In this document: positions 1 to 64,000 of the stretch, piece by piece | Numbering within the stretch: the first letter of the stretch is position 1 | Layout of the letters: the number at the start of each line of letters is the position of its first letter | DNA from: Phoronis australis | Taxonomy: Eukaryota; Animalia; Phoronida | Direction: 5' to 3' | NCBI GenBank assembly: GCA_002633005.1 | Contig: NMRA01000435.1 | Span: 283,679-347,678, forward strand | DNA length: 64,000 bases | Program-made: the position numbers and the translations under genes | The notes under the pieces: model-generated | Told to the model about the DNA's origin: nothing | What the model saw: only the letters and a program-made list of their open reading frames with translations | The model's database searches: none

Positions 1-120
1 GGTCCCCAAAGAACTTGCATGGGGGCTTTTCTATACCAAATTTATGAAAGAGCGCCCCTGGTGATGGTTCTTTCAGAAAACCGCGATACAAAACTGGCAA
101 CACAAAAAAATAACATTCAC

Positions 121-3100
121 CTCAATTTTTTAACCGGTGTCCTCCCCTTGTTCACATCGACAGATCTGTCAGCATCGGCACTGCTCTTACCAAAGTACTT
201 TGAACTGACACTCGACTTCTTTGTTTCAGCAAGAGGACTACCACCGTGGCTAAGGCGTGATTGCTTGAATTTCACAAGTTTTGACGGAGACACCGCAAAA
301 GCATTTGGAGAGCTCATTTTCTTTCGACACTTTGCAGGTGTTCGACTCGATTTTAATGCCAATCGGCTTGATCGCCTTGAGGATGATGACGACACGCTGT
401 CCGTTTCCCGGCGATCAGCCTCTCTTTGAATAATGTCTCTTGCTAAATCTTTGCTAGTAATACTGTCACTATCATCACCATGGTAACTGCTTATTGTAGA
501 GACCGCTTCATCATTTAAATCATCCAATAGGAAGTCGGCAACGTCTGTCCCCTTGTACCAACTGTGCTTGAAATTGTTGGCCTTCGGGTTTTTTATATCT
601 AAAACAATATTATTAAGTCACACAGAGTGAGAAGAAATGGTATAATCCATGCAATGAAATTTCTTTAACTTGAATAACCTTCATACCTATTTAAATAATT
701 GTAAATGAACCCAATACTATTTTAATCTGTGTGGCAGCAGTTCAAGGCATTATTTGTGTGGGGAAACTAAAGCCTATAATTTAATAAAATAAATTCCACA
801 ACCGACACATTTTCGTTGAACAACCACCTTGTAAAGTATCTCAACCAATAAATCCAACAGGAGATGAAATCACATATCCATACAACGACATATCTTTAAG
901 TTAAAGTTTATACAATTTTAAAGAATTGTAAAAGAACCCAATAATACTTTTTATTAGTGTGAGGACGACAATAACAAATGAGTTCCTGACACGTAACCGA
1001 CACGTGTTCCTCGAACAACCAGTAAATAAAAGGTTTCATAATACCTTAACACAAACATTTTTCCTTGGAACCTTCACAAAATCTGATCTTGGAAACAAAA
1101 AACAACATTCAAAAGTAGAGAATACTTTAAAAAGTTTGCTTGACAATACAACTCTCAGCTATAACCTACAAGTAAAAAATAACTGACAAGCCAACAAGCA
1201 TTCAAATTTGTAAGCACATTTGCCACAATAGCACCATTTTATGACGGCAGAAATTCTATTGATAACAAACATGCAACCCTTGGAGGACACAGCTATTGAA
1301 TTATTTCACCTTGCCGTCTTTTGACCCCCGGCTACTACGTCTAGATAGATAAAATGTATCACAGCATTTTGGCAATAACAAGAAAAAAAGCCAGATTTGA
1401 AAACTTTGAAAGCAAGCACTACTTTGTTTTCTGACGATACCGGTCTGACATCACATTTTTCTCAAAGGAAGCATGTTTTCTAGTCCCATAGTGACTTAGG
1501 GCGCAGTAATTTCTCAAACAGATTTGAACTCTGGAAGTAATTACCTATTTTCTGAGAAGATTTGATTGACGTGAATGGTATCTCTGGTGAAACTGGAGCA
1601 AATTGACCTCTAGGCCCTCGTGGCAACTCTTTGCTGTTGGATACTCCATTCGCTTGACTTTTCCGTCGTTCAGATGTTGGAGTTTTTGAGCAAAACTGCG
1701 AACTGAGTCCCTTTTCGTAATTTCTATCCAGCTCAAGCGACACAAGCTTAGTTCCGTCGTAGGATTTACGAACAAAAAAGCAGTTTTTGCCCACCTTTTT
1801 GCGATTGTTGAAATGTTTCTCATTTGGGCACGCTGTCACCTGCAAATATTATACAAGCTCATTGGCTCGTGGGGATTGAAATAATTTTTTTTTAAAATTT
1901 ACTTCATGAACACAGTTATTAAAGACTTCATCAAAATACAATCCTGTTATTAAAGTACATTTGATTTGCGGTGAATGTTTCATAGCTATCACACTTAAGA
2001 CTATTGTTAATGGTGTTTACATAATTTCCAGAACAAGAATAACGCAAAAAGTTGAAATGCACCGCAGATGGAATGCTACTAAGGATATTTATTAATATCA
2101 AGAAGGATACTAGATGGTGCAGAATACGAGTGTAAAAATCCAAAAATAGAAAAATGACAATTTTTAGCAATTATTTCTTGTCTTGTGAAACCATGTTTGA
2201 CCCCAACGAAGAATTTCTACGACAACTGCGGTGGTTTTGAATTGGATTGAACTAAAAAAAGGAACCGATACGTTTAAGTTGCATTTTGCCTTGCTTAGCT
2301 GTAACTTTAAACGTATTTGCAGTTCATAACCAAAGAACCAAAACCAGGACCTGATCACGGGAAAGGGCGATTGTTGCTTCATGCAACTGACCTAATTTTG
2401 AATGGAATTCCTTGCACATAATTTTCAAATTTTCCAGGGTTGGCCAACTCCAATAAAATCACTGATATTCTGACATATTTCGTGACCCACTGAAGGTTTG
2501 TACGTTCTTCTTGACAATAGAAAACAAGTCCTATCATGGCAAGGGAAACTTTGTAAGCAGGACAAAATGCAGCTGCAAATAACTCATGGAAGTCGCATCT
2601 CGCAAACCAACAATAACTCACGGTGCATTTTTCAAAGATGGTCTGCACATCAATGTCGTCCTCAATGCCGAGCAAGATTTCATGTTCATTCTCCAGCTGG
2701 TTCACCACCTTCTTGGGAAGTTCGTGAGACCGCCAGTACCACTGAACCTGTGCACGACACTCTTCTTTGACTTCGTCTGAAGACAAAATGTGGTTGAAAT
2801 ATTCGATTGTATATGAAAATAGACGTTTTCATTGGTTCCACACAATGTCTTTTAAGACCACCTAACTCTTACGAATGGTAGGTTCTGACTCAAACAACCT
2901 TTCTTCTACATGTGTAATCCTTTCTAAAATCTCTCTTTACAGCAACCTGTACGCTATTTACATTCGCAGAACGTTTCGGTTGCTCATTTCTCTAGCCATC
3001 TTCAGGTATTGCAATGCTCTTAGAAGAACGAGCACGGGTGTATGGTACACTCATGATGGTCAATAATGAGCACGCAATGATTATGATTACCACAGGATGC

Positions 3101-4709
3101 ATCCTATTATCAACGCAATATGTGTTCATAATTGCAGGAAATTCAGTTACAAAAAGTTATAACATGAAGGGACAAAATCAAAATAAATATGCACCAGCGA
3201 CACCTAGCTGTAAAATATGAACAGTTGCCGCGTACCTGTATTTTTATTGTTTAATATTTAAAAAAGAGGACCCTTACACTGGACACTGACTGCGTACCTC
3301 AACTTGAAAGTACAGGTTGACATGTCTTCCCTACCTTCATACAGGCTGACTACTTTGGCAATGAAAGCCAATTCCTCTGGGTCTTTATCATCGCCACAGT
3401 CCTCATTGCAGACCAACACATGGTCTCCACACATCACAGTCAACTCATTGACCTTCATGCCACTGAAACAAATAAATGCCAGAACGGTGTTGCAGTTTAA
3501 GTACCGTAATTCTTCACTTATTTGCCGCACAGTATGTCTGACAAGTGAAATTCCATTACGTTCAATTTCTCCACAAAAATAGTGGTTAAGAAAATTTAGC
3601 CCATAACTAGCATGGTTTGCATTCAATAAAGTTTTCATTATGGGAAGCACGGTAAAATTGATCAATTTTGTAATTATTTTTGTGCGAAATAAGTGTAAAA
3701 TTAGCATACCATACTAGTAAGACTGATTAAGACGCCTTACTTTGACACAAAAGGTTTCGAGTTCAGACTCGGCTGGAACAAGGTGATCTTTCACTATACG
3801 AGTGACCAACAGTAGTACATACTTATGGCAACAGAGAGGGACCACACACACTCCTGAGTTTGAAGAGCAGGCAGATTTGCAAAACGGGGTTGACTGGATT
3901 GTGGAATTCAAGGTGGCATGACCCCTCCCAAATCCAGGCCGCAAGACACCTCCCAATTTTATTGGTTGGGGAAATGTGTGGTGAATCTGATCAAGCTGGT
4001 CTGGTTGACCATGTGTTGTATAGCATGGCAGTTGGTAACACTCTGTACGTATACTCCGTGAAACCTAACTAGTGAAGCTGAGAAATGCTCCAATAGGAGC
4101 TTCACGTGACGGAAGCTTTTCGGCGAATTATGCCTCACATTAATTCCAACATCAAAGTCACCTTTTGCGCATCTGAGGGACACCTTGGGTGACCACATCT
4201 TTAAGTCCTTCCAACTCGAGAAAAAACTCTTGTAAAAATGGCCAGTTGCTAATTTGGGCAACTGAACGAAGCCGAAGGACTGCTCGAAAAACAGTTTGAT
4301 TACGGGAGTATTTGTTCGAGTTGGAATGAATTAAAGACATCGACATTCTCCAAAGGTGACCCTCTATGGATGTGCAAAAGGTATTTACAACAACATGACT
4401 TTGATGTTACAATCAGTGTGAGACATAATTCGTCAAAAAGATTCTGGCAATATGAAGCTTCACCGTTTCTGTGGCCACTGTCTATAATTTGGTTGGAGAT
4501 AGGATTAGGAGCCAGCATGGAGAAGTAAAATTCTTGCCCACGTAAAACTTCATCAACAGTTTTCCTAGTTTCAGAAAACTATTCATTTTAAGTGATTTGC
4601 ACCTGTAATAAAAGCGATTCGATAACCGCCTATCCCGGACTTGTCCTTTGCCTATCCATTTTACTTCTTTGGTTTCCACTCGCTCGCGAAAATTCCAGTG
4701 CCGAACCAT
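121..4709 (-). CDS. ORC1: Origin recognition complex subunit 1, 5' part (BAH domain and disordered linker); continues past the left edge
   Basis: Phase-compatible GT-AG exons 4709-4603, 3462-3335, 2776-2622, 1839-1545 and 598-121 give MVRHWNFRERVETKEVKWIGKGQVRDRRLSNRFYYSGMKVNELTVMCGDHVLVCNED...LAFIAKVVSLYEDEVKEECRAQVQWYWRSHELPKK...HEILLGIEDDIDVQTIFEKCTV...CFFVRKSYDGTKL. This matches the ORC1 BAH pattern (WxG, YVAKLLELFE, RARVQWF) and is followed by an S/TP-rich basic linker. Adjacency to PRPF38A supports the call. The AAA+ domain is not in the window. Confidence 0.85.
4098..4460. repeat. Degenerate inverted repeat in ORC1 intron 1 with hammerhead-like arms
   Basis: The reverse complement of 4098-4190 aligns with 4351-4460 (shared AAAAGGT, GACTTTGATGTT, GTGAGRCATAATTCG, AAAAG, TGAAGCT). 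Confidence 0.65.
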
Positions 4710-4952
4710 GTTGCACGCTAGTTTGTCTGATTACCGCTAGGTTCTTGCCTATCCAGGCTAGTCACGTGATCTATTCGAAATGTCATAAATTCAACATTTT
4801 AGATGCACCAAAACCCAGTGAATTTGTGCAGACGAGATCTTTATTGCTCTTAGAATATACATGCTATTGTATTTGATTCAACATCAGTTGAGCAGGACAT
4901 TTAGCCCTTACGTTTGATGTTCGAGAGATTCTGAGAAATTGTGAGATCCAAA
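4710..4952. promoter_or_regulatory. Putative bidirectional promoter and 5' UTRs of ORC1 and PRPF38A
   Basis: Only 243 bp separate the two divergent ATGs. Contains an E-box (GTCACGTGAT, 4761-4770) and an AAAATGGCG start context resembling a YY1 site. TSS positions cannot be seen from sequence. Confidence 0.7.
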
Positions 4953-7900
4953 ATGGCGAACCGCACAGTGAAAGATGCTCACACTGTGAAGGGGACAAAT
5001 CCTCAATATTTAGTGGAAAAGATAACCAGGAGTCGCATTTATGAGTCTAAATATTGGAAGGAACAATGTTTTGCTTTGTCAGGTGACTAAACTTTTGCTG
5101 TTTTCTCAATTTTACTGTCAAATTTTGCACCTGTAGTAATAGCCGAGATCACCCGACCCGGGGATCGAACCCGCGACCCCCATAAAACCAGAGACTGGCT
5201 AATACTGTAGTAGCTGACACAAGGTGTATATTTAGTATACAGCTTTGCACCAAGACTACCTCTGCCATTGCCAGCTGTTGGCCGGTAGGCGGTAATTGTT
5301 GGATGGGTAGGTCCCAGATTTAAAATTGAATTGTGAAACAGTTACTACCTCTGAATAATGAGTGTTCTTCAGTGGGAGTAACTGGTTCTCAAATCAGGTA
5401 CCCATGTATCCGACTATTACCTTTTGGGCAATTACATTGCCATGTATGCCGAAGTTGGGAACTGGCCATTTTTACACTCCTCGAACTACAGGATATGAAA
5501 TAAGCTCCCCGACCCGGCTGCGACAGACATGACGTGAAAACGCTGCTGTCTGATGACACTAATGTTTAAGAACACACGACCACTCGTAGAATTGCAATCT
5601 GGTTTTCCAGTCGTGGATTCGTATCCCACCCCTAACCCCAAATCTGTAGTATGTTGTACCTTTACTGAGAAACACCACAGAATCACACTGTTGCAATGTT
5701 GTGCGTAAAATTGGAATCCTGCTTAATCTCAAGATGGCGTATGCATGAATTTCACAATGAAACTTTGCAAGTTTTATTCAAATAATCACGTTTACGTTGA
5801 TAAGAATTTGCACTGCACTTAAGTAAATTATGTGTTAATAAAACAATGTAAATTTAATTAGTGATCGTGAGGCCAATAATTACGAAAATTCATTACACAG
5901 AACAAAAAAATCCCCTGATTGCCTTAAACGAATATTTGATTCCAAGTTCACGCACAACAACAGCAAGAATACATTAACTGTGAATGGCCGTAAATATCTG
6001 TCCCAAGTTCAATTTTAACCATCTATGCTTATCTTGATGCCTGTGCTGTTATTTTGTGTCCTGTAGACTTGGAATTTGCACAACTGATATGTAGTATTAT
6101 TAGATTTTAAGAATACTATAATGTTGTTTGGTGTCAAAACATGTTAAATGATCAGATGATCATAGACGCTTTTTGTAGCATTCTCTTAAAGTGTTCATGG
6201 ATGCGAAAATTTATTTAGTAACTGTAATACATGCTAAGGCTGTCTCCATGCGGATTGTCCAAACAAGAAAGATATGCAGTGCCACAAATCTATTCATATG
6301 CTTCCAGAGCTTGACATAAGCGAGTGAACGCTCGAAAATACAAGTGGTAAAAGTCGTATCACTCGTCTGGGGTTTTTTGGTTGCCACTTATTACAGTCCT
6401 AAATTCGAGAATACGAGTGGAAAACATGTCATCGCTTGTATTTTCGAGTGGACTTTTTTGCCTGTGTCGAACGTTGGCTTCGTAATTTCATTCATTGTTT
6501 TATCAAATGTGAGCTTTGCTTTGATGATCTTTGTCCCATTAGTTTGAACTTCAAAGAAAGATTTCTTGCTTTTAGCTGAACTATTAGTGGACAAAGCTAT
6601 GGAGTTGAAATATGTGGGTGGTGTGTATGGCGGCAACATAAAGCCTACGCCATTCTTATGCCTCATTCTCAAGATGCTTCAGATTCAACCAGAGAAAGAC
6701 ATCATTGTGGAATTCATCAAGAACCCGGACTTTAAGTAAGTTTCTATGTGTTGCCGGTGAAAAAGTATTTTCTTAGAATAATTGTAGTTATATCTCATCT
6801 GTACTATTTTGTACTATAATGCTCCAACGCTGACCAGTATTTGTCATTACTTAGGGAGGTACTCAGGGACCAGGAAAATTATTATGCGTTGGACATTGGG
6901 CAAACAGTTTGATGTCCGTTATTCTGTTGAGAAAACTGGTTGTTGACCACTGTTAGTGGCCATTGCTGAAAATTGTTTTAACTTGAAAATTTTGTTTGAC
7001 TTTAACAGTTGTGATTTATTTTTTGTTTCAGGTATGTCCGTGCCCTAGGGGCCTTATACATGCGACTGACTGGAAGTTCCTTAGATGTCCACAAGTACTT
7101 AGAGCCTCTGTATAATGATTACAGAAAAATAAAAAGGCAAAACACTTCTGGAGGTAGGGTTGCTTTTTAATTTGAAGTTACATATACCCCATCTAGTGTC
7201 GAAATGTGAAAACACCAACGTCTAAATTAAACATTTTTTCATTTCTCCAAGGTAAGAATTGATTGAGAGGAATGGAGATACTGTTTACTTAGCAATGGTC
7301 TCATGATGATATGGCAGTTCTTGTTAAAGGTTATGTTGGACCATAAGAAGATGGCCAATTTTGGAACATCACATCTCAGAAATGGCTGATGGGATTCATA
7401 TGAAGCTTGCAGATACTATGTCTTACACACTGTTCTCCAAAATGCTGCCAAGAATTGTTTTTAAAATGTTTCGCTATTGTATCAGGAGCTATCAGAAAGT
7501 CGGATTTTCATGATTTTCATGAAAAAACTCAAAACTTCCGAAAATGAAATGATGTTGAAAACTGCAATGCCGTTTTTGAGATTTTATCTTGAACTTTGAT
7601 ATTAAATGAAATTTGGTCATGTTATTCATATTGTTGTTTTGCTATCTGTGCCTTTCTGTTTTGCTAAATTTGGACTAAAAATACATGGCCACGTAATTTA
7701 ATTGCTGGCAGACTGGTAAAAAGTCAAAAGTCAAAATCTAAAGACGTTTTATATTCGGAAAACATATTTTTTACTGGGATAAAATCTACAGTTTTGTTGG
7801 TATTTGGCTAACTAAACAATCCTGTATAACCTTTTAACATATATTTAAGTCATATACATATTTTGATTCAGAACCTGAGAATGTCCAAATTAAGTTTGCC

Positions 7901-10900
7901 TGCAAACTGGGCTTTCAGTCGTTTGAACTCAATACAATCAATTATGTAAACGAGAATGAACTATTGCGCTATACACATAACATTGTTTATAGCATAAAAG
8001 TTCCAGATTTGCGAGCCAAAGGTATCGTTTAACATTGTCAATCACTTTCTTTTTGCAATGGTTATTTGGCATCATTTGCACACGTAGCCTAGTTCATTTT
8101 GACTTGCCAATAATTTTCATGCAATAGCACATCTTAGATTTTTTTATATGACAAATGCCTCATGCTTCTGAAAATAGGTTCGAAATGAAAGTTTTAACTG
8201 TTGGATAGTCGCCAGAGCCCAGGGTCTAATCTCTTTTCTCAAAATCGATCTGGAAATTATTTTTGGCATTTCGTTTACACAATGGCTTATATGGATAACT
8301 TTCTGATAATTATTTCCTCTTAATGATCCCAGCATTTAGTCTAAAAGTTCGAGTCTGAACTCAAAATTTTTTCTTTTATCTGAAATCTTGAGTTTTTGTA
8401 GCACCGATATAGGCGTCATCATGTGCAAACTTAGTCTTGAAACTCGTATGCATAGTCTATGATATGTCTGAGCACAGAATAATAGATACTTTAGTTTGCA
8501 CAAAAGTGGAACGGAAAATGCTGAAAATAATTTTGTGTTTGATTTCGACTACGAGGTTTAGACCGTGGCCCTCAAAGACGTCCAAAATCTAAGTTCTGGT
8601 TTCAGGCTGATTTTTTTATTCCATTTTCTCTTTGTAGAGTTTGAGTTACTGCACATGGATGAATACATTGATGAACTGTTGCGAGAGGAACGAGTGTGCG
8701 ACATTATTCTACCAAGGGTGCAGGTATGTGCCGTATTATCATCTCAGATTATCGCCTTTGAAATTTTATTACACCAATTTATTTTATCTTATACAAAATC
8801 ATAATTGTATAGGAAAGGGTATATACAGTACGATCCATTAAAGAACTGTTTTTTCCATTGGTTTTAACATGCTATAATAACACGTCTGTATCAAACTTGT
8901 GTGTTCTGTAGAAACGACAAGTGTTGGAAGAGTCCAATCAGCTCGATCCCAGAGTTAGTGCACTCGACGATGATCTCGAGGAAGGTGACCTATCTGACGA
9001 GGAAGAATTATTAAAGGTATCGCCTTCATCTCGACTGTGGTAGCCTCTCTTTAATTATGCATTCAAATTTCCAAAATTTTGTAATTCCTAGCTTTTTTTT
9101 CACACTTAACAAGAAATCCTCAAAATTTCCTGAAGTTTTGTTTAAGATAGCCGTTCAGTGCAAATCATTCTATTGTTGAAGGCAATTTCTTTCTCAACGT
9201 TTGCTTTTGTCAAGAAAGTTTGATAAATTGAAATGTCCCGTCTCTGCCATTTTCTGTGCTAATTTGAAGTGCCATTAGCGTAAATTAATTCGCATCATTG
9301 TTTGTGATGTGGAATGACCTCATTTCCAATGTTAAACCATGCAAAATCCCTCCCCCTCCTTCCGGCCCTGCCCCTCCCCAGTAGTTCCCCCTCTCTGCCT
9401 TCCCGTCCCTCACTGTGAATTGGTTACTGAATCGTGAGTGTTCATTTCATTATGTTTGAATAGTTCTCCTTCACTACCGTGAAAGAAAGTTAAGAAGGAT
9501 CATCAACAATCTTTTAAAAAGTTCATGGATTCATTGTTTACTGGATTTCTAAAAAAGTCTATGCCATTAAGTTAACACTGTAACCATTGTTGTAAATGGA
9601 AAAATTTAAAGAGATACATTTTTTCCCCTGTGAGCCTTTTATACCAGTTTTCCTGAAATTATTGCTTGCTAATAAAAAGTAATGAAACATGCATACAATA
9701 GTTTTGTGCTTTGTACATAGTCTAGGCCTAGGTGTGAGGTGAAATGACAAACAGACCTTGTGATACTTGATACTTCAAATTGGTGGAAAATGCTTGTGAT
9801 GTGAACTTTACTCTCGATGAGAAACTTAGGTATCTTGTAATAATTAGTGTTTACTCCGTGTGTACTTTCTGTAGACGGAACGTTAGAATTTGCTTGTTTT
9901 ATATTGGCAGTGTGATGTTGTTAAAAATTTAGAAACTCTAATAGAGAACTGAGTGAAAGGTGGGACCATTATTTCCGTGGCTACCAATGCAGTTACTGTT
10001 CTGTTTGGTAACAGATGTAGAAACCACCCAGTACAAAACTTTATTTTATGGCTTTATATTACATAAGCAGCGCCTGAATGGTAAACCTCCAAATAAAACT
10101 GTATTGCAAAAACAAATTGAATTGTATTACTATTCCAAGAATCACGTTTATTANATCATGCAGAAAATAGTGCAAGTGGTCTGCTGAGGTGCGTTGTTTA
10201 TTTCCCTGCAATCTCTCTCAACACTGTGAAAACATACACAACGTTATGGCTCTTACAATTCTACTTAATGGTGGCTATACCATTAAGGTAAAAAATGTCC
10301 TTTCAAATTTCTAGGAAGAAACAAAAACGACCGCATCTCCGGAGAGAAATCAACGCGACAAGTCGAGACGGAGTGCATCACCCAAAAGAAGAAAAAGTAG
10401 ATCACCGACCAGGCGACGGTAAGTACCTTAAGCTCTGTCGAGGTAGTCCTGTAGAGGGTGCTGTGTGGGGGAGTACCGTAGGATAGGATTTCATTGCAGC
10501 TTTATTGTGTCGTTCTCTGTTTTCAACCGTAACTCCTCCATAATACTGTATTCGCGGAGCAAGTTATGTGCACATGTATACATGAAGGAACATTAAGTAC
10601 AATGGGTTGCATCACCTCACATTCAAAATTGGTTGAAAAACTTGAATTGTAAGTGCTTGTGACTATACAGTTTTAGAAAATAATAAACTGTAAGTCTTGC
10701 AGGAATGTTTCTACCTTGCAGTTTTAAATCATAACTGTCACATTATTGTGTCTTTTTCGACATCATCATAGATGAGCCGATGTTATGCGTCAAGGCCAAG
10801 ACAAAATTGTATGTCTGCTGGATAGGTGCTCATTTCTGATTCAGCTTTCAAACGTGCCTGATTTTGTTCTTTGCCGTTCAGGAGATCAAAGGAACGTGAT

Positions 10901-11455
10901 AGGCCGGGACGAGAACGTCACCGCAGCAGGTCACGTGAGAGGCGACACAAGTCAAGGTCACCACATGATCACAGCAGGAGGCATGACGAGGATGACAGGT
11001 GACTATTTAATATAAATAGTTGTCTTTTCATTGTCTGTATCATTGTATACTTCCCAATGTCAAGTCCTGCTCAGTATTTTGGAAGGCAACTTTTTTAAAT
11101 TTCAGTTCTGGTTGTGTTCAGGCATGAATGAACGAATTTTAACCTAATTAATATGTATTGCCTTTGATATATACTAGGAAATCAGATTGTAAAGAACAGT
11201 CAAATTATCTGAATCTTATTGATTTCACAAATCTTTTGATGAGAAAAAGTTGGGTTATTCTGTGTTCTATTGTCTATTTTCAGAAAACGAAGCCACAAAA
11301 GTAAGAAAAGTAAACATGATCACAGGGACCGAGAGAGAGATGAACATAGGTCAAAGGACAAATCTAAGAAAGACAAGTACTACAGTGAGGACCCGGAGAT
11401 TGCTGAGGCCAACGCTCTACGGAAGAAACTCGGACTAGCTCCTTTACAGGAATAA
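4953..11455 (+). CDS. PRPF38A: Pre-mRNA-splicing factor 38A, 331 aa, 8 coding exons
   Basis: Exons 4953-5082, 6576-6735, 7032-7153, 8638-8723, 8912-9016, 10315-10418, 10882-10998 and 11284-11455 total 996 nt, are all GT-AG and stay in frame. Translation: MANRTVKDAHTVKGTNPQYLVEKITRSRIYESKYWKEQCFALSAELLVDKAMELKYVGGVYGGNIKPTPFLCLILKMLQIQPEKDIIVEFIKNPDFKYVRALGALYMRLTG..., then an acidic stretch, an RS-rich region and the C-terminus EDPEIAEANALRKKLGLAPLQE. Confidence 0.97.
5132..5241 (-). mobile_element. Solo-LTR-like copy of the same tRNA-promoter LTR family, in PRPF38A intron 1
   Basis: TGTAGTAATAGCCGAGATCACCCGACCCGGGGATCGAACCCGCGACCCCCATAAAACC is nearly identical to 50906-50963. The copy is internally deleted and ends in TACA. 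Confidence 0.7.
5291..5421. mobile_element. Degenerate MITE, same family
   Basis: GGTAATTGTTGGAT ... ATCCGACTATTACC termini, with the internal family motif TTCAGTGGGAGTAACTGGTTCTCAAA. Confidence 0.55.
7325..7740 (+). repeat. Interspersed repeat (probable non-autonomous DNA transposon), homologous in inverted orientation to about 16540-17017
   Basis: Shared blocks GATTCATRTGAARCTTGCAGATACT, GAATTGTTTTTARAATGTT and TGGCAGAYTGGTAWAAAGTCAAAA. Begins TTAAAGG; a Kolobok-like identity is a guess. Confidence 0.6.
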
Positions 11456-12674
11456 CGTCTGTGTCGGATTTAAACAAACCGACTAAGAATAGTTCACTTG
11501 CCCAATTTCAGGTGTAGAAATACCTGGTCGGACTGAATTTGCGGAGGGAATGTGCGAGGCTAACGGAAGCAACTGGTACAAGTTGCTCTACAGGAACAAC
11601 TTCTTCGTGTCTGTTTCAACTGACTGCGCTGACGGAAATTAGTTAACCATCGAGTTTCAGATGATGCCCCATGGCAGTTCTAGAGTATTTGTTTCTTTCA
11701 TTACTTACAGAAATACTATAAATCTCTTGTATTTAATGCCACCTAGAGGGTGATTCTGTGGCACTTACAGCAGAAATGTAGGGAAGACTATTGGATGCTC
11801 CTAATTGTGGATTCCACAGTACGTTAATTCGACGCTTATTTTGCACAAAAATAATTGGTAACATTTTTAATTTTCCATTTTTAATTTTTCATTGGTTGAT
11901 TAGTTTGCTGCAAACAATGGAAATTTTACCCAGCGTTGCTTTGGGACCTCTACACAGTACAAACTGTTCTAGTAATGGACTAAAATGTTTTTAATCTATA
12001 TTTCTGTGCAGACATTTGATAAAATAAATATTTCACTTGTCGGCCATATTGTGTGCTAAAGAGGTGAAGAATTAGTGTATGTTTGCTTTGAAGTAGAAAG
12101 GAAAATTATAAAATTGCCGTCCAATGAGCGCTTGTAGTCCTACCATCTGTTATACACACTACTTTTGCGAACGTTCATCTCAGACAGAAACTTGAACTAT
12201 ATCATTTGCTGCAAAATGTTCCCTGTGTCTGCTATAGTTGGGCTGACTCATCAAATTCCAATTGAAGAGATCTGACTTGAGTCTGAGCTTGTTTGCCAGT
12301 TGGATTGCGTAGCTAAGAAAGAACATCATACATCTGTTTGGTCAGATTGAATTAGCAAAGAAAATGTACAAATCACTGGTTTCTACCTGTTCATGTTTTT
12401 ACTATTAAAATAAATGTATATAAAAACCTTAAATGTTAAAGTGTTTTTTTTTGAAATTACACCATAGGTGATTTAGCTATACAGCTGTATGGCAAGCAAC
12501 AAAAAAGTTACATATAAACTTGTAAGAGAACGCGATAGGCAATGACGTGTTCACTCAGCCTGGAAATTTACTGTTTCCAGTTTTATTTTCAATACAAATC
12601 TGGGATTTTGTAGGGCTTATCACTCCATGTGTGAGAACTCCACACCCCTCCCTGGGCGCCGATACAGAAATAAT

Positions 12675-12783
12675 GGCAACTGTCACTACAGGGGTCTCTC
12701 ATTTTGAGAACCAGTTTTCTCCAGTGAATAGCAGGCATCAAACCGGCTCTCAAAATAGTGGACCCCTGTAATTGACTATTGCC
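12675..12783. mobile_element. Palindromic MITE with GG termini and an 8-bp TSD (Merlin-like family)
   Basis: GGCAACTGTCACTACAGGGGTC ... GACCCCTGTAATTGACTATTGCC, with core GAGAACCAGTTTTCTCCA. Flanks GAAATAAT / GAAATAAC. Confidence 0.75.
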
Positions 12784-15763
12784 GAAATAACAATCCTATC
12801 ATGTAACTATTTGACACAACAGCTGGAAACACCAATCGAAACGAGCAAGATATATTCCAAATACTTTTATTTTACATACAGATGTGTTTAATCAAAAACA
12901 TGGTGTTGTTGATCAGTAACAAGAATTTTCCGCAAGCTCCTTGTTGAGGTTGGTAGTCATCCAATAACAGTCTTACTAGCAAAACTTAACAAAGGAATAC
13001 CCTAAATTGATAACGTTAAACAAAATCAAATAATACACCACCAACTAACATTTTCAATAGCTGACTATTGCTCGCTCGAAATATTCACTTTTAAGGAAAG
13101 CTGTGTTAGATACAGAAGTTAAAACACTCCATAGATAAAATTTCACTTACATGAAATTGTAAGTACTTCAGATAAGTTTCAATTTTGTAAAATTCTTTGG
13201 TAACACGAGATATTTTTGCATAAATATTACATCAGCAAGTATTGTTTGAGATGACCGAATCACCTCAAACATTCAGCACTACCTTCTTTCTCGGGTTTAA
13301 GACTTCAGTCAGAAATTTCAGTTTGGGCTAAAAAAGGAAGATGGTTTAGGTCTTTACCACCACTTCATTTTTACACCTGCACTCAAAGATCAAAAACATG
13401 TCTGCCTTGATCAATTTCAGCCAAGGTTTAATCGTATTTTGAAAAGCTGTAAACAAAGATAAGCAAGATTTGAAATGCCATGATTTCCCAAGGTCTCGTT
13501 TCAGTTTCGTTTCATGGAACATACCTCCAGGATAGCCAACAAATATCCCTACTTTGATGCAGCTATAAAATGATTTCATGTTATTCTATCGAAACCAAAA
13601 AAATCCTTTGAATGAAGCAAGTCTTTTTTAGACTTTGCTTCCACAAGTGACAGTAGCTTCAGATTGCCATTCATTTCCGCCCAGCTCCAGCCAAACGAAC
13701 AATCATACAACCGGCCCTCCAACATACAGTAAAAATAGAATTTTATAATAATCAGCCCACACAAAGTTACAAATGTTGCCCAAAACTGTGTGAAAAACCT
13801 TAAGATTTAAGGTAAAACTGGAAAATTTACAGACTCCGGTAAGTGATAATGTATCTCCGAACTTTATGGGCTTAACTTTAATTACTGTACATTATATTTT
13901 CCATAATAAACATTAAAAATGATTATAGAAGTTAATCACTAGGAGAAATGTTTTCCAAGAACCGATTTAAACATTCTTGCAGATGTTGCGAGCACTTCAA
14001 TATCCCTACACACTACCAACATACGCACCTTATGTATCCGTACAAGTACACATCCTCTCATCAGGCGAATTTCACAAGACACAATTAAGTATTTTATTCA
14101 TAATAAACTGAACATTTTTGACCATCAATGGCAGCGGTCATCCTCAGAATGATGGTTAGGTGGACTTGTAGTCACATGTTGAAGTTCCTGCCTTGGGCCA
14201 CATAATACGATGTCATTAATGTCAGAAAGAGAGCGCTAATTTATTTCAATTGAAGGTAAACAAACTTCGACCGCTTTCCTAATAAACAGCTTCTGGTGCT
14301 TGAAAATGTTTCAATTTATTGTAAGTCCTTCATTGCGTCTCATCAAATTCTTCCAATATTTGACTCACCAATCGGGTGAAATTATCTAGTGAGATTATAA
14401 GTTTAACCCAATCACGTCTAATCTACCTCTCCCTTTGCCTACAGTCTGTCTTTTGTTACGCTAGCACTAAGCTGCTTTGAAAAACCAAAGACATAGAGAC
14501 AGAGGTTGGCCATCACGTGACTTTGTATACGCATAGCAGGGCGACCATTGTGTTGTGTGGTATTGAGTGTGATAGACAGTGCAAGCTGGAGGACTAAAAG
14601 GCTTTTACTCTGAAACCATTGGGTTTGAGTTTGATGAAATGGGTAACAAAAATGCTTGTATTTTTGCACTCTTACAACTATTGAGACATTGTGAAATTAA
14701 AATGAAAATCCTCTTAAGTCCTTAATTAGTATCCTGCTAGTGTATTTTTGTTTTATTTCACTGTTTCTCTGTGTCTAATTGTGCATTTAATATACCAAGG
14801 TGTCTTATCCACCTAAGGCCACCCTGGTTTAAAATGAGCTTCCACGCAACAATGTGGCACCACATGCGGTGTGTGCTTTCACAGCTGTCTATTGTAGAAT
14901 GTCCGATTTCTGTCTATATATCTATGGGAAACCTGCTTCAGACAGCACAGATTCATCAAATGTAACCAATGTCCGATACAGGCCCACCCGGGTGTAATCC
15001 CATCCCACTTTTGTAGTAGCCAATAACAACACCATCTGAGCAAACACAATAATCTAAACATGTTTCAAACAAAGATCTCTAACGAATAACAGCAATATAA
15101 TCTTAAACATGCAAGTACAACAGAAGTAACTACAAAAATAAACAAGCAGGTCCAATATCCACAACCGAACCCGATTGGTTCACGAACCAATGACGGAGGC
15201 TTTATCAAATTACGGTAAAAACTCACTATTTTTGAAAAAAAAATAATGTTTCAAATTCTTCAAACACTGCTATGCATGCTCAGAAATTCTCAGAATCATC
15301 GTCTGATGCCAGCTGTTGTATACATTTTTAAAGACAGTGTATACCATTTATTTGGCGCTACTAAGCCTTCATGAAAAAGTTAGAAAGTAAAATTTCACTT
15401 GTTGAACATATTTTTTCCCAAATTGTAAAGATTTTATCGTCATTACTAGAATTCGATTACTTGTGAATGACCTCCCTATGATCAGTCACAGCTAGGGGTG
15501 GGCAACGAGATCTTACAATCCATACATATTTCCAAAAGACAACTAACAAATTCAATAACAAAAATATTCATAAGTTACAGTTAATGATTAAATTTTCTTA
15601 ACCTCGACTTAGCATCCAAATATCATGGCAGCACTATGGTGAACTTGACAATTATGCATCGATCTCGGCATATTCATTGCTTTTGATTTGCATCTAATTT
15701 TATGAGGACAACGTTTTTGAATGATTGAAACTGTGTTCAAGGTCCATCTTTACTTGGTCCACG

Positions 15764-15872
15764 CCAAATAGTCGGACACAACGATCCCGCATTTTAGAAC
15801 CAGATTTCTCCACTGAATTACAGGCGACAAACTGGTTCTCAAAATGTGGGCACATTATATCCAACTATTGCC
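15764..15872. mobile_element. Palindromic MITE, same family
   Basis: AATAGTCGGA ... TCCAACTATTGCC termini and the AGAACCAG...CTGGTTCT core. No clear TSD. Confidence 0.65.
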
Positions 15873-16176
15873 TAAAAGACCAATAATCAAATAGAGTCTG
15901 AGAGCATGAGTCTTGATGTACACTAAAACTTGTACACTGAACGAAAATGTTTTAGAAAGATTCCTACAAAATTAAAACCAGAACCAGGTCTCAGTACAAA
16001 CAGATACAGATCAAGTAACCAAGTCTTCACAAATCACAGACATGTAAAAACAGACTCCCTGCTCTTGCACTGAAAGCCTTCAAACAAGAAACATGGTGCT
16101 GGCTAAGTTTCTTTTTGGCATACATATTTTGATCATGGCAAAAATAGCACCGAGTAAACGAAAAGCCAACATGACT

Positions 16177-19100
16177 TCAAACTTGACTTTCAACCACATC
16201 CTCTTGGAACAAGTTGGCAAGATTCGGCGGTGGCCTAAGTTTTCTAAGTTCTGTTTTCATGTTCTGTACAACCCTCTCTAGTTTTGGGCTCTTGTTGCGA
16301 CGTAGCCACCCCTCAGCTTCCTGAAATAATTCAAATTTATGTATGAATTATTGTAATGTCTGTTGGCAAACTACTATGATCGTCTTCTGAAGGGCATCAA
16401 AGAATCATTATACAGGGAGTGTGACTGGCTCTCCATTGAGGCTGCGCAGGACTTAATCAGCAAGCCTCGTATTTAGCCAACATTTACAAAATTATGAACA
16501 GATTTCAACTCAGTGAAAGGAATTTAGTAGAATGCTGGTAGAATTTGAGTTTTGACTTTATACCAATCTGCCATTCATTGAGTCACATGACCATGTACAT
16601 ACTAAAATTAAAAAGGAAAGTACATTCATAGCAAAACATCAGTATCAATAAAACGACCAAGTTTCTTTTGATAGAAATGTTCATGATGAAATTTCAAAAA
16701 TGCTGTTATGCGTTTTTAAATGATCATTTCATTTTGCAATAAAAATCATGAAAGCTATAATTTTGGTAGCCCCTCACGTGCGTAGGCTCTACGTTCAAAT
16801 GTCAAAAGGTGGTTGGCTGCGCCTACACGCCCCACTACAGCACTGGCCCCTCGTGCATAAGTGCAACATTCTAAAAACAATTCCTCAAACCCTTTGCAGA
16901 AACGCATACAAACCAAAGTATCTGCAAGTTTCACATGAATCTGATCCGCCCCTTTTGAGATACAATGTTCAAAAGTTAACCAAATTTGGACATTTTTCTG
17001 AGGCTCCACATAACTTAAAAGTAGCCTGAGGTAAAAACACAACAAAGTGTGCCTTCAATCAATTTTGCAAGAAAGATGGGCTACTGCCAAACTATTAATA
17101 AATTGTTTGAAATTCACAATTTTTGGGCTACCAAACTGCACAGTATCCCTTTAAATAGAGCCAAAAACGTAAAGGAATTGCACATAGCGACATGCTTGTC
17201 GAACTGGTGAAGAACAATTTAGTTGCCCAATACGTGGTATGTTCAGTTTTTTCTTAGGTCTTCTTACGACAGGACGCTGTTCAAAGCAAAAACCAAAAAT
17301 TTAGCGGGAACAGATTAACACATTTGGTATTAATTATTTACACTATAAAAACAAATTACAAGATTGAAAATGAGCAAGCCATATCACATTTTTACTCTAA
17401 TACCTCAATTAATCTGTCTTTTTTCAAATAAAAGTGGGCATGTATCACGTCTTCAAATCCCGGACTTGGATTTGTTATCTGAGCGTTCACTGCATATTTG
17501 ATGTTGTTTATCATCACGTCTGAAAATATAAAACAGCATAGTACATTTAGGTCACACCAATACTTTACAGACCACACATGGGAAAGAGAAGTGAACAAGT
17601 TCCCTAGAATACCTGATCAGCCATATGATATAAAAACAAAATTAAGGCAGCAGATTTGCTTTTTAATCAAAAATGGCCAAATTGTGATGACCTAGTTTGT
17701 GTAGCTCCAACTTTTCACACATGGTTGTCATGTAAAGTATATCACTAAACAGTAACACTGGTCTAATTAAATAACATGAGTTTAAATAAAAACAAATCAA
17801 TGAGAACAATTATTTCCAATGGTTACCCAACCAATCCAACAACTAAATCATTTCCATTTTCATTCAGCAAAATCATTTTGATCTTTTAAGGAGCTTTAAC
17901 TAAAGATCTACTTAATAGCTGTAAGTTTCTTGAACAACTTCATAAAGAGAATAAGGCTCTACCCAAAACTGCCATGCCCAGCAATGCCTATCTAGGTTAT
18001 AGTGATTGCCACGCCCTCTACCAGTGTCTACATAGGTAATAGCGAATGCCACGCCCCCAGCAGTGCCTACATACTAGATTATAGTCGCTGCCATGCCCAG
18101 CAGTGCCACTGGTTGTCTTTTGCCTTTCATCAGCCTTCATTTTGTTTTTTTCGGACCATAATGGAAATAAGTCTTTGACTTTTTATGTTATCCGTGTCTT
18201 GCACTTGTACTTTAATTTTTTGTCTTGCATTTTACATTTTTCTGTACTTGTGCGATTCTAATAAATTTATTATTATAATTATAACCACATCATAGGCACT
18301 GCCACGCCCAGCAGTGCCTATCTAGGTAATACTCAAAGCCATACTTATCAGTCTTACCTAGGCTATAGTCTGCACTGTGTTTCTTGCCCGGTTCTGTGCC
18401 AATCTCTTGCTCGTAACCCGGCTCATTGAAGTAAGGATCAGCCACCAGTATCAATGACTGTATAGACACTAGCACCTGCAAGATCGTCGACGTCGTTTCG
18501 TTCCACGTCTCACCTTGTTTACCTTCCCACGTGCCCAAAAGCGACAGACACACTTTACCACAACTGGAATAGGACAGACATTACTCAAAGCTCGATTTGA
18601 AAATTGACCAATCACATATGGAGTAAGCACGATACAACAAGACTTTAGAAATCTTAACTTCGTCACGTTACTAAATGTAACAAATAATTTCGAGGATTTC
18701 GAGCTTATCCAACAAAGTCTTATGTCACACAAGGAATGTCCACATTTTCATATTAATTTCAGGATAACGTTATGTTTACACAATCTTCTTGCTTCTCTTT
18801 AATTGTTTTAAATAATTAGTTAATTAATCAGAAGCTTACTGGCCTGCTTTTTGACTTGAAATTTTAAGCTAAATTGCTTTAACTTGCTAGCTTGACAGTA
18901 ACCACAGTGTTTGCAAGTTTGTAGGAAACTCACTTGTATAAGTTGGGGTTAAATCGCACACTACCTCCACCAGTGGTCTGGAAAGAGAAAACATGTCACA
19001 TGAAAAATGCATGGTGACTTCATAATTGATAGAAACAGAACAAGCTTTACCAGTGTTCGGCAGGTTTACAACAATTCAAAGACTGAATTTTAAAGTGCCT

Positions 19101-22100
19101 TTAACCTCTCAGTTTAACTCATTAAAAAATAATTGCAAGGGGTCTGATACACGTTGTACCAGACGTGCGCAGGTCGCACATGTGGGCCCATTGCACTGAT
19201 CACCTGGAACTATTTTTATGCTTTAATAATATATGGTTAAAACCGAGCTGAGGAGCTAGAAACCTGACTCAAGGGTTTAGCAGTGTGACCTGGTGGGACT
19301 CTAACCCACGACCTCGAGTTAAGAAAGCGGACACCTATCACACTAGGCCACACTGCCTCCTCGGTTTAACTCATTAGTACAGGGTAATTTTAAAAAACTG
19401 AATCAGCTCAAACCACTGAATTATCTTTCTGACTGAATCAAAAACCTACAATATGAACACTAATTAAATAAAACCACTTAACAACTGAACCAGTCTTCTG
19501 AATGCACTCATTCTTGAACGCTGAAATTACGCTAGGAATACAAAACTCTTCAGTCACTCGAAAAGTAGATTCAGTGGTTTGAGGAATCGATACAGAATTC
19601 GGAAAATAAATTCAGGATATCCTGTCTCCAGTTACCTACACTCCTTTTACTGGAATTAAGGAAACAGTAACTTACAGGAGTCCCGGATTCTGAGAACCAG
19701 TTTGATGCCCGGTATTCAGTGGAGAAAACTGGTTCTCATATATCCAGGAGCCGTGTAAGTGACTATTACTGAAATTAATAAACTAGTCATCTAGTCAAAA
19801 AGCACAACATTAGAAAATTCACAGATTACCCAATGGCAGAATGCTAAGTCATGCTTAAATCAAATGGAAAAGCCTGCAAGAAAACCAACCACCAGATGGC
19901 GCACCCACCTGCAAATGGAAAAGTTAGCACACCCACCTGCAGATTGACCCTTGGAGGTCGAGTTGGGTAGCCTTCGTCAAAATAGATGTCAAACAGATAA
20001 CAGCCGCATGTATAGGGCGTCCCCTCAGGCCTACAAAGAAGATGGGTGGAGACATAATCTCATTCTTGATATCAACTGGTAACGACATACTATAGCACAC
20101 AGGTTAGACTGAGTTTGTGCAGTAAAGTGAGCATACTTCTGAACAAAACGTCAATTACAGAACTTCACCCATGCAGTACAAAGCACACTTACCCTGTAAT
20201 CAGCGCCTTCATCAGGGGTAATTTGTCATCATCCTAAAATAAAACAAACAGACTTAGACAATACTATACAAAAACAATGACACAGTCAAAGGAAGTTATA
20301 ATAAATAAAATTCAAGTGGTTAAATGTATTTTCAAACTTTAATTTAAGATTATTTTCCTTTTTCACCCCACGCTACTAACAGCCATGGACTACACTGTAA
20401 CCTAACACACAATCAGGACTTGTTCCTTTGACAGAATACCGTCCCTTAGCCAGCTGTTTCTCTTGTCCTCAAGACGTGATTTGCCATTTTCAAATTATTT
20501 TATCATTGTTGCGTCACTGAGAGAGCAGACGTAGAAAACCACATGACTTCTAGAAAGTCATTGTTTGTGAAGCTATTAAAGGTTTTGAAAACCCAGCACA
20601 ATTAAAAAAATTGACTTCGACTTTCTAATTTGAAACAAGTATTTGTTAGTTTTTTGCACAAAACTCAAGATATGAGTCATCCTTCAAAGAGTGAGTGTTC
20701 ACTTTCAGAATTAGATGTTGAATTTTGTTTTTGACAACAGCTTTCATATACAAAACGTACTGTATGTTTATTGTATGAAACAGTACTACTTACTGTTCTG
20801 ACAAAGATGGAAGAGGATAGCTCCAGAGGTAGTGACGAGGACAGTGATGTGTATTCTTGGGCAATTCGAAACACCTGTGACTGAGACGGAACTGCCATGT
20901 TGTTAAATTGGCTACTGTAATGATGAGCATTAGACCCATCCACTGGAACAAGCAAAAATAGATTACTAATCAACGAAAGGAGCAGAGACGCAGAGACGGT
21001 CAATCTTCACCAGCAGTAGCTGATAATCAATCCACTTTGAAATACAGTAATTCTCCACCTATTTCGCACACCCATTTGAAAGCGCACGCTCAAAATTATT
21101 TCATAAAACTATTTCTTCGTCCACTTATTTCACACCAGGTTACTTGGTGGGAATTTTTTGCCTGACCTAAACACAAATGGCTGATAATTAATTACTTTTT
21201 ACAATGACTTTACTAGATCTTGTATCAGATAAAATAATTCGACGAATGGCCATTTTCTGAAACAACTGTGACAGTATGAAACCAGCTTAATCACTGGATA
21301 GCGGTGGACAGTGTTCAGTGCCACTTAAGATTTAAATGAATATTGAAAGCAGTAGAATTTCTCAACACTTCCATAATGTTTGTGCAATCATCACACAGTC
21401 AAATTTTCACTGTTGGGTGGTGGGATGTTCACAGGAAGTGCAGTGTGTTTGTGTGAAAAAAATTGCGTTTTGTCTTTCTTGTCAACTTGACCTGTATACA
21501 GCACCTGAATTTGAAACTGGGTCAAGCATTTATTAATACATTCATGCTCTCAAAATGCTAATAAAAGAGCTGAAAGGTGGATATTTGATATTCTAGCATC
21601 CTCGAACAACATACCTGACACACCAAAGAAAATAAATCCCCACTTATAAACACAGCTCACGGCCCGTAAACTCACAAAAGTGTGTTTGCGCACTTTTAGT
21701 AGCTCGTTCTTGTATCTGTCAGCCTCGTTTTCATTTTATTGCTGACAAAAGATGACCAGTCTCAAAATGTAGCTGACATATTTATTTGTTATTTCTCTCA
21801 GTGGTCTGTTCTACTGTCACTCTTTGGAGGACCAACAATTACACCAACAGTTTGAGAGAGCCTCCATTAAAATTGTGAACAGACAACACTGCCATATTCT
21901 GTGTACAACAGCGGCTGGTGCCAAACTACTCGTACTCTACCTAATTAGTTATTCAAGATGGTGGACAAAACAATGGAGTCATGTGTGAATGCATTCTTTA
22001 AATCAAGGAGGCAAGAATTATGGGTTTGGTAGAATCTCTCCAATTTCGAACACAATATGGCTGACAGCTGAAATAATATTTCCTCATTTTTCCACGCAAG

Positions 22101-25100
22101 ATATATAGCAACAAATTTATGCTTTACTACGTTCAAGTTTTATACAACATCTGCATCATAAAAACACTTTGAAAACTTCTCGGCGCTCACAACAATGCAG
22201 GAAGACCTTGAAAAATGAGAAAAGGACCAATTTTGGTAATTATAAACAATGACAGGCAATTTAGCTAACTCACGATCAATATCCTGGCAGTCGAACTGGA
22301 TTTCTTGCAAGACCCTTTTATATTTGGCTTCCAGAATCTTTTCCTGGAAAACATTTAACACATATTTAAATAGATAACTTGTGGAGAATAACATTTCTGG
22401 AAGAAGTGTAAATTTCATATTAAAAATATTAACGAGTTTCACAATCAATGAGCGAACACTAACGAACTGAAACTTACCTTCCAACAGATGAGAAGGACAA
22501 ATTTTTACGATCAAAGCAGTGAAACTTGGGGGTAAAGAATTATAGTTATGAACAATATTGTAAATAGTTAGAAGTTTTTCATCTGTTCCCCTTCTTGGAT
22601 TACACCACAACTTTAATGAAAAGTGATAAAATTCTGCAAATTTTACCACCTGTTTTGAAGACGACTCTCATAAGCTAATACCCACTATTAAAGATAACGA
22701 ACCGTAAAAACATATCGAATATGATCCTGAACACGTGATGAACTTCTATTAAAAATTCTCTAGTTTAAGACAGTCTCTCGATGCAACATTTTTGTGCTTC
22801 CCCATCGTGTGTACCAGTGGTGAGCCATCGTAATTCTTGAATTTGGAATGGCATTTACTATTTCTAAAATTTGGTGCAAGCTCTGAACCTGAGCAAAATA
22901 ATCTGTCCCAAACTGGAGAATGTTTACCATAATTCATATCCTACCTTATCTAATACTGGCACCTCCACCTGCTCATTGTTTGATTTCTTGGGGGAGTAGA
23001 ACGATTCATTTTGAATGTTGTCCCTCTTGAATATGTCTGTGATATCCTTGTGCAGAGTAACTAATTCTCTGAAAAAAAATGTAACAGCCTGAGAACAAAT
23101 TAATGATAAAGTAAATTAAAATTTAATTCAATAAATGTGGTGAATAATGCCATCTAGTGATACACACTGACTCAGGGAATTCGAAAAACAGGCCCACAAA
23201 TGTTAATGAGCTCATGGGAAACAATTGTGAAAACTTCCTAAATGTCAGCACACCAGCAAACACTGGAATCCAGAATACTATTCAAATTTTCAACAAAACA
23301 CACAAGATAAACCAATCCTTTAAAAGAGTTTGTGAGAGATAAAATGTCTACCTCTAAATGCAAAGATAATGTTTAGAGTCACAAGATGTAGTACACCCCA
23401 TGCTGTGACTTAATGCCAACAAGTGCCACTTAACAAATATATCCGCTGCAAAATGTGATCAGAAGTTTCCAGCAAACGAAAGTAATGTTTTAAAACAAAT
23501 TTAATTTTTCTATTCGCAGAAAAAGAAGCAATGAAAGAATGAGTATAATAACATTCAAACAGAAATGACAACAAACAGTAAACAAATACCCTCATAAACA
23601 AAATATCAATTAAAAATAATTAATCGACAGTCAGCAAGCTTACTTGTAAAACTGAGAATATAATTTGGTCAAGAGAATTTTGAAGCTTATCAATGTTTTG
23701 TTTGCATAATTTATGTACTAGTTTGCATAATTTATGTACTAAAGCTGGTTTTACCAAGCTGAGAATGCTGGAAGACATTGGTCATTTGTAAGCAAAAGTT
23801 ACCTTAATATTCAAAGATTGGATTGAGTCAAATTAACTAAATACCTTGCTAGTTTTTCTTCTTCAGCCGTCTGCTTTGCAGCGGCCAAAGAACTGGACGA
23901 GGATTTCTCCGGCGAGCTTGACGCGAAAGGAAAACACGTCTGCTCTAACTCTTTATCCTTCTTTGACTTCTTCTTCACCGGTTTAGGAATGGCGCCATTG
24001 CCCGACTTGGACATGCGACTAATTAAGGACGTGGCCTGGGAGACGAACATAACAGATGAAAGTTATCCATCGAGGTTCACACATGGCTAATATGGCGAAA
24101 TAATGCGTGAGTCCACTGTGTGGTATTGTCGTCTGCTAGATTTGGAACCAAATTTATTCTAAAGAGGGGTAAGATAATCCATACAAATAGCTCACCATGA
24201 CTCTAATCTTAATAGAGGGTGAACTATTCCAATTCCCAAAGATTTAAACCCTACCAATCAGGAAATACATGTACTCGACGAGTCCAGGCGATGACCCCAC
24301 ATAGTGGACTCACTGAGTGAGCAAAACGGTGGGTTGCCGTAGAAATATTTCACCATTATTCCACAACTGTAGCCATGAGTAACAGTTTAGTATTTTTCAT
24401 AACAATGAAATACTTTGAAGTTCTACTCCTCTACAATATACACAACAGCTGCACAGTACTAGAGCCGTTGATAGATTTTGACCCTTGGACCAGTACTGAT
24501 GCAGAAATTTGTTCAAATCAACAAGGACTAGAGGGGACATTGTGTTAAAAAAAACTGGTGATGCCAAATGAAAGTATCCGAGTCAACTTGCTTGACACAA
24601 CTTCATCACCAAATTTGACCTTTGTGCTTTTCATTCAATAACTCAATTGACCGATAGTGAAATGCTTTGAGCTCCATTCATTTCCAAGAATACAAAACAC
24701 GGTTGCTAGAACTGTCTCTAAAATCTTAAGTAGCTTAGATTTCTGAACATTCTCAAGACTTTTTCATGATGTTATTAAAACTTTAGGAAACCTTCCGCAT
24801 ACCCTCACAACAGGAATTTTTAAATTCTACACAGCCATTCTTGACAAGTAAAAACTTATGACAAATTCATAACAAAAGAAATTGATGAAATCTTGAACAT
24901 TTGTAATGGTACGTCTTATCTTTAGCAGAATAGATGTTTTTGCAACTTAATAAAATCTTAGTTAAAACTTGCAATTCCTTCGCTGATATTTTGTCCGAAT
25001 AAAATGATAGTTTTTGTGATAACGGTATAATAATGTTTCCTCTATCAAACACTTGTTGTTGTACTTCAAACAGAAATCTTCTTGTCAGTACAATTGTAAA

Positions 25101-28100
25101 TAATATGTTCTGTTTCAGGCTTACTTTTTGTTCCATGGTTTTGACTAAGTTGAATACAGACTCCTCCTGCTCTGGTAGCATGCAAAGCAGACGGATTAGT
25201 TGGGGCTGCAGCGCTGAAAATCAAAATATTAAAGGAATAAGCCTCTTTAAAACACCATGATTTGTTAATTTTATTTATGTAATAACAAATAGTATATATA
25301 AACTTTTAGGTTCTCTTTTCATGGAGCAAATTGACCATGTCAATGCACATTTACAATTTTATCAACTTTTATAATAGTCCGTGAAAATTCCAATTTACAT
25401 ACCTAGTTCCCTTATGATGTCTATGATGGCTTTATACACCTGAAATTTAGGAAGGACATTTTTACTAATTAGTCATGTATCAAATGGGTTTAGTATCCTT
25501 TTAAGCACCCTTCAACTGCCAAAAAAGCAGGTGATTCATTCACCTATCACTGACACAAAGCTCAAAGGAATTTTTCATGCGAAGTGCCTTACAAAACTAA
25601 ACCCCAGATCGTGAGCCTAAATATACCAACTATTCAAGACTGGTAAACACCGATCCTGGCATTTCAGTTCAAGAGCTTATATTTAAATGCTCATACTCCA
25701 CTTTAAAAAACTCATCCCCTGATTTTTTACATTTTCAAGTAATACATTCTGGCTTGCACAGATATGTACATATCTTAAAGAAAAATCGTTCTAATTAAAC
25801 CTAATTGACAAATACTGCTTCAGAAAGTTAGTGAAAATCCAATCTGCAATTTCTCCCGGACATTTGCAATAATATTACAGTTACGTTAAAAACTATACAA
25901 TAACTGCAGCTCAAACAAAGTTTATTCTAGTGTTATGATTAAACGAAATTGGAGAGAATGAATAGCAACAGACTCACCGACATGTGTCTGCAGATTTCAA
26001 GAAATGAGTCAGCTTTCATGTATTGCTGAAGACAAACAAAAATAATAAGATGAAGTCAGTACACTGATATACGACAGAGATACACAGTTAAAGTACAGGG
26101 GAAACAATCTTCCACATTCAACTCCCAGTTCTCAGTGACAATATTGTGCCTGACGAACACAATTCTTTTCGCACTAAGCTGCATTTCTTCTCTCGCGTAC
26201 TTCAATTTTGTGCTTAGGGTCAAATTTCTGTACCCATGAACCTTAGACAGAGTTCTAGGATAAGTGCATTGGATACGACAGCAGTTTGTGAGACAGTTTG
26301 TTTGCCGTGACAAAGATTTTCAAACTGTTTTGAGGAAGTCTTGTACTCATTTGAAGCCAGAGTAATTAAGGTATGGCACAGTTCACTTTAATTGTCTTCA
26401 TACTGAATTGTACTTACCTCAATGAATGGAATGAGTGATGATCCCTCCAGTATGGTAAACATGTCCTCCACGGGATCTACCACTTCTAAAGGGGTGTTTG
26501 TTGGCCCACTGGCATTTCTAGGCTTTAACTGTGGTGCATGGTTGGCATATAGGATTTTCAGTTCGTGTAAAATTTTGTATAGAACAGTTTCAACCTGAAA
26601 CAAGAACAACGTGAGTATGACAGTGGTTGTGTATTTCAAACTCAATCTATGCAATATTCACAAGTCTGACTTGGCGATTAAAAAAATTTCACCATGCAAA
26701 CTCACGTCAAAACTAGTTACAGATAAAGATTCTCCAATCTAAAATGAAAAGGGCTTTCTTCCACTTTTCAAAGGCTTAATATAACGGTCGAAATACCAAA
26801 CTGTCATGTGAACACAGATGAAAGTCTGAAAGATTAGTCTTCCTAGACACTCAGATGTCACAACTGAGGGACTGATAAGTTGAAAAACGAAAAAGTGAGG
26901 CATCAGCAGAACACGGAAAATTGCACGACTTCAAACTACGACGACGATTATTCTTCGCCAATTTAGTGCACAGTAAAATATATATCAATAAAATGATGAA
27001 TATAAAAAAAATAATTAGTTTGTTGGTAGCTGTCATTGTACTGTGCATATGTCGTCAAACAAAATTCACCAGTCTCCATTATTTGAAGCAAGCAGCCTTT
27101 TGGAAAATTTAAAAATGAAAATTTTTGCGATTATTTTTGTCTCCATAACAGCAAGTAGCAGCATATGTTAATAAAAACAATGACGGATTTAAACCAGCTT
27201 GACATGTTTCATCGTTTATTAAAACACCATCATCAGAAGAAAAAACAGTGGCCACCTTGCAAGGCACAACAACAAGGTGGCCTCCGTCTTTTCTTCTGAG
27301 GATGGTGCTTAAATAAATGCCGAAACAGGTCAAATCCGTTTAAATCCGTCATTGTTTTTATTACTTATTTTTGTGCTAATAAGTAAAAAATATTGTATCT
27401 AGTGCTTGCAAATCAAAGTCTATCCACACAACATTATAGTTAGGGGAATACAAAGAGCAGGATATGACGGATGAAAGCAGTGCAAAGAAGCTTTAACAAT
27501 TTTGTGCGTCCAAAAGTGCCCATAAACTGTGCACTGTACAGCCGTCACAACAAAATACTGACACTATCATAAAAACGTGACTTTAAATTTAAAGCCACAA
27601 ATCAGCAATATTTTGTCAGTGAACTCATTACCTGATTGTCCTTTTCCTTCTGAGCCGCAAGGTATGCCTTGACGTCCCACCCTGATCGTTTCTCATGGCC
27701 ATAGCCGGTACCCGGGGCCCAGTATTCATGATTCCGTGGGTCGTCACCCTCGCCCGATGGTCTGTTGACTACGGCAGGAGCCTGCCGCACCTCGGACGGG
27801 TCGAGATGGAACTGCAGATTGACCCGTGGGTTGACCTCGCTGACCTGTCAACAAGGCACTTATTCTATACATAACTGCCATTCACGATAAATGTTTGACA
27901 AAACAACAAAAAATACAATTTCCAAACTATTGAAAGTATGAATTTGGACTAAAGGAAACAGAAACAATAACTAGGCATTCCCTATCATGACGGCCACTAT
28001 GTTTGGCACATAATCTCTAACCTTCACATTAAAATTATTATTTTGCAAGTGAAAACCTGCACGATTAAAAAAATTCTGTGAGTTTAAATTTCAATCATAA

Positions 28101-31100
28101 GACGCCATGATACATGAAAAATAAAAATTTCAATTTCAAAACACGTTAAACTAAAAAACGTCATTAGCAACTCAGCTCGTGATGTTGCTATGCAGTCGGA
28201 ACAGTCGACTTTCCCCCAACAGACAACGGATTTTTCAACTTGGCTGATTTTGCTTCAAGAACACTGACAACTTTAAAGTTAATTTCGACCGATTTTAAAC
28301 GAGAAATAAATACTCAAGATTAATTATATTTTAAAACCCTACGTAGAATGCAGACAAATCCATAACAGTTAGCAGCTCTCTTATCGTGATGGGAAATTCC
28401 AAGATTACTTTTGGTGTCACCTGTATCAATAATATATTCACTTAGTTCACAAAAATTATCCGAAAACCATGACTGGAAACAAGAATGAACAACAAAAACA
28501 TAGTATGTACTAATCGCTTACCAAAGAGAGTCGAAGAAGATGGTGTTCAATTTCGACATAAGAACCAGCTGGGTATCGCTTTGGGTCGTTACGTTCACTC
28601 GAGACTTCCAACCTGGAAAAAGGGAACAAATAATAAAAACAAAACTACTAGTGAGTGATAGACTAAATCAGAGAGACTTCTATCAATGTATGACGTGAAG
28701 GATCTGGAAAGTACCACAGACGCAAGCTGTACTTCCACGGATGTCGACCAATTACAAACTATGAACGTGTTGTTTTATGACTGCTGTACAAAATAAATTG
28801 CGCAAACAATGTAGCAGAATTCAGTAATCTTCATTTTTGAGAAGTTAGACAAAATTAATGAGGCAATTCTTCACCTATATAGGGCATAATATGGAGGACG
28901 CATGAAATTTTATTTTCTCAAATTTCTCATACAAAAACAAAGATTTACAAAACATTAAAATTCAATAAGTTAAAATTAACAAAATCATTTGCAGCAAGGT
29001 AGTCAGCTTTTGGAAAATTGAAAATGACAATTTTGACAATTATTTTCGTGTAAAATAATACCGTATCCTTTTTTCAACTATTTGTAAAATTATAACAGAA
29101 TTCTGTTTAGTTACAAGACAACAACAACTGCTGACTGCCGGACTGTAAGTAAACTATGCTGGTTTACTCTTAGTTAAGTGCCAGTCTGAGAACGTGTGTG
29201 TGCTTGGTATCTAAGTAAAAAACCCTACCTCGCCCACTGCTGAAGAAATACTTTGATGTCGTGCAAGACACCTTTCATGTCCTTGGCAGGGTTCCAATAG
29301 GACAACTTAAGGATCTCCATGTTAGTGACTCTTTGCATCATGGACCCCTGCAGAGACCAATCAATCAACATATCTGTCAATCAGTGTTCAACACTCATGC
29401 AAAGTAAAAACTGGTGAGCAAAAACAACCAATTTTTTATGGATCTTAACCACTTTCTAAAACCGCTCTGAGGTGGTGGTGTTACAACCAAAACGTCGTGA
29501 CAGTGTAAATAGACAAGAAGTCGGTGTAAATAGACCAAGAGATTTTAATAATAGATGGACCTTAACAGTCCTTGGCTTCCAGATTCACCCATCATTGCTC
29601 TCCCTAGGTCCATACAACCTGATATTGCCCTCGGGATCAGTCCGCATTTCTATAACATTGATTATGTTTCAGTGCAATATGAAAGAAAATTCAAAGCAGC
29701 CAATAATGAAGTATCAGTCTATTTAGAGGAGTTTTCACAATATTGCTGGGGACCTAAAATGCAACATAAATGTGCGAGACAATAAATAAATAGAAAGTTG
29801 CAAACCTGTAACCTTGGTCTTATGACTTTGACCAGCGGAGGATAAAATGGATAAAGGTCTATGGTGAAGTCCTGGAATTGACATGTATACAGTTTTGATG
29901 ACTTTGGTGACTTACATGATGACTGTGGGGAAAGGCCGCCTACTTTAAAACACAAAATCCAATTTATGATACAGTGGGAAAATGTCTTGGGTGAATAATT
30001 CTTTCATGACTCAGGGGAGATAATGATGATGCATCAGTGTCTGACAGAAACGCCTTTTGACAACTCATCAAAACAGGGTTCAATGTCCTTTTAAATTTGA
30101 AGAAAGTGAATTGACGGTGCTCGTATTGTATACAGCGTTAAGAGACCCTCCTAACTAAACAAGCGTTCATCATAGCGTAATCAAGTTGTTACCCGCCTCC
30201 TATAACTGCATACACTGCCGCTGTAACACAACGGAATTATAAATTTCTTGGGTAAAGATAAGCCAAATGCATAATCTTCATAATACTTTTATTTCAATTG
30301 CAAATGATCACACTATTTTATTAAAATAGTCCCAAATTTTTAAATGAGAAAATTTCAAATCAAATACAAACTTTCTTACAGTGCATGTGTGATGTAGCTT
30401 CAAAATTTCTCATTACAACCTTGAAAATGAGGTCAAGGTTACCCAAATGCAGTAGATACAGGAGTTGCTACACGTTTAACTCAGTACAAAACAAGAACAC
30501 AATCCACAACTTCTTCATTGAGATTATGCTTTTGTCTTCTGAATTATGATAAAAGTCAGCAATTTGATTATGAATAGCCGAAAGTTGATTTTTTGAGTTT
30601 TGCTTTTCTCGAAAAGTTTCCTCTTCTGTCAAGTTGAGCAGGCTACGAGTTTATGTCTTAAGACTTCGAGACTTTGTGCGCAGACTTTCTGATTTCAGCC
30701 TTAGCCTGTTTTCATGAAACATACTAAGCCATATGTAGAATGATTTTTAGCTAACAGTCAAAACACAAAAACCAATAGGAACATTGAGAAATGGTGTCCT
30801 GGGTGTAATTAACTGACACAGAATGAAAGTACCAAAAGTCAATGACGGGTTCAACACAATGACCTATTTACAACATTTTATCAACTATTCCTGGTGCATT
30901 TAGAACCAGAATATGTCCTACCAATTGAAGCTCAATGTAACTGTAACCAAACTTCTCATTTATCTCAATGAGGTCTCTGTGCAGATCACTTTCTTCTTCA
31001 AACTGATAAAGTCTCACACTCCACTGGTATATATTATTGTCTATGGGTTCTGCTGAGAATCCAAAATCCTGAAAAATTCACCCAGGCTCATTGCATAAAA

Positions 31101-34100
31101 TAAGTAATGCTACATGTGAACACAAATATTTTTTTAAGTCTGGTCTTCACGCCACCTATTGGTGGCCTACTGAACATGAGTCTGAAAAGATTGCTGCACC
31201 TGACTGGGACTCGAGCCCAGGACCTTCTGCTAACCGTGCAGACGCTCTAGCCACTGAGCCATCGGGACCACTGGTCAAACACAGAAATCCAATGAGATTT
31301 AGCAGTGGCATCCCGCCCATGAAGACCAGATGTATATTTCCATGCTGGTTTAAGATTTACAAAATTATATACCTACTAGTGAACATTGGGAAATCACAAT
31401 GGTTGGACATGAAACAAACTGAAGCCAAAACTACAAACAGTAACTTTAAAATCCTGAAGATGAAAATATAAAAAAGGCTTAAAATTCAAGCTATTGTAAG
31501 CCAGTGAGCATTGGCAATATGATTTGGCTGAAGACAAAAACTAACTTTTGTGGCAATCAGTAAGGTAATATCCAGTCAAATTATTATTTGATTGACACAT
31601 TGCATTTTTAACTTTCCCGACATCAATAAATAAAATCAATAAATAGAGATTAAAAGATTCAAAACATTTTGTTGTGACGAGTGTGCATGCTTGATATTCC
31701 AACTCACAAGCATATTGTTTCAGTAAATGACATTACTGAGGTGGTGACTTTAAACAACGCCTAAATCCACATCTCATCCTTGGCTTAGAACAGTCAACAC
31801 GATTATCACTAATATTATTATTACTATTATTATTACTAATATCTATTCTGTACTTATGTTGTTTTCCAAACTTAATGTGAAAATATAACATTTCTGGGTC
31901 ACACATATGCCATCGTAACTCACAATTTAGAAACAAACCTCATCGCTCTCCATAATTCGTACAAGATCATTGGTCAGTATGCCCGAGGCTGCGTCGCTTG
32001 TAAATATCTGTTTTGCCTGTTTCTTCTCTTGCCCTGATACTGCGGTCAAATGTTATGTAAATACTAATTATGGGAATCTGGCAGATCTTCAAAATCAATT
32101 ACCAGCAGTGTTCAGCAGTCAACCACTAATTATAATTGATGAGATTTGAAGAGAGTGTATTGAAGGTTGCGTTGTGTTATTTTCAGACGTCAGAGCCTTA
32201 GATTAGCATGTTGATCATAAGTTATTTTTGATATTTTACAACAATCGACTACTTTTCAGTAATAAATCATCAACAGCCATTTTTCGACAATAAATCACAA
32301 ATTAATGCGATACTTCTCTTTATCAGCAGCCGCATGGTTAAAACTCTCGAAAACTAGAATGGGCCTGTCTTCAATTGAACTCTTCTCTTTAGCGGAGGTA
32401 AAAATGCATTGCACGGCTGACCTACTTTTCAAACAGTCAAGCACTCTTCATCTGATTAAAAGGGGAAGAACAATACTTTGTGCATCCGGCATTGATATTG
32501 GTCTTTTTTGGATTTTGTTGAAGTCCTCACGTAACGTGTGTGTGTGAGGAAGCTGGATAAGTGCTTGGCACTTGTGTTGCATTGTAGGTAAATACCTCAG
32601 AATGAGAGTGGTGGTCTCATTTCAGGACAGGCCTATTATCTCCATGGCTGTGATCACTAATTCTAGTATCAAAGTGCTTACGGTAGATACCAACTAACAT
32701 AGAAAGTGTATTAAGTATTTATATGCACCAGAAAAACCAAGCATTTCCGTCAACGAACAAACTCAGATAGGTAACATGGTATTTAAAATTAAGTCCAAAT
32801 GCAGAGAAAAACAACAAGTGGGGAAGCGAAGGAAAACATTTTTCATTGATTTTTGATTCCTGAAGAGCTAAGGCTACTTGAAGACTATCTTTGAGAACAT
32901 GTTTTTTCAGCAACAAGCTTAAAGTTTCTTGTCAGAACCCTGTCATTGCTCAACAAAACAGAATTCACAAGCAGCCACAAAAATATGTTCACGTCATTCT
33001 TACATATCCATGGTTCGCAACATTAATACCTTGGATGGCTCCGAACTCGGCACATGTCACGCAAGTCTGTTTCATCTGCTGGCGAATCTCAGCTTCTTTT
33101 TGTACCCATAATTTCTAGGAGAACCAGCAATAAATACAATAAATACAAGTTACAACCAAAGATAAATACAACTTATAATCGAGTGATACCTTTTCAGATA
33201 ATACTAGCCCAGCATGTGTGCTAACAAGAGACCACACTGTTAATGTTCCTTTCCAGATGAAATCGTTTCTGAGAAGTGTTTTGATCTGTTCGAGAATGCA
33301 TTCTGGGAAATAAGCTATATCTAAGGTCATAACATTGTGGGTTTGTGCTTCAACTTTTTCACTGCCACGTGCACCTGTCACACATTTACCCAGTCACTGC
33401 CAAACATGCCGACCAGCCAGTTGGGTACTTTCCACTCTTGACCTTGACCTAATTCATACAAGGTCAATTCTGCAGTGTATAAAGTCAACTCAAAGCACTA
33501 TCATTAATACATACTCCTTTGAAAGGTCAGAACATAGAATCTTTACATCTTCATAGCATATCTCATGCTGTGTAAATAAGAGGTGAAAGGGTTTCTTGGT
33601 TAATTTCGCACACCAGTGGAGTATAAGTCTGTATATCCAGAATACTCCGTAACCACACACCCCCCCCCCATTGGGAATATATACTCAATTGATTTTGTGC
33701 GAATTACGTGAGAATTTGTAAGTAAAAAGAACATTGAAAAGGAATGTTCAAATTACCAGCAGGACATGGCGTGAAATTTGTGGAAAGCAAGCAAGTGATG
33801 TGTCCTACCTTCCTCCTAGCAATCTTAAGTTCCCAGTCTGTTGTGAACGCACTATCATCGTCCGACATGGCCACCATCTGAAAAGTTAATTTGATCACCA
33901 GGTCAAATTTGTCAAAAGATCACGAGTCATTCCAAGGTAGATGTAGAGCAGTATCAGACAGCCGCTTCAGCAAAATGTAAGCTTTCAAGAAACATAAAGG
34001 TTAAGGAAACAAATCACTGAAGACATCGTTGTTTCGCAAAGTATACTGGTTTCACTATATAATTTACATATTTCTAACATATCATGGAAATCTTGTTTTA

Positions 34101-37100
34101 TCGTTTCTTCCATAATCAAAGATACAGAGCACCCAAATAATGCTAATTTGTGTCTAAGATAAGTACCGTGCATTTTTTAATAATGTAACATTTTAATTTA
34201 TATAGTGATCATCATAACAAACCTCTGTGTCATCTTCTTCCTCGACATCCTCGTCACTCATGTCAACTTCTTGTTCATCATCTGAACTTTTACAAGCAGA
34301 CGAACTGCTGTGTAAGGAGGCTCCCCTAAAATATTTGGTTATTTCACAATTAGAAAATGAAATCTAAAAATATCATAACATTGCAAGACAGAGACCTTCA
34401 TATCTGTAACCAAGTATCTTTATTTAAAACTAGAATAAGAAAATTGAACAACAAAAGAATGCACTAAACAGACAGGTTGTAATGCTGTTTCTGTTGCATT
34501 TGACGACATGACAACCTTGTCTTTTTGCGTGAAGGCGAGAGATAAAGAGCCATGGCAATAGTCTTATGCTCCTGCGTGTTCATTCAGCATGCCTCCAGTA
34601 ACTCGTAAGAAGACATAATGAGAACTCTTGTTGGGTAACATAACTGACAGAGAGTATTCTGGGTGTTTATGAACCAATTCCTTCCATAATTTTAATTCCT
34701 TGGAAGCCCTCTAATCAATGTCAGAGTCGGCCATTTTGTTAGTTTGTGCCAGTAGTGATTGACTTTGTCGGTTCTACCCGGTCAACCAGCAAAGGAATTC
34801 CATTGGTTTAAAAGCTGTAAGTCGTAACCGAGAACCAGTGGGATGTCTCAGCTGGCTGACCCAACATAACAGGCTTACTTGTGACACTTGAATTAGACCT
34901 TGCATAATACTACCATGATCTCGTATGATGTCGCCAAACTCACAAAAGCAGAAGCCCCACTGGCTGTGCAGCTCTCTTACAAAGAAGGTAAGAAAGTTGA
35001 CACACGGCAAAAAGAAAATGAAACAGAATAAGGCAAAAACTATATTTAAGTCGAGAAATGACTCACTTGTCCAAAAGTTGCTTGAATGAACACCTTTCTG
35101 TCAGGCTGAGCAGGTACTACAACAAAAAACCGACAAAATGCTAAGAAAGTAATCCACAAAAATTAGTCATTTAATCGTTATATAGCTTGTAGAATTGAAA
35201 AGTCAAAACTATGCAAAAAGAATTTAATTCCTGGAGAAACATTCAACAGTAGTTCTGTTAAAAATGTAGTGTTCTAACCATAAGGGCATCAATATTATAT
35301 GAGTCCTTTAGCTCACATCTGACAACACCATCAACAGAATACTTTTGTGTGACTGACACAGACACTGATAATGTCCAGCATATTATGGACAAACTAAAGC
35401 AACTTGACCTAAATAGGACAAAGGTGACAGTTTGACACACTCAAGAGTGCTGAATTCTCAGAACAATGACCAACACTGAACCCAACATAATAACCGGACA
35501 AGTAATGACATTGCAATTACCTTAATCACCTCCAACTGGTGGACACTAAATGCATGGTTGTCTGTTAATTAACACTAATGACCAACAATGCCTGCTATTC
35601 ACTACTTGCAGAAATTCTCCATAATGCTAGAAAACGACATGGTGTGACTAAACGACCAGTGGTTCTACACGTTTGGAACGCGCATGCTTTCACGTTTGCA
35701 TTGTCAAAACTAATGCTAAAAACGAGGCATTGCAATCTAAACGACAATGCACAACAATCATTTTTGCAATGCCACCAAAGAGTGCACGTGAATACTACAA
35801 TAGTCTAAAACCTAGGACTGTGAGACAATCCCGAGGTACAATAATACATCCACATTTATTGTGTTCAGTGATTGCTCAGTTCTTTGTCAAGAGTAATTAT
35901 TCCTCATGACAATTGGCTTAAGACAGATGAGAATAGCCAACAATATTTCTTTGGCAGTGCACAAACATAAAAACAGGCTCGTCCTATGATGGGTGAAGAA
36001 ACTATTCCAACAAAAATATGAATACACAGTGTTTTATAGACCACAAGCCTGCATTCACTTACACAAATCACCTGATTATGCTTGGTGACATGGTATATTA
36101 TAGACCACAAACCTGCATTCACTTACACAAATCACCTGATTATGACTCAACCTGGAGCTTCTCATGGACAAAGCCTGCCCACTTTTTTCAGGTTATTTTA
36201 AAGACTTAGTGTTACAGTTAACAAGATGTTCTTACCTCATTCAATGCATTACACCAGAGAGCCATGACAGGAGTTGTCTCCACATAGAAGCAGTCTGTGT
36301 GCAAGGGATATCCTAAGGGAGACAATCTGGCACTAGAGCAACTTTGCAGCACCACTCAACCTGCGCTTTCTGTCAAAGCCGACTTTTGATTTAGGCCACA
36401 TAGCTTTATAAAATTGGGTTAATATTTTTTCCCCGATTAGAAATAATTTCTGGTCTTAACAAGCACTGACAGATGGTTGTTACATCAAACAAAGCCTGTT
36501 AAGCTGTATGTCACATCAGGTTAGGGAAATATGGCCGTCAGGGGAATTCTGGATGATTTATTACGACCAATTTCAAACTGTAACTACCTGTGAAGAAAGT
36601 CAGTGTTTGTAACACCAGGCCCAGTTGCATAAAAGTTATACGATGTACAGCAACAATGACGTCGCATTATCACGTGCATTATCACGTGCATTGTCACGCG
36701 TCACGTTGTCATTGTTGAACAATGCACCTGACGTCATTTAACAATCAAACTTATCCAGCACATGATTTTGAAGCTTTATGCAGCCCAGCCCAGAATAGTA
36801 TCTACAGCAGCTTCAAGACTATACAGCACGCTGTGACAATACAGCACGCTGTGACAATACAGCACGCTGTGACAATACAGCACGCTGTGACAATACAGCA
36901 CGCTGTGACAATACAGTACGCTGTGACAATACAGCACGTTGACTACTTTAATTAATGTTATTCGCTGCATGTTTAAAGCTGTCCTTCCTTGCAACTGTCT
37001 ACTTGAACATGAAATTAAGTAATAACTTGACTGAGCCAATCACACAGGGCCTGAAGTCTCCTCGTCACGATAACATGTATTCAGAAAGTAACTGTGGACT

Positions 37101-40100
37101 GAATTTAAACTTTTTATGACTTTCTAGCAAACCCGTAAAATTTTTAATTTCTAAAATCTTTGATGATCACAGAATCTTATTACATGCATGAAAGCAATAC
37201 TCAGATGTTTGTAATCGCAAGACTGAGTTTTTTCTAAAAATCACCATTTTTCACGGAGATGTTTTCCAAAAAATTTTTTGCTCAAAACGCGCAAGTTGTT
37301 TCATTTTCTGTTCAGTGCAAAAGGGTGTCTGTAATTTTCGTTTAGCCAGAGAACTCTTCAACCCCTAGTAGAATGAAGAGAATTTGTAAATTTTGAGCTC
37401 AAAGTCACTTTTGTCATAAATACAGCAAGCAAGGTGAATGCAATTTTAAAAAAAGCAGTTCCGTGATTACGAACATCTGGGCATAACTTTTGTGCGCAAA
37501 ACATAATTCTCAAATCTTTGATCGAGGGTTTTCAAAAAAATTATAGTCCCGCTATGGATCTACAATTTATACCTAAAAGTTATTTGTAAGAAATTTGAAA
37601 ACTGATAATGAAACTATCCAATTACCTTAAAAGCACAAAACCGACCAATGAAAACAGAGAGCATAGTTACATTTCCAGCCAAGAGGGGGCCAGTATGATG
37701 GTTACTCCACAAATTAAAAACAGTGAAAGATCAATGGAAAAAGTCCAACCATGGTAAGAACAATTCTAAGATTGGTTTGAAGGAGATTCCATTTTGTTTT
37801 TGGACAGCTGAAGTAAAGGAAATATGGTAAAAAATCTGCAATTTGGGACGGACTCTTAGAGACAGAGAAACTGATGCAAATTTTTTTCATTCTGGAATTT
37901 GGGACAAGAGCGAGTTCAGCGTTCACCACATTTCTCAAATTTCAGAAAATGTGTTTTCAATCTACAGAGTGGAAAATTTTGCCATATTTCCTGTGATTCT
38001 TGAATTTGGGACAGCTATTATTTCCTTTTCTAGAATTTGGGACAAACTCCTAGCTTGAGCAAAACAATTAACTTTTCACTGTCCCAATAGAGAATTTTTA
38101 CCGTACAGTTTAAAATACTGTCTTTCTCAGAGCCAGTTCATTTTTAGGAAACTACTATCATGACAACTAGAGGTAGAAATTAACGCTTAAGAGATCTTTT
38201 CTCGTTTTGTTTCCGTCCAACATCAACACGTAAGCTCATGATTATACAACACGGTCATATAAAATGGCACGAACTTTACCTTTTGGACATAAGACTTTAA
38301 ACTCATGCTCACTTCCAAGTAACATGGATATAACGAGACTACCGCTATCATTTCTACCAGCCTGAAAATAAACATTTATGAGAAAACAAGACACTAATCC
38401 TTTTAACTGCGTGATAATTAACGACATCAAATACAGCATCAGTGAGTAAAATTAGCATCAAATACAGCACACATCACGAATTTTTGGCCGACCGGTCGGA
38501 AATTGGTCGACGACCGGCCGTCGACCGGTCGTCTAGCCGACCAGCAGCCGACCAACAACGGTCGGCTAGGAGCCGTCTGCTGAGTCGCCTCTGTGGTCGG
38601 CACTTGGGTCGGCTAAATGGTCGCCTAGCGTAGACGACCAATTCGGATTAAGCGTGTCCTTGGTCGGCAATTACCATTTTATGACTTAGTGGGTGAACTT
38701 TGGCCAAACAAACATTGAACAGTTCGCTGTTCGTTCAGCAGCGGCAACTCTGGTCTTGACATCGGTTTATCAACTTGTGTTCAACTATTGAAAGGTGTTA
38801 AAATCGACTCAACGGCGTGATAAAATCAAACGTTAAGTGATACCGCGGAAGCATAATTTCTGTCTCTTAGTATGATACTTTTTATACAGTATATTATGCA
38901 TAAAAACAAGAAAGAAATTTGAAATTTTACAGTAAAATTGCCAAATTTCAGAATACAACGCTGGCTGTTTTACGACCTCAAGTGTTATCATGCCGCGGAA
39001 TGCTTAACAAGCAGCACTTATTCGCGCTCATCTGTTATTGCTCTTGATCATCACTTCATCACGCTGTATAATGCGCTTTACCACAGATAATTTTTGTTTA
39101 TTTTTGTATAATTTCTTANAGTAAAGGAAATATGGTAAAAAATCTGCAATTTGGGACGGACTCTTAGAGACAGAGAAACTGACGCAAATTTTTTTCATTC
39201 TGGAATTTGGGACAAGAGCGAGTTCAGCGTTCACCACATTTCTCAAATTTCAGAAAATGTGTTTTCAATCTACAGAGTGGGAAATTTTGCCATATTTCCT
39301 GTGTTTCTTGAATTTGGGACAGCTATTATTTCCTTTTCTAGAATTTGGGACAAACTCCTAGCTTGACCAAAATAATTAACTTTTCACTGTCCCAATAGAG
39401 AATTTTTACCGTACAGTTTAAAATACTGTCTTTCTCAGAGCCAGTTCATTTTTAGGAAACTACCATCATGACAACTAGAGGTAGAAATTAAAGCTTAAGA
39501 GATCTTCTCTCGTTTTGTTTCCGTCCAACATCAACACATAAGCTCATGATTATACCACACGGTCATATAAAATGGCGCAAACTTTACCTTTTGGACATAA
39601 AACTTTAAACTCATGCTCACTTCCAAGTAACATGGATATAACGAGACTACCGCTATCATTTCTACCAGCCTGAAAATAAACATTTATGAGAAAATAAGAC
39701 ACTAATCCTTTTAACTGCGTGATAATTAACGACATCAAATACAGCATCAGTGAGTAAAATTAGCATCAAATACTTGTAAGTTAAATTACATACAACCAAG
39801 AAATTAAGTTATCTAATATCACAAATGAGAAGTTGATTGAACTGACAATTTATGCAGTGTCAAGTGAGCTGCAAATTGATAACCAAATTGTGCTGAAAGC
39901 ACGGTCTTGCCTGATGCAATTTATATACTGACAAATCAGTTCCAAACTGATAACCAGTTTTGAGACTATAGACATTTTGCAAAACAACTACAAATGTTTG
40001 AAGACTTTGATTCATGAACAAACTAGTTGTCATTTGCCTCCTGATACAGGAGTATGAGGAAGGGAGGGAACGTAGTGTGAATGTGCTGAGGAGCCTGAGG

Positions 40101-40497
40101 ACCCTCAAGGAAATCAGTACTTGGCACTGACAAATTTACCATAACTAAAAATATTAATAAAATAACACATTGCTATAGAATAAAAGAACAGATTAGGCTA
40201 CAATTTGCCAAACGTGATTTTTTCAGATGGATACAGCATCAAATAAGTGCTTATTAACTTTCGAAGTTTCAGACAATGTTTAGGAAAATAGTGTGCAATC
40301 ACCACATTGTTAGAACCTTTTGGAAAACGGACCAAAACACCAATTTCCGCAATTATTTGTCCAAAATTGGTGACATTTTTCTAAGCATACACTACCTCCA
40401 GCAGAAATATCTCGTCACTCCCGGTATTTTCCTGCCATTTCTCAAATTCCTGCAACAGATGGCTCTGTTCCTCATCCTCTCCACAGCTTGTAGCCAT
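16177..40497 (-). CDS. Large ubiquitin-conjugating (E2) protein, about 944 aa: RWD-like N-terminus, acidic linker, UBE2Q-like UBC fold without catalytic Cys, BIRC6-like C-terminal region with a Cys-containing UBC
   Basis: 27 phase-compatible exons totalling 2835 nt: 40497-40396, 39669-39588 (duplicate at 38361-38280), 36312-36236, 35116-35067, 34325-34223, 33877-33809, 33114-33030, 32039-31939, 31068-30922, 29871-29806, 29347-29229, 28612-28522, 27844-27632, 26594-26418, 26025-25978, 25439-25403, 25213-25125, 24035-23845, 23068-22945, 22343-22274, 20942-20794, 20233-20193, 20030-19937, 18977-18934, 18563-18358, 17519-17404, 16320-16177. Motifs: [99 protein letters not shown]. The exon 7 donor (33030) is the least certain boundary. 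The ATG exon has an upstream acceptor at 40515-40516, so a non-coding exon should lie further right. Confidence 0.88.
17969..18331. repeat. Degenerate tandem repeat of about 38-40 bp (TGCCAYGCCCAGCAGTGCCTATCTAGGTWATA), interrupted by an AT-rich insert
   Basis: About four units at 17969-18110 and one more at about 18298-18331. Confidence 0.75.
19125..19363 (-). mobile_element. Full-length tRNA-headed SINE with a 13-bp target-site duplication
   Basis: Minus-strand head GAGGAGGCAGTGTGGCCTAGTG (A box) ... GGTCGTGGGTTAGAGTCCCACC (B box). Flanked by GTTTAACTCATTA at 19112-19124 and 19364-19376. Confidence 0.8.
19660..19770. mobile_element. Palindromic MITE, same family
   Basis: Core TGAGAACCAGTTT...GGAGAAAACTGGTTCTCA. 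Flanks GGAATTAA / GAAATTAA. Confidence 0.7.
27169..27363. mobile_element. Long inverted repeat with a minimal hammerhead-ribozyme motif in each arm (Penelope-like terminal repeat remnant)
   Basis: Arms of about 90 bp with a loop of about 10 nt. Minus arm 27239-27198 reads CTT-CTGATGA-T-GGTGTTT-TAAT-AAACGAT-GAAA-CATG-TC-AAG. Plus arm 27293-27334 reads CTT-CTGAGGA-T-GGTGCTT-AAAT-AAATGCC-GAAA-CAGG-TC-AAA. Confidence 0.7.
31139..31330 (-). mobile_element. tRNA-like sequence enclosed by short inverted repeats
   Basis: Minus strand GGTCCCGATGGCTCAGTGGCTAGAGCGTCTGCACGGTTAGCAGAAGGTCCTGGGCTCGAGTCCCAG has D, anticodon and T arms but no proper acceptor stem. Perfect 11-bp inverted repeat TCTGGTCTTCA (31139-31149) / TGAAGACCAGA (31320-31330). 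Confidence 0.55.
36034..36144. repeat. Local tandem duplication, period about 64 bp
   Basis: TATAGACCACAARCCTGCATTCACTTACACAAATCACCTGATTATG occurs twice. Confidence 0.8.
36618..36790. mobile_element. PIF/Harbinger-like MITE with an internal hairpin and CACGTG-containing repeats
   Basis: GGCCCAGTTGCATAAA ... TTTATGCAGCCCAGCC termini. Internal CAACAATGAC / GTCATTGTTG inverted repeat encloses repeated GCATTATCACGT. Confidence 0.55.
36821..36938. repeat. 18-bp minisatellite ATACAGCACGCTGTGACA, about 6.5 copies
   Basis: Read directly. It explains the repetitive ORFs (TIQHAV)n and (VLYCHS)n. Confidence 0.95.
37812..39773. repeat. 654-bp near-identical direct duplication (37812-38465 and 39120-39773) including coding exon 2 of the E2 gene
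   Basis: Offset 1308 bp with only scattered substitutions. The second copy begins immediately after N39119. Confidence 0.92.
38466..39118. mobile_element. Left end of a CMC/EnSpm-like DNA transposon, cut by an assembly gap
   Basis: Starts exactly where the two duplicate copies diverge (ACAGCACACATCACG...). Has dense CCGACC / GGTCGG subterminal repeats at 38487-38668 and ends at N39119. Confidence 0.55.
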
Positions 40498-43199
40498 GGT
40501 GAACAAGGAAATACTGAAAAACACAAACAAAAGTTCAGATTAAAATGAGGAAAATTCACCGACGCGTTGATCTAATAACTGACACAAAGAAATGCTTAAT
40601 TTCTGGTGGAAATGAGGAAAAACCATTGACAGTTTGTTGCTATGGTGATCAAGGAAACTGATGAAAAGAAGACAAATAATCAATGATACAGAATGACAAA
40701 GAACAAGAAACAAAAATCGTAAGATTGCACGACGCCCAATTACAGTTAATTCAATTCCACGAACAATGCAAGTTCATTATGTCATCCCAACCTCTCACTC
40801 CGTATGCAAGGTTTCTTACTGGATTTGACCATCGTTCATGAAACATGGTTTTTAAAAAGGGGGTATTAAAATACAAGTTGGCATATTCATTCTAATGTTT
40901 TCACTAAGCCAAGTTTCAGAGTATGAGCACAATGATTTGTCTACAACAGAAAGCATATAATCAGCAATGTCGTAATGATTGGAATCATGTTTTCAATATT
41001 CGAGGAGCTTGAATGTCTTATTTTAAGCTTAAAAATTTCACTGGTAGAGTTCACGGGCGATGATGATTAAACCTTAAAACCAAATATTTGAACCGTATAT
41101 ATTACTAAGCTTCTTTTACTCAGTTAAGTGATGTTCACATACCAACGTACCCCTAGAACAAGTTGGTCCTGGAATGAGTTGTCGCTAGGTTTGAGTGCTG
41201 TCTGTATGGTATTTAAACTAGTACAACTTACCCCACTTGTGACAACTTACGTCACATCATTGAGGTGGGGTAACTTGTTCTAGGGTAACTAGAGCCACCT
41301 GTAATCGCTGTGTTGCCACAAAAGTGGGTTGGGCAGAAGTAATTATAAGCTCCGGTTACATACAGACGGGTTTTCTCTTGCGCGCAATATTAGCATTACG
41401 TTTTCATTGTCAGGCACAGAGTGACTACTTCCGTCTTACCCCAGTTATACTTAGAAGTAGGGTAAGTTGCATTTAGTAAGTGCAAGTTATTCCTAGAGGG
41501 TAGGCTGTGTGTGGACGGAACTTTGCATAGTCACTCGCTCTTAGTATTGTAGTTGTGGCTTAAAACAAGAATTGCTAATGGATAGAAGTTTTGTTCACTG
41601 CAGTAGCTTTTCCAAAACGTTGATTTAATCGCACTAGAATTAGTGCCTAGTTTGCATCTAATCCATGTGATCTTGGCCTTTAGGGGGGATTTAGTACAAT
41701 CTCGTCATTTCGGACAGAAGCTATACTCAAAACTGACGATTTTAATTTGTCTAGAGCAGTGTTGTCTGTCCAAAATTTCTTAAAACATTGTCTGACGGTA
41801 CAATACAGTACAGTAATCCGACAGAATACTGTTGCCCCGTCACGACAACTACGCAATTCAGTTAACAGCAAAAATGACTTGTAATAACTAATATGAGGGC
41901 AAAATCATAATCACAGAACAGCTTAGCCACCTTACTAACTAATTATTAATTATTAATTATTAATTCCCTTCGTTCTGTTTCATGATGGAAAATCACCATG
42001 ACAATGAATTTGGCTTCTGTCCAGACTTCAGAACGGGGAATTCTGGGTAATTTGGTATGAACCCTGTTGACCTGTGTTGTAGCTAAGGTATCAAAAAACA
42101 ACGAAGCAGTTAGTGGTATCAAGTACACTGTCACAAGCCAACTTGTCGAGCCTAGATTCAAGAAATAATAGATTGCCACATCTTCTCGAGGCCTGAAATC
42201 GCTCCTAAATTGAGTATGGATCAAAAGCAGAGACCAATATCACAACTGCTCGTGATCTACTGTAAATCAAACGTTTATGAGGCTATAAATCCACATTCCC
42301 ACGAACTTTTGATTTGGGCCACTTCCTGTCAACTTGTTCCTTACTCAAATGAGAACTCAAGTAATATCTAGGTTTGCAAAGATCTGGCAGTCGGTTATTC
42401 CTTGAGAATATAATCGGGATATAAGTTGACACAATGTGACAATACAACTTGTACTGCTTGGTCTCAAGTAATAGAAAACATCAGTTCCTTCCAAGCCCTT
42501 ACACAGAAATCCATTTGGACCAAATGAAATTTGAGGCGGATGTCATGAAGGCTCAAGTTTTCTAAATCAAAAGATGGTTTCAGTGATGGAGGGCAGGTTT
42601 ATAGATACTGTTTAAGCTTTTTGACAGATGGCTGGATCACGGGAACTCTAAGGGAGTTCAGATGATTGGCAGGCGACATGAAGCACAATGGTTGGAGACA
42701 GGACATCATATCCACTGTTCTCCACAACTTGTATCGACTTGTGACAGTAACGAGTTTAGATTTTGCTGCTTTGACTTTGTCTAACCTGCATGGAGAAACT
42801 AAAAACATTGGCACATCTTGACCATTTGGCACCAGTTAACTCAGTTTACCCTAAGTTCTCTCAGGCAGTGAACTCACTTCACAAGGGTAGGTCAGTTAAG
42901 ATGCTGGCGCCCGGTTTGTTAATTAAATTATAAAAATGTAGAAGTTGAAATAACTGAATGCTCACTGAGACAAACTTCACTATGAGCTTATAACCGCTCG
43001 AAATCAAAACAAGTTATTTGAGACGCTGCGTACTAGCAATGTCGCAATCTGGAGTAATGATACCTCAACTTGCGGATGAACATGCTCACACCCCGAGGCA
43101 AATTCTGATTCCTAGCCTTCCATCGCAGCATGAATACGGATTTTTTAACATCTCTTAACTGTTGTCGTATGTGTTTGAATTTTCAGAAGTGAAGAACAT

Positions 43200-43491
43200 G
43201 CCATTCTTCAGGAAGCAAGCCCAACATCTATACCAAAATAACCATTCCATGGCACACGGATGACAACAGTTTTTTTTAATATGAGCACAGGCCCAGAAAT
43301 CGCTTTCGCATTATACCCAGGTTCTCCTTCATTCCCTTGCATATGTTCACTAGTAAGACCGAGCTCAGAGGAGCAGGAGACACCTTTGTGCAATGCTCGA
43401 TTATCAGCCAGTGAAGTCAGGATTCGAACCCAGGTGACCTCTCCCGAGCAGGAGTTCTGAGCTCAAACAACTAAGCCACACTGTCTTCTCC
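43200..43491 (-). mobile_element. tRNA-headed SINE related to the 19125 copy
   Basis: Minus-strand head GGAGAAGACAGTGTGGCTTAGTTG ... GGGTTCGAATCC, with the body motif GCTCCTC(TG)AGCTCGG shared with the 19125 element. The 3' boundary is approximate. Confidence 0.65.
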
Positions 43492-44636
43492 AGCACTTGT
43501 TTCTTAGTTCAAACATGGCATCTGGGATCACTAATTAACCGTTGCCTTTTTCGATGTCTGCAATAGCGCTTTTGTAGCCAGACCACATACGTCAAAGGAC
43601 ACACACGCTGCAGGGGAAAAGCAACTTTGTTAATTGTTGCATAAACAAGCAAATATTACACAAAGTGGTTGCGATTTAACACCATTTCCAACTTATAAAG
43701 CGCTACAGGTAACAAGACATGAAACGACAATTACAAGCAAAAATCACCCTTTTGCGCGCAGCAAATCAGTCTGGCAAAAACGCCTTGCGTTTGAGCCACT
43801 GAAAAACCGTCTCCCTTTTTGCCACCCATATGAATCTACAGCACCAGGGGAAGCACAGTAACAGCCTTGACTATAGTGGCAATTAATGAGTTAAATGTGA
43901 TGATACTAATGAGACATACGTAGGCATCACAAGCCCCTGAACATTGTGTGAAATATGACATGTTTTCACCACTTCACACCCAATCTCTTTCGAAGTGGGT
44001 AGTCTGGTTGCAAAACGCCTACAGAAATGCCAGCGGTTACGTGGTAAGTCAAACAATGACCACTGCCATCATTCACTTAGCAGACCCTTCATCACCAGCA
44101 GAATTGCTCATGAAAACACTTGCTAGTTAACAGAATATACTATGCCACAATCAATCCCTGAAGGATGACATACATGTAGCATGCAAGTATGACATCATAT
44201 CCTATAGGTAGACATGCTGCAGAATCACAATTTATCTGGCTATGGGTAAAACTCTAAGATAATAAAAGATAGAGAATGGTTTCCAATTATTCAAAGCACT
44301 GTACAACTAATATTAAAGTAACGTGTTGATTTAAATTCGCCCGTGTTCTAATGCTGCATCTTGTCACGTTTAGCTGGTTAAAAAATAATGAAAATCGATG
44401 GCCTTTTTGCTCTCACAAAAATTGGTCTCGCATAATAGTTCTTACCATTATGGAATTCTCTATCCATTACCAACAAGAACACAGTAACCCTCAGCAAATA
44501 ATAAAAATGGTTGCAGAGTGTTTAGATGGTTTGCCAACCCTAAAATTGTGAATTCGAAAACCGCGTATACGATTTGGAGTTTATTGGGGGTTCAGACCAA
44601 TCCTAAGATTGCAAATTCAAAAATGGTGCATGTTTA

Positions 44637-44795
44637 CCGTAATCGTTCGGGTTAACGCCCTGGGTGGTTAAATTGGCGAATCCAAAAAATCGGGGGAGGG
44701 CAGTTAACCGAGCAGTGGGCGGTTAAATCGAAAATCCACTTAAAGTCTGGGATGGGCGGTTAACTGAGCATGGGCGTTAACCCGAACGATTACGG
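44637..44795. mobile_element. Tc1/mariner-type MITE (TA target), nested in an older repeat
   Basis: Perfect TIR CCGTAATCGTTCGGGTTAACGCCC / GGGCGTTAACCCGAACGATTACGG flanked by TA. The host repeat (about 44420-44850) resembles 52180-52340. Confidence 0.8.
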
Positions 44796-47700
44796 TATAT
44801 TTCCTATGACTTGAGATGGTACTAAAGTAATAGAAATGGAATCCTATCACGGTGAGGAATGTGATAAGTCGATTTTATTAGGAGAGAAGGCCCAATTTAA
44901 TTTCCGTTATTTTTAGCCAGCTAATTTGATTGAGAAAGAAAAACTGTGCAAACAGTTCTATTTCATGGGAGGTGGATCAAACCGATGTTATTGTTTTAAC
45001 AGAAGGCAGTAACATAACAGCTTTAAGTAATCAACCAACTGCAACTTCCAAAAAATATTTATATAACCCAATANAACGTATAAGTTAGGAAATCAACAAT
45101 TCAAAGAAAATGAATTTTGTCACTGGTTATCAAATCCTCCCAATTGCAATTATACATAAAGATATTTAAGTCACTGTGCATAAATACATCTTGCAAAGGT
45201 CTAAATACTGGCTACAAGAAGAATTCTTAATGTGCGCTACTCCCTATCCGCTTATAGTGCTGATAAAATACACAATTGAGTTCATGGTGTTAGCTAAGTC
45301 CAATGTGTTACCCAAATGTTTCCAATCAAACTCAGTATCCCTCAAAAAATGAGCGCCGAGCTGTTAAGCAGTCTTACTCTTTGAACAATATAAACATGTC
45401 AAACAGTGATTGTTCTACTGAAAGGTCAATCAAAAAGGCAACCTGTGTAGTTATGCAAACCATAGCCCTGAAGGTTGGAAAAAAAAACAACTGCTCCACA
45501 ATTATAGTTGCAGAAAAATGGCATGATGCCAACATTAACTTCTGGTGTGTAACTGCTCTCGTTGGTTACTTGCTGTATAACAATCTTCACTTAATCTCGT
45601 CTACAGACGTTTTTTTTTTTGGCAAACTACACAACTCAGGTACAATTCATTTACTCAACTGTCTGGGAAAATATCACACATCCTGCCAAAGACTAATTCA
45701 AGAAGGTGTTTAAGTACACTCAAATGGAAGAATACATTTCAGAAATTATGAATATGAAAAGTTTAACAATAGATGGTTCTCTCTGGCTCTTTTCTTGAGT
45801 TTACTTGAGTACGCAGGGGACCTTCTAACTTTGTAGGCAGGTCTTGAAATGCACGCATGTGTGTGAGGCGTGTGTGCGTGTCTTTCGTGTATTGTACATT
45901 GATTTTGTGTTTTCAATAAATGAATTGACAAAAAAACACTTTAGGTGAGATGGCAATAGTTCCTTCTCGTGGACCTGTGATTTTGAATATGGTAAAATTT
46001 CTTCATTTAAACCACAATATTGCAGAACAGTGAAAAGTTATTTCAACAAAATTTTCAACAAAAGTCAATAGGAAGAACACTTTACTCCCTCATTTCTGGT
46101 GTTTATATTGTATAACTGCCATCAACAAAAACACAATCGCATTCAAGCATTTTAACAATACGATTAGGTTTAGACTGATGAAAAATGACGATTTTGTCAA
46201 CTATTTTTGTTTGAAATTCGGTAAAATTTACCATACCCCTGATTATCCAGTGGATGAAACTTAAGCTTTCATAATCAGCGTCTACCAATGGGACTACTAC
46301 TAGTGGTACTTATTTTATAAATCCTTGAATTCAAGAATAAACTGCAGTTTTGGAATATCTTTTAAATGAATTTTTAATTGGCTATACTTCAGTCACATTT
46401 ACTGTGATTGCTGAGTCAATTCAAATCTGAGAACTCGGCATAGACTAGCTATGGTCTGAATAAAGCGAGTTGAAGAAGAAATTTCTCATTACATAAATGT
46501 AGTGTCCTGTCATCACTTTTCAATACTCGTCTGCAAAAGGAGGGAGGAAAGCTGAATTCACTTGATTTGTAAAAATTCTTTGATGATCTCCTGCTGTCCT
46601 AAGTATGACTTAATTATTTGATCTCGACTGAAATTGAAAAGTTCCCAATATAATTGCGACGGCTCCAGCCAAAAGCTAAAATACTAAGTTCAAGCACTGA
46701 TAATTTTCCAGTTCAATCAAACCTATTATCTAGATACAACTGTACATGTAAATATTTGATTAAAAGTTACATGTGAAGAAACTGAGAAGATAAAACGCTG
46801 TAGCTACTAACGTAGGCCATGCATCTCTGTACCCTGCCACTAGGAGGCGCAGTCGTGAATGAGTCGGGTTTTATTGGCCGTATGATTCCAGCAAATCCAA
46901 AGGTGTTGGGTACGGCCAGTTTGCAATCACAGAGAATTCAGATCATTCTTTTATGAGCAATGCTTTGATCTAGGTATGTCTTAGCCACTTCAAGTATACT
47001 CAAGAATCTTTTATGTGACCCTAAGGTGCTATGGCACATATTTACCACGATTCATTAAATAAAGTTCATCAAACATTCTACAAAATCAATCCAGTTTCCA
47101 ACGTTTAATTTCGTAGAATAAACTTACAAGACACTAAAAGCTTCATTAGTGGATGTTAGTGACCCGTGTCAGTCGGGTTACATGTGTCATGATTTCTTTT
47201 CAACAACCAAATCGATAGGAATTACCATTGCTTTCAATGTGCTCTAGGTCAAACGTAAATTATGTTTTCAGAGTCATGGAGAGGGCACCCGTCTGGCAGC
47301 AGGACTAGACCTAATCTTTCATGGGACCTAAGCAAAATTTAAAACGAGGCACTTTTTACTGATGACAGTCTAGCACGGCCATTGAAAACAGACTGGATGC
47401 GCAACATGGAGTCCAACTACTGCTAACTTCAAACTGAAATGACAATTTTTACAATGAACTGTCTTGATTGCAGAAAATGCGAAGTTGATGACATTTTCCT
47501 ACAGTTTTATCGTTGAGTCTCATTATGACATAACGGTGCTGAGTATGAGTGTTGATTGTATACATACAGAGTTAAAGTCAACTCTTGTTCTGAACGTCAT
47601 ATTATTTTGCAGAATAACCATTTGAATGTTCAATAGCCACGTTCCAAAATATAATATTGGTAGCATTATTTTTTTTTCTAAATTCTGAATGACAAATCAG

Positions 47701-49235
47701 AGGTACAAAAGTCAAACCTGTGTTTTGTAAAAAACATGCAACTTGAAATAAGCAGGTTGTTTCTTTAGTATAGTTAATGACACTCCATCTACAGAATTAT
47801 AGCAAAAATATGAAATTTGTACCTTTTGTGTATATTTTTCTCATCTCGTTTTACTTCTTGTAGTTTTTCCAACCCAGAACCAGACAGATACGTTTGGACA
47901 TCATTGCTAGACAAATTCACAAACAGTTTGTCAAACATACAGACTAAATTGTCTTAACAATCAGGCTACCCTGTGACAACTGAAGTATTTCTTCCATCCC
48001 AAAACAACACAGCAAGACTCGTCATATTCATACTAAATATGTACATACAGTAGAACTATGTATTTTATGTGACTATAAAAGCTAGTTAAGATGATACGAT
48101 ACACTTTATAACAGCAAATTGACTTGAGATCTCCAAAAACAGTGCATTCATTATTCAACCAATGTAAGCTACTTGGCTGTTTTCGTAAATTTAGAAGAAA
48201 AAATTTTGGTCCACGCTGTTTTTAGAAAAAAGCTCACAACAGAGGAGCTGCTTTTGTAAACGTAGATGTAAAAGCCTTGGTCTATGTATTTTTTTTTGTA
48301 AAAACCTCATTGTGTAGGGGGGGGGGTTACTGATGAAAGGTAGTGGAGGGTGGGGCCCCTGGGGGTAACGCGCTGCTGGAATCATAGAAGCCCTGGAATA
48401 TTGGGAACCCCATTTTGGACACCCTATTTTTGAAATCCTGGATGAAGCCCAGTTAGGAATTTATCTTAACACTGCTCAAACCCACTTTGAGCATCACAAG
48501 TTGCTACAACAGGAACGCTACTCAATGGTTTAAAAAAATCAACAAACTCCTCCCAGATATCAAACAGTTCAATGACATATTTCCTCCTCACCAAATAAAA
48601 CTCAGCTAAGTCATATTCAAGTAACTGGAGAAGAAAACACAACATTAACCTCAAATGTTTCTAAGCCATGACAAGAAATTGACTTTCACCAGCTTAACAG
48701 CAATTTTTGAGACCAGTGTGTTGGAGAAATCTGCTTAATTCATGACTTCAGTCTCTAAGTACCTAGTGTAACGAAATGTCTCCTTAAACAATAAATATTC
48801 AGTAGATACTTATGCATACTGATTTTATTATTTGGGACTAGCCTGATATTTCAATATTCCCTTATACGGGGCATGCCTGATCGTCATGCGGCTCTGACAC
48901 CACAAAGTGGGTCAGCCAGTCTTGCTGGCAGCAATGCCGAGGGGAGACAACTACACATGGAGCATGTCAATAACATTTATTGCGACATGTCTAAAAATTT
49001 TAGGTGTTTTAGGTTATTGCCTCTGGTCTAAAAGTTTAAGAAACTAGATTTAGGAGAGGTCCAAGGCTGCTTGCCCCCCCCTCACGACACGCTGCCAGGA
49101 TGCCGTTTTTAGGAATCATGCAAATATTGTCCTTAAAAATGTACTGTTAAGCATTTGGGTTAATGCCCATGTTCATGCAAGCACCCACTTCACAGATTGC
49201 GCACCTTCTCAGCTTAAATTTTAGAGAATTTTCTG

Positions 49236-49730
49236 GGCACTAGTCGGATATAATGGACCCTAACTTATTCCAAATAAATCCACTAAATGTAGGTCTAAAT
49301 GAATGATTTTAATACCGTTGCATTGGTCGATTTTGTCAATTATTAACGTCATCGTTATTAATCATCGTTACATCTGCTCTCGTCATCACCTTCGTCGTCT
49401 CTCTCACAATCGTAACTGTCATCGTCATGTTATCGTCATCCATGTTGACCGATGAAAAAGGAACAGCGCGCGTTGTAGCAAATCGCCGATAGATGGCGCT
49501 AATTATAGTAAGTTCCCTGAAATGGCTGCCGATTTCACAATGCGCGTGGCTAAAGTGGACCGAGTTTGGAATGGCGTAGTTATAGACTAGAGTAATTGAG
49601 GGTTGTGAAAAGGATTTGTACGGATAGCCAGATGTCTGAGGAATGCAACGATACCAAAATCATTCATTTAGACCTACGTTTTGTGGATTTATTTGGAATA
49701 AGTTCGAGTCCATTATATCTGACTAGTGCC
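49236..49730. mobile_element. 495-bp non-autonomous DNA transposon with TIRs of about 75 bp and an 8-bp TSD
   Basis: GGCACTAGTCGGATATAATGGAC...TTATTCCAAATAAATCCAC...GTAGGTCTAAATGAATGATTTT is mirrored at about 49656-49730. Flanks ATTTTCTG / CTTTTCTG. The interior is CpG-rich. Confidence 0.8.
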
Positions 49731-50519
49731 CTTTTCTGTTAAGTGCCCAATGCTAGGGCTAGCGACCACCCAAAATTTGTTTTGGAATTGATTTTCAAAA
49801 CTGTAAGGCATGCTTTTAAATGCAGGAACTGGACTACAGTATAGTTATAGCTGGGATTTATGGTTGTAACCATTGACATTGTATTCTATTAGCATCTTCT
49901 ATAACTATCGCCTGGATTGTTGAAACTAACATTTACCCAGACTATAGTCAGTCTAAGTCACTACAACAACAAATTTATTTTTCATAAGAACCATTCCTTT
50001 CTCCCAGCCAAACATTGGCCTTGCTTACCCTCGAAAGCCAAAGGCAGTGACAGGCACATCGGGGTCATGTGACATTTTATGACAAACCTATTTTATTTTC
50101 ATACATAGCATAGCACCGTAAGTACCAAGCCCAAGCCTCCAATGTCAAGGGAAGAGTCACCTGACAAGTGACAGAGACAGTAGTGATATTGCCCTTGCAA
50201 AGTCTCATGCGCCTGTGTGATCTATAGATCTAGGTCATTTTAAGATGTTGCTGACAACTACCATAAACATTTGGATTAACGCTTAAACTGGCTAGGCTGT
50301 GGGCACTTAACCTGAGACTGGGCCACATACTCGCCTTCGCCTTGGCTTGGTCATCCAAATTCTCACGTTTCATGACTTTCACATGCATTTGGCATTGGTG
50401 AACTTCTGATCTAACCATAGCTAATGAAGTGCGTGCGTGATGTTTGAATTTTCACAGCTGCATGTGCAAAGATGTCTATAATTGAGTGATAACTGTGTCG
50501 AGAATATAGACACCAAAAA

Positions 50520-50710
50520 CATACCTCAAACAGTTAAAACTGCAGCAGGGCTTCCTGAATTTTTGTGATTTGATGTTATTTTACCTTCTTCACAGGAAAC
50601 TTCGAAATGTATGTTACGTCATCGATTTCTGAGCAGTGTGACGTAAAAGCAGGAAGTTGCGGATGAGCGCCAAGTTTGATTGAAGTTGATGCGGCCAGCC
50701 TCTGGTTTGT
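50520..50710. promoter_or_regulatory. Candidate bidirectional promoter and first non-coding exons for the E2 gene (minus) and SASS6 (plus)
   Basis: Both ATG-containing exons have upstream acceptors (40515-40516 and 51957-51958). This interval has an outward-facing minus-strand donor (GAG/GTATGT at 50524) and a plus-strand donor (CTG/GTTTGT at 50705). Between them lie inverted CRE-like sites (TTACGTCA 50614-50621, TGACGTAA 50639-50646) and an ETS site (CAGGAAGT 50650-50657). This is an inference from motifs only. Confidence 0.45.
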
Positions 50711-50905
50711 TCATTTTCAGTGTTATCTGTGTTTCTTGTAGTGTTATTCCATGAGTAGTGTAGCTTTTCAAGATCTTTCACGGTTGAAGTTCTGGTTAAA
50801 GCAGTCTTTTGAATGTTATTGGCTATTTTTTTTCGTGATGAGTTCCCCTTCCGGGGCCTTCCGAGGTGTTCCCCTTCCGAGCGGTTTTTAGTTCGGATTC
50901 AGTTC

Positions 50906-51363
50906 TGTAGTAATAGCCGAGATAACCCGACCCGGGGATCGAACCAGTGACCCCCATAAAACCGGCAAACGTGCTAATCATTTAGCTAATAGGCAATTGC
51001 CCATTAACGAGTAGCTAACAAAGGCTCATATGATTCACCGGAAGCACATCTACAACATTCCCCCCTTCCCTATGGAATGGGCACACCACCAGGAAGGTAA
51101 ACACCAGGATGTCTCGCATACAGGTCATCAACGTCCCTTGGTACCTTTACCACCAGAACACAAGGTAGTCTCTCATACAGATCCTTGACTCCTGAAACCT
51201 TCGCGCCGTCCTGAGGTCCGTGGGTACTAGTTGGCAGTGCTTCATCGGTAGGTCTTCCGTTTGCCGACTACACCATTTGTAGTAATAGCCAACGACACCC
51301 ATAAAACCAGCGAGCATGCTCAGCATGCAGCTAATAGGCAATTAGTTGCTTGTTAGCGAGCAA
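50906..51363 (-). mobile_element. Miniature non-autonomous LTR retrotransposon (TRIM) with a tRNA-like Pol III promoter in its LTR (Helenus-like)
   Basis: Read on the minus strand: truncated 5' LTR (about 51363-51278, ending ACTACA); PBS TGGTGTAGTCGGCA (51275-51262); about 220-bp non-coding interior; PPT GGGAAGGGGGGAA (51070-51058); complete 3' LTR 51054-50906 with TGTAG...CTACA termini, an A-box-like TAGCTAAATGATTAG and a B-box GGTTCGATCCC. Confidence 0.8.
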
Positions 51364-51984
51364 TGGAACGGCTCATGGATGGACCAACAATGGCCCACGT
51401 CTTAGTCCTGCATTCACTCTCTTGAGCAAACAATGTCCTACTCGCTATTGGACACGGTCTGTGTTGGTCATTTGAGGTCCATTGGTCAACGGAAATAAAT
51501 AGTGAATCAAGGTGCTGGCCATTTATGTCACTATTATTCCATGGATAATGTAAATACAAGTCAAGGGATCAATAATTGACATGGAAAATGTCTGTCCAAG
51601 GTAACCAGGGATCTGCAGTCTTACTAAAGATAGCATTACAACAGTTTTTCTCCCCTTCAGGAGACGCCTTTGTCCCGTGTTATTCCACACTACTCCCAGT
51701 GTTACTGAACAAGGGTGCCCCTGTGTAGTGTGCCGTCTGGGGCAATGAACAGGGGCACCCCACATGCAATTTACCCTACAATTTGCCTCTCTGCAACACG
51801 TGCGGGTTGGATCATAGTTCAGAACCATTGTAGAAAATCAAGATGCAGAGTTTTGAATCCAGATCTTTGTTATCAGAGTCTATTGTCTTAACGAATCAGC
51901 CAATGACTGATTGCTAAGTGATATTATGGATGCTAACTTGTTTGGTTTCATTTCCTAGGTTACCCTCAACTCTGATCATTTGTA

Positions 51985-54900
51985 ATGGCAGACACGGAGA
52001 CTTTGTTCTCCAATCGGCTTGCTGTCCAGCTAAGAGCAAACGACAAAGACGAAAGGTATGACATTACAAAATAATTACAACCTCTTCTATGCTTTCTGCA
52101 ACAAGCTTAGCATCTTCTGTTAAAGTTGCATATCCTCGGTATTAAGCTGTCAAAAAATGAAAAATGGATTAGCTCGTAAAATTGGTCTCATGATCTTCCT
52201 TTCCTTGATAAAACTTGATTTCTTTTATTAACAAGAAAACCAAAACCAGCAGGACCCAAGAAAATGCTTAAAGGGTTTTGGGGGTTGGCCGACCCTAAGA
52301 TTATGAATTCAAAAAATGTTTTGTTTATGCATTGACTTGAGTTGTCCGCTCATTTGGCAGCAATTCAGGATTGAATCAGCATGGTAATGGTTTTAAACCT
52401 CAAAACGCTTTGGTTCAAAATTCAATTCTTGACAACTAAACAGTGGCAAAATGACCCTTTGAATTTAGACTTGTACAGAGTTTGGGTAATTGTTTTGGTT
52501 CAATATTTTTGCATCATTTCATTAGAATTTATTGGATCACCTGAAGTTAAGGCTGCCAACTTTTTATTTAGATCACTTGTGGTTATGAAATTGATCTGAA
52601 CTTGCTGTTGATTTCTGGGCTTGGAACAAACTCGCTACCAAAGCTAAGTATCTTGACTTGTGGTCATTTTACGTGCTGAGCATGTTATCAAGCAAAAACA
52701 TACTACCAGGTTTTCGTTAGCCATGAAATCTGGACTACCGTATTCGCCGTAATAACCGCCCATGCCCCTATAAGCGCTCCCCCACGCGTTTTCAGACTTT
52801 GCTAAAATAGGCACCCATTCCGTGAACATGAAAGTGCGAAAAATGCCTTACCTACAGTCCCAAAATTATAACGTAACGTCTTCAATTTATCAATAATATC
52901 CGACAGTCCTGAAAAAAAATCATTGTGCGCAGAATTTGTTGACCGCGAGTCTCGCCGTTATGTCAGAATTTAGCTGTGACTATACACTTCGAACTTCCGC
53001 CATGCCTCAAAACGAACACAAAAGTTCTGCTGATATTGCGAGGACCAATGGTCTGGCCTTTCAGAACAGAAGTAGTGTACTTGTCTACGGGATTGCTTTG
53101 TAGATATTTCCCGCTTTCAACAGGAATCCAAATTTCTTTGTACACGTGAAAACCGCGAATCGAAGACTAATAAACAACTTGGCCAGTGTTAAAAGCACGT
53201 GGCCAGGAAGCGCGCGCTACACACATGAACCTGTCATCAAAAGCATTAGTTGGGAACTATCCATTCATGAAACGGGTAGCATAGCATCGGCAAGAAATGA
53301 ATATTGGCACTAATTTCCGACAGTTTCTCATACTATAAAATGTTTGCGTTATTTTTAAGATGAATTGTTTGATTAACCATAATTGGTGCTTTTAAGCCAA
53401 ATATCCGATAAAATGACAACTGACAGTGAATGCTTACACATCCTCATACCGAAAAATAACTGTCAGATAGTCACGTAGGCCAACGCATCCAGCCACACGG
53501 TGACTAATATGGTCTTATCGAGACAAATGTCGAATGTTTTTAGCACATGAGACCGGCAAGTGATGAATGAAACATGCTCTGGTTTAGGCCTAGTGCTTGT
53601 GCAAATTTCTTTAGATACAATGCACATCTAGCTTGTTAGATTGCGTTGCTCTGGCCAAAAGACGGTATCTGCTCTGGCAAATGAACTCTGGTGATACGCA
53701 CGCGCTCGCTTACTCACAAACGCAGACAACTTCAAAACAAACGTCACGTGACAACATGTGTGTTTGTCCAGACATTTTTCTCATGTTGCCGATCATACAC
53801 GTAGATGGCACGATATAGCACAGATTTGTACTTAAACCTGCCGTGATCCCGACTCCACGGAAACTTAAAAATCTTAGGGACGCTACTTGGAAAACTTAAG
53901 GAGGATTTCAGGTAATTTGCTTGAGTCGAAACTGTATTTTTATTCAAGCATTCAAGTCGCCATATAGACGATTGCGAGGCAGGCAGTCGGCGAGTTTTCG
54001 CCCTGGGATTTCAGCACAATTTTCTGTAAAATGATCGTATTAATTTAGCAGCAAAGTTTGATAGCAACGCACCACGGTTTTGTAGAGACTTTCATAGATT
54101 ACAGATACGTCACGGAGCGTAAATATAATGAGTCTTAGCTTCCGATTTCAGCCGTTTCGGAGACCGGGTTTCAACGGCCTTGGGTTATAATAAGCGCTTC
54201 CACCCTGAAACGAACTTTTCTAAGCGTTATTATGGCGAATACGGTAATCTGACTGAGGAACGACAAGAGATAGTTGAAAGTGGTTAGTATTAAGTGTAAA
54301 TGAAAAGTTTTCTTTCTTTGAGTTTGTATTATGTAATGTAGTGTGGCTTTTGTTACAGAAAATCCTACATACACATCACCATTGAGCTTCAGACAGTCAC
54401 AAATCCATTGCATAAAAAAGTGAGTATAGATTCAGCTGGAGTATCTTAACGGATATTTATGCGCCCACGTATTTAGATGTGGTCGCATATTGCTGTCGTC
54501 TCTGTCTGTCCGTCGTCAGGTGTCCGGCATCCACAGCTGTATCTCCTAAACCCCTCGCAGGATCTTGATGAGATTTGGCAGTTGTGTTCCTATGAAGCTG
54601 ACGACAGATGACGATGAATTTCGGACGACTGAACTTCGAGGTGGGTGAGTAGATTTTCTGGCTCACAGGCGAGCAGGGTTTTGAAACCTAGGTATATCCT
54701 TGAACCGCCAGGAATCTAGGAGTTCATTTTCAAATAAACCACTGGCACTCGGGTGTTTAACAGAGCCAAGCTGGTATACTATTTCATTCAGGACTGTCGC
54801 TGTTCTCTTTTGATGTGCAGCTTTGAAGTGGTGCGCACGTGTGAGTTCACGCACTGGAATCGCTGGAGTAGGCCTACATTTTACGTTGGCACGATGCAAC

Positions 54901-57900
54901 GTGTGCAAGACAAATCATATTTCGTGCACGTAGCCCCAGAAACAAGTAAAGGTGTTCGAGAATTTCTTGGCAACTGAAAGTAAAGACGTGGCCCTCATTT
55001 GGCAATTAATAGGGTTGCCATTTTCACTTTTGTTGTCTTGTGCAATAAAAACGAGACGCACTTCTCTAAGTCATTATTGTCTGCCGGGACCGCTTGCGCG
55101 CTAACACGGGACCGACAAGTGCGGCAGTGCGATATTAGGGTATTGTCGTGGATATTTGGTTCATGTAATAAGGACACCTTACACGAAAAATAAGCATATT
55201 TGTCCACCACAAAATTTGGTAAGTTGATCACTTAAGAATTAGTTGAAACACTGCTATTTGTGACATTTTATCACGTGTTATGCAGTGGCCCGAAACTTTC
55301 TTCCACAAATCTGGAAATTTGCAAAAGTGGCCGAAAATGTTAGCCAATGAAACGCATCAAAGATCGATTCTGCATATCCCATGTTCACGCGACTTGCTTA
55401 ACAAGTCATCGAGAGGGCTGTTCTCGGTTAGTGTTCTTTTGAACTTGGATTTGGCAACGACCAAATAACGGTCAGATTAACAAGAGTTGCTTTATATTTG
55501 CCAGGTATCTGACGAGAAGTGTAAAAACTCAGCTCGCATTTGTTGGAAATTCCAGGTCGCATTTTGCAACTTGATACGAGCTGACAAAAATCTCAGCTCA
55601 CATTTCCAAATTTCAGGTCGCAAGTGCGACCTGCAACTCATTATGTCGAGCCCTGTCTCATAATGTGAGCACATTATATCCGACTATTGCCAAGATTTGT
55701 CATAGATTTCATTCCATCTCGCCTGTAACCTGTGTTTTTTTCAGCCTATACAGCTCAACTAACAAAATTGTTATAAATTCTAATATCTAGACTATTAGAT
55801 CTGTGTTTCACCATATTGTGACCTTAAACATCTACACGTCTATCAGATCTGTGTTACACCGTGTTTTGACTTGTAAGGTTATGTCAAACTTAATTCTCAA
55901 AAATTGACCATTTTTACAATACTTCACGATCATGTGTTGCAAAATACCTTGTCTTCATTATCAGGGACCTTCAAAGTAAACAAAATATATACCAGGTAGT
56001 AAGAAAAAAGATTTAGCAGAGCCACTTTGGAACCGCACAACCAAATGGATTTTTGTTTACTACTTATCCAAGGTCATAAGTTACACTCAAATCGAATCTC
56101 CCACCATGTACAGAGCAGCTTCGTATGTACGCTCGCTCAGTCCTTTCACTCACTGTGTAAGGTTCAAACGCTCTTAGTTAGAGGTATCTTTATTTCATAG
56201 TCACGAGGTTCAAAGGTCAACACAGTCAGACCCCAAACTGAGTACAGCCTCAAGGTAAACTGAAAAGAAACAAAGTAAAATGCTCTCAGGATAAGGTAAT
56301 AAAACGGTACAAATCACAGAGAAGTTCAAATAGACTACTAAGTTTAAGGCAGCTAAAGAATTCGTACACACATAATCCTACAAGGACCAGATAGCGTACT
56401 CATGGCCTACATCACAAAATCAAAGCATAAAGTAGGTCAAACGTGTGGGCCACAAATTCCAAACAAAATTCTGCACAAAAGTAGCACAAAATGACTAAAG
56501 TTAGTCACGCTATAACAGAGGATGTAAGGCACGCATGGACGTTGCAACTAAGGTAATAAGCCTTAATACATACTACTATTTCGGGTTCTAGCGACATTCA
56601 AAGAAACCGACGTCTTGTCAGCCGAAAGTTCTAAAACTCAATGAAACAACGACCCTGGAGGATTATGCCCAAAGCTATCGCCATCTGTAATCTGCTACTT
56701 CAACTAACGGGGAACCGTACACACCGAGTCACCAAAATATTGAGTTAATGGGGTGTACATATGATAGAACGGCGCCAGGGAAAACCAAGATAAAACGTAG
56801 TTTTTTCCTGAGGGAGTTGTGTGTCTACATGCATATGACCATTGAGAACGAAAGCCCCTGTGGTCATGAACATAGAAAGTTGTGAAAAGAGATAAATGCT
56901 GAACCGAATTCCTTAATTCAATAAGTATTTGGCATTTCGCTGTTTCGGTCTCGTTCTAACGACGTGCTTTAACCACCGACTCGATTTCTTTCATCCATTT
57001 CTTACTTGGTTTTGTATCAGTTTCCCGACGCGTAATGTGTATAGAGTGTGTATAGCAATGAACTGCTGACCTACTTTTAAGTAGGTGAAACAACAGCAAC
57101 AGTTGATCCTACTTCTTGGCTGGGGACGGTGCATTTTAATGATTATTAAATTAATTGTGCACTGCAAATTCAGTTGACATTGCAAGTGAATGTTGAAATA
57201 CCTAACATGGTTAAGCATGTATTAGTTATATTGACCAAAAACAACTTTTCACTGAATAATTAACCAAAGACTTTGAGATTTTCAGTCGTCCCAGTTTAAT
57301 TGGCTTTTTCTTGGCTTCGGCAACTTGACTTAATTTGAACTTAGAAACACGAGTTCTCGAAAACGGGTTGGTGGGTTTCGCTGAAACTTTCCAAAGCTAA
57401 TGACTTATTCATCAATCTCAAAAAGGCTCTTAGGATTTTTGATTGGTCGATGTCAGTATTCCCATACTGTCATTATGGCTCTTTTCCATGCCCATCTTGC
57501 AGAGTCTTGTTTAGTGCTTCCTTTGTACGTCATAATAAATGACATTATTCGCAATCCTCATCTTGTTTTACTCTGCAACATATTCCGTGGCGTACCCCGG
57601 GCAAAATTGATTACGATAAATTAAATTTAACTTGTTAAATGCATTTATCGTCATTATTTTGACATTTGTAACTTTATTTTGATATCAATCGTTAGGGTCT
57701 ATTTTTCATTACTCATCTCTATTTATACCCTCAAGGGTCTACTTTTGTATTCATACATTTCTCTATGCGACATCTGATTGGTCACCCATATTTCATTTGT
57801 TCAGTTCAACGTGGTCTCTCATTCAGCCACCTACCATGTCATCTGCAAGACCTACGTTCGTTCTCTGCATTTTTTCCCACCCCACCCATGCCGGGTATCT

Positions 57901-60900
57901 GTTCACCTTTTTTCTTTTTCTCATATGCATTACCCATTGGGTATTTTCACGTTTTGTGTTTATGTTCTGTACTTTTTCTTTAGGCCCTTCAGGCAGTTCT
58001 TTTGCTTTAGTTCCATTTTTCAGGGCTATTCATTGTACACGCCTGTGGCGTTTTTTCCATGCCCATCTTGCAGAGTCTTGTTTAGTTCTTTCTTCTTACG
58101 TCATAATAAATGACATTATTCGCAATCCTCATCTTGTTTTATTCTGCAACATAGCTTGTGGCATACCCCGGGCAAAATAGATTATGATAAAAAGATGCAG
58201 TTTTTGCATAATGTAACAATTGAAAGACGAATACGATTTCTATTTTTAACAAAAATACCTTACATTTTGCGAGTTGATTTGTCATAGAAACCAAACAAAA
58301 AGACTAATCGAAAATTCCTATCAGCATTTTTTAGTTAACTGGTGAATTTTTCATTTAAAAAAGGTTTCATTAAAATTGACTGGTGGGTTATTTTGCTATG
58401 AATATACCTTTGTTAAAAATCAAGTTATGACTTAAAAAGATGTTAACATAATAATGATCTGTATCATTTTATTGTAATTGTATTAGTCATAATAAATGAC
58501 CTTATATCGCCTACATCAGTCTCCTTTCATCTCTGGTAACGAGCTTGCGACGCACGTATCATTTATCTATTATCCGGGACATATGTCGATCATAAAAATA
58601 CAAAGCATATTTTTGTATTCCTTGATTTTTTTTCTTTCAGAAATTACATACTTTTACTAGTTGACAAAGCTTACTTTTTGATATACGAGTTAGAACGGAG
58701 GCCACTAAATAAGGTTTGAGATAACCTTAATATCTAGACTATCAGATCTGTGTTACACCGTGTGATGGCTTTTAATATTTAGACTATCAAATCTGCGTTA
58801 CACGGTGTTGTGACTTTTCATATATGGACTATCAGATGTGGGTTACTACGCATTGTGACTTATTATCTAGATTATCAGATCTGTATTACATGGTGTTATG
58901 ACATTTAATATCTAGGATATCAGATCTGTGTTACCACCGTGTTGTGACTTAATATCCAGACTATCAGATCTCTATTATACCATGTTTTGACTTTTAACAC
59001 CTATATTATAAGATCTGTGTTTCACCATGTTCTGAGTTTTAATATCTAGACTATCAGACCTGTGTTATACAGTGTTATGACTTTTAATATCTAGGATATC
59101 AGATCTGTGTTACCACTTTGTTGTGACTTAATATTTAAACTATCAGATCTGTATTACACCATGTTATGACTTTTAACACTTAAACTATCAGATCTGTGTT
59201 ACACCTTATTATGACTTTTAATATCTGGACTATCAAATCTGCATTACACGGTGTTTTGAATTTTAATATCTGGACTATCAAATCTGCGTTACACTGTGTT
59301 GTGACTTTAATATGTTACTACCGTGTTTTGACTTAATATTAGATTATCAGATCTGTGTTATCACCTTGTTGTGAGTTAATATCTGGACTTATTTATCAGA
59401 TCTGTTTTACAACTGTTTTGACCTTTAACGTATAGACTAGACCAGACCTGTGTTACGTTGTATTGTTACTTCCTAGGAACTCACAGTTCGATTAACAGAC
59501 GACAAAGATTTGTTCTTCCTCTTCACTCTCAGGATAGATGAAGAAGACTTCCAAAGGTAATTGTCTATAGTGACGGATCTATGGGAGAGTTTAGGGGTGC
59601 TAAGCTGCCCCTGAAAGGGTGCAGTCAAGAAACAAAAAGAATGTGGCGACCACAAAAAATGTTGCCACTGGTGGAGTAAACCTTTTTGTCAGTGAATCTA
59701 CTGCTGATGTGGTTCAGTGAACTGTCAGTTCCCCCATCCAGTATTGGTCTGCCCTCTCCCTCACTCCAACCTTTCTCTTAGAGAACATACTGTTGACATC
59801 TGAACAAATCTCAACTCCCAGCCTCGTAAGTTTATTGTGGTAATCATCTGAAATTGACCCACTCCATCCAAATGTTGCATTGTTGTTTGTTGTTATGAAC
59901 ATCCGTTTGTCTGTGGTGATGACACTAATTCGCCATCTGTTGGGTGTAGTGAAGACTAATCCCACCACTTCCCTTTGGTTTCTTACTCAATGTTCCTGTA
60001 AGTGCTAAGGTGCGCCATAACTGTGCTTCCCTGGTGAACGGTGCATCTCAAAATTAAGAAGATAAATGATTGACTTACAAGCCCTGTTTCAGGAAGCTAA
60101 GTATGAAACATTAGCAAGTTTTGAATACACGAATTTGGTGCTTTCGATATATCTGTTAACGTCAGGTAAAATAACGTAGTTAATATTTTGAATCTGATCC
60201 ACGTTCTTAAGTTTACGTTTACTCAGTTACATTTTCATTTATTAATACTGGCTGTGAGCATCAAAATACCTCGGGTGGTTCGCAAGCAGATGTTTATTCA
60301 TGAACATAAAGGGGCTTCAATAATAATTTCTAATTATGAACTGCTCGCAGATCTTGCAGATAAGAAATTTGTCTTATCTTGTTCATTAGTCGAATTGTGG
60401 AAGATTTCTGTGTTATGAAAGAAGTTCGTTATTGCTTATGGTCAGGCCTCACGAGTTGACTCCTCACAGTGTCCACGGTGAAATCTCGTCAGCTGTGTGA
60501 GAGCTGAAAGTTTATTTCCCTATTTTACTCACACAAGATATATGGCAGCAAATTAATGCTTGACATGCGCGCACCCAGCCATTAACCCGGGGGGGGGGGG
60601 CTTGAATTTCTGGCGAAGTGGACCTTTTGCTGACAAAAGAGTGGGAGGACAAAAAAAAAAACGGGGTACCATCTTCCTTCAGAGCTGGGAATTGTGTGTC
60701 TGCGCCTTTTTAGTGGACTTTNCCCCCCCCCCCCCTGGGTGCGCGCATGCTTGACTATGTGCAAGTTTTGTACGATATCTATAATCACACAAAATTTTGA
60801 AATCTTTTGGCACTCACAACAATGTAAAAGGACTTTGGAAAATGAAAAAATGTCAATTTTGGCAATTATTTTTGTCTATAGTTTATAAGATTTTACCGCA

Positions 60901-63147
60901 TGTCAATATGTTGTACTCTGTGTATGATCTGAAGCAATAACATTACCAGTTCTGTCCAAGCCAAGAAGCCAATTTTGAGGTGTGTTAGGAGCAATCTGAG
61001 ATCAGTTTTATGAATCATAAATTGGTTTTGTTCAAAAAACGCAGCCAGGTTTTTATAAAAGTAATGGAATATAGCCTCTTTAAATTTAATCTTAACTGTG
61101 GCTTAGGCACATTTGACATGTGTGCACATTGTTGATTACAGCCTAAAGGCACAGCAAGGTCTGCTGGTTGATTTCAGCTCATTTCCTCAGAGATTCATCG
61201 AACTGTTGAAGCTATGTCTACAAGAAGAGAACAAAGATTTGCCAAAGTATGATTGCGTAGTATTAATATTGACAATTTGACAATTTTGGTTTTAGGCCAA
61301 AGTAATGAAATTGACATTAAGCACTTCGACAATAATCAATAATGGGACGTCTGTTATTGCCATTATTAGTATTGCAGTGAAACTTTATTAATTTAGGTTA
61401 TTACTAAGATTGGGGTTTTCCTGCTTTTCTGTCATATTGTAACCTAAACTGAAGATATTTTACCATAATAAATATCCCCGTTTTTGTCATGAAATGTCAA
61501 AAAAAATCCTTTCCCATTAAACCCAACTTGCATAATGTCGTGAATTATTGTCACATTCCGCGATATTGTCATTAAAAAATAAGGACGATTGATTCTCAAC
61601 TGCTTATGTACCTTCTCTTTTTTATCTAAAAACTAACATAATTCATCTTCAATTTAACTGCCTTATGAGAACTTGGTGCCAAGGTAAAAATGGGCCACTT
61701 CATGTTTACCTGTCTTAATTCAGACTCTCTAATACTTAGCATGAACAACTATACAGAGTAGTTACGATCACTGCTAAGTCGAAACCTGCTTCAATGGATG
61801 TCCCACTTATTATCTTGATAATTTACATTGAAACTGAGGCTATGGCATTAGGCAGGCTCCACATGATATGCCTAAACATTGACTCGCTCGGCATTCTCTC
61901 GATATTGGGGATACAGGGGACACTGGGAGCTATGAGGTCTGTTTAGCCCCCAGCTCGATGCGCCTGTAGGTACAACACGCGCCCCTTGAGGAACGTGGCA
62001 CGATTTCTCTGACTACGAAATCAAGCATCTCTTCAGTGGCAGAGATAAAACACTTTTGGACAGATGGACAAAATGTTGTTTCAGCAAGCTGTTGTCAATG
62101 TTTTGACTTAGACAAGATCAGTAGGAATCTTTGCCACATTTGATGTGATTTGATGATTTTTCACCAGTCCTCATTTTCTATACAAATGCGAACAATACAA
62201 CCTAAGTCAGTTATTTGGCACTTTAATGCTTGCCATTTTTAAATATGACAACACTGTTTTAAATAAACAAACTTCACTTGTTGCTATTTTTTACTTCTGT
62301 TCAGTCCAACCATGCTTACAATAAAGTATGATTTTTTGTGGAAAACTTTGACTACCTAATAGCGTGAAATGTAATAGGAAATTACGTAATTTTTATTAGT
62401 CTTTGAGCTGGTCGCTGTCTATGTTTGGAAGTTGTTGGCACTTCTTGGAGTTATGTTGCGATTTAAAATATGGCATTGTATTTTATTCCCTTGCCAGGTT
62501 CATCCTACAGTTCAACAGTGTCGGTAATCTGTCCAGTGACCACGCCGCAGCCAACCTAAATGTTGTCGAGACTAATCCCTTCAAACACCTGACTCATCTG
62601 GCTCTCAAGTTCCTCCCCGGTTCAGACACTGATGTGAAAAAATACCTGGCAGACTGTCTCAAGAAACTAAGGGTGAGATAAACGCTTGACTTAGAGCTCT
62701 GTAACTCAGTGAGAGCATGGAAGCGATTTCTGCTTGGTTCAATCACAAAGGTTGCACAAGACAGGTGAATTGGTGTTATTGGAATCATTTGAACGTTTTA
62801 CATCACAATTCTGGTGATTCTCTAGTTTTCACCTTTGTTGTTACCGGACGACCTGTAGAGGTCGCCCCTCTCCGAATCCTACCAGTGTGGAATGGTTTTG
62901 AACGCATTGCCACTGTCTGGTAGTTGTGTCTGCCCTTCAGCATGTGAGGTCATATTCATTCAAGACGTAATCTAATCACCACATTATCGTCAATAGCTTT
63001 ACATTGGGATTCTGATGGAAGCCAGTTTAGTAATCTGTCTTTAATCGTGTAAAACCATTTCTATTTTAGGACGAGAATTTTTCTCTTCAGAAGCAGTCAG
63101 AAAGCAAAGAATCTGAGCTGACACTAAGGCTGAGACAGACGCAAGAG
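51985..63147 (+). CDS. SASS6: Spindle assembly abnormal protein 6 (SAS-6), 5' part: N-terminal head domain and start of the coiled coil; continues past the right edge
   Basis: Exons 51985-52055, 54359-54419, 59477-59556, 61142-61246, 62498-62672 and 63070-63147 join in frame: [111 protein letters not shown]...[46 protein letters not shown]. The PISA motif and [11 protein letters not shown] are SAS-6 signatures. Confidence 0.96.
57482..58191. repeat. Pair of direct repeats of about 140 bp, offset 571 bp
   Basis: TTTTCCATGCCCATCTTGCAGAGTCTTGTTTAGT...GTCATAATAAATGACATTATTCGCAATCCTCATC...ACCCCGGGCAAAA at 57482-57620 and 58053-58191. Confidence 0.85.
58727..59457. repeat. Minisatellite of about 43-45 bp (AATATCTAGACTATCAGATCTGTGTTACACCGTGTTGTGACTTTT), about 16 copies
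   Basis: Read directly. A two-unit outlier lies at about 55781-55873. Confidence 0.93.
60564..60749. mobile_element. Short TIR element with poly-G and poly-C subterminal tracts
   Basis: CATGCGCGCACCCAG / CTGGGTGCGCGCATG perfect 15-bp TIR, with CTTGA repeated on both flanks. Contains an N at 60722, so the true length is unknown. Confidence 0.7.
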
Positions 63148-63630
63148 GTGCGTAGCACTTCAGTTGGTAGAGAGTCATTGATGTGTTGCAGGATTTGTGC
63201 TATTCCACATTATGCGCATCTATTCAGTTGTCACCCTGGATCTAAAAACCTCTCTGTGAGAAGCACACATCCAAAATTTTGGCATCTACCTCGCACGATT
63301 CCGTTCTCTTTCTCGCTTTATTTTTTAATTGTTTTCAGTTAGGTCGAATCTGTCTCCTTGTATGTTGGTTTATAATTTAGGAGTTTATTTTTGCTATACA
63401 AATTTAGTCAACATGTTGATTGAATTCACGGAATTAAGTGTCTCTCCAAAAAGAAGTTATTGTGAATTTGATTTACATGTGTAAGGAAACTTTCTATTCT
63501 TGATCTTTTGGAAAATAATATGTTTGTAAGCGTCAAGTAACTTCAGTTTAAACTCAGAATTGTTTTTTCCTGTTTGGTTTATGAAACTTTCTTTTCATCC
63601 TGTGCATTTGCTGGGCTGCATTCCATACAA

Positions 63631-64000
63631 CAGGGCTTCGAATTATCCGCGGAAACATGGATTTCCGCTTTTTTCAAATGTTCTGTCCGCGTATTTTATT
63701 ATATTTCCGCGTAAAAAGAATCGGATTTGATATAAAATTTCCGCAGCAAATTTCTTTCTTACCGCCACGTTGCCGACGACTTTTATCTCGAAAAGCGGAA
63801 GTTGCTCTTTATGTTTCGGAGGAACGTAAATTGTCAATATTGCCGGGGCATCTGGGATAGCATGGTGGATTTCCTCAATGGCGGCTCATGTGATTGTAAA
63901 CCGCGGTGACAAATACTACGACTCTGCAGCCAAAAATGTTTGGAGGTGGGAGTGGCGGACGAGCTAAGACAGACGCAGACGCACGCTTCCAGAGGTGGTA
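63631..64000. mobile_element. Probable end of a hAT-like element
   Basis: Begins CAGGGCTTCG, followed by repeated TTCCGC / GCGGAA motifs and a CpG-rich composition. The other end is not visible. Confidence 0.4.

Follow-up and report, generated by a model that had tools for sequence, protein, structure and literature searches.

The only known E2/E3 hybrids are UBE2O and BIRC6; UBE2Z is not counted among them (PMC12818219). In BIRC6, E3-free transfer requires a Ser, a Trp and a Glu of the LB loop together with a Leu of the crossover helix (PMC12818219), a loose tether connects the UBC domain to the repeats (bioRxiv 2022.08.30.505823), and the pair Glu-Glu 4603-4604 selects UBA6 (PMC12999496). 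A separate E2 type, UBE2Q1, needs a Tyr-His-Trp triad (PMC10971424). We analyzed a 64,000-nucleotide stretch of Phoronis australis DNA (contig NMRA01000435.1, positions 283,679 to 347,678; hereafter the window) and found a gene whose product resembles both. The first 370 aa of this product share the layout of UBE2Q1/UBE2Q2: RWD-like, acidic, then UBC. The chain then runs on, unlike UBE2Q, into a half colinear with the C-terminal ~530 aa of BIRC6 (BRUCE/Apollon), with YWAxGxGxG, terminal helical repeats, a tether and a UBC. BIRC6 has ~4,860 aa, whereas this protein has 944 and is missing the BIR, WD40, CBM and UBL domains and the long armadillo scaffold.

A 27-exon gene encodes two UBC folds in one chain

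A reading made from the sequence alone had claimed one continuous 27-exon frame with two UBC folds. Rebuilding the gene from its coordinates (Table 1) bore this out: all introns are GT..AG, the 2835 nt encode 944 aa plus a stop with 0 internal stops, and all quoted motifs are present. Most of the 27 exons were matched by tblastn with orthologues. RNA-read joints from three runs, picked by a species label identical to that of the window, back at least 14 of the 19 introns examined (introns 1-19). Introns 11 and 12, the seam between the modules, have no RNA joint among those listed.

These two introns are what would favor a UBE2Q-like pseudo-E2 gene and a separate, adjacent gene for a short BIRC6-like E2, wrongly joined. 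However, coverage at the seam is ~0-3 reads (~0-2 at exon 12) with no stranded intron read-through, and the exon 12/exon 13 junction falls within a single conserved motif. Furthermore, 12 Logan contigs, 3.0-4.8 kb long, contain one complete orthologue apiece (940-995 aa), and 70 of 79 intronless viral ORFs (IMG/VR) carry both modules, with module 1 before the UBC. The two-gene reading is extremely improbable and all but refuted. As colinear single-ORF relatives occur across animals, protists, and giant viruses, this is one spliced gene encoding one protein. A 654-bp direct duplication, either a tandem duplicate or an assembly join, holds exon 2 twice (39669-39588 and 38361-38280); both copies in one transcript would cause a frameshift.

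Table 1. Positions of the gene, its exons and its protein features in the window
Feature	Position	Strand	Basis
27-exon gene, 944 aa	16177..40497	-	Frame, splice sites, RNA joints, colinear orthologues
Exons 1-9	40497-40396, 39669-39588, 36312-36236, 35116-35067, 34325-34223, 33877-33809, 33114-33030, 32039-31939, 31068-30922	-	
Exons 10-18	29871-29806, 29347-29229, 28612-28522, 27844-27632, 26594-26418, 26025-25978, 25439-25403, 25213-25125, 24035-23845	-	
Exons 19-27	23068-22945, 22343-22274, 20942-20794, 20233-20193, 20030-19937, 18977-18934, 18563-18358, 17519-17404, 16320-16177	-	
Likely RWD-like domain, aa ~8-105, exons 1-4	35067..40497	-	Orthologue model
Acidic tract, aa ~106-145, and conserved long helix, aa ~146-178, exons 5-7	33030..34325	-	Sequence, model
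Module 1, UBE2Q-type pseudo-E2, aa ~200-368, exons 8 to start of 13	27833..32039	-	Structure and profile matches
Asn303 (AAC) at the E2 catalytic Cys position	29321..29323	-	Alignment
YWAPGTGYG motif, helical block, flexible tether, aa 405-657	22945..27724	-	phmmer and structure match
YWAPGTGYG motif	27724-27698	-	Sequence
BIRC6-type UBC with N- and C-terminal extensions, aa ~660-930	16177..22343	-	Structure, Pfam UQ_con
Cys795, Ser797, Trp802, Glu808, Leu827	18452..18550 (Cys795, TGT, 18550-18548)	-	Gap-free BIRC6 alignment
Direct duplication, 654 bp	37812-38465 / 39120-39773 (N at 39119)	.	97.9% identity

Module 1 is a UBE2Q-type fold lacking the catalytic residues

Folds were predicted on the orthologue P0015 from Owenia, which is 61% identical to the window's protein (whole-model pTM 0.61); both UBC folds were found in this model. 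The N-terminal domain has a helix-3 strands-strand-2 helices topology at pLDDT >90. Its top structural match is weak (Z 7.7, 8adl_C 428-539), and the Pfam RWD match in P0015 sits on the C-terminal UBC; from the model, an RWD label is likely. The acidic tract is of low pLDDT and is followed by a helix (147-175). Mean identity in animals is 40% for the RWD-like domain and 58% for the long helix.

Module 1 matches UBE2Q2 (1zuo) with Z 19.1 and rmsd 2.3 over 156 aligned residues; the next row scores 13.0, Mms2 (5ojw_B) 10.9, and the TSG101 UEV 9.1. A Foldseek E of 6e-9, a profile E of 2e-21, an Atlas model TM of 0.78 to a UBE2Q1 cluster, and matches to UBE2Q1 by exon 9 by itself (E 1.6e-5) and to UBE2Q by the sequence of the Soliformovum domain (E 8e-14) point the same way. 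As in UBE2Q, HPN is absent and the UBE2Q insert is present. Pfam gave no significant match on module 1 (one passing UQ_con stretch in P0015; exon 11, E 0.13), and no match came from exon 9 alone in a word-indexed homologue search or from exon 11 alone against PDB sequences; an ESM Atlas search by features gave no usable match for exon 13 or module 1. The sequence-only reading had proposed an RWD-like, acidic, UBE2Q-type first module with a UBC or UEV fold, and the domain order and UBC fold obtained agree with it. Its placement of the fold at exons 32039-29229 holds for the UBE2Q-type identity but not for the end, which lies beyond 29229 at ~aa 368.

The proposed Asn at the catalytic position of this fold was confirmed, since the Soliformovum Cys aligns with the catalytic Cys of UBE2Q1/2 and falls in the Asn303 column. 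Among 152 unique domains, Cys is missing at this site in 148 (Asn 92, Ser 19, Gly 8, Cys 4). The rest of the UBE2Q triad is also gone: the Tyr position is Met, and His-x4-Trp is found in 0 of 24 animal-clade rows. In addition, the UBE2Q helix-1 basic residues are replaced by Ile/Asn/Val, and the loop ahead of the site is two residues shorter than that of UBE2Q and predicted helical.

The four Cys-bearing domains (Soliformovum P0147, Bacillus rossius P0186, P0174, and P0075) have Cys at the exact catalytic position. They raise the idea that module 1 is partly alive in the family, Cys members being E2s that pass ubiquitin in cis between two active sites. Starred branches of the tree require at least three state changes, counted blind to gain versus loss on a tree that retains the site column and lacks true BIRC6. 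However, the column consists mostly of Asn, Ser, and Gly, typical helix-cap residues, with Asn in the window's protein; the Soliformovum member has neither the Tyr of UBE2Q nor its basic helix-1 residues; and the Cys rows cluster no more tightly than they do after shuffling (53/500 as low). We regard such relays as very unlikely. An ancestral Cys was also considered and set aside: the counts do not distinguish gains from losses, and the insect row with Cys nests among Asn-bearing animals.

Despite these losses, module 1 is conserved in animals at 69%, compared with 72% for the active UBC, as expected, we infer from the sequences, of a binding module; alternatively, this conservation may stem from packing against the helical block or from E1/E3 binding. 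The RING-contacting E2 loop motifs are its best-kept parts, and in canonical E2s RING domains contact these motifs. Residues kept include Phe281 (F/Y in 133/151), Pro283 (147/151), Trp312 (149/151), and Pro314 (104/151). Such a pattern would suit a docking or regulatory decoy that binds a RING E3 or E1, or clamps the UBC, leaving an ordinary E3-dependent E2, as would the masking of E1 access by the N- and C-terminal extensions of UBE2Q (PMC12999496). Yet the prolines and the Trp are also core structure in every UBC-like fold, the helix-1 replacements speak against E1 binding, and the active UBC retains its E3-independence residues (below). We consider a decoy unlikely.

The C-terminal half corresponds to the catalytic end of BIRC6

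Residues ~405-930 correspond to the last ~530-550 residues of BIRC6, colinear with 4300-4816 (orthologue aa 398-926, phmmer E 2e-98). In the orthologue model, the helical block superposes on BIRC6 4212-4499, the last armadillo repeats, with Z 16.5 and rmsd 2.9. The tether is of low pLDDT at 582-621 and 651-673 and is 25% conserved. The active UBC matches that of BIRC6 (3ceg) with Z 32.9 and rmsd 2.5 over 268 aligned residues, compared with Z 22-24 for UBE2O and ~11.8 for Ubc13-type E2s, and Cys795 aligns with the BIRC6 Cys, in agreement with the BIRC6-type UBC first proposed. No BIR domain is present in the 944-aa frame, as that reading had stated, and 0 of 32 aligned members match one. The YWAPGTGYG that it had placed before the second UBC is present, but ~390 residues upstream of the Cys, opening the helical block shared with BIRC6.

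Cys795, Ser797, Trp802, Glu808, and Leu827 are equivalent to BIRC6 C4666, S4668, W4673, E4679, and L4698. Across 165 unique two-module members, they are kept in 164, 164, 163, 163, and 155, respectively, and Cys, Ser, Trp, and Glu in 64/64 viral-locus rows. Because UBE2Z, whose UBC and blocking loop are related, is nonetheless not counted as a hybrid, the Ser/Trp/Glu/Leu set may not suffice for hybrid activity. Counted on the alignment, Asp-Asp 732-733 stands where human BIRC6 has Glu-Glu 4603-4604; by profile alignment, this E1-specificity pair is variable across the family. UBE2O shares the related UBC, the closed-state and Trp safeguard residues, an acidic region, and an N-terminal region positioned to serve for recruitment; it differs in its SH3-like CR domains, for which we found no match here, and in the second UBC fold of our protein.

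The protein had been likened to a fused Mms2/Ubc13 pair, a single-chain UEV-plus-E2 in which module 1 would hold the acceptor ubiquitin by Cys795 to build linkage-specific chains. A Cys-less UBC fold does share the chain with an active E2, and a flexible tether could permit contact. Nevertheless, Mms2/Ubc13 is a heterodimer, by the Z scores above both halves have nearer matches than Mms2 and Ubc13, and ~290 residues of helical repeats and low-confidence tether lie between module 1 and the active UBC. Moreover, that UBC is of the type found in hybrids, which close ubiquitin partner-free, and UBE2O-type hybrids multi-monoubiquitinate (PMC12818219). The analogy is unsupported, and we deem the arrangement rather improbable.

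In protist-like metagenome ORFs, the helical block and UBC are joined to other partners, namely long unnamed N-termini and a whole E1; on these sequences, this pair behaves as a portable catalytic end.

The family extends from sponges to amphioxus, protists and giant viruses

Colinear single-ORF relatives were found in sponges, lophotrochozoans, ecdysozoans, hemichordates, amphioxus, amoebae, stramenopiles, and giant viruses, and inheritance from sponges to amphioxus is vertical. The protist and giant-virus relatives mentioned in the sequence-only reading were therefore recovered. Structural matches over the whole length (E 4.5e-45 to 1e-29) include Harvfovirus A0A3G5A7K0, Faunusvirus A0A3G5A0A9, Bandra megavirus A0A2K9V8P8, Borely moumouvirus A0A6G6ABR5, Yasminevirus A0A5K0U7P8, and CroV E3T4W8, all labeled merely “E2 ubiquitin-conjugating enzyme.” Module 1 precedes the UBC in 70 of the 79 viral-locus ORFs, and the animal RWD-like profile found no match in these 79. 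As to whether the family was already characterized, a literature search that reached few subscription journals found no paper describing the architecture. Some database entries are named after C. elegans UBC-17, which shows an RNAi interaction with ubc-25.

Discussion

We think that the protein is somewhat more probably than otherwise a compact BIRC6/UBE2O-like E2/E3-hybrid ubiquitin ligase, by analogy with those enzymes, with the role of its inactive E2 module being to bring in a substrate or partner. This hybrid is preferred over a fused Mms2/Ubc13 because the C-terminal half is the end of BIRC6 with its E3-free residues. In the proposed mechanism, an E1 would charge Cys795, the Cys and NPN being invariant in the family. 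Ser797, Trp802, Glu808, and Leu827 would then keep ubiquitin in the closed state and protect the thioester with no RING E3 present, as their BIRC6 counterparts have been shown to do. The loosely tethered UBC, whose flexibility is predicted, would swing to a client on the RWD/pseudo-E2/helical unit; this unit, to which conservation and position suggest a binding role, would substitute for the giant scaffold of BIRC6. By analogy to UBE2O, the product would likely be mono- or multi-monoubiquitination. A bolder reading, a long shot in our estimation, is a third, pan-eukaryotic class of self-sufficient ligases, a whole UBE2Q fused to the BIRC6 catalytic end and captured by viruses, whose first E2 would be evolutionarily switchable between a substrate receptor (Asn/Ser) and a second, cis-relay active site (Cys lineages).

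Databases mislabel the family as “BIRC6-like,” and in invertebrate genomes many entries of that name are not IAPs but members of this BIR-less family. With its vertical descent between sponges and amphioxus, its occurrence in amoebae, and its frequency in giant viruses, the family probably represents a conserved pathway absent from human-centered E2 lists. If it is a hybrid, a 700-950-aa relative that shares the catalytic end but has an entirely different, pseudo-E2 front would offer a small, tractable test of how hybrids choose substrates, with genetics possible through the Dictyostelium member, and the family could bear on the origin of the catalytic end of BIRC6.

Gene model and expression

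The continuous 27-exon frame proposed in the sequence-only reading was reconstructed in full (see table). Three RNA runs, chosen by species label, were aligned to positions 22000-41000 and 26300-30100, which contain 19 of the introns. RNA joints, all on one strand, were obtained for at least 14 of these (1, 2, 4, 6, 7, 9, 10, 13, and 14-19); introns 3, 5, 8, 11, and 12 had none among the joints listed. Within 26300-30100, the read depth of exon 12 was about 0-2, and no stranded read-through was seen of introns 11 and 12, the seam between the two modules. The RNA therefore demonstrates expression and most of the exon chain, but not the seam. In Logan, 12 contigs of 3.0-4.8 kb, taken to be transcripts, each carry one whole orthologue of 940-995 aa. 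That two separate genes are present instead of one is extremely improbable; the gene is real and its claimed architecture is correct.

The splice acceptor preceding the ATG implies a non-coding exon further upstream. A direct duplication containing exon 2 is either a tandem duplicate or an assembly join.

Coordinates of the gene, neighboring features, and metagenome ORFs
Feature	Position	Strand	Remarks
27-exon gene	40497 to 16177	minus	joined exons 2835 nt = 944 codons + stop; every intron GT..AG
Asn303 codon	29323-29321	minus	spliced frame
Cys795 codon	18550-18548	minus	spliced frame
Splice acceptor	40513-40498		16 bases before ATG
Direct duplication	37812-38465 and 39120-39773		654 bp, 97.9%; adjoins N at 39119
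Exon 2 copy in listed RNA joints	39669-39588		
ORC1-like gene	117-3713	minus	downstream of the 27-exon gene, same strand
Degenerate tandem repeat	58727-59471		~44-45 bp; related piece 55769-55876
E2-E1 fusion ORFs	L100:2-8866; L101:2-8719; L116:2-5755; L140:2-8023; L150:2834-8878		helical block + UBC, then in-frame E1
Apparent E4-E2 fusion ORF	L084:157-4005		Ufd2P core (E 7e-119), then BIRC6-type UBC

Domain anatomy

Folds were predicted on the Owenia orthologue (P0015), standing in for the Phoronis protein. Residues 201-365 of this model matched UBE2Q2 with Z 19.1 (rmsd 2.3, 156 aligned), followed by a next row at Z 13.0, Mms2 at 10.9, and the TSG101 UEV at 9.1. Foldseek, a family profile (E 2e-21), and an Atlas model (TM 0.78) gave the same UBE2Q-type assignment; Pfam returned no significant match for this module. 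The likeness to Mms2 drawn earlier thus gives way to UBE2Q2, and an Mms2-like chain builder is an unlikely reading of the protein. At the N-terminus, residues 1-110 are modelled with high confidence in an RWD-like order of elements, but their best structural match reached only Z 7.7.

Residues 398-926 of P0015 align to BIRC6 4300-4816 (E 2e-98). In the model, the helical block matched BIRC6 4212-4499 (Z 16.5); the final domain matched the BIRC6 UBC (Z 32.9), and two low-confidence stretches separate it from the block. Two preprints describe the corresponding part of BIRC6 as the end of an armadillo scaffold plus a loosely tethered UBC (bioRxiv 2022.08.30.505823, 2022.08.19.504532). The predicted folds agree with the claimed order of a UBE2Q-like and then a BIRC6-type UBC. 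In effect, the gene product joins a complete UBE2Q-like chain to the C-terminal ~550 residues of BIRC6. By defining features it is a member of neither family.

The first module is a predicted pseudo-enzyme

In a HMMER alignment, the first-module Cys of the Soliformovum orthologue falls on the catalytic Cys of both UBE2Q1 and UBE2Q2, and this column holds Asn303 in the Phoronis protein, as had been proposed. Among 152 unique first-module domains, the column contains Asn in 92, Ser in 19, Gly in 8, Lys in 5, Cys in 4, and others in 24. According to PMC10971424, UBE2Q1 also depends on Tyr343, His409, and Trp414; the Tyr position is Met in the first module (HMMER alignment), and His-x4-Trp occurred in 0 of 24 animal-clade rows. 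By its residues, then, the module is a pseudo-enzyme. The four Cys-bearing rows require at least three state changes on the tree and do not cluster beyond shuffles (53/500 as low); a two-site relay in such members is very unlikely.

On average, the first module is 69% identical to that of the Phoronis protein (23 rows) and the active UBC 72% (22 rows); the helical block reaches 54%, the RWD-like domain 40%, and the tether 25%. E2 loop motifs are used by RING E3s, and the basic residues of UBE2Q helix 1 are substituted in the first module; that the conserved module serves as an E3 or E1 dock or clamp is possible but unlikely.

The active UBC carries hybrid-type residues

The second UBC has the intact Cys first read there, Cys795. 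PMC12818219 names UBE2O and BIRC6 as the only known E2/E3 hybrids and shows that BIRC6 S4668, W4673, E4679, and L4698 promote E3-free transfer. Ser797, Trp802, Glu808, and Leu827 lie in gap-free register with these residues. Across 165 unique members with both modules, Cys is present in 164, Ser in 164, Trp in 163, Glu in 163, and Leu in 155, the misses being mostly gaps. These residues place the active domain in the hybrid type. The UBA6 specificity of human BIRC6 is attributed to E4603 and E4604 (PMC12999496). A hand count on the profile alignment puts Asp-Asp at this pair, which varies across the family, a weak hint that UBA1 may charge the Phoronis protein.

Distribution and phylogeny

An exon 25 query gave 3220 matches, at least 120 of them listed, with no vertebrate names among those listed. 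End-to-end identity to the Phoronis protein was 61% for Owenia, 59% for Lingula and Ridgeia, 57% for Capitella, 55% for Mytilus, 52% for Priapulus, 47-48% for sponges, and 43% for Strigamia; hemichordates and amphioxus aligned in two blocks flanking an insert. The suggested relatives in protists and giant viruses were recovered. Homologue searches found members in Amoebozoa and stramenopiles, and matches spanning the whole length came from BFVD for Harvfovirus, Faunusvirus, megavirus, moumouvirus, Yasminevirus, and CroV. IMG/VR yielded 110 confirmed stretches, the best 80 of which were retained; these gave 79 ORFs with the UBC, 70 also carrying the first module, a count not fully independent because the search profile contained virus-like metagenome proteins. 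A 51-row tree places the 19 animal rows in a single starred clade that branches as in animal phylogeny, with the Phoronis protein among lophotrochozoans (support 93). A second such clade holds 11 virus-like rows. A UBC tree of 80 rows agrees.

The ORC1-like gene is based on a weak BAH match (E 0.0047) and a tblastn match to the ORC1 part of a scallop model (E 1.5e-5). Gene models from oyster (P0032) and scallop (P0033) join this family to ORC1, so the neighborhood looks conserved.

Discussion

The family is widespread and uncharacterized. Its sequences are public and labeled after the C-terminal half ('BIRC6-like', 'probable ubiquitin-conjugating enzyme protein 17', 'Ubiquitin-conjugating BIR-domain enzyme'), and the first domain could already be marked in a domain database. 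We know of no human protein with this layout. IAP surveys select by the BIR domain (PMC8917759, PMC13159474, PMC12999496) and so miss this BIR-less family. The accessible text of reviews on E2 evolution (PMC11354881) and giant-virus virologs (PMC10583209) does not describe it, and we found no published description of the architecture in the literature outside subscription journals and supplements.

Eight metagenome ORFs selected for absence of the first module were scanned; in five, the helical block and UBC follow other long N-termini or precede a complete E1, which supports a portable catalytic end. The five E2-E1 fusions are long, single ORFs, two translated with code 6 and ciliate-like; ThiF and SCCH are present in 5/5, FCCH and 4HB in 4/5, and UFD in 4/5. 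In other ORFs (L093, L094, L115, L117, L119, L124, L131, L143), an N-terminal UBC precedes about 1,200 residues. Plant records P0001-P0005, P0007, and P0017 each hold at least two UBE2O/PHO2-type UBC stretches and may be gene models that fuse tandem paralogues.

With the layout, the dead first site, and the intact second site demonstrated, we somewhat favor a mechanism in which Cys795 would be charged by E1, ubiquitin would be kept closed by the UBC alone, and the flexible tether would let the UBC reach a client held by the RWD-like/pseudo-E2/helical unit. The Phoronis protein is likely to function like BIRC6 and UBE2O.
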